Shown: piece by piece, positions 1-64,000 of the stretch
Layout of the letters: each line of letters opens with the position of its first letter
How positions within the stretch are numbered: position 1 is the first letter of the stretch
Assembly (NCBI GenBank): GCA_013115125.1
Contig: JABANN010000091.1
Location: forward strand, 1 to 64,000
DNA length: 64,000 bases
Source: Perkinsus olseni
Lineage: Eukaryota
Reading direction: 5' to 3'
Translations under genes and position numbers: made by a program
Notes under the pieces: model-generated
The model's database searches: none
The model's input: the letters and a program-made list of their open reading frames with translations, nothing else
What the model was told of the DNA's origin: nothing

Positions 1-519
1 TATACAAAGTGATCATCGAGAATAGTTAATCTAGATGGCTGCGCTCCGCTCAATCGTCGCTCGCCCTGCGACAAGACCCTCACGCGAGACCTGCTTCGAG
101 GCACGTTCTCGACTTACGCTCCCATAGGAGATCCTTGGCCGCAACAAATTTCACTCCTCATGTTATCACCTGTCTCTGGTAGGATACCAGCTGATTGCCA
201 TCGTTCGTTGTAGCAAAGTAGCGGTGCTGCCGATGCACCGCGGTTGCAGAGGGGGCGTTGCCCCTTGGACACCTTCAAGGGCCGCAGACCAAGGTGATTC
301 ACGCAGATCCTTTGTGCAGGAGCTTGAGGGTGAACGAGCGCACCGGGCGTGGGTTCATCATCAGCGTAGCTTCGGGGTCGGCTGTTTTGAAGTAGCGTGA
401 ACTGTATCATGCCTCTACTCGAATCATGCTTCCATCAACCGGGGATCTTCGGTGTGATGATTGATGTTATGGGTGTTGTCTTGTAGTAGTTTCCTCGGGC
501 CCTCTTGTCTCTCTTTCTC

Positions 520-3500
520 ATGTCCGAGGTCCGCATACCGGTCAAGCTGTTTGTAGGGAAGCTCCCATGCGACTGGGCTGAGGATAACGTTCGGAGCTTA
601 TTCGGACCGTAATAACGGGAGGCTTCGACTGTGTGCTGAGATGCGCGGCGATTGTACCATGTACAGCACGATGTACAAGGAAAGCTTCTACCTATCGAGC
701 GACTAGCGCAGCGACATCGAGGCACTCTCATCAGAGGAAATGGCATCGTCCGCCTTTTCTGGCACTTTTCTGAGCCTCTGGTGTCTTCACCACAGGAGGC
801 GGAGATTTGGGACAGAGCGGCAATCAGAACCCAGACAGATTGGCTCTCGATCTCCTGAGCTTGGTCTTCGTATTATGAGGGGGCCAAGTGACTCCATGTT
901 GATCCCTCGGTCTGATTCCGCCCTTCTCTGTGCGCCCCTTCGATGGCACCGTTGAGTAGACACCGACTGGGGAGGATGCACCCCTCTCGGGTGCTTGGTT
1001 TTTGGTTGGTCTCGAGGCTCGATCTTCCGTCAGTTACGGTGATGTTGAGGAAGTGAGCATCATCAGACCGAAGACCAATCCTGGAAAGGGACAGAAATAC
1101 GGTAGGCGATGGGCTGGAGGGCACGACAAGCGCCGCTGTGTTGAAGTAAAGGATGAGCTCCGCTTCCTCATGAGTCCTATTTGAGATAGCCTATCAGAAT
1201 TACAGTGACCCTATCGCCGATGGGGTCACTCTAATTCTGAAAGTATTAGCTAGAGTAATAGACTGAGTATGACATGTTGCAGTGAAGGGCTTCATAGTGC
1301 GTAGGTCACGGTGGAAAGCGGGGCTTTTTATCATCTACGCTCACTATAATTACAGTAGACGTTCCTTAGAGGGAGTAGAGGGGCAAGGGATTTGCACTGC
1401 AAATCATTTTACTGCAAATTTTGCAGTAAAAGGTTACAGTAGAGGGATTTGCACTAGGTGCCCTTGTGTTACACCAGTGGGGTATTTTGATGGCCTTAGA
1501 TTGGTCCAGTCTTGGTTTGCGAGTGAAAGTGTGGTAAAGAGAGTGAATATTCGAAGTGTCGACTTTAAGTTAGTTTTCGTTCCCTCGCGAGGGTGGAAAG
1601 GCCGTAGTGATCGGTCAGGGTCGTTTTCGTCATTCTAGGTTGTGCTTTTGTGAAGTACGGGGCGATACAGGAGGCAGCAGCGGCCATCGAGGGTATGGCA
1701 GGGAAGCAGACGGTGAACGAGGTACTAGTGGGCTGATGGTAGAATGTCAGACTGTCACGCACATGACCAGGGTTCTAATCCTTCATCTGGAAGTATATTA
1801 CCATACTCCTCAGAGTGCCGGCCCTCTTCAAATACAGTACGCCAACGGAGAGCCAGAAAGGCTGGGACTTCCGGATGACACGGAAGGGGTGGCTCAGAAG
1901 CTATTCGTGGCCAACGTAATACAACGGTTGAACTCGGGCTTCCGCTTGTACAGAGCCTCCTGGTGAAGTGTTCCTTGGTCGGGATTGTGATTTTTCATCG
2001 AGCTATGTTTAATCGTTACGAGATGTGACACAGATGAAAAACGTTATACCTGAAGTTTGTCTAATCGTTTTTCGGGCTTATGACGATTGTTTAGTACACG
2101 TGATAATACACTGGACTACGCAAGCAAGCATTACAGTGCGGTACGATTGAGTGGAACCAGATCTATCGTTACAGCATCGTAGAACTCTGCTTCGTTGGGC
2201 TTATCTTGGGCGTCCCAGAGCTGGCCGAGGAGCTGCGGTCAGCATGTCTGGGGATGGTGATCAGGTACCGGCCGAAGTGGATGATGGCGAACTGAGGAAA
2301 GTTTTTAGCGAGTGGGCCCTTGTCAATATCGCCCGTGCATCGCGGGAGTTGTGGAAATTCAGGTATGGTACGGTTACAGAAGCTTACTGTATTCAACCGA
2401 GGAGACCAGGAGGAAATAGGGCGGCCTTTGTGAGGTGATAGGGCGTGAAGAAATGGATTGGCCGGGAATCGAACCGGGGACCTCTCGCAGGTTCTCGAAG
2501 AAATCCGACGCCCTTCGAGCGATTGATGCTTTGAATGACAAGTTCACCTTCCCGAACAACGACCGTCCACTTGCAGTGAAATGTGCCGAGACGAAGGAGC
2601 AGAGGTACTAGGCGAAGCGAAGCGATTTTTGAATTACTGTTTTCCGAACCCGTTGAATGCAACGTTATCTTCTGGGGAACGGTTTCTGAAAAACGTCGGA
2701 GTGAATCGTAGGTTTTTGCTTTCCGTAGTTTTGAGGATGAAAATCGTGACATTTTCACGCACGATTATGTGGCCGTACTTTTTCAATTCAGAGACGCTCA
2801 TCGACAGGAGATGGACATGTCGCGTTCACAGCAGTCCTCAGCCAACCGGTATAACGGTGACAGCGGTTACGGCCCGGGCCCGGCAGGGGGATTCCGTCAG
2901 CGACCTGTACGTGGTGAAGTGCTCGTTTGCCTGACTGTGTTTCGTGCCACGCCTGTGACGCTTTTCTTGCTCAGTCCCCGCCGCCGGGACCACCTGCTCA
3001 ACCGAGGAAAGCAGGCGATTGGACCGAGTAGTACTTCGGGTGCTCACCAGACTACCTCTCCTGTGTTCGAACAGCGCTTCCAAGATTATCTTTTACACGT
3101 TGAAGTTGATCGTAGAGGCACTAGTGAGATTCGAAACATGTCTATTGAACACCCCCGCTGAGTGGAAGGAGCTGACGTATTGCTATTGAGCCATGACGAG
3201 TTGGTGAATTTCAGGTATCTGAGCCAATCAGACGGCCGGTATTACTATCACAATGCACGAACTGGTCAAACGCAGTGGGATGTTCCTTACGAGGTACTAA
3301 TTTCTGTTTCTGATACCATAAAACCGCGAACTTCTGGGCAGTTTCAAAACATGGGGCCACCGCCTGCTCCATCCCCCCAGCCCCAGCAACAGGATCGGAG
3401 GTCGGTCATGGGCTTTCGCAGAATGAAAGATACGCCTTCTATTGTAGTTACGGTGGTGGATATGGTCCTATGCAGACGCCTCGGGCGCAGCAACAGAGGA

Positions 3501-4605
3501 GGGACGGTCCTATGGGAGGTAGAATTCGGGGTTCCCAACGCTCACTGGGGAGTGCACGTCAACGGGCGACGTTACGTTTTTTATGGTATGTTTGACATAA
3601 CCGCTCTAACAAGCGCGGTACGCTGCGTGAGCAGCACCAGACGCGCTCATATGCCAACTTTCTATGAACGGGCAGAAGTATAACTGGGGAGGGAGCATGC
3701 TAATAGTAGTATACCATCGCTACCCAGTGAGTGAACCCACCCCCCAGAAGCGGGATCACTGTTTTTAATGGATGAGTTACTTATGAGCACACTCCCAGCT
3801 GAATCAACCGCAATCACGAATATGGGGGCTGGTTTGGTGATCCATTAGTACGTGTTTTGGGAGTACCACTCCTTTCCCAAATCTTATTACGCTTTTCGCG
3901 GATATTGTTAAAAGCGGCAGCCGAAGCTCCTTCGTGTTGCTTCCGTTCTCGGGTTCGGCTCCCTCGTCACAAGTCACAGTTATCATCAGTCACTCTTGAG
4001 GCCCGTCTATGGGGACACTGTGGGCGCAATGGGGGACGCTCAGCGCTAGTCTATGGTCTTCGGGAGCGGATCCTTCACGGAGTCGTCTATGGTCGAACTC
4101 TCTGCACTCCTCCTCAGCAAACGTCTTCGTTTATAATATCCCTCCGGAGTGGACTGATGGCGATCTCGTAAGAGAATTCGGCTCGTGTGGAGCAATAAGC
4201 ACTACAAGGTGAGAGAATTTTGGTGCTTCGCTCCGCTGTAAAAATTGACGTTTTTCGCTCAGAGTCATTATTGACTCCCAGACGAACCAGTCGAAGGGAT
4301 ACGGATTTGTGTCATTCCACGAAGTCCGAAGCGCTATGAAGGCGTGTGATACTATGGACGGGTTCATGACCAGCACAGGCCGAAGACTGAAGGTTCAGGT
4401 AATCTTGCTATCTTGCTCTCACTTGCTGATTCCTCAGCAATCTTTGGCAGATAAAGAAGGGAGAAGAAGAGGCTGCTGCTCAAGCGTTGGGGATACCTGT
4501 TAGCCAGGTCAAAGCTCATGGTAAGCAAAGGTCTGCCGCTCGTTTTTTCATCCGAGATTTTCAGCGGACCATGGCGGGTCGGGTAACCGAGCCACTCCGT
4601 ACTAG
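520..4605 (+). CDS. CELF/Bruno- or FCA-like RNA-binding protein, 3 RRM domains plus a WW domain (multi-exon)
   Basis: Manual splicing gives MSEVRIPVKLFVGKLP..|YGDVEEVSII..|GCAFVKY (RRM1), QKLFVAN|VPAEVDDGELRKVF..AAFVR|FSKK (RRM2), DWTE|YLSQSDGRYYYHNARTGQTQWDVP (WW), ANVFVYNIP..SKGYGFVSF (RRM3) and a C-terminal RATPY* with TAG at 4603-4605. GT-AG phases are consistent where checked. Confidence 0.9.
1194..1240. repeat. near-perfect 47-nt palindrome with 1-nt centre, inside an intron
   Basis: TCAGAATTACAGTGACCCTATCG-C-CGATGGGGTCACTCTAATTCTGA. Confidence 0.85.
2454..2490 (-). pseudogene. tRNA(Ala)-like 3' half, antisense within intron 2435-2490 and ending at the 3' splice site
   Basis: Minus strand reads CTGCGAGAGGTCCCCGGTTCGATTCCCGGCCAATCCA-TTTC: anticodon-stem 3' strand, variable loop, B-box/T-arm, acceptor strand with U70 and A73. 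No 5' half is present. Confidence 0.7.
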
Positions 4606-5193
4606 GAATGCTGTTGTACAGTAGAGAATGAACCAGCTTCAGATGACACTGCTACTGCTTCCGTCTCTCATCGAGAAGGTTTGAGTTGTAGAGTTATCAG
4701 CCGAAGGGGAGCTGCCCCTCCTATACTAGTTTTCTCCGTGTGCGTGAGTTTAGTCCAACGCCGGTTCAGGCTTTGTTAGGCCCTTCCCGATGTGCTCAGT
4801 TAGAGACTCTCTGTAGCGTTGATACGCAGTGGGATTAGATGGTTTGTTAAGAACTTTTCCGTATGGACTTCGGTTCGTCAATGGTGGCTAAGTGAGCAGC
4901 ACAGGTCTCGGAGGCAGCCTGCATTATGCAGAGGTATTCAGTAACTCGAAGATTATCGTCGGACTCCGTTACTGTTGCCCAGCTGGTGCACAGGTCTCTG
5001 CATGGAATCAGTGAGCACCTCGAACTGCTCACAGCAAGCTATACGTGGACTGGGGATGTTCTCGCATCGCTTGACTCGAGACGCCGAAGCAGTGGTACCT
5101 TGGCTCAGCTTGACGCTAGTGAATGACTTTATCAGTGCTATGCCGATAGAATCTCTGGATTCCACTCAACCATTGTCTTGAGTTCCCTTAAGG

Positions 5194-6519
5194 TTGACGC
5201 TTCCAAGAGACACTCTCAAACCCCTCGTTTTTGTTTTGATGGTTTCTCCTCGAGTTTTGACCTGGAAGGCCACCGTGGTGATATCTCGCCCCGGCATGTG
5301 GTTCGTCCTCATTTGGTTCTACCTCTGGCCCACTGGTGGTTATTGGAGTGTCTTCCACAGCTTCCCCTTCTACATCGGTCTGCTGTCGTCCACTCTACCG
5401 CTCAACCTGCTCATGTTCGGTATAAACGACATGGTAGATTTCGATGTGGACCAGTTGCACACCCGTAAGGGCAGCTACATCTTCGGTGCTAGGGCGAGCA
5501 GGTCTGAACTAGCTCAGCTTCCCTTGCTCATGGCCGTCATTATTCTATGTCCGATCGTCGTTCTCGCGGTGATGGCCACGGAACGAGTGAATTCCGCTCT
5601 CTGGGTCCTCTGCTTTCTACTGTGTAACATAGTGTACAACGTACCTCCAGTGGCATTAGCTCGTAAGCCTTACGACGTAAGGGCCCTTGGGAGCTCCCCT
5701 GTGTGCTCCTCGGGGTATCATGCATTACTCTGTTCTCATGCGAGATCAACAACCTCCCTATACCATCAATAGGTAATACCCCACCTTGTCTAACCTCGTT
5801 CTATGCTCGACAGATTCTCAGTCTCTTCCTGGGTTGAACTGGTGGAAACTGTCACCTGAGGGCACCCTGGCCGGTTCGACACAAATTTTGTCCCCGCTCA
5901 CGTGGAATGAACACATGAGGCATGAAATATATTCAGGTGGATGGCTATTTCACTGGTTGGCGATGACACGTGGCCAGCTACATGGGGAGATGGTCGATAT
6001 CGAAGGCGATGCAAAATGCGGGAAGAACACCACAGTTGTGAAGCTCGGCCGCCTGAAGGCTCAATGGCTCATGTGGACACTGACTGCGTGTGCAGCCCTC
6101 GTAAGATATTGATCACTGAGTGACCTATGTTTTATGGCTCGGCCTCGAGGGAAGTGCTCGATTTCCTAAATCCAGTGTGGGTCTTGAAGATGAAATAGTA
6201 ATTCACTCACTGAATTTCAGTAGTTGAGTAATACTGTGATAATACACTAGAATCCAAAAGTACTGACATTCGAGTTGTGGCAACTCGAACGACCCCGATA
6301 TTCGTCCACAGTTTCTACCCGTTTATTCAGGTGACCTACATCCTATTGGGCTCTGTGGTGCTAACTACCTACTATCTCATCGATCTAGCGCTATCAGTCT
6401 ACGGCCATACGCGGGGAGCGGGGAGCCTAGAGAAAGATACAACCACCATTTTCAAGGTGCAGAGTATCTTAGGAATCCTCTACCTCTTCTTCGCATGGTC
6501 CAGTCAAGTCTTCGCCTGA
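5194..6519 (+). pseudogene. UbiA-family prenyltransferase, CrtEb/LyeJ (lycopene elongase)-like; frameshifted by a net 14-nt insertion at 5661-5682; 5' end uncertain
   Basis: Motifs SRPGMW, GINDMVDFDVDQLHTRKG (NDxxDxxxD), YNVPP and EMVDIEGDAKCGKNTTVVKLG, plus several TM segments. The natural continuation RKGPWELPCVLLGVSCITLF..PSI lies in a different frame after 5676 and splices in phase (donor 5773) to GGWLFHWL. Confidence 0.8.
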
Positions 6520-8203
6520 GTGAGAAGTTGAAGGCTCAGAAGCGTGTTATGGCATGGTTAGTTCTCTCAATATCTTTCTCACAGTACCGCCGGATTTCGT
6601 TGAAAGTTACTCCGGCAATCAACTGCATAGTAATTGCTACCCCGTTTGCCAATCAGAGGTCTAACCGTGCAAACAATACCCTATGAAAAATCGGAGACTC
6701 GCCATTGTGCCTTCGTGACGGCGAGCAGCACATCCGCCCGCGCTCGTGCAAAACCTGAGCCTCATATTCGAACCTAATCGGGTGTATATATGAGCGCTGA
6801 CTGGGAAACGGAAAGGTGTAGGATCAAGACTTACGTGAGCAAATTTTGAAGCATTTTCGAGAAAAGATGGCGTGATGCCATTGAAGTGAAAATCAATCGG
6901 TAGATTGATTCATCCCAGTGTAAGATCGTACTTCCGTACTGATCTGATCCGATTTAGATCTGATCGATCGGTAGATCTTTTGTGATTTGGAGTCACAAAT
7001 TGGGGCTAGAATGCCTCAGGGTGGCCTTCCGGGTGCGTCTCACTCATCACGTTACAGTCACCGTGCGGAGGGCCTCCGCACGAGGCGCCTGCGCTGTTGG
7101 CAATCGGGCATCACTCCGGTTTCCCGGATGTGCACCAGTTTCCCATTACTCGCGGCATCACCACTCTGCCTCTTTCTACACTTCTCTAAGAAGTGACGAA
7201 TACTGTGAACGTCCGGAATCCCCACCTGTGTAATATTGTATCCCTTTTTCCTCCCAGCCTCGCTACCGGGTTCAACCCGGCGGGTAGTCGCCAGAGCCTG
7301 CCGCCTAGTGGCCAGGCGATCCACAATTTAACTACCGCTAATACTCAGGGTATCAGCGCTGAATCACCGCCGGTGATCAAATCGCCGATAGCGCAGTACC
7401 GGCAGGCTGGGGGGATCCTAGAGGAATATACAGGAGTTCCTGAGGAGCTTTGTCCACGGAATGGCCAACTCGCTGCGAGATACTTGCACTACGTCCCCGC
7501 GCTTTCGGCCGCCCTGCGGGCCTTCCTCACTGATCATCAGTGACTGATGTACACCTGACCTTGCCCAGGTGGCCCAGGCTAGGCCGACCACTTCTCGGAT
7601 GGGCTATCGCTTCGAGAGCCTTCGATCGCGACTTCGCTGCCCTCGTCCTGCTTCTCTTGTCCGCTCCACTCGCGCGGAGCTCAACTTCCTGCCCGGCAGG
7701 AAGTCGCAGGCATGTGGCCGGATGTTGGCCTCACGGACAGAGTTCTGCGCGACCATCGCGCTGCGATGCCCAAGAGTCTTCCCCAGCCATCGATGGGGGT
7801 CAGCTATCATATAAACAGCTTTTCTTTCCAGCTCTTCTTTGCCGAAGGAATACTCTTGACTTGCAACCTGCTTCTACGATGATCGTTGTACGATCGTGAA
7901 CTCATCTTCTCATACTGACTTTCAGGTTGTGAAATACACTTTCTACGTCGCCGTCGTCAGTGTGTGGCATCATCATATATGTGCAGAAGGACATCATGTC
8001 ACCTCTGCATCACGTCTGAGCCTCAGACCTATTGAATAGGTCATTTTATGTGAGTCATACAAGAACATAACAGGTTTGATGTTGGATGCAATACTGGCGG
8101 GAGCTTCGCTTATGGTGTCAGTCACGCTCTGCTTCAACAGTCTTACAGTCAACTCTACTGGTGGCGCTTGAGGTGGAGGTATCTTGAGACTAGAGCGAAG
8201 TAG

Positions 8204-8847
8204 TTATAGTACTGCCGGGCAGTAACTGCCCGCAATACCAGCGATGCAGCGTGTAGTAGTGGTGGCACAGGGCGTAGTAGTTGTGGCACAGGGCGTAGTG
8301 GTGGTGGCACAGGGCGTAGTAGTGGTGGCACAGGGTGTAGTAGTTGTCGAGGTAGTAGTTGTAGTTGTGGTTCTGGTTGTAGGAGCATTTGTTGTTGTGG
8401 GGGCAACATTGTATCGATAAATATCATATCCCGTAGTAGCGGTTGGAACATGCAGATACTGATATCCATTCTCTATGTAGCAATCGCTGAGAAAAAACTC
8501 ATCATAATATCCGGCCGAATCCTTCACGATTTGGTCACATGAAGAGTTCAGCGTCATGGCAAATCGTGGCGAGCTGGTGCTCTGCTGAAGCTCATATCCA
8601 CAATCATATTCACCTTCACGTAGGTGGCCTTTATAGGGAGTTATGTAAACCCTACCGCCCCGCTGGCGAGTGAACTTGAATTGGAGGATGTCTGGCTCGC
8701 CACTAGAAGAAGAAGAATAGAAGGTGTAGGTTTTATCGATGGGAGATCCCAGTCCACCAGAAGGGTCTTCATTGTCACCGAGGAAGACCTCAGAATGCAC
8801 TGAGCGGCAATGAAGATGAAGTACAGACCAGTTAGGCGGAGGTACAT
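8204..8847 (-). pseudogene. secreted protein with Thr-rich mucin-like tail (TTTTPCA repeats); 1-nt frameshift just after the signal peptide
   Basis: The signal-like MYLRLTGLYFIFIAAQC is in one frame and the body plus tail in another. The paralog at 10053-10493 is continuous across this point (TGCGGCCCTGAG versus TGCATTCTGAG). Confidence 0.7.
8255..8345 (-). repeat. 21-nt coding tandem repeat encoding TTTTPCA, about 4 copies
   Basis: Repeated GTGGCACAGGGCGTAGTAGT-type units on the + strand. Confidence 0.9.
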
Positions 8848-10052
8848 TGAGTGAATGTGGAGTTAAGCTGAAGTGATGGATTCCTCAATACGACGGAAGG
8901 ACTAAAACGCCATTGATCGGTGTGGCAAAGCTGTGCCATTCAAACTCGGGAGGTGGGAATGTTGTCCCCGGCCCGGGGACCCCGGGAGTATCATATCTCG
9001 GGACGCAAAGGGCCATTGATGACCATGTTGAATATTGTATCTCGTTTAAGCTCCTTAGGGAGTGTCTTGAAGCCTTGGATTATGATGACTGATTGTTAAA
9101 CTTGTGCATCACGCTCATGCTTCAGCTCATCGTCGCTCGTCGTTGTGCGGATCCCTGTCTAAGTTAGACAGTCTCAGTTAGGCATATCGGATAGACCCGC
9201 CGCCAATACCAATCCTGGGCTTCTCGAACCCGGCTATCCGTCGGGATATTCGCGACCGGCATATTCTGTCGGTCAGGTTCTGAACACTCAGAATCCGACC
9301 AACAACATAGTCGAGATAATCGCTTCCGTGCCACTCTTTCCTAACGCAACCCTTCCCGTATTGATGGGGTCCACATCATGGCAACTCGTACATCACCAAG
9401 TATGGACCTTACTACGTGACTATTGTAGCACAAACCAAGCGACGAATAATGGTGAAGTTGGTTCGAGCAACTTCATCGGGTTGCTCATAAGTTATGAACA
9501 TCACTGAGCATATGGATTGATGCCTCTCGCGGTGACTGAGGAGGCTACCGGGCCACCACGGCCGGGAATTCGGAGTTCCTTGGTGATGCCATCCAGCCGC
9601 AAGTCAGTCAGTCAGGCCGTTCAGATATTCCTCTGAGGCAAAGCAAAGGCCGGATGATAGGCGTGTCCGAGGTAGGGGCGGTGCCCCTGGGACACAGCTT
9701 CTAGGGCACTGCGGCTCGCACACTGGGAGTAGTGCACGAAGTTGACGATACAAATCGTCCGTCTCTAACGAGTCATCAGTGATGACTGAGTCATCATCGT
9801 GATCGCCAATTAATGTTAAAGAGAGGGCCGAAGAGCCAATGCCTTGTCCGCCACGGAACAAGGGGTAGTGTCTGATGCATTCCTGGTCGAAGAGCAAGCC
9901 CTGAATTGGGCGGCATGCCTGCGCGGAAGACCGGTTACAGCAGGGATTCGCACAGAACGGTATGGTATGGCTCGCACAACGACGAACAGTGAAGACTTCG
10001 TTGGCAAGCATGATAGAGATTATGAACTTCCAGTTTTCGCACTAACTATCAC

Positions 10053-10493
10053 TACCTTCGCCTAACTGGTCTTTACTTCATCTTCGTTGTCGCTAAGTGC
10101 GGCCCTGAGGCCTTTCGCGGTGACAATGAGGATTCTTCCGGTGGACTGGGATCTCCCGTTGATAAAACCTACACCTATTATTCCTCTACCACTGGTGAGC
10201 CAGATATCCTGCAATTCAAGTTCACTCGCCAACAGGGTGGTAGGGTATTTATAACTCCCTATAAAGGCCATCTAAAGAAAGGTGAATATGATTGTGGATA
10301 TACTCTTGACCAGGGCAGCGGTGCTCAACGCTTCACAGTGACGCTTAACCCTCCATGTGACCAAATCGTCGAGGATTCGGCAGGTTATTATGATAAGACC
10401 TTCCTTACTGGTTGCTATATAGAGAATGGATATCAGTATCTCCATGTTCCGACCGCTTCTACTGGGGTGGACCAATACCAACTTCAGAGATGA
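10053..10493 (+). pseudogene. inverted paralog of the 8204-8847 gene; open frame but no in-frame ATG and no Thr-rich tail
   Basis: Translates YLRLTGLYFIFVVAKCGPEAFRGDNEDSSGGLGSPVDKTYTYYSSTTGEPDILQFKFTRQQGGRVFITPYKGHLKKGEYDCGY..YQYLHVPTASTGVDQYQLQR*. The codon matching the ATG is CAC and there is an upstream in-frame TGA at 10023. Confidence 0.75.
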
Positions 10494-12165
10494 TACGTGT
10501 GATCCGTTTGGGTGAAGGTTGAGTGAAATCTTAACATGGGTCTCGTAGCACGAGGAGCCCCAGCTGAGCCGATGATACCAATATTATGACCGATGAATCC
10601 AATTCTTGACCGAACGTTGTATCATTAACATCGTTGAACGATCCTTTCCATGATTTTATGTGGTAACCATCACACAAAAGTACTGTAGGAGTACCCATTA
10701 CGAGATTTATTGATGTCGTCCTCTGATAGAGGACCTCCGTTGATACTAGTCATCAGTGATGACTCATCACACTGGACTAGGAATGATCCCTATGCCTTTA
10801 CTGGTTGAGTTGTACAGTAACGAATTGAGCCAATGCTCGAACACCAAGGAAATGACTGAAAAAAAGGGAGAAAGACGGGGAAGAACTGTGTCTTCATGGT
10901 TATGAAAGACTCTTGACTCTCGAACGAGCGATGGGAATACGTTACATATTCGTTACGGGAATACGTATTATACGTAGGACTTGCAAATACTCGATCCCGC
11001 TGACGAGGTAGGTCAGCTGAAGAGTAGAAAATTCAGGCAGAGAATTGCGGTAATTCCTCCGTGGGCCGAATCGCATGAAGCATCGCATAATGCGGAAGTC
11101 TTGTGACGTGACTGATGAAATGTGCTGAGGGTGGGTCCCACCCGGTGGGAAATTGGTGTCACCAACTTGGTGAGTCACTCGCCGTGAATGAATAACTTGG
11201 ATCCTAACTTGGAAGCGTACGATCCTCATACTACCGAAGATCCTGCCAGAGTCTTCTCATGTAGTGAAGAGACTTTGTGAGAACCGCAGCAGTTGAGTCA
11301 ACTTTTTTACAACTCAGTTGACGAGAGGCCTTTGTAAGCCCTGAAAATAGTATGAAGCTTGTATCAGAGAAATGAAGTGGCGCTAGATGCTTTAGAGAGG
11401 GGGGACCAAGAGAGAAGGGACGATAGGGGAGGTGGAGAATGGAAATGCCAGATGGGGCGACTCTGAAATTATGTGAAAAGATAAGGACCTGTGTATCCCC
11501 GAGGATGAGCTATTGTCAGAGTGATTCAAGAATCTGAAGAAAAGTAGGAAGGCATTGCGTATTAAAGTATGAACATTCTGACGGGGTGGATCCCCAGGGG
11601 ACCTCGGGGACAATTCTGGAAAGTCGACACAGTAATGTAAAAGTCGAAAGAGGACCAATAAATGAACAATGTTGAAGATCCTCGAAGGCGCCGCCTTCTA
11701 CTAGAGCTTTCCGCCTACACGGGCCTTGATTTGAGGCTGAGGAAGTCGATACCAGGAATCCCTATAAGAGTCTCATAATAATGACTATTAGATACTGATA
11801 TGAGAGTCTCATCATAGTCGGCTCGTTAACGCCGACAGGAAGAGCGCTATTAGCGATTCGCGAACCCATGCAAATGTGGGAGCCAGTGTAGTCACTACTC
11901 AGACTCTGAGGCATCAAATGAGCCCACGGCGGCAGGAAAATAGTGCCTGAATACTTTTATTCTCCTTACTACGCAGCCATATACAGTATGTGCTGAACTT
12001 CAGATCGGAGTGCGTGCAATTAGCGTTGCTAAGTTAACAACGCCTTCAGTCTGAAGGCTTCAGACCAAGCACAAAGTGAAGAAGTTGATGTAGCCACCAG
12101 TAAGATCCAAGAGCTCTGCAACCTACCTCCATCTTGGGATGTAAATTACATCGGATGTACATCAT

Positions 12166-12983
12166 GAAATTCCCGCCGACGCTCAAGTCGATGTTGCTCA
12201 GCTGTTGGTCTCGAGGAAGATCACGTCAATTGGTATGATAGCGCTTCCCGACGACGAGCTGCAAAGAGCTTGCGCCCTTACTAAGCGAGAGGGCTAATTT
12301 GATTTGGTTGAAGAGCGTGGGTCGCAAGTTGCGACTCGCAACTACGGCCCAGCCCGCTCTCTCAAGAGGAAGGCCGGTGATTCTCGAGCCGAGTCTGAAC
12401 TACGCCCAGAATCGGTGGCCAGGCTGCAATCCCAGTTCAGGGCAAAATATGGCATGGCCATACCTGGCAGGGTCACGGTTGACGCTCAAATCCTGGGCAA
12501 GATCAAGAAGGACGAACTGGTGCAGGCTGCACCGTGCAGCTGACCGAATGTGATGAACCCGGCCCTCTTGCCGGTAAAAGGAGCCGAATTGTCATCGATC
12601 CGCATGGTAAATCCGTCAACATGGAGGATGTGCGTCCACCTCGAGCGGCCTATCAATGCGAAGCCGCTCATCTAGGTGCCTGCCTCACGCGCTTCTGCTT
12701 GTCGGCAGCTATGTTGGGTAAGATGAGTCCCACCGAAGCCCTTGTCTATATGGCTAGGCTTTTCGAATTGGACGAGAAGACTTCAGTCCAGGCCATAAAG
12801 TCCGCTGACTTAGGCGTGAGGCTAGAGGCCGTTCGCGGTGGTGGCGATGACTCCGATTCCCTTGGTCGCAAGTTAGCCTGCGGCCAAGCTGACATCCTGG
12901 CCGCGGCAGCCAGGCTGCCTGTCGCGCCGAAGGTCGTACCTGCACAAGGAGTGCGGCTTACATCAATTGCTTTGGGTCATTGA
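12166..12983 (+). mobile_element. degenerate gag-like ORF, possibly from a DIRS/Ngaro-type retroelement
   Basis: Intronless frame broken by a stop (TAA near 12295) and a frameshift (near 12535). ALVYMARLFELDEKTSVQAIKSADLGVRLEAVR resembles the helical motif of DIRS-type ORF1; recognition by eye only. Confidence 0.35.
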
Positions 12984-13619
12984 ACAAGAACTGTGAGCAT
13001 TCTAGTTGGTAGTGCTAGCTATACGTCTCGCGAATCCGCCATTCGGGGAGATCGGAGTAAATGGAAGCTGATACGTAGGAGGCTACCACAGAGATTCAAT
13101 GAGCCATCCTTCTTCGACATGCGAAGAGTTGGCCAGTCACTTAGCAGGTTTCTTTGTCCGGGAAACATATTCTTCTTCTTGGAGAAACTTCTTGGAGGAA
13201 TGTTGAGGTGAGTTTATGATTATATCGTATAATTTATATGACAACGAAATTCGTTGGACGAATCTATATTGGAGTTGCACATCATTGATCGTTGATCGCT
13301 TGGCCTCATGTGATAAAAAAATACTGGTCTCTCTACGGCATTTGCCGAATGGGAGTTTTTGGCTAGCGAACGGTGATCTATTGCAATGCTCACACGAATT
13401 TGTCTCATAGTGTTGCGGAAGTCATCGGGCTATCACTCTTGCAGAGCTGGATACGTTGCTAGACTGGCCTCATCCTTCTTCCTGTCCCACCCTCATCCAG
13501 CCGCGCCCGTTGCCTCCGTGAGTGTCTGGGGCTATGTGGTGTGGGCACGAGACAATGGCATCCTCGCTCCACCGGTCGAGCTGTCGTACGGATCGGTCCG
13601 ATCCGATCGGATGTCTGCG

Positions 13620-14349
13620 ATTCCGAAAAGGAGCTTGAAGTTGTTGATGAGTTAATGGACCACGCGTGGTCAGAGGGGGTGGTTACAGGCAACGCTTCGC
13701 GCCAAAGCAGCCAATGGAACAAGACTGTAAGGAAGGCACGAAACAAATAACGATTTCTCCGTAAGTCCAATGATGAACGAACTAGTCACCTGGGCTATGA
13801 TCAACGATGCCGACAGCAACGCATTGGTTCCGAGCATATCGGCTGACTCTACGACGAGGTTTACTTCGGTTCTTGACACTGTGCGACAGATCCCTGTGGG
13901 CGGACGATACTGAAGCTCTGCAATGACTAAGGTCCGAAATACTAGTAGCGGAAGTCCTCCGGCAGTGCGGCGCGGACCGAGGGAAGAAGATGACACTGCC
14001 GCCAAGAACTATCGTTAACAACGATTCGTTATCCGGTGGAACTCCGCGCATCATCCTCTGAATTGGTTCCTAGTATTGCTGACACGGAACTTGAAGACAC
14101 AGCATGTGTCACACAGGGCAAGCTGCTGTTCGCTCGTGCATGACAGGAGACTGCAAACCGCCTTTCGCACCTCATCGCCGGATTCTGAAGCTAAAAAAGT
14201 ACGATGAGGAGGTTCTGGCTTGCTTCGGCCTTCACAATTTCCAGACGATGATAAGAGACCCGGAGCCCGAACTAGACGAGGATGATGACATCATCATGAT
14301 GTGGTGGAGGAAGATTTCAGAAGGGTCGACTACGCTGCCGAAGCTATGA
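13620..14349 (+). mobile_element. hAT-family transposase relic
   Basis: Fragments TVRKARNK*RFLRKS, SADSTTRFTSVLDTVRQI (cf. hAT DxxTRWNSxxxMLxR) and EDDDIIMMWWRKISEGSTTLPKL (cf. C-terminal dimerisation domain WW..P.L) occur in the expected order, with stops and frameshifts. Confidence 0.6.
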
Positions 14350-14819
14350 CTAGCACCGGGAATCGTGACGCTCATACTTTCGAGTTCTTCGCGTGAGACT
14401 CACGCTCACTACTCAGTAGTGATCGCTAAGTTTATCAGTGTAGATCGTGAGTTCATAGTGACGGCGCTGTGGTGTGTCCCTGGGTCGGATCATGAAACCC
14501 ATGGTCATGGGTCGGATCACCCCCAGGTTACGGCTAAGGAGACTCAAGAGATACTATCAGGCCAAACGACTTCAAATGGACTCATTACGCGCCGGTATAC
14601 TCTGTTTGGTTCGAAGTGCAATCCGCTATCGGCGGCGGTGCTCTGCGGGCTTACGATGCTATCAAGCAAATCGCGATATTCACAATTCCTGAGGAATTAT
14701 TCCTCACCGTGCGGTTGTGTTCCATGTACCCTCAGTATGTTACAGCGCATTCCAGAAACCATTCGTGAACCACAACCCTCCCTCCCCACTTCGCAAAACT
14801 AACAAAAGGCAATACTCAC

Positions 14820-15600
14820 GACAGCTGAACAGTCCGAATCACGCTTTGCTCATGGGGTCTCGTTTTGGAGTAAAATACGTCGCGGTGAACTCCCGACCCT
14901 GAATTCAACTCATGTCATGCTAACACAAATACGAAAGCCTACCGGTCTCAGCCCTTTCCGATAAGCCGGATGATAGCCGAACTCTCGCTTCAGTAATTCT
15001 ATCCCTTTCCGGTGTTTGTCCCTAGCAGCATGATACTCTCCTTCGAGGAAGGACTCCATACCTGCAACGCAAGAACGAGACTTTCATAACGTCTACCATT
15101 GCTTCCACATAAGTCGCGGGCAGTACAATAAATAAGCCTGCTAGGACCACGCATCGGAAAATCCGAACAACGAGATCTTCACGGTGAAGACTAGACAACT
15201 CATCCGAAAAAATACCACAACTTTCTTATTCGGAAACTGGAGCTCTTCCCTTGATCGCATAGCAGTTTCGTGACAGCTCGGAGTAATCAGAAGTCCCCCA
15301 AGAAGCACCTCCCGAAAGAATTTTCAAGCGGCAGAAACACCTACTGTCGAATTTCTTCATGACCCCTCCCAGGGATGCCTCGCTGCTCATGGAGGCTACG
15401 AATGACTCGCACCGATCGATCTCCTGTTGCAGCTTGGCCCGGTGCCTGGAATAAAACAGCTTCACGACATCTATCGCTCACGGCCAGAAAGTTCCCATGC
15501 AGTCTTGCGAGTGTTAGCAGAATCAGTGTTCCCCGTCCACCTCTCCGCGTGCCAGGAAAGCTCTTCTCAGCAATTCACTGTAAAATCACATTCAAGAAAA
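14820..15600 (-). CDS. hypothetical multi-exon gene, boundaries uncertain
   Basis: Several short AG..GT-bounded open segments, e.g. HRAKLQQEIDRCESFVASMSSEASLGGVMKKFDS. No family recognised. Confidence 0.3.
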
Positions 15601-17149
15601 CGATTCCGAAGTATATCCAACTCATGTGCGAAATAACGCTTTCCCTTGACATCAAAAGCAACCGACAGTCGCCAAGAAAAATTTTCAAACTTCCCGAGCG
15701 AACCACTAGAAACGCCCTCACTTTTGTAGGTGAGCTAGGTGTCGCCGCATGTCCTTCAATCCAGCCTCGTCCGTCCGGATCTCACTCCGTAGCTGCTGCA
15801 GTTGGCCCTCGAGCGAGCCCGTTATATTCGCACACTCGCCTAAAGACCATGTTCAACAGATCTTAATATAAACATTATGTTATTAATTGATACTAAGAGC
15901 AATGTATTACGATAACTCAAGATACTATCAATCTACTTTTTGTCTAGTCATCTAGTGTAGATATGTCTAGTGTATACATGTAATCATATATATAAATACA
16001 CATTCGAGTAAAGTGCTGTTTTTCGCAGTAAAAATCGCGCTGTGAAATGCGAAAGGTGTTTTGCACTAGCGTTTACCATATCGCGGGTGAAGCCCCAATG
16101 AGGTGGAGAGCAAAAAGTCTCATGACATTTCCCTAAGATTGATCCAAGCACGGATACCAACGGAACCGACAAATAGCCCCCATTCGCTGGCGTCTAGCTC
16201 TCCACCTAAGGGCAGTTAATATCACCTCCTGTCTTCTTCATTAGCGTACCGAGACTTGCAGATTTACGCAGCAGCGCTTTCCGTACCTACAAATACTCAA
16301 CATTCCAAACGCGCCAACGACAGACTTCGACTCAAGAGGTCGAAATGCTGTATAACGAGCGCGAAGATGCGGGCCGGTTGGTGATATAGTCAATTCGTCG
16401 ACTGCGACGACCGACAGCCAATGGCCGCTAGCCTCTGATTATCAGAGTCTGATACCCTTCTACTGGCTATTTCACCACATCAGGCCAGAAAATTCCGAAC
16501 CTCAAGTAAGGTAGTTGTGTTCAAGCCACGTAAGTCTGGTTTCCCCATCTTCGTTGCACTGCCTCGCACGAAGATCGATCCACTAATCGACTCCTTGCTA
16601 AGCTTCACCCTAGCGTGTGTTTTTCGACGTAGAACCGCCAATTGCACAGAAGAATCAAGAAGCCTTCGAGGCATTGCTCCTAAGACCATCCCTGCTCTCG
16701 TTCCGGGACCCAGACCGACAACCGGAACCCGGATTCTCGTAACAGCATCGTAGAGACAAGTCTAGCGGAAAAAGCCCTGATACAACTCATTTTCATCCCG
16801 AAATCTTGGATGAAAATAAGGCGCCAGTAAAATTGAGGGAAAATGGCCCGTCCCCTATCACCTCAAATCCCGCTACACTGGATGTCGGTATCGGACCATC
16901 GTTACCGCTGTGACTAGACATGGACGTAAACAACAACTAACACAACCCTCCCAAGGATACTCGGCGCGCTCTACCTAAAACCTCAAGTGTATGTGAGCTT
17001 CGTACCACACCTTCACCAAATCACCAACACAAGGCTCTACAACAGTGCTACTCGAAGCTGTGTGTGTTGGAACTACTAGTAGTGAAGCGATGATCGTAGC
17101 AATGATGGCGATAAGTCGACGGACAGCATCATCCCGCCTCAGGTTCTCC

Positions 17150-20100
17150 TCAAGATTGTTCGGGCTGAAAAAGCAAGTTGCAATGAAATCGATCACGCGA
17201 TCGATTATCCCTCCTTACGACGTGATAGTTTTCGAGTGGTTTGAAGTAGGGATGCAGCATAGCCTCCTTTGGTAGGATACGCGTTGCATGATCGTACCGC
17301 AGCATCTTGTCCAGCAGATCAATGAACTCATTCGACACCTAAAAATCACGGGAAAAATAAATATAAATGAGGCGTTTAATAAACCAATCCTGAAACTCGG
17401 CAACGAGCCCGGAACCGTCGTTGACGTGTAGAAAGCAATTCCAACAGCGAGACTGAACTACACGAGTATCTTATCGAACCGTGGGCAAGGCAGGGTACTA
17501 TAACATCAATGTTACAAAACCGAAAACAATCCCCTGGTCAATACTCATAGTGAAAGTAACTTAATAATTAACATTTTCATGAACGGATTCTTTAAGAATC
17601 CGTTCATGAAAATACTAACTCTTAACAGATTCTTAACACGGAGAATCCGTGTTAAGAATCATTCTTATTGAATGTTTCCGTTAACAAGCCAAAAACGGCA
17701 ATTCGCCAACACGACTTGAGCCCTCACCAAGTGCTGGTTCTCTGCTGTGATGAACTTCTGCCAAGGCTTCCGAGGGTGCCTCCCTAGGATATCGTCAAAG
17801 TTAGGATCTAGGTCTGAAAAGAATACAACTTGTCCGGATCGAACCCACAACCTTTCGACTACTAGCAGGGGCCGATAACCATCACACCACAACTCCCCTC
17901 CTACCTAGGTCGTACTTGTCTAAGTACTCAAACAGCTCATCTGTTCCCAACACGCGCGCGATCTTCACCAATTGATCATAGTTGTCATGGCCTGAGCACA
18001 CCGAGACTGCACAATCACACTAAGATACTCCTAACCACCGAGAAGCGGTCTTAATGAGGTAATACATTGAATATAGGATTTAAGTACTTCTACGAACCAT
18101 CCAAGCGACGCCACTCACAACAAGTTTCCGAATCTCGCCGGGCCTTTGACAGACAGCCAGCCAAAGATTTCGAGGACCCTCCCACAATCATCTTCTACGC
18201 ATTCCTGCAATGCGGGAGAGGCAGCGGTCTATTGACCGCCCCCCCCCCAACGATCAACTTCTACCATCTCCCTCAAGACTTCTTCCCTTCCAGCTCACCA
18301 TGGAAGAACGGTTCTCGCCTAAACGTCATCCCGGCAAGCATGCACCCGAGACTCCACATATCGAGAGAATAGTCGTAGGTTTGAAGATCCACCAACAACT
18401 CAGGTCCCTTGTAGTATCTACCAGCAAGACCAACCTCCACAAGTTCGATGCTCGAGTGCTATTCAGAACTAGGCCAACTGTGATCCTTCCAGACTCGCAA
18501 CGCTGCAGGGAGAGTGAATCTCTTATACCAAATTTTCCCCTAATCACAGCAGACCAATACCGACCTCTAGGAAGGAAACTTTTGTAAACACGTACGGGTT
18601 GCGCCCTCCACCACAGCCATCGAAATTGAATTCGCGGCCCGTAACCGCTACTACCTGCTGGCCACTCGGACGTTGTATTCTCTATGAGGATGGTAGAACT
18701 CTGCTAGGCCCCAATCGATCAAACGCAGCTTGCGATGGGCATGATCTGAGAAAAAATACACACAAAATGCAACATGCCGGGATCGAACCGGGGACCTACC
18801 GATCATAATGTTATGTGGCTTCACATCTCTGTGAATTATACCTTGAGAGTGGCAGAAGTCCAAGGCCTTCAATATCTCCCGCATGTAGTATCTGATGCAA
18901 TTGGCGCTCGCCATTTTAATCGATATTCATCCCTCAGCAGGATCCCACCTGATGTCCATGTCCGTTAGAGTCGGGTAGAGAGTTTTGAAGTCGGTGTTGT
19001 CAACATACTCGAAGACCTGAGCGAACCAAGGAGGACAAAATCAGTAGCAGTGATCGAACTGAGCGCTTCTCACGGTGCTGCTGAGTCCAAAGGAGCACTC
19101 ATTCTACTCACAGTACGAAAACACGGTTATGATGAAGACCATGGCCAAACAACACAGGCACTCCCTCGGACAATTTCATCGACATGTCGATCGTTATGAC
19201 GATCCAGACTGTTATCATGATCACCATGGCTAAGGGATGAGCGGACAGGACAGATGGCGCGCCTCAAGGCTCTAGACAACTGCTCGAAACGGCAGGTACT
19301 GAGCTACACCCCAGCCTGGTGGGAGTCCGAATATGAGAGCAACACATTTCCTACTATGAGAACAGTATGATAACAGTTTTGATACAGAATCATTATTATG
19401 ATGATTTTATGATAACAGGACACCCATCGCCAAGTTCGAAACCCTGTCCAATGGTCAGTCTACATAGCGGCCGAATTCAAGAGTTAAGGAAAGCCGCATC
19501 TCTCTTCCCAACCATCAGAAGTAGTTCCGATCGACAAAGTAATGATTTCTTACCAGACTTGGTGTCTTCGAGTTCGGGTCCCTCACAACATCATACAGCT
19601 CAACCACGTTAGTCCCCCCGCAAAGATTCTGCAAGATCTTGATCTCGCGCTTGATCTTCTTCTTCTTCACTGGCTTGAGAATTTTTATGACACACTTCTC
19701 GCCAGTCGGCACGCGGATTCCTGACAATTCAGCGGAGCTGCGGCGGGTCGGGCGAGTGAGGGAAGCCACTACTACCCTCGAAAACCTCAGAGTACTTCCC
19801 GCGCCCTATTTTTCGAATTACTTCGTAATTATCTTGGTTCCTGAGGAAGACCGATCATCCACAAAGAGAGGAGAGAACAATCATTTCGAAGTGAAACACA
19901 GGACGAGGTGCTCATTAAACTCTACTACGTCGGCCAGCCAGTTAGGACTGATACCACTTCAGGAGACAGGCGCGTCTCGAATGACGACAAAGTTGTGGCT
20001 TCGCGCTCTAGTGACAAAATTCTTTCGAGCACGCTACCATACAACGCCACGATCTATGAAATCTTCCTTAAAGAACCAGCGACCATTATTGCCTTTTTAC

Positions 20101-20443
20101 GAGTTGCATGCAGCGAACTTCGACGGATAGAATTTCGCTGGTTCAGTATCATCAGTGAGCACGATCTCCTACTCCCCTTAGCTTCGAGAAAAATCCTCCC
20201 ACGGAAAAATATAAAATATTTAAAGATATTTTCATTGTCCGGAGGAACCTTGGATATTTTTATTACCCCCAGTTGACGGTGAGGGCTTCATAATCCCAGT
20301 ACTCCTTGGGTCGCTTCTCATTCACATCCGCATAGTAGCGAGGTAAAGCTTGAGCTGCATTAGCTACACAGAAGGGAAACCATCCGACCTGTTTTGTATC
20401 TTACACGCTTGAAGCTAAGATACCTACCTGTTAATTCGGTCAT
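17150..20443 (-). CDS. CK2A: casein kinase II catalytic (alpha) subunit, about 11 exons
   Basis: [125 protein letters not shown]. Confidence 0.97.
17573..17660. repeat. two adjacent perfect palindromes in a CK2 intron
   Basis: 17573-17613 has 20-bp arms and a 1-nt centre; 17628-17660 has 15-bp arms and a GAA loop. Confidence 0.9.
17824..17898 (-). pseudogene. decayed near-full-length tRNA-like sequence filling CK2 intron 17814-17904
   Basis: GGGAGTTGTGGTGTGATGGTTATC (A-box/D-arm-like) ... GAAAGGTTGTGGGTTCGATCC (variable loop and B-box). Confidence 0.55.
18768..18799 (-). pseudogene. tRNA 3' half forming the 5' end of CK2 intron 18746-18799
   Basis: The intron begins GTAGGTCCCCGGTTCGATCCCGGCATGTTGCA-TTTT. 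Confidence 0.7.
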
Positions 20444-23400
20444 CGGTGAAGTAGTAAAGTACCTTCCTTTTTTCTTCCTTTCAGTGCGAGTATTCGAAAC
20501 GTTCAAGCTAGTTGACAGGAAGCGTTGACTTCCAGCACACAAAGATCGAACTTGGCTTGAACGAAAGAGCGATAAAGCAGAGGGTAGACGAGTACTGCCA
20601 CAGAAAAGCTTTCGGATGGTAGATCGGCTAGCACTCTGCAGAATAAGGGTCCCCGCTCGACGACGACGACAAGGGAAGGGGAGAAGAAGGGGAGAACAAC
20701 AACACCCTAGAAGCAGGCACAGTAGCAATCACTGGCGGTGTGGACTACCCTACTGCCTCTGCAGTAATGCTATCGAAATTTGGTATGACGGGTAGAAGAC
20801 GATCCTGGAAGGGCTCTGGAAACTCTATATATTAAACGCCCAGGGAACTTCAAGACACCACTCCCTCCTCCCGACGCCAGTAGAAGCTCGATACTGGCTT
20901 ACCCGTCACCGGGCTCTCTTACTCAAGGGGAGATCGTCCCTGTGCCGATAATAAGAAGTTCATAAAGGGGGGGGGCGCCCCTAGAATTGAATACAACGCG
21001 AAGAAGACGGTCCTGGGAGAGCGCTTAAATCTCAGGAGAGGTCGTCTATTCAACGCTCGAGAGAAGCCTCAGAGATGCCCAGAGAACCCCACACTTCCGT
21101 CGAACCTACAGGCGCTCCAATTTGGTACGAAAGTCGCTTCGCTATCGGACTCGAGCAGAAACCTTCTGTTATCTAAAGGGGGAAGTTAGAAAAGTAGAAA
21201 TTACCGCGGTTTGAGAAAAGTTTGTCAAACCTCCCCTCCGGACGTAAAAACGAGGGGTGGCGCTACTGTCATCTCGAAGCCTCGGTGTTGATACTCGCCG
21301 TGCTGCTGTGGCCACTAGGACAAGGTCTGAGAAGCAGCCCCTCGCCGCCCGTTCGGACTTTAAGTGAACCTCGGCGGCTGAGGACTCTGAATGCAGCTCA
21401 GATTCTGAGTTGATTTTGAAACTCAGTATCAATTCTGGAATTGATTTGTGCTCGAAGACAGCGGTACCAGGATCGAGTCCAAGCTTTAAAATTGGCGTCT
21501 TGGACTCCTTATATGAGGACCGGCATGAGAGTGTTCCTCACCCAATGCGGAAGCGTTGAGGAAATGTAAGGGAGCAAGATTTGCTAGTTTGGACTTACCA
21601 CCGATGTGCATCGCTGACAAGTGTGATGGCCACATTTAAGACTCCAGTCCTCGATTCGCTGGAAGGGTCGGATTACGGTCACGAAAAAGGTGAGAGGAAT
21701 CAGGTGGTACACAACTTGACCTATTTTGAATCTTGCAAGGATCAACCTTGATCCGCAAAGATTCCCCGCACGCATGTCGGCTCATATCCACCTCTCCCTC
21801 CCATTACAATTACGGCGTATCTTTTCAAGCTGGTCGTATCCAAGTAAGGTCGACCTTCCCGTATCTTTCCCTTCAGGTGGCCGCAGTCTCTCCCTCGACT
21901 CCGAAGAGTCATCCGTCATTTGCGACGTCCCTCCCCGAAGATCCAAGAGCGACACCAACTGGTTAGCCTCACCCATATCTTCCTCTCTTCAACCTAAGAT
22001 TCTCTTCCCTCAGTTCAACAGCCGCCGCTCTCTCCAAAAGCACCATCGACGCCGAAAAGCACTATCACAGCTGCCTCGACGACTCCCCCGTACTCTCCCT
22101 CTTCCCTAGAGGACTTCTTCACTGCCGCTGTCCTCAGGTTCATCCTGACTGGTCTAGCCGCCCAGAGCTGCACCCCGACTCACGTTGGTGCGAACGAGCG
22201 ATCAACGCCCCTTGCTTTACTCCGACATCCATATGGACTCCAACGGTCGCTGACAGCGCTTCTACAGTAGGCCCTCCAGCTCCGGTCAGTAAAACAATTC
22301 TGAAACTCAGAATCTGGGCTTGGTCACTACCCGTAAAATGCGGTTCTAAGTTTCACAAAATGTCTATCGGACGGTCCTTGTGAGAGGCTCTCGAGCTCTT
22401 TCCCGCTCGGTGTCAGGACGAGTACCAGCCACGCTATTACGGCGAAGTTGATGCCCATCCACACCTGCACAGAAGACGCCCTTCGAACCCACCCCCGACC
22501 CTCTCTGAAGGTAAGCGCCTTAAGACTGCTAGCGAGGGTGATGTTGCTTCCAGGTGGCGGTGGATACATGTACTACAGCGCCGTACGCACGCCCGCTCAA
22601 TCCAGCTTGCCATCTCCGTTGAACTGCACGACCCCTAGCGGCGCGGCATCTACATCAGGAGCAGCGGCTAGCCGGAATAAGACGCCGCTTTACATAAGTG
22701 ACCATTTGCCGGATGTCGTCGCTTCGCCTGGCGAGGCACGCCAGGACGACTCTCATGAGATCAGCCGTAAGCGGATCGGAAATTTCCCAGTCGAAGCTTT
22801 CGCTATTTGTCAGGTTTCCGTGGTCAGCTGTACCAACTAGGCGTCCGTGACTCGCAAGAGCAGCTGGTCACAGCCCGATTGCTAATCAGCACCGCTAGAG
22901 GGATCGATGAGCTGTCGCGAAGGCTTGGCAAACCCGTCGTCGGGGAGTTGGTGCAGCTTCTCCTTGCTGAGAGAGCTGCGGGAGAAGGAGTAAGCTTATT
23001 TTTGATTTTTAACAGTAGGCCTTCAACGCTTTTGATACGCTGTAGTGCGTTTTTAGCGCTCCCGATAGATACACTTTAACTTTCGACACGCTTTGACGAG
23101 AATAACTCTCGAAATAAGTTTCATTCGTAACAGTTTCGAAATTGGTATTAATAATTGTCAGTGACCCAAGTAATTGAACAATTCTTGAAGCAGGATATTG
23201 ATATTTTTTTCAAAGGAGTATTCGTCGTTCGAGAGAGCCTGCAGGTGCCTTTCCAGTCGATCGTCACCTTCACCTAGAAAAGGGCATATTTTTCGCGAAA
23301 TATCTACCCGGAAATTTTCCGATTTCTAAGTTTGTCCGACTGTTCTTCAATTGGCATGCTGGAAATTTCCGTGGCGTTTTCTGGGAGTGTCGCGGACTCC

Positions 23401-24406
23401 TCATTTTTCGGTTCATTTTCGGCAACCCCTGAGGAGTTTCATTTTTTCCGGCAAAGCGCACCGAGTCTTCTGCTGTTTTTGCCTTAACCTTGTCGTTAAG
23501 AAACCCTCCGCTGCCATACAAATAGATGTATCTTTGCAAATTCTGTCACTTGCATGCTTGGACCTCGGATATTCTCTATTCGTGCTTTCCTTCTTCTCAG
23601 TCATCCTCGAATATCGAGTCCACACCATCAACAGCAGATGAAGAGCTTCTCCCAGTCGGGCTTCTTGAGATTGAGTGACGATGGTGGTCGTATTTACGAA
23701 GTACCACAGTTGACTTATGCTTTAATGCTACCCTCACTGCTACTGCTGTTACCCTCAAGACTCGTTCTCGTTATCATCTTCAATCCCGAAATCTCGTATT
23801 CGTCAGTTGCCCGTCGATGTGCCAATTTGTGAAGTAGTTCAGTAGAAGGAGGAAGGTGTTTGCAATAGTCGTAGCAGTCGTGACTTTCACCTAGCAGTCT
23901 TCATGAACACTTCTGCTGTTACTGTTCGTTTTCCTCTGATTTGAGAAAGGTATGGTATGGCCTCCTGTTGCAAGGCGCCCATAAGTCCTTCTGGGTCGAT
24001 AGGTGCAACGCGAGATGAGTACGAATGAATAGTCGCTATTTGTATATCCTGCTGGACGTTTGTGTCCGAAGTCGTCGTAGTAGCATTGAAAAAGGAAGAA
24101 AAGATCTTAATTTGGTTCACAGCGTGATTGTCATCTAAGTCCTGATGATGCAGTCGACCGTCCTTATCGAACTACCGCTAGTACCATCATCGTGCATTGT
24201 AAATTTTCAACATAGTGGAAGTAGCAAACTCGTCATCAACGCGAAAACAACAACAATGGAATATTATTCCCACGTTTCCGCTTCTTCGTTGCTTGTGTTG
24301 AAGTATCATGGCCGGGGATACTTGTTGCATTTCGACATCAACATCACACGCAAGCCGGCTATTGAAGCACGGGCAGTTCTGCAGCTGTAGTGTGTGTGAG
24401 CTTGAA

Positions 24407-24545
24407 GTCCAACGCCAACGGCAGTACAGCTTAGTTAGACTAGCATCACCGATGCACCATCTGAGGGGGATTAGTTCAGCCTGTTACATAGACCCTGTTC
24501 ATCAAGCCAAGGGATGATGCTCTCGGAACGAGGTCATCGTCAGCT
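24407..24545 (-). repeat. dispersed duplication; inverted copy at about 63862-64000
   Basis: GATGACCTCGTTCCGAGAG..GATGAACAGGGTCTATGTAACAGGCTGAACTAATCCCCCTCAGATGGTGCATCGGTGATGCTAGTCTAACTAAG is shared with few substitutions. Confidence 0.9.
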
Positions 24546-24882
24546 GCGGAGCTTATTCATTTTCATCTGTACCACCAGGCACACGTGCTTCCCAAGACTA
24601 GCAATACTTACTACTCAACACCTCACGAGATTCTACTAAGAACATCAATATCACATAAAACGACGCAGCGGGGCCCACACTTTGAAATATCCAAGGTCGA
24701 GCCCCGATCAACAACAGGACCTCGACAATTAAACCTGATGTACACCAGGGAACAACTTAGCTGCTCGAGGATGGTCTATCAACCATAAACTCTCGGACCT
24801 CCACGACTAGCGATAAAATTGACTTCACCGAATGGCACCAACTTTACATCGGCGTTAAAACAATAATTAAAGGACTCGGAAA

Positions 24883-26454
24883 TTAAACATTCACAGCGAC
24901 ATCCTCTTCCTTAGCAGCCTCACGCTCAGCCTCCGCCTTCCTTGCCGCGTTTTTTGCAGCGACCTTGTTGAAGTAGGGTATCATAGACACCGAAGCGATC
25001 GCGCCAACGATACATAACGCCACGAGAACCATATAGTAGTAATCATAATGGGCACCGGTAACAGCTTCTTCTGAAGGATTTTCCATGTCGAAGTTGGGCA
25101 GCCAGTCCTCGCAGATTTGAAAGAGCGCGGCTGAGAGAACGTTAGAGATGGAAAAGAAACATAAATTGAAGGCGGAAGCAACTGCCTTGAGAGCTCCAGG
25201 AGAGTGAGTAAAAGCAACCTCGTACGAGGTTGAGATAAGGAAGATCTCACCAGCTGCTATCAGCCAGAACTGAGGGATCTGCCACCAAATAGAAACAGAG
25301 AACAGAGGCTGCGACATGACCATGTACTCGACACCGAGGGCAACGAGCAGGGACGCAGCACCGCACAGAGAACCGATGCAGAAACGAACCAGGACAGGAG
25401 GCATTTTACTGTACTTCTTGAGAAGAGGGAATAAGACCGTATCAACCAATATGCTGGTCAAAACCACAGCGATGGGATCAACGTTCTGCATCATCTGGGC
25501 TGGCATCTGCCACCCGAAGAGATTTGTGTCCATCTTCTTGCCCTGAGTTAGGAAGGCGGTCGTCATGTTATTGTAGGCCATCACGAAAGGTATGATGAGG
25601 GAAAATAAAGGCACCAGGCGGAAGAGTGCCTTTGCGTCCCCAATGAAGCCGTCCTTGAAGCGACCACCATTGGACTCCTTGTTCTTCTCTAGAGAGCACC
25701 TCGTGAGAGAGAAGAAAATAACCTTCAAAATCTCCAGCACAGCAGAGCCCTGAGGCTTCGGCTTCACGTAGCGGCCCATCACGTTGCCAACAATGAAAAC
25801 GATAGTTGCAATCACAAAGGCAACCAGAGGGAAGGCGAAGCTTGCGGTGAAGGAAACCGACTCGACCAGTATTGGTGTAACGATACCACCGACAATAGAA
25901 CCAAGGTTGATAGAAGCATAGAAGTAGGTGTAATACCGTGTAATCAGATCTTTGTGTTCCTCAGGATGGAACTGTTGGGCTCCCATGACGTTGACACAAC
26001 TTTTGATACCACCCGCACCAAACGCGATGAGGAAAAGTAGCGACACGTGGATCATCCACGGCTGGCTGATCGAGTGAATCGTAGACAGCGTGAGGAGAGC
26101 CAAGCCCGCCATGTAGACGAAGGAAAATACCAGAATAGTGAGATAGAGCCCTAGAAGCGTATCGGATATGACGGCCGACAGGAGAGGGGTTACGTAAAGT
26201 ATAGCGTTGAACGTTGAGATGTAGGAGTTGGCCGCAGCATCATTGACACCAAGATATTCCTTGAGGAAGATCTGGAGGTTCGGTGTCAAACCATAGAACG
26301 CCAAGCGCTCGCACAACTCTTGCAACAACACGAACATCACCGCCTTCGTCATAGGGTGCTTGTAGTAACGGTACACGTTGCCCGACACATCCGTCCAGGA
26401 GTAGGGCCTGTCACTGGTAGCAGCGGCAGGGGAGGGCGAAGGGGAGCCGACCAT
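24883..26454 (-). CDS. proton-dependent oligopeptide transporter (POT/PTR, SLC15 family), intronless
   Basis: 523-aa ORF with ELCERLAFYG (ExxERFxYYG motif), GAGGIKSCV, FYASINLGSIVG (PTR2 signature), WQIPQFWL..GE and about 12 TM segments. Confidence 0.97.
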   Translation of the reverse strand: MVGSPSPSPAAATSDRPYSWTDVSGNVYRYYKHPMTKAVMFVLLQELCERLAFYGLTPNLQIFLKEYLGVNDAAANSYISTFNAILYVTPLLSAVISDTLLGLYLTILVFSFVYMAGLALLTLSTIHSISQPWMIHVSLLFLIAFGAGGIKSCVNVMGAQQFHPEEHKDLITRYYTYFYASINLGSIVGGIVTPILVESVSFTASFAFPLVAFVIATIVFIVGNVMGRYVKPKPQGSAVLEILKVIFFSLTRCSLEKNKESNGGRFKDGFIGDAKALFRLVPLFSLIIPFVMAYNNMTTAFLTQGKKMDTNLFGWQMPAQMMQNVDPIAVVLTSILVDTVLFPLLKKYSKMPPVLVRFCIGSLCGAASLLVALGVEYMVMSQPLFSVSIWWQIPQFWLIAAGEIFLISTSYEVAFTHSPGALKAVASAFNLCFFSISNVLSAALFQICEDWLPNFDMENPSEEAVTGAHYDYYYMVLVALCIVGAIASVSMIPYFNKVAAKNAARKAEAEREAAKEEDVAVNV

Positions 26455-26466
26455 CTCGAGGAGAGC

Positions 26467-27614
26467 TTATACAATGCTGATAAAAATGATTGGGTGATGA
26501 CTAGTAGTGGAAACTCTAGCGTCATGGTGAAGCTAGAGGGCTATCTTGAAGTACTCAATTTGGGACAATTTTGGTGAAGAAGCTAGGAAAGTCGACCCTC
26601 TGGTTATCTCTTCTCGTGGACTATCAAGCGTCTGAGAATACTGTAGGCGAGCTTGCTTTCCACGTTCAATCTTGGTTGGTTCATGAGCAACGCTGTCGGA
26701 TTATACGCCGTTAGAGGCCTTCTAGAGGGGTATCCAAGTATGAAATCTTCCTTCTGGAGTTGTACAAGTTCTAGACTCGGTAGGTCCCCCTTCCCCGTCA
26801 CTGAGCTGATGAACACACCGCTCTGTGTTCTCTCTGTATTCCCGCCAGTTCTACCCCAAGGTGTCCGCACAGCGAGAGGACTTCGGCGCCATGGTTTGGC
26901 TGCCAGACTCTGGCAGCCTGGCGGCACAGACGACCTGGCTCCTTGTGGGCGCGGGGATAGACGGATCGTGCGCAGATCTTCCAATTTCCAACGTAACAGC
27001 CGAGAAATCAGTCTCAGCCTGACTTCTGCACTGAACACGTTGGTCCTGGAGTACGGTCGTTGAGACATTGTGCGAAGGGCTCTCATAATCAGATTTGTGG
27101 CTTGGAATTGGCATCATGATAGGCGAAACGGCCAGCCTACAACAGTCGGACGTCAGAATCCGTCACTACAGCGGAATTGAATCTACTACCAGCGAAGTTG
27201 ATTTCCGCATTTCGTCAGAATTGAACTTACTTCGGGTGTGCCGGCGAAATTGATTGTACTATCGCGCGTGCTGGCGAAATTGATCTTACTAAGGCATATC
27301 TTGGCGCGGGTGATCGCTCGCCCTGCGAGATTGATCTTACTGATCGCGAAAAAGGCCTTTAAAAGGTGTAGATTTAGACGCGTGTCCTCTTGACGCTGCA
27401 TAAGACTCGCGGTGGACTTGTATAATACTGGTGAAGATGATCAAGGGACGACCATTCATGGAAACTCTAGCGTCATGGTGAAGCTAGAGGGCTATCTTGT
27501 GGTACTCAGTCTGGGACAATTTCTGGTCAACAAGCTAGGAAAGTCGACCCTCCGGCCAGATATCGGAAGGATGCCGCGATCTTCACGCTTCCAAGGATAC
27601 TGAAGGCGAGCTTG
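26467..27614 (+). repeat. diverged direct repeat pair (about 26467-26655 and 27418-27614) upstream of the PTR gene
   Basis: The core GGAAACTCTAGCGTCATGGTGAAGCTAGAGGGCTATCTTG..GGGACAATTT..AAGCTAGGAAAGTCGACCCTC is present twice. Confidence 0.9.
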
Positions 27615-27959
27615 ATGTCTCTTCTGGATATCTCAGCTTGAAAGCTGCACTTTGGAATAGTACAAGCTTTACGAGCTTGTAGGTTATCTTTTCTCTAACC
27701 CTCACATCGCGTCACTGAGAGCGAAAAGCGACGTTCTATACTCTCAACTTATCATTGGTTGTAGCCTCAAATTGAGGCCCGCAGTGACTCGCGAGAGGAC
27801 ATTGTCACCGTCACCGCACAACAGCCGCACAAAGCGCATGGCAGCTTCAAAAGGGGAATTACGACCGTGTGCCGTTTGGATCCGGGGTCGGCAACCGTGA
27901 GAAAAGCGGTCGGCCATTTTATCAGCTTCTCAATCGGTCAAGCTACGCTCCCTCTCACC

Positions 27960-28631
27960 ATGCTCAGCCGCCGGCCCTCGACTCAGGCAGAAATGAACGA
28001 CACCCCTGAGCACTTCTTGTCTTACCTTGGCAGCTACAGAGCAAAGGCCGACGACGGCCATTCCACCGTGGAAGGTGGAAGCCGGGGCCCCGCTTCGAGA
28101 GGCTGGCCCACCCTACGGTTTACCGTACCCTGCGTGATTCTGGCTGTCACGAGTGCGATCGCTCTGTATTATTCGTGGCTTCCGTTCTGGGCCGCATCCC
28201 TCCGAGCACAAGGCCTTTCCCTTATCATTGAGAAGGCGGAAACTACGAGTCCTTTGAGTTGCGACATGCTCACGCTCATCACTCTTGACGACGACTCTCG
28301 GTTGTGTGCCCGAGGGACGGCCGTCTTGAAGGTCACTTCGGCTGATAGTGGGGAGGAAGTAACCATCAGTGGCATGTATGGTGTGCTGTTTGCCGACTTC
28401 GGTGCTTACTTCATGCTCGGCGACTTCAAGGTTGGACCTCAGATTCATACTACAACAACCGTACCATTCTACCTCTTAATGAAAGCAGAATATGATGCTC
28501 GTTTGAATGAGGAGGTCGCGAGGACGAACACCTGCACTGCTTGGCTTACTGCCGAGGTCCGTATTTCCAGCTGGACTTTTCAGATTGTCTTACCGCAAGT
28601 CGTCATTCGAGATTTGAAGCTTTCCCTCTAA
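27960..28631 (+). CDS. hypothetical type II membrane protein (single TM followed by a beta-rich domain)
   Basis: Uninterrupted ORF from ATG 27960 with a hydrophobic segment FTVPCVILAVTSAIALYYSWLPFW. Confidence 0.65.
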   Translation: MLSRRPSTQAEMNDTPEHFLSYLGSYRAKADDGHSTVEGGSRGPASRGWPTLRFTVPCVILAVTSAIALYYSWLPFWAASLRAQGLSLIIEKAETTSPLSCDMLTLITLDDDSRLCARGTAVLKVTSADSGEEVTISGMYGVLFADFGAYFMLGDFKVGPQIHTTTTVPFYLLMKAEYDARLNEEVARTNTCTAWLTAEVRISSWTFQIVLPQVVIRDLKLSL

Positions 28632-29523
28632 TTCTCGTAGCAGTTTATTCATCGTCCCATCACAGGGCACCGTGCAGTGTCTTCAAGAACACGAATGAGC
28701 ATTGTGAAGTGTATTGTGTTCGTGACAGCGTAACAGAGGTTTCAACTTTCAACGCAAATCATCGTCCATCGTGGGTTGCGGCCATCATACACAATGTGTG
28801 ATACATTAGAGTAAAGTTAGACGACTTAACAAGAGTTTTTTTACGCTGCATGGATGAGTGTCAGCAAGAGCGATGAACATGCAAGGAACCTCATTGCGTG
28901 CGACTTATCCTCACAGCTGCCTCGCAGAGACGTCTACCCCAAAGGTTGGCTCAGCTTTTCCCTCACAACCAGGGCATTAAACTTCATTAACTCCAGGGCG
29001 AGAAGGTGGACCTGGGCCTCCCCACGACCCCCTCACTGTGCAAGAACGAAGGGGGCACCTTCAAAGGGCGGTTAAACGATTTCCCTCACCATTCATGCAT
29101 TAAGGCCGTTACAGAATTGCATGTGGACTACAAATTGTGATGACATTGTGTAACCACAACCCGATGAGAGTGTATGTAGCAGCTACATGCTTGCTGCCCT
29201 CAGCCTCAAGGGCAACGCCACCAAGTATTTCTCTCGCCCTCCTACAATGCATCTAGGGGCCTGTGCCAGCGGAGTGGAGACCGTGCTCTGACGGCCGTAC
29301 AGATTCTTCTGTCTGTCACATCGTTCTTCCTCGGAGACGCCTCCTGGGTGATACTCACACTCGCGTCGCTGTGATCGGTTGCTCAATAGTAGTGCACATC
29401 GGGTCGGCTCTTGTCAAGCGACGGTGGCGCGTCTTACGGGCGCGCTGCTCCCCCTTTCTTCGTTATAGACGGTAACTCTCATCAACACTAAGCCTTCAGT
29501 TCGAGAAACTTGAACTAGAGAAG

Positions 29524-31088
29524 TCACTTCTGTTTTCGGTCCACGAGATCGGTATCCTCCTCATCTATCTCGTCCATGAACTTCAGCAACGCCTCGGCCT
29601 CCCGAAACATATCATCCTCTGTGCGGGGCTCTCGCTCCTCATCCGACGGGATGTCCATTCGAACACACTCACGCTCGTTGTCTTGAATTGCTGAAGCAAA
29701 AAAGCGTCGCAAACCGTCATAGACAAACCGACCCACCGTCATAAACTTTGTCGTTCTTCCCTTGGGAGTTGAACGCATCTTTGGGTCCCCGTGGCATCAC
29801 ATGAATATGAACATGATGAACCGTCTGCCCCGCCGAAGGGCCGTCCTGATCACCAGAACGGTAATATAAGCTGGATGCCAACAAACTAGCAATAGCCGCT
29901 AAATCCAATCAATCAGCTCCGGGCCGGATCTCCACCGAACTGGAACTACGATTCTGAGCGTAGTGTATGGGAGTCGTCGTTGCATGGGACGATCCTTGCC
30001 ATGCCTGGTACGGCCATGCTGCCTTCTAGCCTTGGTGGCCTGCTGTTAAGCCGTTCATAGCGACCTCAATATTAGCTTCTCTTACACAATATGCTGAGCC
30101 CACAGCCATACCCGTATCCACTACTTCTCCACATTCTCAAACTACGTGGTAATCCACAGTAGAATAAAGTAGATAAGGTGAAACGCGGTATTTTCACACA
30201 GTATTTCACAACAATTATTTTCACAATTATACAAAATGTAATACAGTATTTATAGACACGAAGACACATGAAACGTCGCTTGCGTTCTCTCTCACCTGTA
30301 CAGCATACGTACTGGAGTCCATCTCGGGGAACGCTCTGAGGAGACACCTATCGACCTTGGTGGCGAGCTGCCATAAATCCGACAACTCAACAGGAGAGAG
30401 TTCATGAAGACGGGCCACTGGTCTACGACTGCAGACCTGAAAAGAAAACGGCATGCTTCAACAGCAACGAAAAGTTGGAGCGAAAGTTGGAATTCCGCCC
30501 GGGAAAACGAAAATTGGCTAGGGGTTTGTCCCATCCTGCGTTACATTCCCAGATTGAACTTCTGAGCCAATTCCCTCTTAAATCAAGGTACGCCGATGGC
30601 GTCTGACTTGCGGACTCAAAACTCGCAAACGGCGACTGCTTCACACAAGGAAATCATTCTTCGACCCAGCCGAGATTCGAGACGCTCCAACGCGTACGAA
30701 ACCCTATGGTGAGTTTAATGGTACGCGGGCGGATAACGCTGCTTCGGGAAGGGTACGAAGCGTCGGAGAGCCAAGGTGTACAACAACTTTCCCAACTCTT
30801 AGCCGGCCTCCCAGGATTGGATTTAACGGGTAAAAGACGAGCCTGGGATGGGTCCTTAAGCTCAGGAGAGGAGCGAACAGCGCTCACTGAAGGCTCACGC
30901 AGACTCTCCCGATTCGCTGGTCGGAAACCCAACCTTACCAGTACATGGCCAGGCACGACAGGCTTCAAGTTAACAAGGGCGTACGAGTGCTCCGTAAGGC
31001 CGAATAGCTCTCGCTTGGACACACTGTACTGACCAAAAGGGAGCTTATCAACAGTAAGAGCCGACAGGAGTGCACGGGATGATGGCAT
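29524..31088 (-). CDS. FHIT: bis(5'-adenosyl)-triphosphatase, HIT family (4 exons)
   Basis: [64 protein letters not shown]|..[17 protein letters not shown]. Confidence 0.95.
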
Positions 31089-31906
31089 AGTCGAACTGAA
31101 CAAACTTATCAAACACAGGAGATGAGCATCGCCAGTCGAAGCTCGACCATCATTCGGCAGGTCACTTCCACTTCAGTGGAGAACTTGAGCCACAGATTTC
31201 ATCGTTACAGCCTCTGAGAGAGGACACGCAGCAACTCTGTGGCCGACGGAGGAGAATGCTAACGACGTCTCCAGTGATGGCGATGGTGTATCGAAGGGAG
31301 GCAAGAGAATGTGTGAGTATGTATAATTATGAAGGCTGCTATAGCCGAGCATTGCTCAGTGCTAAGACATGGGACTGATGCAACACACGACGTAGCTCAT
31401 CCTCTTTCACTCCTCAGAATGGCGCCGCCGAGTCGGGAGTCTTGTTCCGGCGGCAGCAGCTCAGTGAGCCTCACTAGGGGTTTCCCAGCTACTGTTAGTG
31501 CAGATGTGTTCTGCCTCTTTGGTGATAAAAAAAGTTCTACCTCTCCCCCTAAACCTTTTGGTGTGAGACCTCTAAACTTCCGTAGCACTCACTGCAAGAC
31601 CAGTCTCGCACGCCCGACCGAATCACTTTCGCTGTACTAGTTGACCCTAGCCTCTAGCGAGACTCGCCACCAACGCTTAGTTGTGCAAGTGACGGACCCC
31701 TTACTGAGGGCAAGGCAGCTGGATACACCAGCGACTAGTCTGCTTATCGAGCCGCAGCCCCGACACCCTTGGGGGGGGCGCTCTGTGCACAGCCATACCA
31801 CTCCAAACACAACAACTCCGATATGAGAAATCGCTGATCATATTAGTAAGGATAATACTAAGTTGAATCCCTCAGAGCAGAAGCCCTATCCCTACCATCT
31901 CTCGAA

Positions 31907-34835
31907 CTACTCATCGCCATTCCCTGACGACTGGGACTCTGCATCATCCTCACCTTGCAGGGCTGTCGTGGCCAGTTCGCCAAGCAGCGGCGGCGGCTCC
32001 GTGTAGACAGCAGGCTCGCCTTCCCCAGCAACCTTGACAGGAAAGAAGGGTGCCCTCCGCACGCTTCGAGCCCGGCGACTTCAGATCGACCGCGTTATCG
32101 AATCGGTAATTCAAAATGTGATACCATAACAATCGGAACTCACTGGCGTGACTCTCGCCCTCCGTACTTTGCTTCCGGCATGGCCGGTCGCTATACCATA
32201 GGCCCGGTCTAGCACTTGATGGTCCTTCGTCACAAGAGTGCTACCGCCGTACCTGCGACCGGAACGATTTGGTATCCGAGGTCGATGCTGGAAATCCATA
32301 CAAAGATTCCGTGATGAATTTCGTGGCGCACGGTCGGAAAAATAATGCAACAACCCTAGATAACCGCGTATCTTCAAGGAGATAATCAGTAATAACTAAC
32401 TCTTATGATAGAGTAAAACCTTCCGCGTGCGCAATGAGCGTTTCACATGATATCTTTCTTCCATGAACAACACAGAAAGGGTAGATACATTAAAATTGAG
32501 CGGTTTCCAGATTATCTTTTTTGCACGGACCAAAAAGCAATCTCAAATGCATAACAATTCAGACGACCAAAAAGAGCCTATCTCGCCGACGGAGCGACGT
32601 GCCAGGTGCTAGGCAGCGTCCCTGGTGATGCGGCCGCGCAACCTGACCAACTCACTTTGACAGAAGGTCCAAGCCGCTGATCATAATGGCATACGACGTC
32701 GATCCGATCTTGACGATGCCCAGGCCATCAGACAACAACCACGCCACCGGATACAACGACCATGTAACCACCGTTAAATCCGCTATCAGCCGGAACCTAA
32801 GACGGGGTCCGAATTTCGTGGCGCGTGACGGAATCTCACCTCCCAGCGAGCTCTCTGTCACCATGGCTCTTGCTGATGTCCCTCAGTCTACAACCGACAT
32901 ACCAAATCAATGGCACCACCCCCAAACACAGACTGGCCGAGTAGAGGCCTGTCTTAGCCCACCAGGGGGTGATCACGAAGAGGGAACCTGAAGCAGCCAA
33001 GTACGAAGAGAGCGATTGCACTGTCTCCATAAAAATTGAGGTGTGCTTATGCTATCTTCATTGAAGCTTCACCCAGGAAATGAAAAACACGCAATTCACA
33101 TGTTATAAGAAGAAGGGCACTTCACGTCCGGTCATTTCTTCACTTCAATGCTCTGGACAGTTCACTCCAAGCCCAATCTACTTTGCGTTCCAAAACTACA
33201 TCTCATACAACAAGAGAGTAGGCAAATAATGATGATGAGGACGACATGATCTCACCGAATTCGCCGCCAATCCATATCGTATTGGCTACAAGTGCCGGGG
33301 CCACAGCCTTCACCCCCGCCCCACTCATCAACCCTGCACTTATTAGCATGAGGGAAGAGCTGAAAGAAGAAGGCAAGAAAGAGGACTACAGAGTTCCTGC
33401 CAAAGCAGTTAGCGCCAACTGCAAAGTGTATACCAAGACGTGGCATGGAAAGCAGGAAAGAAGGGAAAGTAGGAATGAGAGACCATGCAAAACCAAATTT
33501 CCCCCGGACGTCCTCAGATTTTTTTCGCCAAAAACTGAAGCAGAAAGAGAACTCTTTCGCAGAACACAGGGTTCGTTTTAATACACCGCCATCCTGCTAT
33601 GTGGAGTATCCAAGGTTGAAGCATGCTTCCCGAGCAACTCAAAGATACTCTTACCTCACTATCCACTCTATGTACTTGGCAGGTACCAAAGAGACCACAT
33701 GATGACCCAGCAGAGTGATCCCCGTGAACACAGGGGATAACGCCAGTAACTGAGCACACCGCGATGATAATTTCGTGGCGCAGTGACGCGACCTGCCAAC
33801 TCAGTAAGGTCGAGCATGCTCGACGAGCATATAAACAACTGCAATACATCTTGTACGGCGTAGATTCATCCAGTAGATCGAGAATTTAACATATGAGTTC
33901 ATTACTACAAACAAAACCAATTTCGCAGAACCCTGATAATCCCCTCACCTGAGCCAGATACCCGCAAGCTGTGGTAGCGGTAACAGCAGCAGCGATGTAG
34001 TAGACCGGCCTCCCGCTCCCTACAGGTACCGACCTCCCACGACGTATGAACCCAAAGGACGCTGAGAATAACAGAGAAACGAGATCCAACCAACAAGGAC
34101 ACTCCCAGAAGCCTTACTCATTACGTGGCTTCACAAAAGCTATATAGGAATGATGATAAGACGATACAGTACTTATAGAATCTCAAAAAATTTTCCCACC
34201 AAAATCAAAGCGGAATTTTTCACCCAATCGTTCGTCGAAACCCAACAATCCATTCACACCAACCCTACGCGTTTCCAGTACGACAAACACTCCCAGAATG
34301 ATGTGGTAGTGTGTCAAAAAGGCAAGCGGTAGTCGATTAGTGTCACGATCTGTGATTGTTCGCTATTCCCCATCCCCTAGCACGACTGCCCTACTTTTTT
34401 AGTAAGAACTATTATTTTGCGCCAACCGGCCCGTTCGCTTTAAGCGTTACTCCAGACCCCTTCCAACAGCATAAAACCTCTAGCCCGGTATCCAACCCAC
34501 CCATTATTACCTTTTACCATCACGTACGCAGTAGCAGCCATAATGATATTAGGCACAGTAAAGGAGGCCGCCACCCACGTCAAAGCCATACCAACACTTG
34601 GCAAATTCATATACAGAGTTGATAAGGACGGAGAAATCGACGGTATCTGAGGACCCGTCGCGCTCGCCCGCGTGATCGATTTGTGATACCGTATTACAAA
34701 TGATGACTGTACTAATGCCATCGGTGCGGCCGCGACAGCTCCTCCCGCGAATTTCATCGCCGTCATTGGCGCCGCCAACTTGACCGTGCAAGCCGACAGG
34801 AAGGCCGCACCCAACCACGCCTTGGTAGTCAGACT
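31907..34835 (-). CDS. type-1 (microbial) rhodopsin, 7TM core plus N-terminal hydrophobic extension; 10 exons modelled, true start uncertain
   Basis: Phase-consistent exons 34835-34713, 34646-34518, 34362-34269, 34061-33949, 33749-33655, 33359-33256, 32987-32840, 32796-32656, 32252-32144 and 32032-31907 give TM2 VYYIAAAVTATTACGYLAQL, TM3 AKYIEWIVSSSLML, TM4 LVANTIWIGGEFG, TM6 TVVTWSLYPVAWLL and TM7 GLDLLSKYGG, collinear with bacteriorhodopsin. Confidence 0.9.
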
Positions 34836-35042
34836 CTGAGAGAAAACAAACTCACGAGCTAGAACGCATCCCACTCGACTCGATGCGGCCGAGTTGCGGT
34901 ACGACCAATCTGTTTTCCAAGTGGATGACGCCTATCAGTCCGCGCGTACAATCAATATTACTGAGTTTCACTAGATCCTTTGTTTACGATCAACGGAGAT
35001 AACAACATGCTATCACTAATACTACCAGTTACTCGTCGTTAC

Positions 35043-36693
35043 CCACCCTCGCCAGATGAGCTGGACGACCATCGACTCTACCTTCGGAACTGGACTGCTG
35101 TACACCTGTACTCCTCTGCCCTCCTCCTCCTCCTCCTCCTCCTCCTCACCGAGAGGGGCTATCTCAATCTCCAAGTCCCTCCACACGAAGAAATCGTCGC
35201 TACGGCAGCCCTCCTGAGGAACCGCAACTACTCCTTCAACGACCGCGTATTTAGCAAGTAGTCCGCAGCCAGTATGCCCAAGCAGCTGCAGACGTAAAAC
35301 TCTAATATTCAGCAGAAGTCAAAACGGCTCATCCCTTCACGAAAATCTTGACTAGAAAAGGGAGTTCAATTCTCTGCATGCCCACAACGTCATGAGAGGC
35401 TCCGCAGAGTCACGCAAAGGCCACCCAGAAGCAGTCGGAGCACTCCAGAGAAGTGCTGCGAGCCATGCCGAAAAGAAAGGGGGGATTTCGACTTTCAACC
35501 TCAACTAAAATTTCTTTTGAAAAAATCTCCAGGAAAAATTCACTATCATTTATGCTTCTACTCAAATGTACTACAGTCGTGACGACACGCGGAAACCCAG
35601 GCTGGGACTACGACAGTGTCGTCCATTCGAAACTAAATTTCAAAGAGTACAATATTACCCCTTCGAAGAAGGGCCTCACCTTCGTGCTGAGCTCCCCGTC
35701 CTCCTCCCAGTCGCCCTCCCCTCCTCCGTAAAGCTCCACAACCTGAACAGCCCCATCTGAGAACTCCACTGCCTCTCACCCAGCCCAAGACTGATGATTC
35801 AACCGCAAAAAGCCCTCCACTCCACCGTTACGCATTTCTCAGGCGGAGTAAAACGGACATGCCCATCCGAAATCTATACTATTCCGCCGGCCCTAGAGAC
35901 TATAAACTCATACTTAGTGACAGTGATGCTGGCTGCCAACGCTTGCCACCAGCCCCCTTAAAATGCTCATAGGAGTGCGTAAGCGGGAACTTGATGAGCA
36001 TATTGAAAGCGAAGCTTCACGACCATGGCCGGGCCACCAATAGCCGGCCTCGGTCTTCCGCTAGCGGTTCGAAAATATTCAGTTCACACTACAGATTGCA
36101 CCGTCATAATTAAAAAGCCCGGTCTGAACATAATTTCGTGGCGCGCGACAAAACCATAGGACTTCCCTCAGTATCACCTCTACAGTTCTCCCTTCATCCC
36201 TGCTTGGTGCTCTCCAGACGGCAAAAGTATCGAAGCCCATAAAAGTGACCAACTACCATCAAGAAGGACTTTCTCCTCTACTCACGGCTGCTCATCGCCG
36301 ACAGACTGCGGGCGGCTCAGGAGGTAGAAAAGATCTCTCCCACCTGCGGGTACCATGCAGCCTGGCGAGGGCTATAAGGTTGACTAGACAGATGGGCTGT
36401 CCATGCCGAATAGCATGCTGGCCACATTTCACATATGCTAGTCCGCACAGTCATACAATTTACTTCAACCATGCACAAATCTTTTTTTCTGGGCCGGGGG
36501 CGCCTTCCCTTTTCCCTCCAAAATGCACACCCTATAACTGCCTACAGATCAATCAACTAACGGATAGAGGATTGGCAACGGTGATAGTCCAGTAGACAAG
36601 CAACCGATCTTCTTTTATTTTGAACTAAACTACCATCCTACGGAGACAATAGGCAAAGCCTCGCTCCGCCTCCTCTCCCTCCACAGACTGCAT
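35043..36693 (-). CDS. upstream exons (possibly FHA-like, with a Glu9 tract); either a separate gene or a 5' extension of the rhodopsin
   Basis: MQSVEGEEAERGFAYCL|RGRDLFYLLSRP..; ISDGHVRF..; exon 35213-35043 EGCRSDDFFVWRDLEIEIAPLG(E)9..QLIWRGW ends at a phase-0 GT donor. Internal joins are not fully resolved. Confidence 0.4.
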
Positions 36694-36783
36694 TGAAGGG
36701 TTTTAACGAAACAAGAAAAAAAAGTAACAACAATTTCATATACCGCTCGGGCATGTAAAAAATGATGTAAATAGGCTGGTAAA

Positions 36784-38589
36784 TCATCCTTCGGCAGCGG
36801 CGGCCTACAACCCACCACCGTTCACGATGAGCCTCTCACAGCCGTATTAGTACTACCTCTCCCCCTTCCTCCACAGCGGCTTCCACAGGAGCCTCTTCGG
36901 TAGGGGCGGCGGCGGCCTACAACCCACCACCGTTCACGATGAGCCTCTCACAGCCGTATTAGTACTACCTCTCCCCCTTCCACNNNNNNNNNNNNNNNNN
37001 NNNNNNNNNNNNNNNNNNNNNNNNNNNNNNNNNNNNNNNNNNNNNNNNNNNNNNNNNNNNNNNNNNNNNNNNNNNNNNNNNTCCACAGCGGCTTCCACAG
37101 GAGCCTCTTCGGTAGGGGCGGCGGCGGCGGCGGACTGAGTGCAAGGAAACATCATACACAATTGACTGGCTCGCTCCATTGTGACGGTCTGCCTTGCTAG
37201 CCTAGCTTGATGTTACTACTGTTTTTATAACTCTAGGTCCACTGTGGACGACTCTTGGTAAGCTAGACAATCTGGAGAGCTGAGGCGAGCTAATCCCGCG
37301 CTAAATACTTCCTCGAAAGTATTGAGACAAAATTATATTCTCATTTCGCAGCGGTTAGGGCGGAAAACTAAGCACGTGCCGAACACCATTCCACCTTACC
37401 GTACCACTCCAAACGCAATCGCCCAAAAAACTAGTACCACCCTAGTACCTCTTCAGCGGCCGGCTCCTCCTTCTTTCCTTCAGCTTCCGCAACTTCCTCA
37501 TTCCCGCTCTGAAATAGAAAATTATCAACTCCAAAACAGCGCGCTCCAATGGCCTCAGTACTTCCTTTTCGTTCTCGGGAACAGCAGCTGCAGCTGCTTC
37601 GGTCGGAGTTTCTTCCGCGGCAGAAGGCGCGGGATCTACAGGGCCCTCCTCGTCCTCTACCGCAGGTTGGGCCTGAGACAACTAATGACCGCGCGCCACG
37701 AAAATAGCCCGCGGCTCACGTTCTCTCCTGGCTTGCTCTCTTCAGGCGCATCTTTTTCATTCTGACAAATAGCACAGCGGTCGACATCCTTGTCCGTGAA
37801 CCAAAGCACCCGGGATCCATCCCACCTTCCCCCATTCATTAGCATCATAAGCCGCAACTGCCGGTACCCCATCCACGTTGATCACAGGCGCCTGGGCAGC
37901 CTCGCCATCAGCCGGTTTATCTACAACATGTGCTAATCTTGCTCTCTTACATTTCCTCAACGTTTCCCTCAATCAGAGAATACAACTAGCCCAACAATCA
38001 GAAGGTTTTCCTTCAACCAGACCAGATTACCACCCTTCTTAACAACCAGTATGATTGATATTATGGAGCCGTTAAGCGCGAGCAACGCGATCATACCAAC
38101 CATACTCAACCAGCTATAGCCCCTATTGAGGGACGCCGCTGACTTCGCCATTTCTTGCGTTCAATACGGACGACGACGACGACGACGACGACAGAAAAGC
38201 AGCACGGGTAGCATCTGCGGCAAGATCACGTTAATGGATTTCACGACGAAAAACGGATTTTCCGCGCCGAATTTTCCGATTTTCCCCAAAAGTTTGGTCA
38301 CCGGTGGCTGCACTTGCCAGCCCCTGAACATAGTTCGACACCGACGCCCTCATACTCTCAGGACCAGCGTCTGAGAAAAAGCAAGTGAAGACAAGTGGAG
38401 CAAGATCGCGCAAGCTCACCGCCATTCCCAGCTGCAGCCGGAGCTTCCTCTTCGACAGGTTTGGGCTCCTAAAAAGTAAAGACACGCATGTCCATGAACA
38501 ATCGAGTATCTAACCGTTTCATGTACCTCAACTGGGACCGTCTTGACGACCTCCTCAGGCTTGCTGGAAGAAGATGCTCCGCAACCCAT
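36784..38589 (-). CDS. N-acylated (MGC motif) hydrophilic Glu/Ala/Pro-rich protein, multi-exon, spans the assembly gap
   Basis: MGCGASSSKPEEVVKTVPVE|EPKPVEEEAPAAAGNG|..KPADGEAAQAP..|AQPAVEDEEGPVDPAPSAAEETP..|AAAAPTEEAPVEAAVEEGGE (repeated)|AAAAEG*. Confidence 0.7.
36805..37134 (-). repeat. 112-nt tandem repeat consisting of a 60-nt exon plus a 52-nt intron
   Basis: Identical introns at 36805-36856 and 36917-36968; exon copies at 36857-36916 and on both sides of the gap. Confidence 0.85.
36984..37081. other. assembly gap (98 N)
   Basis: Run of N. Confidence 1.
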
Positions 38590-39142
38590 GATCAATAGAG
38601 AGTGACAAAACTGGCAGAAATTTTTTTGGAAATTTCCGGAAAGTTCTCCATTATTTCCACATAAATACTCCTGCTTAACAACAAAGCATCACAAACAACG
38701 TGAAAAGAGCAACAATAAAATGTAGTCGTTTCGCTCCGATATCGATCGACCGTTTCATAGACAACTGCCTGCCACTTCGTCAACTTCCCAGTATGAATCT
38801 TAGGTTGACCCTAGGCTTCAAGCCCCCCCAACCCTCCAGCGCAACACTGGCCCTCAGAACCCTGTCCTCGATAAAATACTAACACTCAATGTAATACTAC
38901 AGACTGTCTGCAATGGTACGTAGTACGGGAAATCTCCTTCTAGCGGCTACCCGCCCAGGAACATCCTCATCACCTTTTGCCCCAACGGCCACTCCGCCCG
39001 CTTCGCTCCGCCTGCCCCTATCAATGCACCCGATGTATTCAACGATAACAACGTGCCCAGATCCAGCGTAATATCAGCCTCCTTCCGACTATACCTGCCA
39101 AATCGATCACTGGGGCGCGCGCTTTTTACATCACACCGCCTG

Positions 39143-40608
39143 CTACTTGTTTTTGATGACACTAGCTAGCGCTGCATGATCCAAGATGAGTTGTATCTTC
39201 CCTCCGGTGCTGGTGGGCATGTCAAGCGCGACTCTTTCCTTGCTGCCGGGAGACACCGTCAAGGATTGCGATGCTAGTGCTTCGCGAGCAACCTGAAGGG
39301 CGGAGCGAAGCGATGCATGTTTCGCGATTTTCCACTCGTGAGAACACTTACAAGGTGGGGAGGGAACACCACTTGCTTGATCGGGAGCTCGACTTCTACG
39401 CTGACGGTCTTGGGGGGCACCCACGAGGCCTCCGCCGCCTCCTTAGCGAGAAGGATGTTCTCAATGGAGGACACAGGAACGTAACTGAGCATAAAAACAC
39501 AGACGATTGAATCGATCCCGAACATGAGGCTGGGACCGTAACTACTCAGCCAGAAGGAACCCCTCACGACAACCTTACAAGCCCGAGGAGGCGAATTTTA
39601 ACATCTCCAATACGCAACACTCGACCGAGCTAGTTTTAATCGCTGTCGTACTCCCAACAGCTCTGCGCGTTACAGGGCAGCTCAACACCGCAAGAACGGC
39701 AAAACAGCAAAACAAGAAATAAACCTATGGCCGTGTCACCATTATACGATAAATTGAGGTCGACAACGGCTATGTATACCCAAACTTCAGCTTGTATACG
39801 CCACGCCTCCGCCTAGAAGCCCAACAAGCGTATCTAAGCTCGAGCCTTGGGTCGCGTGTTGCAAAAACTACACCCCAAACGTCTTCTCCCGGCGGTCCCT
39901 GTCCATCCCCCCCGCAAGCGACTTACGCCACATCAGCCATCGACCCATGCTCCTTAGCATCGATGAGGATATTCATCTCAATAAAAAAACAAATCCCAAA
40001 CACCATGGCCATGACTGGTATGGCAATGTCTAGTAGCCTGACAGACGACGAGGAATCGAGAAGCTCCAGCAGAGGCAGGCTTCCCACAACACTGGTTCAC
40101 CCGCGGATACCCCCGGAGTACTGTGGAGTTCCATCGGTCTTGAATCAAGCGGCGATTTTCGAGAAGTGAAATTAGTTACTTACTACCATATTTTCACGAG
40201 AAATTTCAGCGAACGCCATTGCTGCTCATAAGCAGTAGAAAAATTGTTAATTGCCCCGTCGTGCTACGACGACATCCGGTGTCGAACCCCGGCCAGCGAG
40301 GGTTGAAGAAAAGGATCTACTATCCCGACCAGGATTCAAAGGAGCGACTCTTACTTGACGAACAGCCGATACTGAGCCTCTAGTCGGCCCCATGGCGCTT
40401 TCCCGTCGTCATCCGCTGTCAGTCCAGTAGCCTCCTCGATACTATCTGAGACGGTGTAAAATGCAGGCGCTGGGCATCGAACCCGGGATCTCTCACCGAT
40501 TTCCGGGTTCCTCCTCTTATGCGGTTTCCCTGCGGTCGCTGCAGCAACCAGCAGGAGAAGTATCAAAACTATAGCGTTGGAGAAGAAGCATACAAGGGCT
40601 ATTCGCAT
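39143..40608 (-). CDS. hypothetical signal-peptide/membrane protein, multi-exon
   Basis: MRIALVCFFSNAIVLILLLLVAAATAG (signal-like), then LLDIAIPVMAMVFGICFFIEM (TM-like) and further AG..GT-bounded open segments. Confidence 0.5.
40462..40496 (-). pseudogene. tRNA 3' half forming most of putative intron 40446-40496
   Basis: GTGAGAGATCCCGGGTTCGATGCCCAGCGCCTGCA-TTTT-ACACCGTCTCAG. Confidence 0.7.
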
Positions 40609-41117
40609 GGGCGCAGAGAACTAAACGTTGAGGAAATGCGAGATGACCAAGATGTGCAAGATTGCCTCGAACGCAACCCGCCAGCAGCGCTTAAAGGAGT
40701 GATCCTCTTGAAGGGTCAAGTACGAAGACTCAAATATCCTCCTGCAGACAAGAATGAGCAACTGATTCCCATAACAATATACCACCTCCCGGGATTGAAC
40801 CCACGACCTATCGCATGTAAGTCGCGTCTCGGGGACCCCACCATTCAATACCATAACATCTTCCGCGCCAGGACCGTACCGTGGAAGCCTCGAAACGTCT
40901 GATTGACGTCATGCCGGCTGATCAACGGCACATATCTGCACAGAAGAGGAAGAATCACCGCTTCGCTCCGCTAGACAACGACCGCGCGAGTAGACAAACT
41001 TCTGCCAATCGCCTCCGACCGCTCCCCGAGGACACGTGCTAGCCCCGAGAAAGGGCGAAAGCGTTTCCGGTATGATGTTGAGAGCACAGATACGGTGAAA
41101 ACATGATGCTACGGTAA

Positions 41118-41186
41118 CTCTACTCTGGATCGAACCAACGACCCCACAAGGAACGACCGTGCGCTCTACCACTAGACCCGTAATTC
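41118..41186 (-). pseudogene. decayed full-length tRNA-like sequence (GTT at the anticodon position)
   Basis: GGTCTAGTGGTAGAGCG (D-arm) CACGG-TCGTTCC-TTGTG (anticodon arm) GGGTC GTTGGTTCGATCC (T-arm). Confidence 0.6.
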
Positions 41187-41209
41187 TCAGATTTCGACTC
41201 CATCCCTTC

Positions 41210-43263
41210 TCACCCAATCTTCATCCAGAACTTAGCAACTTGTTGATTGAGCATCTCCACATAAGCCGATCGGCATTCTTTATACTTCATCAACCACTCA
41301 CACAACTGGGCATCCAAGAACCTCCCGAGACCCCGGCCGCGGCAATCCATCTCGTACCCTCGACGACCTGCAAACACAGATGAAATCCAATGTGAAGTCC
41401 AACCTAGCCAATTCAAAAATTCTCAACGTACCAATCGCTTTGATGGATTGTCACTCCCGTTTCAAAATTTTACTTCATAGAGCAACAGAGCGGTGGAGGG
41501 CCTGTCCAATCTCCACTACTTCCCGATCGACTTAATAAGCTTCCATCTTCTTCCAGATGATCGCCATTTTCCACTCCCGCTTCGCGAATTTCCGAATTTC
41601 AGGTGCTACTTGCTTGTTCTACCTCCACTGGAAGCTCATGAAATTGATCGGGACATGGTGGGGACTGGACACGCCCTTCACAACTCTAGTGCACTACTAT
41701 TGCCATACACTCTCTCCAGAAGCTCAAACCCAAACCTGCTGCTAGCCGGGCCCCCCGGGTCCCAGGGGGGGGGCGTTCCTCGGAATGACGCAACTATACC
41801 CCGCTTACAACAACCCATCCCAAGAGCAGGAATTTCGTCCGATGGATGAACTTCGAGTGAGTGTAACGCCCCGCAAGCACGGGAGCGATGCGTACGGTAA
41901 ATCATCATTACCCCCGACTCGGTGGCACCGAGAGGTCGTCACGATCGAATTTCGCGAAACCTTCGGATTTTCATAATTTGCGGTTCTCATTGATAACTTC
42001 ATTTCAGGGCGCAAAGAGATGTCCATAACGAATGAAATACGGCCAAAAAGCCCGCCCAGGATTCGAACCCGGGTCATTACCTCTAAGAGCGGGGTATTCA
42101 ACGCTCTTAGCTATCGTAAACAACAATATCATAGCATCCCGACTAACGGCGTCATATCGATACAGACAGGAAGCCAGTACGATTGGCGACGATCCCTTGG
42201 GCGCATTGCGGCGGTCATCTTGTATCTGCAACTACATCTCGTTCAACAGGTAATACCACTCCTCTCCCTACACATAAGGAGGCACAGTTGATGGTGGAAC
42301 CAGCGTATCGTCCTCGCTCTCCCACTTCCTTCAGTTTGCACTCCGGGAAGCCCTCCGCGAACATCGAAGCTCCGAGGCAATTACGTATGTCAAATACAAC
42401 CTCGTTAACCTTAAGAGACATCAACTTCTAGCGAAGCCTCGCCCTATTGTCTATTGTCTATTGTCTATTGTCTATCTCTCAATAGACGCCAGAAGCGACA
42501 CGAATGATTGGACAGAAGATACCGCATCCAGTCACTGATGGTCGTGCCAACGTACAATCTCGACGACATCCAGATTTCGGCCAGCCCGCTAAGCGTAGCG
42601 GAGCAGGAGATCGCACGGGAGGGGATGATCCCGACGGTAGACAAGGAACGTAAAGAAAATGCGCCAACTAGGGGTCGAACCTACGGCCTCTACGTCGAAT
42701 AATCACACGACCCAGCAAAGCCCAGCACATTTCGCCGTGCTTCTGTCCTGCGGTTTGTCTGTTGTGTTAATCCCGACCCTCCCTAGACCTTTACTACCAA
42801 ATACACTTGGCTCTCTCCTCGTCCCAAATCCCCTTCACCAACCTTCAAATTCAACCTTCTCTCATCAAAATCAAACTGAGCAACAACCAGTTCGACCCCT
42901 GGCTGGCCCCTCCCCGACAGCCCCACCTGTATCGAGTACCCAGCCAATTTCTCCCACAGAGTTTTCCTTCCCGCGCGACAGTCTCTCGCCAGCTCCCCGA
43001 TCTCATCATCTTCGAACCAGAATTTTCTCCTACCACTTTTCTTGCAGCTCCCAGACGTATCTTCGCACAGCGAAGATTTTCGATCGACCTTGGGAGTCGA
43101 TCGCTGGGTCAGCCGGGAGGAACCCTTCGTTCCTGAACGCGATTCCCTCACAACGATCGAGCGCGAAACCGCTGGGCTCACGTCTCGTTCCTTGGCGACT
43201 CCCAAGACTTAGTCGTTTCCGAGCTTCGATTGCCGCTTTCCGTGGAGTGCACCGGCGAGACAT
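41210..43263 (-). CDS. hypothetical multi-exon gene with a GNAT acetyltransferase-like exon near its 3' end
   Basis: The exon near 41210-41380 reads CRGRGLGRFL..AYVEMLNQQVAKFWMKIG (GNAT motifs A and B). Upstream exons are only tentatively linked. Confidence 0.45.
42046..42121 (-). pseudogene. decayed tRNA-like sequence with a Pol III-type T-run
   Basis: GATAGCTAAGAGCG..GACCCGGGTTCGAATCCTGGGCGGGC-TTTTT. Confidence 0.55.
42445..42475 (+). repeat. (CTATTGT)n microsatellite, about 4.5 units
   Basis: Seen directly. Confidence 0.9.
42660..42693 (-). pseudogene. tRNA 3' half
   Basis: GTAGAGGCCGTAGGTTCGACCCCTAGTTGGCGCA-TTTT. Confidence 0.7.
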
Positions 43264-43621
43264 TGAAGGAGAATGGGAATGAAAACTCCACTCGCAAGAG
43301 TATCTTAGGTCAATCATAGGTCGTAGCGGAATAAGAACACCACCCGGCTCCAGTCTCCGAGACGGCCCCTCGGTCGTCCCAACATTCCCAGAATGCGCCC
43401 TTCCCAAAGTGCTGGTAGAACCGTCAGGGTAGAGATCCAATCCGAGCTGAAAAACATGTTTCATATTCTGGTCAGCTTTCGATCGGCGGAAACGACAATG
43501 ACTCTGCGCTGTGACCAACACGAATTGAGGAAATTGAAGTGAGAGCAAGAGTGCAAGATTCTCTCTACGCCCCAATGGGATCACTTAGCCGGGCTAAGTT
43601 AGCCCCTCTGGAAGGAAGGTC

Positions 43622-44945
43622 GTGGACTGCCTATCAAACGAGCCAGCGGTGGACACGATGCTCACGTTGGGCGTGCAAGTGATCGACACAGGCTCGATCC
43701 TCTGTAACGTCACTCGACAGGAGATGTACGAGTACTTGTCTTCCGCCGCCGAGACGCTTGAAGTGAAAGTTCTATGTGACCCCAATGTTGAATTTGAGCC
43801 CGCCACGGGGTTTACCGGGACGGAGAAGAAAAAGAAGAAAGAACGGTCGACAACAACGACTGCGACCACTCCAACCCCAACCGGGCCAACTCTATCCAAA
43901 CTCGGCGTGGATGACAAGTTCTCTGATCGACAGTGGAACCTCGAAGCTATTGGTATAAAGGAAGCATGGAGAGAATGAAAAAGGGCCGGGTTTGAGAACA
44001 GGGGAATGTTGTTGCCGTCATTGACTACGAGCATGCGGATTTGCGGGAAATATTCTCACCTCTAGCACAGCCTGTGCTAGAGGTGTGCCAGGTGCTGAGA
44101 GCCTGTGCTGCACAGGAGGCGTCCGCGGTTACAACTTCCACGATAATAATAATGATACCAGCGACGTTTTGTTGGACCATGGCACGTTCGTTGCCGGTAT
44201 CATAGGAGCCACGACCAATAACACTATCGGGCTAGCAGGCATCGCTGACTTGAAGATGATGCCCATCAACGTCACCAACTCGGAAGGCTCCGCTCCTCTC
44301 GCCGAGTTGGCCAAAGGGCTCAACTATGCTCTCGACGATGGTGCGAAGGTGTCCTGCATTGCCTTTGCCAGTAGTGGTCCCAGTCCGGTACTCGAGAAGG
44401 CGATAGAGAGAGCTGCCCAGCTTGGTCATCTCGTCGTCACGGCTGCTGGAAACGGAGGACGCGACATCACCCAAAGGAAGCGTTTCCCGTGCGCCTACAC
44501 CGAGAGATTGGATGCGTTGTGCGTCGCTGGCAGTGATGAACGCGGCCGACTCGCTCATAGGAGCAACTTTGCTTCTTATGTTGACATCGCAGCCCCTAGG
44601 ACACGCATTTGGTCGGCTGGTATCCATAATAAGTACTTTCGTGATAGTGGCACTTCCGCTGCGACTGCTCACGTCGCTGGAGTTGTCAGTCTTTTATACG
44701 GCATGGATCACCCCTTAAGGATAGTTATAAGCGCGCTGGTGAAGGTAGTCGATGTTCTCTTGGACAGCTCTGGGCGGTCTTTACCGCATTTTGGCGTGGT
44801 AAACGCGAAAAGAACTGTGGAGTGGGCTGAAATTATGGCCACGTTTCCGCCTACCGCCTCACCGAAATCTACAACCCAGTCGGTGCCCTGGACGACACCT
44901 ACAACTGCTTCAACCCTGTCGCCGAATTTCGGCGGCCGAAACTAA
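43622..44945 (+). pseudogene. subtilisin-like serine protease (peptidase S8), disrupted
   Basis: QWNLEAIGIKEAW is followed by TGA (43976-43978); VVAVID (44008-44025) is out of frame and followed by an apparent deletion; then DHGTFVAGIIGA, AAGNGG, SNFASYVDIAAP and SGTSAATAHVAG. Confidence 0.88.
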
Positions 44946-46956
44946 CCTTGCCTCCTTGGCGGAGTTGTTGATCCCCTCACCGAAGCCTACAACCCAGTTG
45001 GCCCCCTCGCCGAAAACAACCATTCAGACCTCTCCACCTGAACCTCAAGGTCCGTCGTTCCCGCCGTTCAGTCGTCCTTGAAGGGGTATCTTTCTTGGAA
45101 GGACGGTCCTTCCAAGAAAGACACTCTTCGTCAGAAAGTCGTCCTTCCAAGTTCAGTAATACATCACTACTTGTACGTGGCTTTCCCTTTCACAGACTGT
45201 CCACACGAGTTACTCTATTCATTGTCGTCCAAGTTCATACGTGGCCAAAGTTAGCTGGTCGCTATCGTGCTCGTCAAAGTAGCGATGCACCGTTATTTCC
45301 TATTTGTTTGTCCCCAAAACTGGGGTACTTTTGCCTTGTCGAGTACTAACCAGAGTTTACCTCCACGCATGAGGATTTAGTAACGCGCTAATAGGCGGGA
45401 AAGGCTCGTTATCCCATCTGCGGTCCCGAGCCCCCTCGCGAGGTATGCTGATCACAATTTGTGATTCACAAAGTTGTTTGCATACAGAAGGTTTCCGCGT
45501 TTTCCCCAATTTTGCGTTGCTGCCGAGTTGAGTTGGAAACGTATCATGTTCGCGAAGAATGAACCCGTAACGCAGGGGCGTATCATGTTCGGGAAGAAGT
45601 ACTGGGACGCAGAGATGGTTGAACATCGGAGGTTCCAGATTTGAAAGCCGCTGAGAATCCGCACAGCCATTCCTGCTGATGGGGCATTAGGCGGGAGGCA
45701 AATTTGTCCGGCAGGCCCCTCTCGTGTACTGGAGCACACAAATGAGGCGTTGAACAGTGCCAAATTGCAACTGACGAACCTTGCGATTTACGAGCGTGAA
45801 AAAAGACTATCACATGCGACCCGAATAGCAAGGTGAAGGCAGATTGCCACTGATGGCATCACTGTGATTCAACATTGCCGACATCTCGTACGGAATACGT
45901 TAGGATTCTTAGTCTTTAGCCAAGCATCGCTGAGCGTTGTGGTGGGGATTCTCAGCTTCTGTCTTTCTAGGGGGCATGCGGGGAACCGCTGGTTCGACTA
46001 TTTCACCGTTCCATGCGGTAACCCGAGACAGTCGAGACTTCCCGATCTTGTGGAAGAGCTTATGCCCAGGAAACGCAGAGAGCGCGCCCAATTGTGCTAA
46101 GTGGGAATTCCGAAACCTAACAACTGAATACCTCACTCCGCACGTCCTCACTGTATTGCCCCCTCGAGTCCTTAGTGTCCACCTTTGCGGCACAGCATTC
46201 TATTAACAATGCGACCCTTCCTCGGCTGGGCTGCTTCCGTTATAGGCTTGTGCGCAGCGATGGGCGGCATACGAGAGTGTCTGTCGGCCTACAGCCCCGC
46301 GCCGGAGAACCCATCAAGTGAATCACTAATTCAAGAGCTTCATCGAGACTCGTCGCCCTCAGATAAGCGTAAAAGGTCGAGCTCGGGGCCATCAGAGAAG
46401 AAGAGGAGACTCTCCTCAGGAGAGCCCTCGCGGAAGATAGAGGTAGGGACTGTTGTCGTGAATAGCAGAGAATTCTAATTTCTTCTGGTTCCCCTCAGGA
46501 AAAAGATTGTAGGATGAAGAACATAACCCATGTCCGCGATGACGGGGTTAGTATCGAATATTGCAGCATCAACGGCATGACTTTGCAAAAAAATTTCTTT
46601 TATACTTCAAAGAAGACTGCCAACGGGAACGAAAAATATTTCACCATTACCTGCGCTGGCTCATCGTTTCAAACGTAAGTCGTCTAGAATACGCCACCGG
46701 AAAGCATCTTTGCAGAGATCGCCTATTGGCGAGAAAATTTAGACTCATCGTTCTTGCCTCGTGGGGTGTATCCGAAACATTACTCTCACTTTAGCGATGG
46801 TGATTGGCTGTGTGCTCGGTTAAGATCGAGTTATTGGCTCATTGGCTGAGCACGAGGTCAGGCCCCGTCAATCCGCTTGACGTTGTTACTCAATAATATT
46901 GAGTTGATACCAATGGGTGCTTTGCCATCGAAATACGACGCCCAGAATTGGCTCAT

Positions 46957-47578
46957 AACTACACCATTTCCAGACCAAATTAGTAAATCCCCAGAGCAAT
47001 TTAATTAAGCCCAGGCCAAATTAGTAAAACCCCAAAGCAATTTAATCGGCACACGAGACGCATCCGGATCGTCCCTCCTCCCGCCCCGGGGACTCCGGTC
47101 ATGAGTGGCGGGAGATGCGGTAGGAGTCCTACCGCAGTGCGGTTGACTCCCCGCTTCCTCCTCCTGCGGTTGACTTCGTCCTACCGTAGGACGAAGTCAG
47201 AGTACCTCCTGCCGTACTGTGATATCTTGCTCTGAGAAGACGTTGAAGCGAGCACTATGCAACTTTGTATACGATGCTTCAATCACGCCCAAACCTCGTA
47301 CCCTTGTTGCTCAGCAATGGAAGGCATGCCAGTCGGAGCCCTAATTCGGATGTTTAACGATTAAAGTTCAACCTGCGATCTGTGTGAGTTTTTCCGTACT
47401 TGTTGGGCTCTACTAAATTGGTTTTTTCATAAAATCAAATTGCTTTGGGGTTTCAGTAATTTGGTCTGGGCTTCGTTAAATTGCTTTGGGGTTTCACTAA
47501 TCTGCTCTGGGCTTTATTAAATTGCTCTGGGGTTTTACCAAGTACTACTTGGCAAGTAGGTCTGGAAATGGTGTAGTG
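46957..47578. mobile_element. non-autonomous CACTA (EnSpm/CMC)-type DNA transposon, 622 bp
   Basis: Perfect 19-bp TIR ACTACACCATTTCCAGACC (46958-46976 and 47559-47577). The right end reads CACTA on the - strand and the left end AACTA. CAT flanks both sides (46954-46956, 47579-47581). Subterminal repeats of about 42 nt are inverted between the two ends. Confidence 0.85.
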
Positions 47579-48055
47579 CATGCTCTACGCTCCTCTGGAC
47601 GAGGCTGGTCAGTCACCATCAGTTCACTCTGTTTTCTTTCAGTCATGGGGACGGAGTTTGGCGCGTGTACACGTCCCGGGGTAGACGGCGCCACTTCGTT
47701 TCACTGGATGCTCTCGCGGATATCAACAGCCGCGCATTCGAGATGAGCTGCCCAGCTATCTTCAGACATCTGCAAGTCGAGATATTGGGCATCAGTGACC
47801 CGGTGGATTCCGTGTCACATAAGGCATGTAACGAGTTGGTGACGAAGCTCTGTGCCAGGTTCGTGAGGTCCCTTGCGAATCCAAGCTAGCGTTCAGTCAC
47901 TCATCTCCTCTGAATCATCAACGTTTATCGGTTGACTCATGAGCTCGCTCACCATTGCAGCATCAGCAATAGATTTACGTGTTTTCATGATCAATGATTG
48001 GCATGGTCAGTCGCAGCGAATTATTAGAACCCCATGTCATGACGATGTGTGGACC

Positions 48056-48435
48056 AAGTTAGTCCGACTAACTCCGGCCCGGAGTCTCCCGGTATTGAGT
48101 ACTTCAGTGTGAAGTCTACATGATGTAGAGTCTACAATGTAGACAACATCAGTGTCATGATGACACTGTCATCGATTTACTAGGAGTATCAAGCTCGACT
48201 ATGTGCGGATACTCTGTATGTGCTCCAACTAAATCGTTGGTTGAACCAACTTGGTTCGACGACGTTGACTGTGGGATTATTCCAAGATCCGCTTCCGGCT
48301 CAGACTTGAAAGTAACATACTCCCCCATTATAGCTGATTTAGCTATTAGTTGATCGAGATTAGTTGACTTGACACAACAACACTATCCACTGTGGACGCT
48401 CTCAACTGGACACTGTCCAGTGGACAGTCCACACT
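48056..48435. repeat. cluster of short palindromes with 1-nt centres
   Basis: AGTTAGTC-C-GACTAACT, ACTCCGG-C-CCGGAGT, TCTACAT-G-ATGTAGA-G-TCTACA-A-TGTAGA, CAGTGTCAT-G-ATGACACTG, GTTGGTT-G-AACCAAC, ACTGTCCA-G-TGGACAGT. Confidence 0.85.
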
Positions 48436-51400
48436 AAGCACCTAGATGGTGATTTCCCAATTCCTTCGTGGCTTCCGTCGCATGGTGGTGGTTTTCGATA
48501 TTTTCTGCTACGCTCCAGCCGGACCTACCGAGCCCGATTGGGCTAACATCTCCAGCTGACAGAGGCACAAAGTTTGTGCCACAAACGCAACAGGCGCGGA
48601 ACTCAAACTTCTGAATTGAGTGAACTTGGGCTTATCTAGATTACATAGGAAAATTACTCTGCATCGCAGAGTCGGCGGCTTCGAAGCCAGTGTGCCGAGA
48701 GCCTCTCGAGAATTTCTGTTTATAGAGATGAGCATCGCTGACGGCGCATCAGTCTCCGACCGTTACGTTGCCTTCTCCGAAGAGCTTGAGTTCACCTGTA
48801 CCCGTCCGAGTAGCTGTTAAGTGATCCCCGCGGTTCACTGGTCCACTATATCTGAGGAGGAAGCATTAACGTAGCCACCGCAGTGAAAAGATCGGATGTG
48901 GGGTGGACGAATCATCCAGGATGATTAACATGCTGGATGATCCATCCACCCCTGAAGTAGCACTGCCTTCAACCGAGGGCCATCGGACTTTGATGATGGC
49001 CACTTTCATGATCTTTCAAATGCCTCGAGTCGGGAAATCCAGCATTCCGTGTTCAGAGGAAAGACTAAAGTGCATATGAGAAATGCACAGATATCAGGAA
49101 TTGGCTCAGGGTTGAATCCCGAAATGTCAGAGATCCGAGTGACAATTACCGCGCCACACCTGAGGGAGAGCACTATTCCGGGTACCGAGCTCATCGCATA
49201 ACACCGCACTGATGGATAAATTTCCCACGAGATAACTCGCTGTCCATTATCCTATTGATCGTCGTTGACCCAGCGGTATGGCAGCATATTCATCAAGAAT
49301 CAGAGGCCAAGCCTCCGAGGTCCTTCATGGCATTCGAATCCGAGTGTTACTGCCCCCCCCTCTTTGAACCTTCCCACTTCCTATACTTCGTCTTTCAGCT
49401 CGAAAGCCACCGGTTATACCTCAACTCTCGGTGTTGTATCGTCTCTTGATGTCGCCCCACTCGTTGTCACGCAGATGGGACACGACTTTGTTGACGACGA
49501 ACGAATCGCCTCCCTTAGCTGTCTTCGTCCCCTTGTATAACAGTATCTCCATCGGATTGCGGACCGTGCTCCCTCATACCGGCGATGCGTTCCAGCAGGT
49601 AGCCGGTAGTCTCTCGCAGCTCATCGTTGTGTTCTTAGACGGCTACTTCATCCACACCATCACAAACCCGAACTTCAAACTCATCCATACACACATTCAA
49701 AACCATATAATGGGTAATTTCGCCGCTTCCAAGCCCTCCATATATTGTGCCCGTAGTAAAAACACTAGATCTTATCCCTCTCCTCCTCCCTCAATGAGGA
49801 CCCCTCATCTTTGTAGTTAACATAATTGTTTGCCGAATTCTCTTGAGGCTTGGGCGCAACGACTTCGTCGCGACTGACAACCTGAGCGGTCAATGGGTTG
49901 CCATCACTCTGGCTGACAGTAAGCCACCAGTAAAAGCATACCACCCCTGTGCCATAACTGTCGTTGCCGTAACCCTCCATGTGGTACAGCGACATCCTTA
50001 GCGTGGATGGCGTCGAATTTGCCGTAGATGGCGGATAGTTCTCTTCAACGACACCGGGCACGCTTCTCCGCCGCTATGATTTGTTTCTCTGCTGAATGTC
50101 ATCAGAATACTTGAATTCGTTCTTCCGCAACTTCGAAGCACACGGCACAGTGCCGGGCCTCCGGGTGAAGACCGCTCATACGTGTACAACCTCTACTGTA
50201 CAGGAACTCTCCCCGAAAAAGCAAATCAATACCCTGCGTAGCAGAGCCTACAATAGGCCCCGAGCTCGGAGTTGCAGGGAAGACTTCCCTGGGAAGTGCT
50301 CGGATTGTGTACTATTGCGCACACTCAGATACACTGTCCCTCAGGGAATTCTCACTCGACTCGAATCTGCGGGAACCTCCCTCGGCCCGAGGGCCTCGGA
50401 TCGGAACCCGGAAGACGCGAACGCTGGGAGGGGCCCAAAGAACAAATCGCATGCTGCGAGAAATTACAAATAACGTGGAAACTGACACGAGATGGTGGAA
50501 TTTCTGACAGACTTCCTCCTAGGAAGTTCTTGTGCAGTCGGTAAGGAAATTTCGAGCATGCAGCTATATACCCAAAGTAGTGATCGCTTTACACGCGTGC
50601 TCACCAGGAAGTGCCGGGGGATACCTACTCGGGATATTCAATCCATCCGAATTGGGAGTAACCCTTCAACCAAAAAGAATCGCCAGAGACGCTTGGTCGA
50701 AACAGTGCTTGCTGCCCAGCCGGTATCTGGAAACCGAAAACCATAGCCGGTTCTCTAGGAAGCCACCTTCACTCCTATCCATTCAAACGACGAAATAAGG
50801 GAACGTCGCTCTGCACGTAGTTCTCGAAGAGATTCATGTTGAATGCCTGGGAATACCCCGAGGAAGTCTCTAGTTTCTGGGAATCAAGTTCACCGTGAAA
50901 ACGCTTTACCTTTATCAAGTTTTCTCATGGCAATTCCAAATGTATATCATCCACACCCCACTGAGACTATCATGCTAACCGTGAACGCTTTCCGTGGCGC
51001 TGTCCCGCCGCGACCTTAGCAATGTTGCGAATTTCAGGCATGTCCCACACAATATCGGGAAGTGTCCCACCCTTCTTTCACGCACCTTCTTACCTCACGT
51101 TTTCCTTCCGAGTCAGGGCCCACACCACCAATCGGTCTCACGCAGACAACGTCAGTGCTCCGATAGAGATAAAACTTCAAAGTGGACTCGGTGTTATTAG
51201 TAATAACGATCGGGTGCAGCTTTCGAGCCACTTGTATCTACCAAACCACGATTGAACCACAATGTGTAGCACGCAATGCGAGCGCTAGGCTAAGCTGTGT
51301 AGTAAATTAAACCGAACCCAAGACACTCGTTATGAGTAAAAGGTCGTAGGCTTTTACACGAGCTTAAAAAAACAATAACATCTGAGTAATGCGCTCTAGC

Positions 51401-51599
51401 ATCACGCTATAAACGACACAGCAAAATTTTAAAATCGGAGACAATTATTGTGTAATATAGGGACAATCTCTACACTGCGCTAGATATCCAAAATTGTGTA
51501 ATCTATTAAGTACATAAACGTATCCTTCCAGTTGTCCTGTTGCACTACCAATAGGACCCGGATTTCTCGGATCGGCCGGTTTTCTAGCGCGCCTTATGT

Positions 51600-54103
51600 T
51601 TAACGGAACGATCGAATCAGTATTTCTATCGACCAGTACATCCCTTGGACGGTAGACGAAGGCTGATCGCCGAGCTCGAAAGTTAAAACGAATACACATC
51701 TCTTTGTCCTGGCGAGAATCCCAAAAACGACTCCATTGCACGTGTGCATCCCGGCCAGGCCTACCCGAGAGAGTTCGTCGCACTTCGCCTGCAGCTCAGC
51801 TGACTGGTCCTGTGAGCCGTTGATTAAATAGTGCCCTGCTAGCCCTAGGGCACTCAAGGCGATACCACCTATCCAGCGAGACACGCTCCTGGAAAAACCG
51901 TCTATAAAGACGACGGCCGTCTGCTATTCCATTGCGCCCTCGACCGAGAGAAGACGAATTACCATGATGAACCGAGCGAATCTAGCAACATCCCCCCTGC
52001 AACCCTCCTGTCCGATCATCACCGACCTGGTACGGTTATTGCAACACCAGCAGCGATCTTCTGAGGCCCAGTGAGCCTCCAGCTACTCATCGGACCAGGC
52101 AAGTAACCGTTTCGGTAGGGAGTCTTCCCACCACTCAGCGCATACGACTGAACACACAAGAATGGCGACCCACCAACACAGGCCAGCGCGGAAGAGCTTG
52201 TGTCAGGATACTATAGCGCAATGGGCTGCGGTTAGACAAAAACAATGACGAGACTTGTTCCCCGTCATCATTCGATCGTAGGACACTCGAGTACCATTGT
52301 AAACGACTTGAATGATTCAAGTCGTTTACAATGGTATTCTTCGCCGAAGAATCTTCGGCGATTCAAGTTGAATCGCAACCCTCTGTCGTACCGGCGTGTT
52401 TTCGCTCAGACTTATCGCTGGGAACAGCCTCTCGTGCGACATAATCCGACTCAGACTCTTCGACCGAGCTGCCAAAGGTGCCGCCAGATCCGACAATCGG
52501 CACAGCCAGCTTTTGTCCTGCTCCGCTGACCATCCAGTGGCACTCCGGCCAGTCGCCCAGTGTAAAGTGAAAATACAATCGCGGAGTATTACAAAACCGC
52601 TGTAAAGAGAAACTAAGCCTTCCTGCGATCCGAGAATCAGCACATATAATCTATTGAGCCAGGAACGCTGCTGGGCCTGAGGGTCTTGCAATCTTCCCTC
52701 ATCTTGAAATTCCTCAACTCACCTCATCCCAATACTCGTGTACGTGAGAGCCGCATATGAACCAGAAATTGACTATGCACTTGGCCAACGCCGCCTGAGT
52801 GTTCGCGTCGACAAAACTGATCGCGATGGCCTCCATATCTTGGTCGGCAGAGGACACGCTTAGAGCCAACTCGTACGCTAGTATACGTAGATGATTGAAC
52901 AGAGAAACTGATGAAAAGAAAAAAGTACCCCGCTCAGAACATTGGTGATTGCTTCGAAAGGAGCTTAACGCGGTCAAGTCTCGGCTTGGAGTGTCTCAAA
53001 GCTCCCAGGAGAGGCTCTCAGAGAGAATGAGGAGACTAGAGACTCTTCTCGAAGTCCAGAACGCATGAAACCGGGTGACGTAGGGAATAGCAAATTTTGC
53101 AGTACAAGCGAGCCGACACTCCGCCACAACAAGTCATTCAGAGTCACACCTTCCTCGCGAAAAACGGAAGCTCTCCGAACTCGCGTTAAAGCGAGTCCAG
53201 TCAGTCCCATATTCGACTGCGTCGACGTAAAAGATACGTTTCTCTGTATTCTTCAAAAGTCAACTTTTGATACCAACCGAATGCCGCCAATTCACTTACT
53301 TGCACATCGCTCATCAAGTGTCCGCTCTAAAGGAAGCACCAGATCGTTCTCCTCAGCTGACGTTGATCCCTCCGATCCTCCCGTCTCCTGCTCTCCCATT
53401 TCGAGACAACTGCGACCAGGCATCCTCCGAACTGCGTGAACTCAAGCTCGGCAAAAATGTAGAAAAAAACCCTTACACGTCACTACATGATAATTATGAT
53501 AATGATGAGAAAACTCGGACTGCGAAACGGAGACAATCACAGTGATGACAACCCCAGCCAACAATCATAATGAAATAAGAGAAGATACAAAAAGCGCACG
53601 CCCGAATGATCGATTTCTAACCCCAAACTAAGTAAGTGAAGGAACAAAATTGATAGAATCCTAAAGGTCCTCTACCATAACTCGGCCAAATCGGCTTCAC
53701 CTTTAGAAATTTCGCTGGGGCAAAACTCGGGCGAGACGCCAACAAATCTTCGTGAAATTATGGAGCATGATCGCGAAAACAGGCGAGGCTGAGAAGATAC
53801 CGCTCCTTAGTATACTCGACCGTGCTTTCGAAATCAGTCCACACCGTCAATAAGTTCGGTTCCGACCAAAGCCCTCGCCACGTGAATGCGAAAGATATTC
53901 TGCAAGTCTACTCCCTGAGGAAGCTTCGTAGCAAGGGCGTCCATTAGGAGTCTTTGAACACGGGCATCGGCCTGGTTGGGCACGGACTCGAAAACCTCCG
54001 ACGGGGAGGGACCAGCCACCAAAGACAGCCTCGACGGACCTGAGCAAGGAGCCTCGTAGCTCGCGATAAGTCTTTTGCGTGAGACCATTTTACGACTGTT
54101 CAT
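51600..54103 (-). CDS. hypothetical multi-exon gene(s)
   Basis: A series of protein-like open segments bounded by AG/GT (53834-54103, 52974-53210, 52714-52890, 52326-52691, 51770-51884). No family recognised. Confidence 0.45.
52292..52336. repeat. perfect palindrome, 22-bp arms, 1-nt centre
   Basis: TACCATTGTAAACGACTTGAAT-G-ATTCAAGTCGTTTACAATGGTA. Confidence 0.95.
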
Positions 54104-54289
54104 GCACTAAGAGAATGCGTGCTCCGTTCTTTACACAAAAATTCATGGCAAATTAGTCATTCATCCGGCATGGAATCTTGTTATGAAGAGAATTTCCACG
54201 AGATGTCATTTTCTTAGTTCCTGTTCCGTGAACACTGACAAGAACGACAAATAGAGGAAACGTTCCCGGGAAAGCGACATCCTGCGACT

Positions 54290-57200
54290 TCACTCACCAC
54301 TGACCACCACTCTAGCACTCCCTTCAATCGCCCTGGCAAGCAGCTTGGGGTCGGCTCTCAAACCTGGAGTGGCATGACGCCACGATCGTCCAAGTGACCA
54401 CGAACGATCACAGTCACCAGATCTGAAAAAAACAACTACTCCTTCTTCCTTAAGTTCGGGGAAACCGGAACACCTGCGTATCTCATACAAGCAAATTATC
54501 ATAAGTTTTACACTCCGTTGGTATGAAGAGAGCAGGCTTCACCGCCAGTCGAGAGACACAACTCTCCCTACCCACCGAACGACTGAGGCTCCTCCAACGC
54601 CCTAATCTCACCGTGAAATCAACACCATCACGGAGGCCGATGAGGATGGATGAGTGACAGCTAGCTGCGGACACTTGGAGCCCCATACTTCAGCATCTTC
54701 TCTTCGTGGAAAGTCAATACCTTCGCTCGGAACTGAAAGGCGTACATCATTTACCTCCGTCCACTTCCCGAAAAAATTTCGCAAGAGCGCGGTGATTCGG
54801 TGAATTTCCGAATTTTCCAGGCTGTGTCCCTCCTGAGGGTTTAACATTGACGACGGATTTTCTGTTGAACGTAGCAGTACGGGCTAGACTCTAGCCGCTA
54901 GAGTGACACTAACAACATGACCTCAATTGGAGAAAGATGTTGATGGGCAACACGCAGAAAGAGCAAGCTAAGTGGTCTCAGAATGGCGAGTTCACATGGT
55001 TGTGTAGCACTGTATGTACCGAAGGCAAATTGCGAATTGTTTTCGCAGCTGGGATATAGCTCCATCTGTGCGTCCTTGTCCACTAGGTAACCCTTATACT
55101 GTTCCGCCTTCTTCAGTCGCCTCGGATGCTCTATAGCATACTCATTGCAAAGCAGTGAAGGCTTATGTTCTAGATACAGCTGTTCACACCTGCGGCCTCC
55201 TGGAAACTTATGGACGCACTGGCTAAAATAGTTCATGTGTTGATACTGCTTCTTCGACTCACACCCACCCTTAGGGTGCTCGTCAAAAATGCCTCTCATC
55301 ATAATTCGACGCGGCATATCTGCTTCGTCCATCATCAGAAACTTTTCTCTTCGATGAATTTGATGACAGCGGCTGTGGCCGCGCTGGAAGAGTTGATGCC
55401 GACAGCCGGCGGCTGATGGGCAGCCGAGGTTATCCACAGATAATTCAACTGATAAGCTGTGCGCGCCTTGAGGCCAATTGCTTCGCTGCTGACAGCTCGT
55501 AGCCAATGAACTTTGCGGCAGCTGAATAGCAAGCGGTGTCAGCGTGAGTCTCGAAGATTAGGCTCCGGTCGTCACCACAGTGCGCATCATATATAGCATC
55601 CTTGATACCGAATAGGTTAACAGCCAGTGCCATTGTTAAGATAATCCTCGATGTTTCTAACCATACTGCCGGGGCATCTAACGACGAGCATCCCAAACGC
55701 GTCCCCTTGGCGCGCACATCGGGAGTGCTCTCTCCTCCCGTGTGGGCAACAAAGGAGTTTTCGAAGACTCCGCGGGAAAGTGTGACCAGCCTTCTCTCAC
55801 CACGAGCCCTGCGTTCATTCAAATGGTACCCTCCTTCGCGAAGGCGAGAAGGCCGCGGAGACTTTGGGGCGAGAAGTCGTACAGTCTTCAATTAAGGATC
55901 GCTGATGGGCGATCACATTACGAAACGCACACAGAAGGAACCCCTGAAGCTAACCCAGCTTACGCCATGCTATCCCTCCATCATCCGAAGTAAACGAGAC
56001 CTGCGACTTCGACGGACATTGCGGGTCGTAACCGAGACAGAGCAGACTGAGAAACGGTAGACCAATTACGCACTTTCCAAGATAAACTTCGCGTAGAGCC
56101 CGCCAGAAGATCCGTGAAGAATAGTATTTCCGCCGGAAATTTTCCGGAATACTCACAAACGCACCATCGAGGAGTTCTGAGAACTCCTCAGAGGAGTTCT
56201 GAGAACTCAGTTCTCTACGACGGAAAGCTGCGTCATTTGCCGAGTAAATTTTGCCTACGTCCGTGAGTTTCCTATTTGCAGAGAAGGCACATCCGGGCTG
56301 AGAGAAAACAACCTGGTCTTACACTTTGTCGTCGTCCAAGACCGTCATTCGGGCTCCCCATCGGTTCCCAATATCAGACGGAAGTCGCGAGGTTACATCC
56401 GTCCAGGTTCTCCCGAGATCATCGCTCATCCACAGATCACCTCGGGCCCGACCTGCTTTAGACAGCGCGCGCCCGAATGATCGATAATTACGAAACCTGC
56501 GCCTCACATCCTCCACTGTAACCACCGTAAACAAGTACTCGCTTTTGCGAGGGAAGAAAGATGCAGGCGAAATCCGCCCTTGGCTGCCAAGGGGCATGCT
56601 CAACCCGGCCTAAGCGTCTGCATGCGTGGTGACTTTTCGGTGACTCTCTCACATTCAAAGCGTCTGCCACCATCAGTAGAAAGCCACACATCATTGAGAG
56701 GGTCACCCTCGGCACTCCAACCACCAAGTACCTAAGAAACACCGCCAATAATGATCGTGTAAATGAGCTCCTATCTGAGGGTTTGCAACTAAAACGCATC
56801 CGATGCTGATTCTAGTCACGCCCATTCCACACATCTTGATAATGTCAAAGATGCGCTCCGAGCACATCTTCCACATCCCTCTCCGACACCATAAAAATCA
56901 ATTTCATAGTTTTGAAAATTACGAGTCAAGCTCCGAGGAAGCAGTCAAGCTCATTCTTTCCCGTCCTCATTCGCTTCTCAGAGATCTTCAACATACAAAA
57001 GGCAATCCAACCTTGGCCGCAACCCACCATGAGTATCTTCCCATCCGGGCTCCCACAAACTCCATGGTCGTCCCTAGGGCACCAAGCCGAGGACGAGCGA
57101 ATCTAAAGTCGAAGCGCACCCGTCACCAAAAAATCGCGCCACTCAACAAATTATTTCCCACCGTCCGCCAAGTTCTCCCACCATCGTCACTTCGACAAAC

Positions 57201-58632
57201 GTCCGAGAAAAGCACCACCGCTTCCTGCTCCTCTTCGTCGACGTCGCTCGAAGACTCCCAAGACGACTGAAGCAGCGAGTCGAGAAACTTTACCGCGCGC
57301 CACGAAATTGTCGCCTACAAAGCTGCCCGTGGCCAGTGAGTTTATACTGGAGGAGGCTGTCGAGCTTGAATCCCACTGAAAAAAAACTACACTCGCCGTG
57401 TGTCACTCGGACACAATCTGGGGCTCGTTCTGCTCGTCCTGAAGTAGCGCTAAGAACTTGTTCAAGACCTAGCAAGAGTTCCAAATCTACAAAACGGAAA
57501 CACACCCATTAAATATGCCTTCAGTTAGATGGCCACTGCTGCACAGGAAGCAGCTCTCTCACACAGCCAGAGACAAATTCAACAAGCAGTGGGGCTGCTC
57601 GATAATCTTCACCGCAGGGAGCACCCTATGTACAGTCGGAATACAGAGATCATATCAAGTTCCACAACCACGCAACAAAATCGATCAGCTGATCGATTTT
57701 GACCTCCCCACCAGTCCCTACACCATCAAACGTTTCACCACACAACTGCCGCCCTCCTAACAGGAACAAAGTGCCATCAGTCAGAGCGAATACACCATGA
57801 CCAGTACCTACAGCGCGGGCGTCTTGGAGAACTTTTCCGGAGAAAGATCTCAATTTCTCCTTGCGTTTTCCTACGCCGTTTCTGTTCAGTAGCCGTGAGT
57901 CCATCGACACTGACTTGACCATCACAGACTACTGACCGCCAGGTGGACCCCAGAAGACAATCCGTGCCTGAGAAAAATGCAAAATACCAGCCCATTTCAA
58001 ATGAAACTCAGATCGACTCCCGAAACCTTAACTAATCCTCAGCGCTAATCGGACTGAACCTTAGCCTTAGCCTTCGGCGTTGGACACGCCCGAGCCCCAA
58101 CTTTGAACTGAGATCGACTATATATACCGAAACCTGAACTAATTCCCGATCCTAGTCTAACTAAGTCGGTTTTCGGCGTTGAACTCAGACAAACATGTTG
58201 AACTAATATCGACTCCACAACCAACTCCGATGTGGAACTGGAACTGAAGGCCCACAATTCATAAAGATACTACCCAGTATCACAGAAAACTGCTCCTTTT
58301 TACTCTCCTCCTTCCTACTGCCGTTCTCCGCTGCGTCGTAACCTGACGGAAACCTACACAGCTGAAGATTTCCATAAAAGGCCCAAAATTTTGGATCCGA
58401 ATATTTTCCCTCGGCATGTCGCTACGTTTTTTCCCCCGTGGTCCAGCTCGGACCGCGGATCAACCATTGGACGGCTTGCAACGTGGATCTTCAGCGCTTG
58501 GACCGTCCGAGCACAGAAGACTCTTCCCCGAAACATACTCGAGATTTCCGCGACTCGCTCACCTTTCTGCATCATTTCGGCATGACGGCGTAAAAGAGCC
58601 GCCCTGCCAAAGATGGGCCCTACAGCCATCAT
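54290..58632 (-). CDS. BNR/Asp-box and Kelch-like beta-propeller repeat protein, multi-exon, limits uncertain
   Basis: Repeated SxDxGxxW boxes (SDVCRSDDGGRTW, DLWMSDDLGRTW, TSDDGGIAW, RSWSLGRSW) alternate with APWQPRADFAC..VLVYGG, AWCPRDDHGV..ILMVG and LFLLGG. Confidence 0.65.
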
Positions 58633-59244
58633 CGGAGAAATTGTAAAACCAGTGAGAACCTCCGAAAACCTCTTCCAACCTCTTTCATATCATACCACCT
58701 CACCTCCAAGATACCCTACCGCACAACACTAGTGCGCAGCCGCAAGAAATTCAACTGAACCCAACTCTGCTCACCGCGAAGGAAACAAGCGACGCTGAGA
58801 TTCTTCCGCTTATTTTCAGCGGACCCCCGGAAGGCCCCTTCGGCAGGGATACGTCTTTCTTACAACATAGATCAGCAGTCGACGTCGTTGCGTAAGATCT
58901 CAATGATGACGATTTCCAGGGAAAAAAGGAAGTTGTGCATAGCGGAAGAAATAGTATCAGTATTATTAATACAAAACTGCGAACTACGGGTTGCTCACTA
59001 ACTTCACTGGCGATGATGATGGTACTGAAACCGAAGGAACCGCGCAGACGATTCGAAGAATGATAAGAGCAAGCATACAGTGTCATCGACGAACAAGCCT
59101 TTACAAGAATCGTACCACAACTTATGGACTGCAAACGGTTGAAGATATTTCCACGACGACCGCGAGCTCTCACCAAAGCGCACAGGCATCAAGGTAAGAT
59201 ACGAGAATCGGAACAACACAGTGACACTCCGAAACGTAGGAGGG

Positions 59245-62200
59245 TTACATCGCTGTTCGGGCAGGCATTCTGTTAGGAAGACCCGAGCGGGGCGACGGCA
59301 GGGGCACTCGGGAGCGAGGACTCGGCATAAAATTGGACGCCGTTTGTGATCGTCTGAATGCGGCCGGGGACTGAGGAAGAATTCGAGTGAAGAACGATTT
59401 GGGAAAATTATGGTACGCAGAATGAGCAGGGCGAGCCAGAGCGAGAACAGTAGTGAAACCCGTGGCGTTTTCCTAGGTTAACAGATTCTCGGTAGAATCA
59501 GATGAAAATCAGCGATTGTTCATGGTAAAAAATACGAAGGAGAAAACGAAAAAACAATAAAAATTTCTGTTTCCGCGCACTTCTGACAAATTACTCATCG
59601 CCAATCACCGACAGAGGCGACCGCGAGGGGAACCCCAATGTAGTGGATACTCGAGGGGAGTGAACCGAAAAAAACAGATTCAGACGAGTACCATAATTTT
59701 CGACTTGACTTAGCGGCATTAGTCATCCGAAAGGGCATGGCATCCGCATACGTACAACCATGTAATGTAGCAAATACTCGAAGTAAGCAAGTATCCCGAC
59801 TATGCATATCAGACGAATACCACAATTTTCGATAGTGCACGACATTCCACCATACCACAACTCTCCCAACTACTACCCGCGCAGGCCTCCTCGATATCGG
59901 GCTTCTCGTGGCCAACGGAACTGTAGGTGGCAATGATGATGGCATGGGGGAGTGACCCTGCCATTCTCCGACCGAGGACCCCTCCCCTGAAGTTTCTCGA
60001 GGGACATTGGGGTAGCTGTAGTTGACCCTTATCGGATGCTGCGGAGGCATCCCGCCGCCTCCGCCGAACTCGCTGCTCATGGACTCCTCGCCGCGGATGA
60101 CCCGACTGGTCGATCTGAAGATAATACTACTGTACTTATACAAAGGAAAAACACCACTGTCATCATGACAGTGAGGGCCTAACACTGAGTCTCTCATGAC
60201 AGTGTCATGAGAGACTCAGCGTTAGGCCCTCCAAAATTTCACCCGTGCTGCACTGCTTTCGGGGCTAGCCGAGGCCGAGAGAAACTTATCGATTCCAAAA
60301 CAAATACGATCAACTCGATCCAGAAAAAAACTCCACGCTTAATTTTCACCCGTGAATCGTTCCCGATTCACGAGGGAGCCGGCGGAAAATTTAAGAGCCG
60401 AAAAAACAGCTCACGCCGTCGAAAAATTGTCCCTACTTCTCCACCAAGCTACTTTTTCACTGAATTATTACGAACCACGAAAAAAGAAGTTTACAAGAAA
60501 AGAAGTTTTGAAATTTACAAAAAAATCCTGTGGATTCGTAGAAAGCCTGAGGCCGAATTTTATATCACGGAATTCCACAATTATCGCTCATTCACAAGAA
60601 CATACGCGCGCACAGCGAAGATTCCAATCCCCACTCACCGCGTAGACCGTGAAGTCGTGTCGCCTCTCGCGTAGTTGTAAACAGTAGACCTAGTCGTACA
60701 GTCTCCCCCCGCGTTATATCGATTGCATGATCGATTTGTCGCTTCTCCTCCGCGATACGATCTCCCCGTTAAGTCGCCCACATGCGATCGGTTAGTAGCG
60801 TCCCCTCGGTAAGAGCGGTTAGTCAAGTCGCCACGATAAGATCGATTAGACCGACTCGTGGCATCACCACGGTTGGATCTTATTGAACTGAAACAGAAAC
60901 TCATACAATCAATACTTCTATTTTCCCAAAAACAACTCGAAGCTCTGAAAATTTTCCGCAAAAAAGATGCGCACAACAACGAATTCAATGAGCTGTTTAC
61001 GAGTGCGAGCCACCCTTAGGTCACGGCCTGACTGAGGGGAAGGCATCCGCAGGCAGAAACGATTCCGAAGAGCGGCGAAATTCTGAATATCGCTCGACTT
61101 CTACACCGTGATTCACGGTGTAGCTCACGGTCCGTGAACCCACAGAGGGCGGAGACCACACTAAATCCGCCAAAAACATGTGCGAACGCTCCCGGACGCT
61201 TACAAATATTTTTACCGCGCACCTGGCCACTTGACCAGGCTTTATTACTGTTCTCTCTCTTGTCGTCTATTGGCCATCTTCTCTTCAAACAGCTCCTCGC
61301 TCCACTTGCGTGCATTCGACTGGCTCACCAGGCTCCGCACAGACGCCCCGCCGTTCATGCCGTTCGGAGAGCCTGCAACTCAGAAAATCACCACCGATGC
61401 GCAGACGCACGAAACGACCAAGTAGGAGAATCTTCACCCTCTTTAGTGCACCGCACGCTATAAAGAGTGGAGTCGGAGAAGGCACTCAGCGAATTCCGAG
61501 ACCAGTGGCGACGGGAATAGGGGCTGGATAAGAGGATAAGCGAGAGAGGATGATCTTCGTCGGGGCTGTCCTCCTTTCGCTCGGACTCGATAGGGGTCAC
61601 ACGGAACGACCAACTAGGAGAATTGCCTCGCTATAAAGAATGCTTTCATTGTTGTGATGCCTCACTGTACACCACTGTACAGTGATAATCCGCATTGTTT
61701 TGTTTCTATAGCGGCGGGATAGCCACTGGGTGACGGATACGACAGGAAAAATCGCCACGGTTGGTGTAAAAGTTGGCCGATATCATCTCCCACACAGTCG
61801 TAGTGGTCAACACCATAGTCTCTCTTCTAAAGAGGTAGTACGAGAGAAAGGCGCAAAGACCGGCAGAACCCTCTCTCCGAGGAGGTGTGGTCCAAGACAC
61901 GAGCGATTGCAAGAACTATTGATTTCACTACCACTGGTCGGCCGCGATAAGTCGGGGCCCACCTTATAGTCTCTCACCGCTGCAAAATATGAGTGAGGAA
62001 AACATTACATCGCGAGTGCAGGAAGGGGAAACACAAGTTGGGAAATGAGAAATGTGGAAGTGAAGTTGGAAAGCTTCGTTGTGAAATACAAACTAAAAAA
62101 CGAAAACTGCGGGATGCAATCACCGACGGGAAAGGCGAGATTTACGTGAAAATTTGTGGAACTGAAGCGAAAAAAGGGAAATAAGAGTCGTAAGTGAATT

Positions 62201-62384
62201 GGGATCTCCGATGGAAATTCGGTCTCCACCGCTGCTCCCCCCCTGTACTACCATCATAATATCTCCCACCCGTTAAATGGGCTCGAGAGTCTTCTTGGTG
62301 GACTACACTCGGCAGGGACCAGTCAGAATAGCGTCTGCTCATCCTAGCCCCATCTTGAGCATCACTACTTGTACAGCAACCCAT
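59245..62384 (-). CDS. N-acylated (MGCC motif) Ser/Arg/Pro-rich low-complexity protein with an RSYRGD-type repeat exon
   Basis: MGCCTSSDAQ start; S/R/P-rich exons near 61388-61600, 60638-60890 and 59880-60115; terminal SPAAFRRSQ..PARTAM*. Exon linkage is inferred from composition. Confidence 0.5.
60173..60231. repeat. 59-nt near-perfect palindrome with 1-nt centre, next to a second small one at 60155-60173
   Basis: GAGGGCCTAACACTGAGTCTCTCATGACA-G-TGTCATGAGAGACTCAGCGTTAGGCCCTC. Confidence 0.95.
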
Positions 62385-62427
62385 GACGTGATGGCAAGGT
62401 CGTAGGGTAATAATAATACAAACAACA

Positions 62428-62737
62428 ACAAGGACGACCTAAAGATACCATCACACTAACGACAAGGACGACCTAAAGATACCATCACACTAACGACAGA
62501 AACGACCTAAAGATACCATCACACTAACGACAAGGACGACCTAAAGATACCATCATGTTTACAAGGACGACCTAAAGATACCATCATGTTTACAAGGACG
62601 ACCTAAAGATACCATCATGTTTACAAGGACGACCTAAAGATACCATCATGTTTACAAGGACGACCTAAAGATACCATCATGTTCACAAGGACGACCTAAA
62701 GATACCATCATGTTTACAAGGACGACCTAAAGATACT
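62428..62737 (+). repeat. minisatellite, 10 units (3 of 34 nt, then 31-nt units)
   Basis: Core ACAAGGACGACCTAAAGATACCATC followed by ACACTAACG (x3) or ATGTTT/ATGTTC (x6); the last unit is partial. Confidence 0.97.
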
Positions 62738-62901
62738 ACCTTAATGACCTTCAAACAATTTGTCCGGGGTATTTAATTTCGGAGAAGTTTCAAAGAACCA
62801 TTTCGGTGAGTTGTATAAGCTATGAGGAGGCCCCGAAAATCGCCTAAAACTCGCCAGAGCGAAAGTGACGACAAAAATGACATCAAAAAAAGCATGAGAA
62901 A

Positions 62902-62938
62902 TGACGCAACTAGGATTCGAACCGGAGACCTCGGCTAC
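62902..62938 (-). pseudogene. tRNA 3' half
   Basis: CAG|GTAGCCGAGGTCTCCGGTTCGAATCCTAGTTGCGTCA-TTTC. Confidence 0.65.
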
Positions 62939-64000
62939 CTGTGGGAAAAGTGTTGCCGAAGTCAACACTTCCTCTTGTTACATCACCCTGCTCGTAATCG
63001 GGGTTCCTCGCTGTTGCGTTGCGCCTCTACTGCCTTGGGGACACGCCGCCGTTTGCTGGCTAAGCCGTGACGCTGGGCAGCATAGCCATATCTCACACCC
63101 CTAGCTGCACCCGTCCCCGTGCAGGCGCCAAGAATAGTGAGGTATGGGTCAACTCTCGGCGTGTTCGCGCCGCGTCCGATCTATTGCCTGAGCAAGATCC
63201 CACCATGAGTGGCCTGCCGTTTGGCCGTCTCCTAAGAGCGGCAATCGACAACAATTCAATGACAGCGCCGTTTGCTTGCGTCGATTTTCCATTAGGGCTC
63301 AGCCTTCGTGCAGCTTCGTCCTCCAGGTCAATTCATTGGGCAGATTCATCGGGCGCCCGCCGTTACACAAGTGTCGCGAGTCTTTCGTCGTGCGGTATAG
63401 GCTTACCACCCAACGCCTGGAACGGAAGGGTCACAGATTATCGGGAACGTTCGCCCCCTCTGTCTGCGGAGCGTGTCGCTTCCACTGTTAACACAAGAGA
63501 GCTCAAAAGTACGATGAGACTATCACCACTATTAATTATCATCATCATGCAAAGCAGCGAAGCACGCCATGGATTGCCGTCTAGTCAACGCCCATCTCTT
63601 CCTAGCCTTCGCCAAGGTTAACTGAGAAATGCCAAAGGCGTGGGTTCAATTCCTGGAGCCAATTTAAGTGTCCCGGGTTCCGCATCCAAGAGTCGTTTTT
63701 CCCTCCCACGCTCCACTAAAGTGATGCTACTCGGAAAGGTCGACAAATGGACTTGCAAAAGTGGGGACTTCAATTGGTTCCCGGGCGAGTCGTTAAACTT
63801 CAACAGCAGGAATTATCAACTGCGCATACACGATTCGGTCGGGAGAGAAGGAAATCTTCCGGCCGAGGATGACCTCGTTCCGAGAGAATCATTCCTTGGC
63901 TCGATGAACAGGGTCTATGTAACAGGCTGAACTAATCCCCCTCAGATGGTGCATCGGTGATGCTAGTCTAACTAAGCCGTACTGTCGTAGGCGTTGGACT

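Follow-up and report, generated by a model that had tools for sequence, protein, structure and literature searches.

Several spliced introns of Perkinsus olseni are made up largely of the final third of a tRNA gene, suggesting that introns can be seeded or rebuilt by stray tRNA-gene fragments

The origin of new spliceosomal introns is a long-standing open question, and those documented so far are duplications, rare cases of organellar DNA capture, and a small number of introner families that resemble transposons. A 64-kb stretch of the Perkinsus olseni genome (assembly GCA_013115125.1, contig JABANN010000091.1, positions 1 to 64,000; here, the window), on which the whole analysis rests, raises the question of whether pieces of tRNA genes can serve as such a source. 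The original prediction, made for this DNA from its sequence, was that short introns in the window are built from tRNA 3' halves that supply the splice site, in either orientation. As described below, in this intron-rich eukaryote the final third of a tRNA gene makes up most of several spliced introns in the window, which suggests that introns can be seeded or rebuilt by stray pieces of such genes.

The window contains eight clear tRNA-gene 3' parts, all on the minus strand and all recognized by nhmmer at E values of 6e-4 or lower, as well as three weaker tRNA-like copies. The clear copies comprise the variable loop, the B-box, a 7-nt acceptor strand, the discriminator, and a T-run in register. 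The motif GGTTCRANYCC, proposed along with the original prediction for comparison with shuffled sequence, occurs 7 times in the window versus 0.60 expected, a count reached in none of 100 shuffles; GGTTCRANNCC, which corresponds to the B-box consensus of ETC/TFIIIC sites, has 9 perfect matches versus 0.9 in block shuffles. Among 13 matches to GGTTC[GA]ANNC, TTT is found at +22, one base past the expected discriminator, in 6 (background, 0.030), ATTT at the discriminator position, +21, in 5 (background, 0.0045), and an AGGTC-like variable loop in 7; none has CCA. The arrangement of a B-box, then 3 + 7 nt, a discriminator, and a Pol III T-run in register, without CCA, points to tRNA genes or pre-tRNA as the source, as originally predicted. 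The acceptor strands and trailers differ among all copies, and none of 23 self-BLAST pairs joins the copies or reveals a common body, terminal repeats, or target duplications. The pieces are therefore derived from several tRNA types, as had also been proposed, and not from one SINE family.

None of the copies has the full cloverleaf of a functional tRNA gene. ARAGORN found no intact tRNA genes in the window, and Rfam searches returned no tRNA match at the gathering score or at E values up to 10, including in the 3.2-kb segment 40000-43200 and the 121-nt segment 17795-17915. The latter covers an intron of the casein kinase 2 (CK2) gene with a putative D-arm-like 5' part; the 5' parts that had led some copies to be seen as near full length were not confirmed, having no Rfam tRNA match even in this 121-nt search. 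Several other identities were rejected or disfavored. When split or giant-intron tRNA genes were considered, relaxed ARAGORN searches joined the halves to distant 5' pieces across "introns" of 444-1689 nt, with poor stems. Permuted or trans-spliced tRNA halves were discarded on account of the terminator that comes after the 3' half and the conserved coding exon upstream, and organellar origin was judged unlikely, by reasoning from the GC-rich, nuclear-type arms. ARAGORN made 4 calls, all spurious, on the 80 metagenome loci discussed below.

Table 1. tRNA-like pieces in the window and the introns that hold them
Feature	Positions	Strand	tRNA-like content	nhmmer E value	Evidence and surroundings
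RRM-domain gene intron, 56 nt	2435..2490	+	Antisense tRNA 3' part, 2487-2450; ATTT in register; tRNA-side boundary (~tRNA position 39) adjoins CAG acceptor	1.2e-7	GT..AG; predicted sole splice keeping frame through RNP1-like motif
CK2 intron, 91 nt	17814..17904	-	Sense tRNA-like piece, 3' part 17857-17820	1.4e-5	Predicted from tblastn exon ends 17906 and 17823
CK2 intron, 54 nt	18746..18799	-	GT, variable loop, T arm, acceptor strand, A, T-runs, CAG	1.5e-7	Predicted; 18-residue gap precisely there in homologue alignment
Intron of ORF downstream of GNAT-like gene, 51 nt	40446..40496	-	GT and tRNA 3' part 40494-40458 at start		Donor: X7 RNA contig block stops at 40497, RNA depth 0 at 40475. Probable acceptor: remaining 202 nt of contig equal 91 + 111 nt if 40446-40496 and 40038-40354 are removed; joint itself absent among 15 of 54 RNA joints listed
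tRNA 3' part in transcribed spacer, nonintronic	40779..40813	-	Between GNAT stop and next ORF	5.6e-4	Within continuous RNA block 40497-40935; stop codon just upstream
GNAT-gene intron, 278 nt	40936..41213	-	Weak decayed tRNA-like piece; B-box region 41143-41119, D-arm-like stretch ~41179-41161	0.094	Joint in RNA runs X7 and X8
GNAT-gene intron, 713 nt	41368..42080	-	First 36 nt are tRNA 3' part 42080-42045; donor GT at ~tRNA positions 41-42; TTT in register	1.6e-5	Joint in X7 and X8, canonical after cut +2
GNAT-gene intron, 388 nt	42410..42797	-	Interior tRNA 3' part 42692-42656, ~100 nt from donor	4.5e-7	Joint in X7 and X8
51-nt intron	42876..42926	-	Weak antisense T-arm-like stretch (42890-42906, plus strand) adjoining acceptor	2.2	Joint in X7 and X8
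tRNA 3' part	62898..62938	-	ATTT in register	2.4e-7	CAG/GT just before

Six of the eight strong copies lie inside introns backed by RNA contigs or protein homology: two in the CK2 gene, one in the RRM gene, two in the GNAT-like gene, and one in the ORF downstream of the latter. Four introns show the U2-type features, GT..AG ends and removal from RNA, and are skipped by the RNA contigs of two runs (Table 1). The limits of the CK2 introns were set by homology (the alignment gap and exon ends) and those of the RRM intron by the reading frame; Pfam searches with the two short RRM-gene exons taken singly gave no match, and neither did the surroundings of the 62898..62938 copy. Most of the originally predicted cases withstood this examination. 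The alignment gap bore out the limits of the 54-nt CK2 intron, the reading frame favors those proposed for the RRM intron, and the half placed at 62902-62938 is genuine. The half at 42660-42693 is genuine as well but is located inside the 388-nt intron and not at a splice site. The putative intron at 42876-42926 is spliced, although its tRNA likeness is weak, and for that at 40446-40496 the RNA data place the donor, whereas the acceptor comes from contig-length bookkeeping. The predicted spacing of 11-16 nt between the splice site and GTTCGA was found in every case, and a new one, at 42080, shows it too. The 713-nt RNA-supported intron that starts with a tRNA half, the second CK2 intron (17814..17904), and the intron-free state of the CK2 positions in homologues had not been part of that prediction.

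The tRNA-gene-derived fragments thus reside inside spliced introns, and in four of the six intronic strong copies, including the one in the 713-nt intron, the tRNA-side boundary lies flush against the exon; a fifth flush boundary is that of the weak antisense case. In the 713-nt intron, the tRNA piece lies within 3 nt of the donor, a placement expected approximately once in 130 if its position were random. The introns of 51, 54, and 56 nt hold tRNA pieces of 36-38 nt, with a remainder of 13-20 nt. This is far below the size of the smallest intron (46 nt) among the RNA-supported introns listed, so simple insertion into an older intron can be ruled out for these three. Sense orientation is seen in 6 of the 7 strong copies with a known host and in 5 of the 6 intronic ones. 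Local donors follow the consensus GTRRG, often in the form GTAGG, and GTAG is the start of 6 of the 15 RNA-supported introns listed. The claim that tRNA halves supply the splice site applies to several introns made almost wholly of such a piece but does not extend to two halves found deep in long introns and another in a transcribed spacer. There are about as many free copies as splice-associated ones, which is a poor fit to random insertion combined with a spliceability filter, and a single 2.7-kb stretch contains six or seven copies, a clustering not predicted by a genome-wide random process.

Both CK2 positions are intron-free in other eukaryotes, among the homologues examined. At the position of the 54-nt intron (between IMI and DH), none of the 80 metagenome loci has an intron: 78 continue without interruption, and in 2 fungus-like contigs an intron lies six codons farther downstream. 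At the position of the 91-nt intron, there is none in 79 homologous metagenome loci; these counts take in distant homologues, and many of the loci may represent cDNA or belong to protists with few introns. None of the 12 aligned database homologues has an insert between IMI and DH, and at least 4 of them look like exon-bounded genomic ORFs. When the CK2 read-through ORF was used as a protein query, the best identity was 69% and no close relative turned up. On a shorter time scale, a strain with ~1% divergence is colinear over 39500-46999 without gaps, and at least three of the copies are covered by one with 4-5% divergence. Both strains carry every copy that could be checked, without presence/absence polymorphism, and no target-site duplications, terminal inverted repeats, or other insertion scars are visible at the junctions examined; both observations count against capture. 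The exon repeats GATCG/ATC and ACCTAG/ACCTAG beside the two CK2 introns were considered as scars and rejected, since they add no residues and the protein length there equals that of the homologues.

The favored explanation, held tentatively and with slightly less than even confidence, is that protein-coding genes captured fragments of nuclear tRNA genes, which turned into spliceosomal introns. Insertion would itself have created the introns. The fragments, from several isoacceptors, start in the anticodon-stem/variable-loop region, at approximately tRNA positions 37-44, and run through the T arm, acceptor strand, discriminator, and T-rich trailer, followed by 3 to 22 nt more (in one case, ~670 nt). 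In this organism, such a fragment could amount to a ready-made short intron. GT plus an AGGTC-type variable loop could be read as a native donor because of its likeness to the local GTRRG consensus, and the T-run of the Pol III terminator could act as the pyrimidine tract before the first AG; in the antisense orientation, the same sharp tRNA-side end would fall at the acceptor. A sharp end inside the tRNA gene and a ragged downstream end would fit a DNA fragment released where a fork or a polymerase stalls at a tRNA gene, or else a cDNA stopped at the modified base 37 and captured at a break. A far broader scheme is doubtful. It would have the tRNA genes of this lineage shed 3' fragments with a sharp end at about position 37-44, which are routinely captured in transcribed genes and born as working introns through GTAGG donor mimicry and the terminator serving as a pyrimidine tract, with the B-box then kept by selection, making up a non-transposon, genome-wide source of introns that also seeds intragenic TFIIIC sites.

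The original proposal of intron gain from tRNA-gene fragments is partly supported, by the tRNA origin, the flush splice sites, and the intron-free CK2 positions; the data do not separate de novo gain from repair or replacement of older introns, which can be considered nearly as likely as capture as new introns. In the form that seems possible, albeit still questionable, the introns are old, and the fragments are filler added during repair of breaks inside them or were brought in by template switching at GTAGG/AGGTC microhomology, the interior being mostly replaced while selection kept only the splice sites. The copies deep in long introns and in the transcribed spacer show that insertion into existing noncoding sequence does occur, the donor consensus overlaps the variable-loop sequence and so provides microhomology at the flush end, and unscarred exons along with the persistence of the checkable copies in both strains would be expected. 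However, near-total replacement would have to occur separately in three or four introns of ~50 nt, and the 80 and 79 loci and 12 proteins lack introns at the CK2 positions even though other intron-like boundaries occur near this exon in those proteins.

Another reading, close to the alternative of intronic TFIIIC B-box sites in the original prediction, places function before origin: the pieces could be kept as intragenic, ETC-like TFIIIC sites or other Pol III-related signals via the B-box, with the tRNA origin secondary. It appears unlikely but has some indirect support in the state of the arms. Of the 8 strong copies, 7 have a perfect B-box, while the T stem, with 3-5 of its 5 positions paired in the nine copies tabulated, falls short of the five pairs of a functional tRNA in 8 of the 9, the only copy with 5/5 being that at 42080-42045 (42069). 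The outer T-stem pairs (17 of 27 paired) are no better than those obtained by re-pairing strands between copies (15.1); in this permutation test for T-stem chimeras, which has low power, 28% of permutations reach 17. The one-mismatch scan of the window, with 29 matches versus 22 expected and none with two further tRNA features, yielded no population of copies with a decayed B-box. Yet the copies were detected by their B-box, which creates a strong ascertainment bias; broken stems could equally result from chimeras at the T loop or from selection to avoid hairpins in short introns, and the flush splice-site boundaries are left unaccounted for. Spread of a mobile element derived from tRNA, whether a SINE or a family of introner-like type, moving as a unit with its own splice sites, is the least probable alternative and a very improbable one. 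The intron-sized units with a GT start, a CAG end, and a strong sense bias would suit such an element, as would the exon junction ATCG/.../AT common to two copies. Nevertheless, the divergent acceptor strands and trailers and the absence of a shared body, terminal repeats, or target duplications in self-BLAST argue against it: the single head with common body and tail of a tRNA-derived SINE was not found, copies in this window are alike only at generic tRNA positions, and the 713-nt intron has the same DNA depth as the neighboring sequence.

Each of these features has partial parallels. Tailless retropseudogenes of tRNA or pre-tRNA in mammals are likewise dispersed partial copies that lack a poly(A) tail; unlike the copies described here, they keep the 5' part, carry target-site duplications, and are not known to be tied to introns. 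Yeast ETC (extra TFIIIC) and other B-box-only sites similarly have a well-conserved B-box that stands by itself, with no functional tRNA gene around it. ETC sites are mostly intergenic and are not described as tRNA 3' halves with a discriminator and terminator. In introners (Micromonas, Aureococcus, Dothideomycete fungi, and others), as proposed here, inserted DNA is precisely spliced out and gives new introns, and the units are also approximately intron-sized and carry or co-opt splice sites. However, introners form near-identical mobile families, often with terminal repeats or target duplications, whereas the copies in the window each come from a different tRNA type and share no body. The neointrons of Daphnia and an intron of mitochondrial DNA origin are similar to the proposed case in that unrelated cellular DNA was captured in an exon and spliced, and filler-DNA captures at double-strand breaks also have a source that can sometimes be identified; Daphnia neointrons often have short direct repeats at their ends, which were not seen at the junctions here. 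The main text of an introner survey (PMC9860276) does not contain the word "tRNA," and neither does that of a paper (PMC4202315) that names mitochondrial DNA and introner-like transposition as known intron sources. In the literature searched, spliceosomal introns composed of tRNA halves were not described in any paper found, so that tRNA-gene pieces as a source of introns have no precedent there; work on insertions at break sites in relation to tRNA genes offered general background only.

If the capture of tRNA-gene fragments is correct, it would provide introns with a recognizable source, drawn from many tRNA genes and accounting for both splice signals, so that the birth of introns would become directly testable. 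Intron gain would, in addition, be connected with the fragility of Pol III genes or with reverse transcription there, and the origin of isolated TFIIIC sites inside genes could come to light.

No tRNA gene was detected in the window by ARAGORN or, at the gathering score, by Rfam; tRNA models that ARAGORN returned at lowered thresholds were spurious. The B-box motif GGTTCRANYCC nevertheless occurs seven times against 0.60 expected, a count reached in none of 100 shuffles. Among 13 matches to GGTTC[GA]ANNC, TTT stands exactly one base past the expected discriminator in six (background 0.030), ATTT is found at the discriminator in five (background 0.0045), and an AGGTC-like variable loop lies directly upstream in seven. 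This in-register arrangement identifies the copies as 3' parts of tRNA genes, including Pol III terminators; CCA is present in none of them. A search profile trained on seven copies returned eight strong matches (E≤6e-4), namely the training copies and a new one at 40813-40779, all on the minus strand, as well as three weaker matches. Every copy has a different acceptor strand, and none of the 23 pairs in a self-BLAST of the window involves a tRNA-derived copy, so the copies stem from several tRNA types rather than one repeat family. For the 5' portion of the longer copies (n=3), a 121-nt Rfam search around one of them gave no tRNA match. The acceptor strands, the self-BLAST, and the in-register T-runs thus bear out the original prediction of a tRNA-gene origin from several types, without CCA.

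The analyzed material comprises one 64-kb window of an intron-rich eukaryote (GC ~0.50), contigs of four public runs over 39500-59400, and distant homologues. Recognizable genes encode an RRM/WW protein, a UbiA-type enzyme, casein kinase 2 alpha (CK2), a PTR2 transporter, a rhodopsin-like protein, and a subtilase. A high-copy repeat (46958-47577) with terminal inverted repeats (46958-47045 versus 47577-47476), numerous loose ends, and DNA-run depth ~70x that of adjacent bins is a probable small DNA transposon or MITE. There are also an inverted segmental duplication (8430-8844 versus 10053-10465; 416 nt, 81% identity), an inverted repeat with 39 kb between its copies (24406-24544 versus 63862-64000; 139 nt, 94% identity), and tandem repeats at 62424-62736 and 36793-37128, the second flanking a 98-N run (36984-37081). 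Short near-perfect palindromic hairpins are numerous (60166-60233, 17561-17660, 52289-52339, 1191-1243, 48900-48952, and 56172-56208); one CK2 intron contains two of them, and 60166-60233 matches a miRNA family with 40 bits, far under the gathering score of 89.

The CK2 and RRM introns are defined by homology and by reading frame, respectively. A tblastn search with a homologue's ORF yielded ten CK2 exons, and 18 residues are gapped in the homologue alignment precisely where 18746-18799 lies, confirming the predicted 54-nt intron. A second CK2 intron (17814-17904, 91 nt), missed originally, also carries a sense tRNA-like piece. In the RRM gene, 2435-2490 is the sole GT..AG splice that preserves the frame through an RNP1-like motif, in agreement with the intron proposed there; its tRNA part is antisense and adjoins the acceptor.

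The public runs X7 and X8 are RNA assemblies whose contigs omit minus-strand segments with GT..AG ends. They define a minus-strand gene with five exons and a 201-residue open frame, one exon of which weakly resembles the GNAT acetyltransferase family (E 0.0018; 19 bits, below the cut-off of 20.7). A further copy is located just beyond its stop codon, within the transcribed spacer.

Introns of the GNAT-like gene as delimited by RNA contigs
Feature	Position	Strand	Remarks
GNAT-like gene intron	42876-42926	-	51 nt; weak antisense T-arm-like stretch against acceptor
GNAT-like gene intron	42410-42797	-	388 nt; copy ~100 nt from donor
GNAT-like gene intron	42226-42271	-	46 nt
GNAT-like gene intron	41368-42080	-	713 nt; GT then immediately tRNA 3' part
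GNAT-like gene intron	40936-41213	-	278 nt; contains decayed copy

The X7 contig extends into a downstream ORF, with 40497 as the precise end of its aligned block. RNA depth drops to 0 at 40475 and over 40225-40336, and at 39959-39971 it matches the depth of the X7 contig; the remaining 202 nt of this contig correspond to 91 + 111 nt once 40446-40496 and 40038-40354 (both GT..AG) are removed. The block end, the depth, and the length bookkeeping support the predicted 51-nt intron 40446-40496, a joint that is not among the 15 of 54 listed. A single RNA contig (40497-40935 to 39927) links the GNAT-like gene with the downstream ORF, which encodes a hydrophobic protein, and could represent either overlapping transcripts or an assembly merger.

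Introns hold six of the eight strong copies and the transcribed spacer holds one, the remaining one being 62898-62938. Sense orientation prevails, both among copies with a known host (6 of 7) and among intronic ones (5 of 6). In four strong cases (donors 18799, 40496, and 42080; acceptor 2490), and likewise in the weak case 42876, the tRNA-side end, within the anticodon-stem/variable-loop region, is 2-5 nt from the exon edge; the opposite end always has extra sequence past the T-run, 3-22 nt or ~670 nt. The predicted distance of 11-16 nt between splice site and GTTCGA holds and corresponds to tRNA positions 37-42. Donors of 15 RNA-supported introns (39.9-58.6 kb) follow the consensus GTRRG (GTAG in 6, GTAGG in 4), so GT plus the AGGTC variable loop resembles a native donor; the T-run together with the first AG after it makes a plausible acceptor region. 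The 51-, 54-, and 56-nt introns each contain 36-38 tRNA-derived nt, leaving a remainder far under the smallest intron seen (46 nt). Introns listed for 39.9-58.6 kb form two apparent length classes, ~46-67 nt and 150-1800 nt. The flush sense introns 18746-18799 and 40446-40496 both end in TCTCAG and both interrupt ATCG/AT, giving ATCGAT in the spliced mRNA.

Of the 8 strong copies, 7 have a perfect B-box, yet at least one T-stem pair is broken in 8 of the 9 tabulated copies. Outer T-stem positions are paired in 17 of 27 cases, which is not better than the 15.1 expected on re-pairing strands between copies (28% of permutations reach 17). No population of decayed B-boxes was seen in the window: one-mismatch B-boxes number 29 versus 22 expected, and none has two further tRNA features. 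Intact B-boxes with broken T-stems possibly reflect B-box selection via TFIIIC binding, the alternative offered originally, counter-selection of hairpin formation within short introns, or chimeras that arose at the T loop; ascertainment of the copies through the B-box weakens any conclusion from this contrast.

Metagenome contigs were queried with the CK2 ORF reading through the 54-nt intron, and 80 loci were kept. The site of this intron is uninterrupted in 78 of them; in two fungus-like genomic contigs, an intron occurs six codons further downstream rather than at the site itself. These fungus-like introns (L045:1117-1362 and L071:3001-3237) have no tRNA likeness. The second CK2 site is uninterrupted in all 79 loci with a match. 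No close relative was found among 5.8 billion predicted proteins (best identity, 69%), and the 54-nt site is uninterrupted in all 12 aligned proteins (12 of the 120 listed). In four of these (P0009, P0014, P0021, and P0040), homology ends right after RYFK, so they can be read as probable exon-bounded ORFs of intron-bearing genomes. The uninterrupted sites suggest that the tRNA-bearing CK2 introns are not widely shared, at least within a comparison set that is distant and possibly includes many cDNA or intron-poor sequences. A ~1% divergent strain is entirely colinear and gap-free over 39500-46999, and coverage in a 4-5% divergent strain includes, at a minimum, the copies at 40483, 42681, and 42900; no presence/absence polymorphism was seen.

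Among known kinds, the closest are introners, intron gain from filler DNA at breaks, tailless tRNA retropseudogenes, and ETC sites. Judged by the defining features tested, the copies do not qualify as functional tRNA genes. Descent from a single mobile family, SINE or introner, is improbable, as there is no shared body, terminal repeats, or target duplications among the copies in the window. Full-text literature searches gave no description of spliceosomal introns from tRNA halves; "tRNA" is absent from the main texts of an introner survey (PMC9860276) and a Daphnia study (PMC4202315).

The reading favoured, albeit tentatively, is that captured tRNA-gene fragments became introns, with GT plus the variable loop serving as the donor and the T-run followed by AG at the acceptor. 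It is preferred because insertion into older introns cannot yield the short introns, the fragment forms the very start of the 713-nt intron, the CK2 positions appear specific to the lineage, and both splice signals, in the form used locally, would come from the fragment. Alternatively, older introns may have been repaired or replaced with the help of microhomology shared by the GTAGG donor and the variable loop, a reading that is less probable but nearly as good and that accounts for the missing scars and for copies in intron interiors. Of the eleven copies, six or seven fall within 2.7 kb, a clustering unpredicted by a random genome-wide process. For this single window and homologues that are all distant, the observation behind the proposed intron gain from tRNA fragments is confirmed and extended, and its interpretation supported in part. 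If capture took place, DNA released at forks or polymerases stalled on tRNA genes would fit as the source, as would cDNA stopped at modified base 37, because the copies end sharply in the anticodon-stem region and raggedly downstream. The case would then be one of intron origin from captured DNA; tails of DNA-released fragments would match parental 3' flanks, and similarity of cDNA-derived ones would end at the T-run.

Follow-up and report, generated by a model that had tools for sequence, protein, structure and literature searches.

The closest described relatives of the protein in this study are the haloarchaeal bacteriorhodopsin (BR)-type pumps. Pumping families can be recognized by short residue motifs: DTD or DTE for outward proton pumps, TSA or NTQ for chloride pumps, and NDQ for sodium pumps. 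Sensory rhodopsins I and II, Anabaena sensory rhodopsin and Neurospora NOP-1 have no carboxylic residue at BR position 96, but they keep R82 and D85. Rhodopsin guanylyl cyclases and phosphodiesterases begin with a long extension that has no signal peptide, and a hydrophobic segment precedes helix A, giving eight helices and a cytoplasmic N-terminus. In chlorophyte channelrhodopsins, glutamates of helix B line the pore, and fungal opsin-related proteins have lost the Schiff-base Lys. Among alveolates, rhodopsins are known from Oxyrrhis and dinoflagellates, one of these hosts being non-photosynthetic. They are bacterial-type proteorhodopsins that came by lateral transfer and are very highly expressed, according to PMC3942190.

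Here we describe a rhodopsin gene of Perkinsus olseni (Perkinsozoa), a non-photosynthetic alveolate. The window is the whole stretch of 64,000 nucleotides that we analyzed (contig JABANN010000091.1, positions 1 to 64,000 of the forward strand). A preliminary description, made from the letters of the window, had proposed a sensory, spectrally shifted or otherwise novel rhodopsin with an atypical motif, in what looked like a non-photosynthetic alveolate. That interpretation is supported, and the host is indeed an alveolate. The observation behind it is partly confirmed, in that the gene is real and the limits given for it were too narrow. Taken as a whole, the best explanation, which we hold with moderate confidence, is a transcribed BR-fold rhodopsin, found so far in Perkinsus only, that probably binds retinal and may be a slow-cycling sensor rather than a pump.

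Gene structure and transcripts

The gene lies on the minus strand and has 12 exons and 11 spliceosomal introns, with the mRNA 5' end at about 36252 (Table 1). We found spliced contigs of it in all four runs used, which come from four studies. The junction evidence is made up of the contigs of 4 of the 21 listed runs (X1, X2, X3 and X21, with X4–X20 left out). For three of the four the RNA status is a guess, but their contigs are spliced all the same. Six junctions occur in every run, and the four that lie 5' of exon 5's donor side occur in three. One of the six is the 32656/32252 junction, which splits the Schiff-base Lys codon (AA/G), just as the preliminary description had read it from the genomic letters.

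Table 1. Exons of the P. olseni rhodopsin gene. Positions are those of the window; joints are with the preceding exon, with the number of runs whose contigs contain them.
Feature	Positions	Strand	Joint	Content
Exon 1	36178..36254	-		trans-splice acceptor AG 36254-36253; 5'UTR 36252-36241; start ATG 36240
Exon 2	35680..35742	-	35742/36178, 3/4 (X2 without cover)	aa 22-42, acidic N-terminal region
Exon 3	35082..35213	-	35213/35680, 3/4	aa 43-86, acidic, poly-Glu run
Exon 4	34698..34835	-	34835/35082, 3/4	aa 87-132, Ala-rich candidate helix 'TM0'
Exon 5	34511..34646	-	34646/34698, 3/4	aa 133-177, helix A
Exon 6	33949..34061	-	34061/34511, 4/4	aa 178-215, basic A-B loop and helix B with Y212 (=Y57); Asp/Glu absent from helix B
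Exon 7	33655..33749	-	33749/33949, 4/4	aa 216-247, B-C beta-hairpin and start of helix C, K240-Y-I-E243-W244; S247 codon split AG/C
Exon 8	33256..33359	-	33359/33655, 4/4	aa 247-281, remaining helix C (S248, S249, S254) and helix D (N273, W276, E280)
Exon 9	32840..32987	-	32987/33256, 4/4	aa 282-330, helix E and E-F loop
Exon 10	32656..32796	-	32796/32840, 4/4	aa 331-378, helix F (W343, Y346, P347, W350, D354), helix G to D374, S377, AA of Lys378
Exon 11	32144..32252	-	32656/32252, 4/4	G completing Lys378; polar end of helix G; conserved cytoplasmic helix
Exon 12	31824..32032	-	acceptor 32032 to exon 11, 4/4	acidic C-terminal tail; conserved E-x-x-x-L-L motif; stop TAG 31909-31907; 3'UTR to at least 31824

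The donor of exon 11 is at 32168 in X1, X2 and X21, which gives a 447-aa form; X3 and the public models use 32144, which gives a 455-aa form with eight extra residues. The spliced-mRNA reading frame is open in both forms. At the 3' end, contigs cross the stop codon into the 3'UTR as far as 31824 (X21), 31862 (X3) and 31878 (X2). At the 5' end, an in-frame TAG stands immediately before the start ATG. The X21 contig follows the window up to 36254 and then has 10 loose letters; these letters plus AG are the last 12 nt of the Perkinsus spliced leader PmaSL1 (sequence from PMC3101222). At least some of the gene's mRNA is therefore spliced-leader trans-spliced, as seen in a single contig from a single run. 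For the X1 contigs, the loose ends had no match within the window.

The preliminary description had placed a complete 7TM domain on eight exons in 31907–34362. A rhodopsin gene does lie in this interval on the minus strand, as we know from the family match of exon 10 and from the exact mapping of the public P. olseni model P0003. Only seven exons fall inside it, however, and helix A is in 34646–34511. The exon that had been put first, in 34062–34362, lies within an intron, because the transcripts join 34061 straight to 34511 in all four runs.

Family membership and fold

The three public models of the protein that we scored match the rhodopsin family PF01036 at 56.7 bits (P0003, E 3.1e-15), 54.6 bits (P0004) and 56.8 bits (P0005), against a gathering cut-off of 24.6. 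The open reading frame of exon 10 (32655-32882) matches by itself, with 30.1 bits and E 4.2e-7, and is the one that does so among the seven exon ORFs tested. The NCBIfam search matched no rhodopsin model. Pfam found no domain in the two tail exon ORFs or outside the rhodopsin domain of P0004 and P0005, which agrees with the earlier reading of an acidic tail with no enzyme domain.

In the AlphaFold model, 179 of 433 residues have pLDDT above 90; they span the 7TM core, and the B-C hairpin is BR-like. The input alignment was shallow (21 rows) because the homologue search scored the 8000 candidates sharing most words and returned 13 proteins. In the exon 5 region the model has helices at 129-138 and 142-166 (its own numbering). 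The best Foldseek matches were 4fbz and BR entries, with TM-scores (target) of 0.86–0.89 and rmsd of 2.2–2.4 A; they include bacteriorhodopsin and deltarhodopsin. The Schiff-base Lys stands four residues after the conserved Asp of helix G, in D374-L-L-S-K378, and both are invariant in our alignments. The core is thus a BR-fold 7TM domain, that of a type-1 (microbial) rhodopsin.

Haloarchaeal BR-type pumps (the group of bacteriorhodopsin, deltarhodopsin, archaerhodopsins and H. walsbyi BR-I), besides giving the best structural matches, were the best sequence matches among solved structures (5kkh, E 6.3e-13; 4fbz, E 2.2e-12). They share with the Perkinsus protein the B-C beta-hairpin, W86, W182, Y185, P186, W189, D212, K216 and Y57. 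Identity is 21–25%, though, and the Perkinsus protein differs in having K82, E85, S89, S90, S91, S/N96, N115, W118, E122 and S215, a polar cytoplasmic half of helix G, N- and C-terminal extensions of 150 and 77 aa, and a nuclear gene with 11 introns.

Relatives and conservation

The window is 100% identical to P. olseni proteins, and all seven matches of the exon-query protein search are Perkinsus proteins, with identities up to 100%. A HMMER search against 1.84 billion representatives gave 14 matches at E<=0.001. Five of them are from Perkinsus, one of these matching in the upstream acidic part alone; the best match from elsewhere has E 1.8e-8. Since that search found no closer match outside Perkinsus, the proteins form a lineage-specific clade, found so far in P. 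olseni, P. chesapeaki and P. marinus.

We built a tree of 20 rows, with four Perkinsus sequences and 16 fetched homologues. It excludes P0011, the other fragments and duplicates within clusters, and the rows are without named channelrhodopsins, enzyme rhodopsins and proteorhodopsins. The Perkinsus sequences stand alone on a stem of 2.92 substitutions per site with no supported sister (SH-aLRT 53), in a tree that carries a long-branch attraction warning. The 14 rhodopsin rows that the alignment has from outside Perkinsus are 18–28% identical to the Perkinsus protein. The proposal that the protein falls inside no characterized clade fits both the search and the tree.

The closest non-prokaryotic matches appear to be BR-like rhodopsins of marine protists, such as those of a Pavlovales haptophyte (P0015/P0033) and a metatranscriptome cluster (P0013). 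A eukaryote source is recorded for P0015/P0033 only, and P0010 was judged eukaryote-like by its sequence alone. These proteins share the fold family and score E 1.8e-8 to 1.4e-4 against the Perkinsus profile, but they carry the canonical R-D-T-T-P-D/E, and a sister relation is unsupported at the SH-aLRT value given above. We tried the metagenomic BR-like P0014, which shares E85, S96 and S215, as a sister and rejected it; it has 29% identity to the Perkinsus protein, and it is itself related to haloarchaeal BRs, at 31–40% identity. The Perkinsus protein is BR-like and not proteorhodopsin-like, unlike the other alveolate rhodopsins.

Compared with the X3 relative, 24 changed codons are synonymous and 8 are non-synonymous, and the gene is under purifying selection.

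Retinal pocket

The aromatic retinal cage (W244, W343, Y346, P347, W350 and Y212) is kept, as are D374 (=D212) and K378 (=K216). The kept equivalents that the preliminary description had listed (W86, W182, Y185, P186, W189, D212 and K216) all recur in our alignments. Its nine substitutions also hold. In helix C these are K240 for R82, E243 for D85, S247 for T89, S248 for T90, S249 for P91 and S254 for D96, and in helix D they are N273 for D115, W276 for M118 and E280 for G122. We add a tenth, S377 for A215. The P. olseni and P. chesapeaki rows agree at K/E/S/S/S, N115, W118, E122, the D194-like residue, D212 and K216. The P. marinus row, truncated before position 96, has L at 182.

Positions 118, 122 and 215 are known colour-tuning positions round the beta-ionone ring, and all three have changed, so we expect an unusual absorption maximum. 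In archaerhodopsin-3 (AR3), the equivalent triple mutant M128A/G132V/A225T absorbs maximally at 454 nm instead of 552 nm, and its photocurrent is inverted (PMC4479019). MAFFT opened a gap of one residue in helix D, which would move E280 to position 123; HMMER aligned the helix without a gap. We deduced how E280 is oriented from helix periodicity. W276 and E280 could block the ring pocket, which would count against retinal binding.

We think it likely that the protein binds retinal. The other view is that it is a light-independent membrane protein without retinal, like fungal opsin-related proteins. The bulky or charged W276 and E280 at ring-pocket positions speak for this, the nearest ESM Atlas clusters include fungal PF01036 proteins (score 0.90–0.95 for the fungal and channelrhodopsin-like clusters together, to be taken as leads only), and we found nothing relevant in the literature on carotenoid or retinal in Perkinsus. 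The parasite also lives for long periods inside its host's tissue, where little light reaches it, which counts against a light role. However, the Lys that the fungal proteins lost is present and invariant here, and neither it nor D212, the helix F Tyr and the second Trp vary among three Perkinsus species. W182 is retained by P. olseni and P. chesapeaki, and the P. marinus model has L there. Purifying selection also argues against a loss of retinal, and we consider such a loss improbable.

Transport positions

The three-residue motif is E-S-S/N, with S at position 96 in the window and N in P0004, P. chesapeaki and P. marinus. The claim that ESS with K82 lies outside the proton, chloride and sodium pump motifs stands. 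E243 is not Asp 85, S247 is not Thr 89, and there is no carboxylic donor at 96, so the protein departs from DTD/DTE. Chloride and sodium pumps have a non-carboxylic residue at 85, and the protein has neither TSA/NTQ nor NDQ. Both P. olseni and P. chesapeaki have K240 in place of the Arg 82 of BR-type pumps, a position that the truncated P. marinus row does not reach. Position 46 has A where BR has Thr.

These changes bear on whether the protein is a light-driven ion pump, either outward without a donor or inward for protons, for example serving a vacuole or other endomembrane. Its nearest solved relatives and its fold are those of proton pumps. Both counter-ion carboxylates, E243 and D374, are kept, and D354 is an acidic residue at the E194-like position. 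The AR3 triple mutant, changed at the equivalents of 118, 122 and 215, keeps its transport activity but in the opposite direction (PMC4479019). The E-x-x-x-L-L motif of the C-tail, which we take to be of the endolysosomal sorting signal type, would suit an internal membrane. Donor-less and inward proton pumps do exist. Against a pump stand the absence of D/E at 96 and of Thr at 46, K for R82, S for T89 and P91, and the low identity to the 14 rhodopsin rows from outside Perkinsus. We regard a pump as unlikely.

A light-gated ion channel could also be considered. Channelrhodopsins too can have Glu at the D85 position, and small polar residues run along helix C (S247–S249, S254) and, beyond the Lys, along helix G in its cytoplasmic half (G, G, S, T, T). 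A channelrhodopsin-like cluster (score 0.90, a lead only) is among the three nearest in the ESM Atlas, and one public record is labelled 'ion channel activity'. That label is automatic, however, the best sequence and structure matches are pumps, and the helix B region (aa 193-216) has no D or E where chlorophyte channelrhodopsins have their glutamates. We find a channel quite improbable.

Terminal extensions and the proposed function

The N-terminal extension before helix A is 150 aa long, with 88 acidic residues followed by a weakly hydrophobic conserved segment. The Ala-rich part of it (aa 87-132) is conserved in P. chesapeaki and moderately hydrophobic, with Kyte-Doolittle peaks of 1.34–1.45. 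The conserved segment aa 90-133 is a candidate extra helix, with AlphaFold pLDDT below 50. With it, the protein may have eight helices and an N-terminus on the cytoplasmic side. The extension has no signal peptide, as in the enzyme rhodopsins; in contrast to them, the protein has no cyclase, phosphodiesterase or kinase domain, and the extra helix is of low confidence in AlphaFold.

The C-terminal extension is 77 aa long and ends in an acidic tail. The cytoplasmic helix after helix G and the tail with its C-terminal motif contain invariant alignment columns, and pLDDT is 90–96 up to model residue 380. Both elements are candidates for partner binding or sorting.

Our reading of the protein as a slow-cycling photosensor or signalling rhodopsin, and not a BR-type outward proton pump, is tentative, and we give it somewhat less than an even chance. 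It would follow from the remodelled counter-ion pair (K for R82 and E for D85, a length-compensating swap), from the lack of a carboxylic proton donor (S/N at 96, A at T46), from the changes at all three colour-tuning positions (M118W, G122E, A215S), and from the conserved cytoplasmic helix and C-terminal motif. Sensory rhodopsins likewise do without a carboxylic residue at 96, and the cytoplasmic elements of the Perkinsus protein could contact a partner. The sensory rhodopsins have R82 and D85, unlike the Perkinsus protein, for which no transducer is known.

A bolder version, which we think unlikely, is a new functional class: an eight-helix protein with its N-terminus inside and without an enzyme domain, whose E280, as a buried carboxylate, and W276 would remodel the beta-ionone pocket and whose K/E/D counter-ion triad would go with an unusual colour. 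It would be neither a BR-type pump nor a known channel, and it might signal through the cytoplasmic helix and tail or transport inward, perhaps as a light sense of, for example, free-swimming zoospores.

That a non-photosynthetic parasite of molluscs conserves and expresses a rhodopsin implies an undescribed light-dependent step in its biology, which could be zoospore behaviour, vacuole physiology or signalling. The protein is also a natural case of simultaneous changes at the counter-ion pair, the donor and three colour-tuning positions. R82K, D85E, D96S/N and changed 118, 122 and 215 occur together in none of the 16 non-Perkinsus reference sequences compared, which makes the protein a candidate for new spectral or transport properties.

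Public records and gene models

Public records exist under the automatic names 'Cruxrhodopsin-2, putative', 'ion channel activity' and 'rhodopsin, partial', so the existence of the gene is not new. Our literature search found no paper on this protein. As far as the literature was searched, only the peculiarities of the protein are undescribed.

The public models disagree, P0007 and P0008 being truncated or mis-spliced and P0003 a fusion, and one could suspect a pseudogene or a gene-prediction artefact. The 455-codon frame is open in the spliced mRNA, though, all four runs have spliced contigs, the gene is conserved in three species, and synonymous codon changes outnumber non-synonymous ones by 24 to 8. 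By these analyses we count that suspicion as refuted.

P0003 maps letter for letter over 633 aa with GT..AG introns, and it joins the rhodopsin to an acidic protein encoded upstream and to a HIT-domain protein. The joints behind the two fusions (35742-36857 at the N-terminal side and 31911-31857 at the HIT side) are in no contig over the stretch ending at 36850; contigs prove presence only, and such forms may exist. The HIT domain belongs to the downstream gene, because contigs of three runs read past the stop codon of the rhodopsin. The exons in Table 1 thus correct the public gene models, one of which is a three-gene fusion.

Gene structure and transcripts

We compared the window over 31700-36850 with contigs from four of 21 sequencing runs, each from a different study (X1, X21, X2 and X3, the last from a relative diverging by a few per cent), and found spliced contigs of the rhodopsin gene in all four. 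The preliminary description had placed the rhodopsin within 31907-34362 and had the retinal-binding Lys codon split by an intron. The gene is real and the split codon was found as described, but the 5' limit was wrong. The exon next upstream of 34061 in the spliced contigs is 34646-34511, so 34062-34362 falls within an intron and helix A lies in that upstream exon, beyond the interval first given. For exon 11 (minus strand), X1, X21 and X2 use the donor at 32168, and 32144 is used by X3 only among the runs and by the public models; the products differ by 8 in-frame, basic-rich residues in the C-terminal region.

The X21 contig ends at 36254 with ten unmatched letters. Combined with the AG of the genome, they reproduce the final 12 nt of PmaSL1, the Perkinsus spliced leader, going by the leader sequence printed in PMC3101222. 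An in-frame TAG is the codon immediately upstream of this acceptor. We therefore place the mRNA start at ~36252 and the ATG at 36240, giving an ORF of 455 aa (447 aa with donor 32168). At the other end, in three runs, contigs continue past the stop codon (31909-31907) and on into the 3'UTR.

Splice junctions, parts of the public model P0003 and 13-mer copies in the window
Feature	Position	Strand	Remark
Junction, splits Lys codon	32252/32656	-	4 of 4 runs
Junction	32796/32840	-	4 of 4 runs
Junction	32987/33256	-	4 of 4 runs
Junction	33359/33655	-	4 of 4 runs
Junction	33749/33949	-	4 of 4 runs
Junction	34061/34511	-	4 of 4 runs
Junction	34646/34698	-	3 of 4 runs; X2 without cover
Junction	34835/35082	-	3 of 4 runs; X2 without cover
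Junction	35213/35680	-	3 of 4 runs; X2 without cover
Junction	35742/36178	-	3 of 4 runs; X2 without cover
Acidic protein upstream	38589-36857	-	part of P0003
Rhodopsin	36252-31907	-	part of P0003
HIT-domain protein	31097-29536	-	part of P0003
13-mer copies	32317-32329, 32812-32824, 33769-33781, 36132-36144	-	in rhodopsin-gene introns
13-mer copy	37693-37705	+	1 mismatch
13-mer copy	57297-57309	+	

Locus and public records

The region around the gene is eukaryotic, rich in introns and has a GC of ~0.50. When seven candidate exon ORFs were translated on the minus strand, only 32655-32882 matched Pfam Bac_rhodopsin (30.1 bits, E 4.2e-7, cut-off 24.6). Used as a query, this 76-aa piece found 7 proteins among 152 candidates, all from Perkinsus (P. 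olseni 4, P. chesapeaki 1, P. marinus 2) and up to 100% identical, with automatic names ranging over 'hypothetical protein', 'ion channel activity', 'rhodopsin, partial' and 'Cruxrhodopsin-2, putative'. P. olseni is an alveolate of the phylum Perkinsozoa.

One of these public proteins, P0003 (P. olseni FOL46_009709, 823 aa), aligns letter for letter to the window over residues 1-633 via GT..AG introns, which identifies the window as P. olseni DNA. Its model joins 35742 to 36857, where the transcripts have 36178. Given the spliced-leader acceptor at 36254 and the contigs that run through the rhodopsin stop, P0003 seemingly merges three genes and is probably a fusion of the acidic protein, the rhodopsin and the HIT-domain protein. 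A minor fused transcript is possible, as contigs are evidence of presence and not of absence. The acidic protein begins M-G-C-G, which we take to be a possible dual-acylation signal, and a run of N at 36984-37081 marks a gap in the assembly within its gene region. Other neighbours are ORFs matching the POT/PTR2 peptide transporter family (24886-26466, minus strand, 195 bits) and the subtilase family (44025-44942, plus strand, 102 bits). We found no retinal or carotenoid genes among the 10 longest of the 49 window ORFs of at least 130 aa.

Fold, selection and relatives

The public models exceed the PF01036 cut-off with 54.6-56.8 bits, and P0003 covers profile positions 4-212 of 224. We ran AlphaFold on 21 aligned rows, headed by a stretch of P0003 (433 residues) in which it does not differ from the protein encoded in the window. 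Confidence was high (pLDDT >90) for 179 residues, which make up seven helices and a bacteriorhodopsin (BR)-like B-C beta-hairpin, and low (<50) over the 126 N-terminal residues and the tail. The top Foldseek matches in the PDB were deltarhodopsin (4fbz) and numerous entries for bacteriorhodopsin, with 21-25% identity, an rmsd of 2.2-2.4 A and TM-scores by target of 0.86-0.89; the same families led a sequence search of solved structures (5kkh, E 6.3e-13). Between the window CDS and the X3 contig 32 codons differ, 24 synonymously and 8 non-synonymously, which indicates purifying selection; 3 more differences lie outside the CDS. The rhodopsin scaffold is intact, expressed and conserved, with its Lys and aromatic cage.

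A HMMER profile of three Perkinsus sequences, searched against 1.84 billion representative proteins, gave 14 proteins at E<=0.001, of which 4 reached E<=1e-10 and 3 reached E<=1e-30. Names or near-identity mark five of the 14 as Perkinsus, including one (P0012) that matches the upstream acidic part only. The other nine are BR-like (E 1.8e-8 to 1.4e-4); among them are sequences of haloarchaeal type, a protein from a Pavlovales haptophyte and a cluster from a marine metatranscriptome. The four Perkinsus rows of a 20-row tree group together (SH-aLRT 100), with a stem 2.92 substitutions per site long, and their sister is without support (SH-aLRT 53), with long-branch attraction flagged. All 16 reference rows have R82, T-T-P at 89-91 and D115, and 15 have D85. 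The single exception at 85 is P0014, a singleton BR-like metagenome protein with E85, S96 and S215 that keeps R82 and T-T-P. Despite these shared residues we rejected it as a specific relative: the identity is only 29%, and the proteins nearest to it are BRs of haloarchaea (31-40% identity).

A full-text search, with subscription journals and supplements outside its scope, found no paper on a Perkinsus rhodopsin, and the portions consulted of PMC4266641, PMC6324907, PMC9878933, PMC2781859 and PMC3942190 do not mention one. We believe the protein should interest biologists who work on rhodopsins or on parasites.

Key residues and proposed function

The alignments bear out all the substitutions and kept residues that had been listed against BR. 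Kept (BR equivalents in brackets, numbering of the 455-aa form) are Y212 (Y57), W244 (W86), W343 (W182), Y346 (Y185), P347 (P186), W350 (W189), D374 (D212) and K378 (K216), and D354 supplies an acidic side chain at the E194 position or close to it. Changed in helix C are K240 (R82), E243 (D85), S247 (T89), S248 (T90), S249 (P91) and S254 (D96), and elsewhere N273 (D115), W276 (M118), E280 (G122) and S377 (A215). Position 96 (33338-33340, minus strand) is Ser in the window haplotype and P0003, and Asn in three other P. olseni proteins (P0001, P0002, P0004), in P. chesapeaki and in P. marinus, so the Perkinsus motif is E-S-N/S. In helix D, MAFFT opens a gap of one residue, which would shift E280 to 123, whereas HMMER has no gap; both align N273 and W276 alike. 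As helix D is continuous in the AlphaFold model, helix periodicity, rather than coordinates, would put E280 on the face of G122.

The protein would be expected to bind retinal; a chromophore-free, light-independent role ranks third among the readings we considered. R82K and D85E look like a length-compensating swap that would preserve the counter-ion complex with D374. With no carboxylic donor (S/N96) and no T46 (A201), reprotonation from the cytoplasmic side is expected to be slow, which is characteristic of sensory rhodopsins and of others that are not of the BR type. We consider a photosensory or slow-cycling role most likely, followed by a pump that lacks a donor or works inward. A channel ranks last; helix B has zero acidic residues. 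Within the reach of in silico tests, the earlier suggestion of a sensory, spectrally shifted or otherwise novel rhodopsin is supported.

Positions 118, 122 and 215 are established switches of colour and ring conformation. In archaerhodopsin-3, a triple mutant at the equivalent sites is described in PMC4479019 as shifting the absorption maximum of 552 nm to 454 nm and inverting the photocurrent. The natural W/E/S at these sites of colour switching predicts an unusual spectrum, with a blue shift if E280 is neutral and acts sterically, or a red shift if this residue is ionised close to the ring. Alternatively, E280 may form a pair with K293, an invariant residue where helix E begins.

Terminal regions

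The net charge over residues 1-88 is -18. An Ala-rich stretch at residues 90-133 is only moderately hydrophobic (Kyte-Doolittle peaks 1.34-1.45) and is kept in P. chesapeaki, with low model confidence. By inspection we saw no signal-peptide-like start in the ORF, so an extra helix would fit a cytoplasmic acidic N-terminus to the usual orientation of helix A, and we hypothesize one additional transmembrane helix ahead of it. The helix after Lys378 is polar yet conserved (Y-G-G-S-T-L-V-T-K), and a conserved, confidently modelled cytoplasmic helix follows helix G. The tail has a conserved motif, A-V-Y-x-E-x-P-P-L-L-G-E, which presumably matches the acidic dileucine pattern.

A repeated 13-mer

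The window has 6 copies of the 13-mer GCGCCACGAAATT, with similar prefixes of 5-6 nt, versus 0.06 expected, and four of these are in rhodopsin-gene introns on the sense strand. Loose ends of X1 contigs break precisely at the copy edges and their loose letters are absent from the window, which suggests that the 13-mer is a dispersed repeat. Two of the copies are also connected by an unusual joint in X1, 32832 -> 33768.
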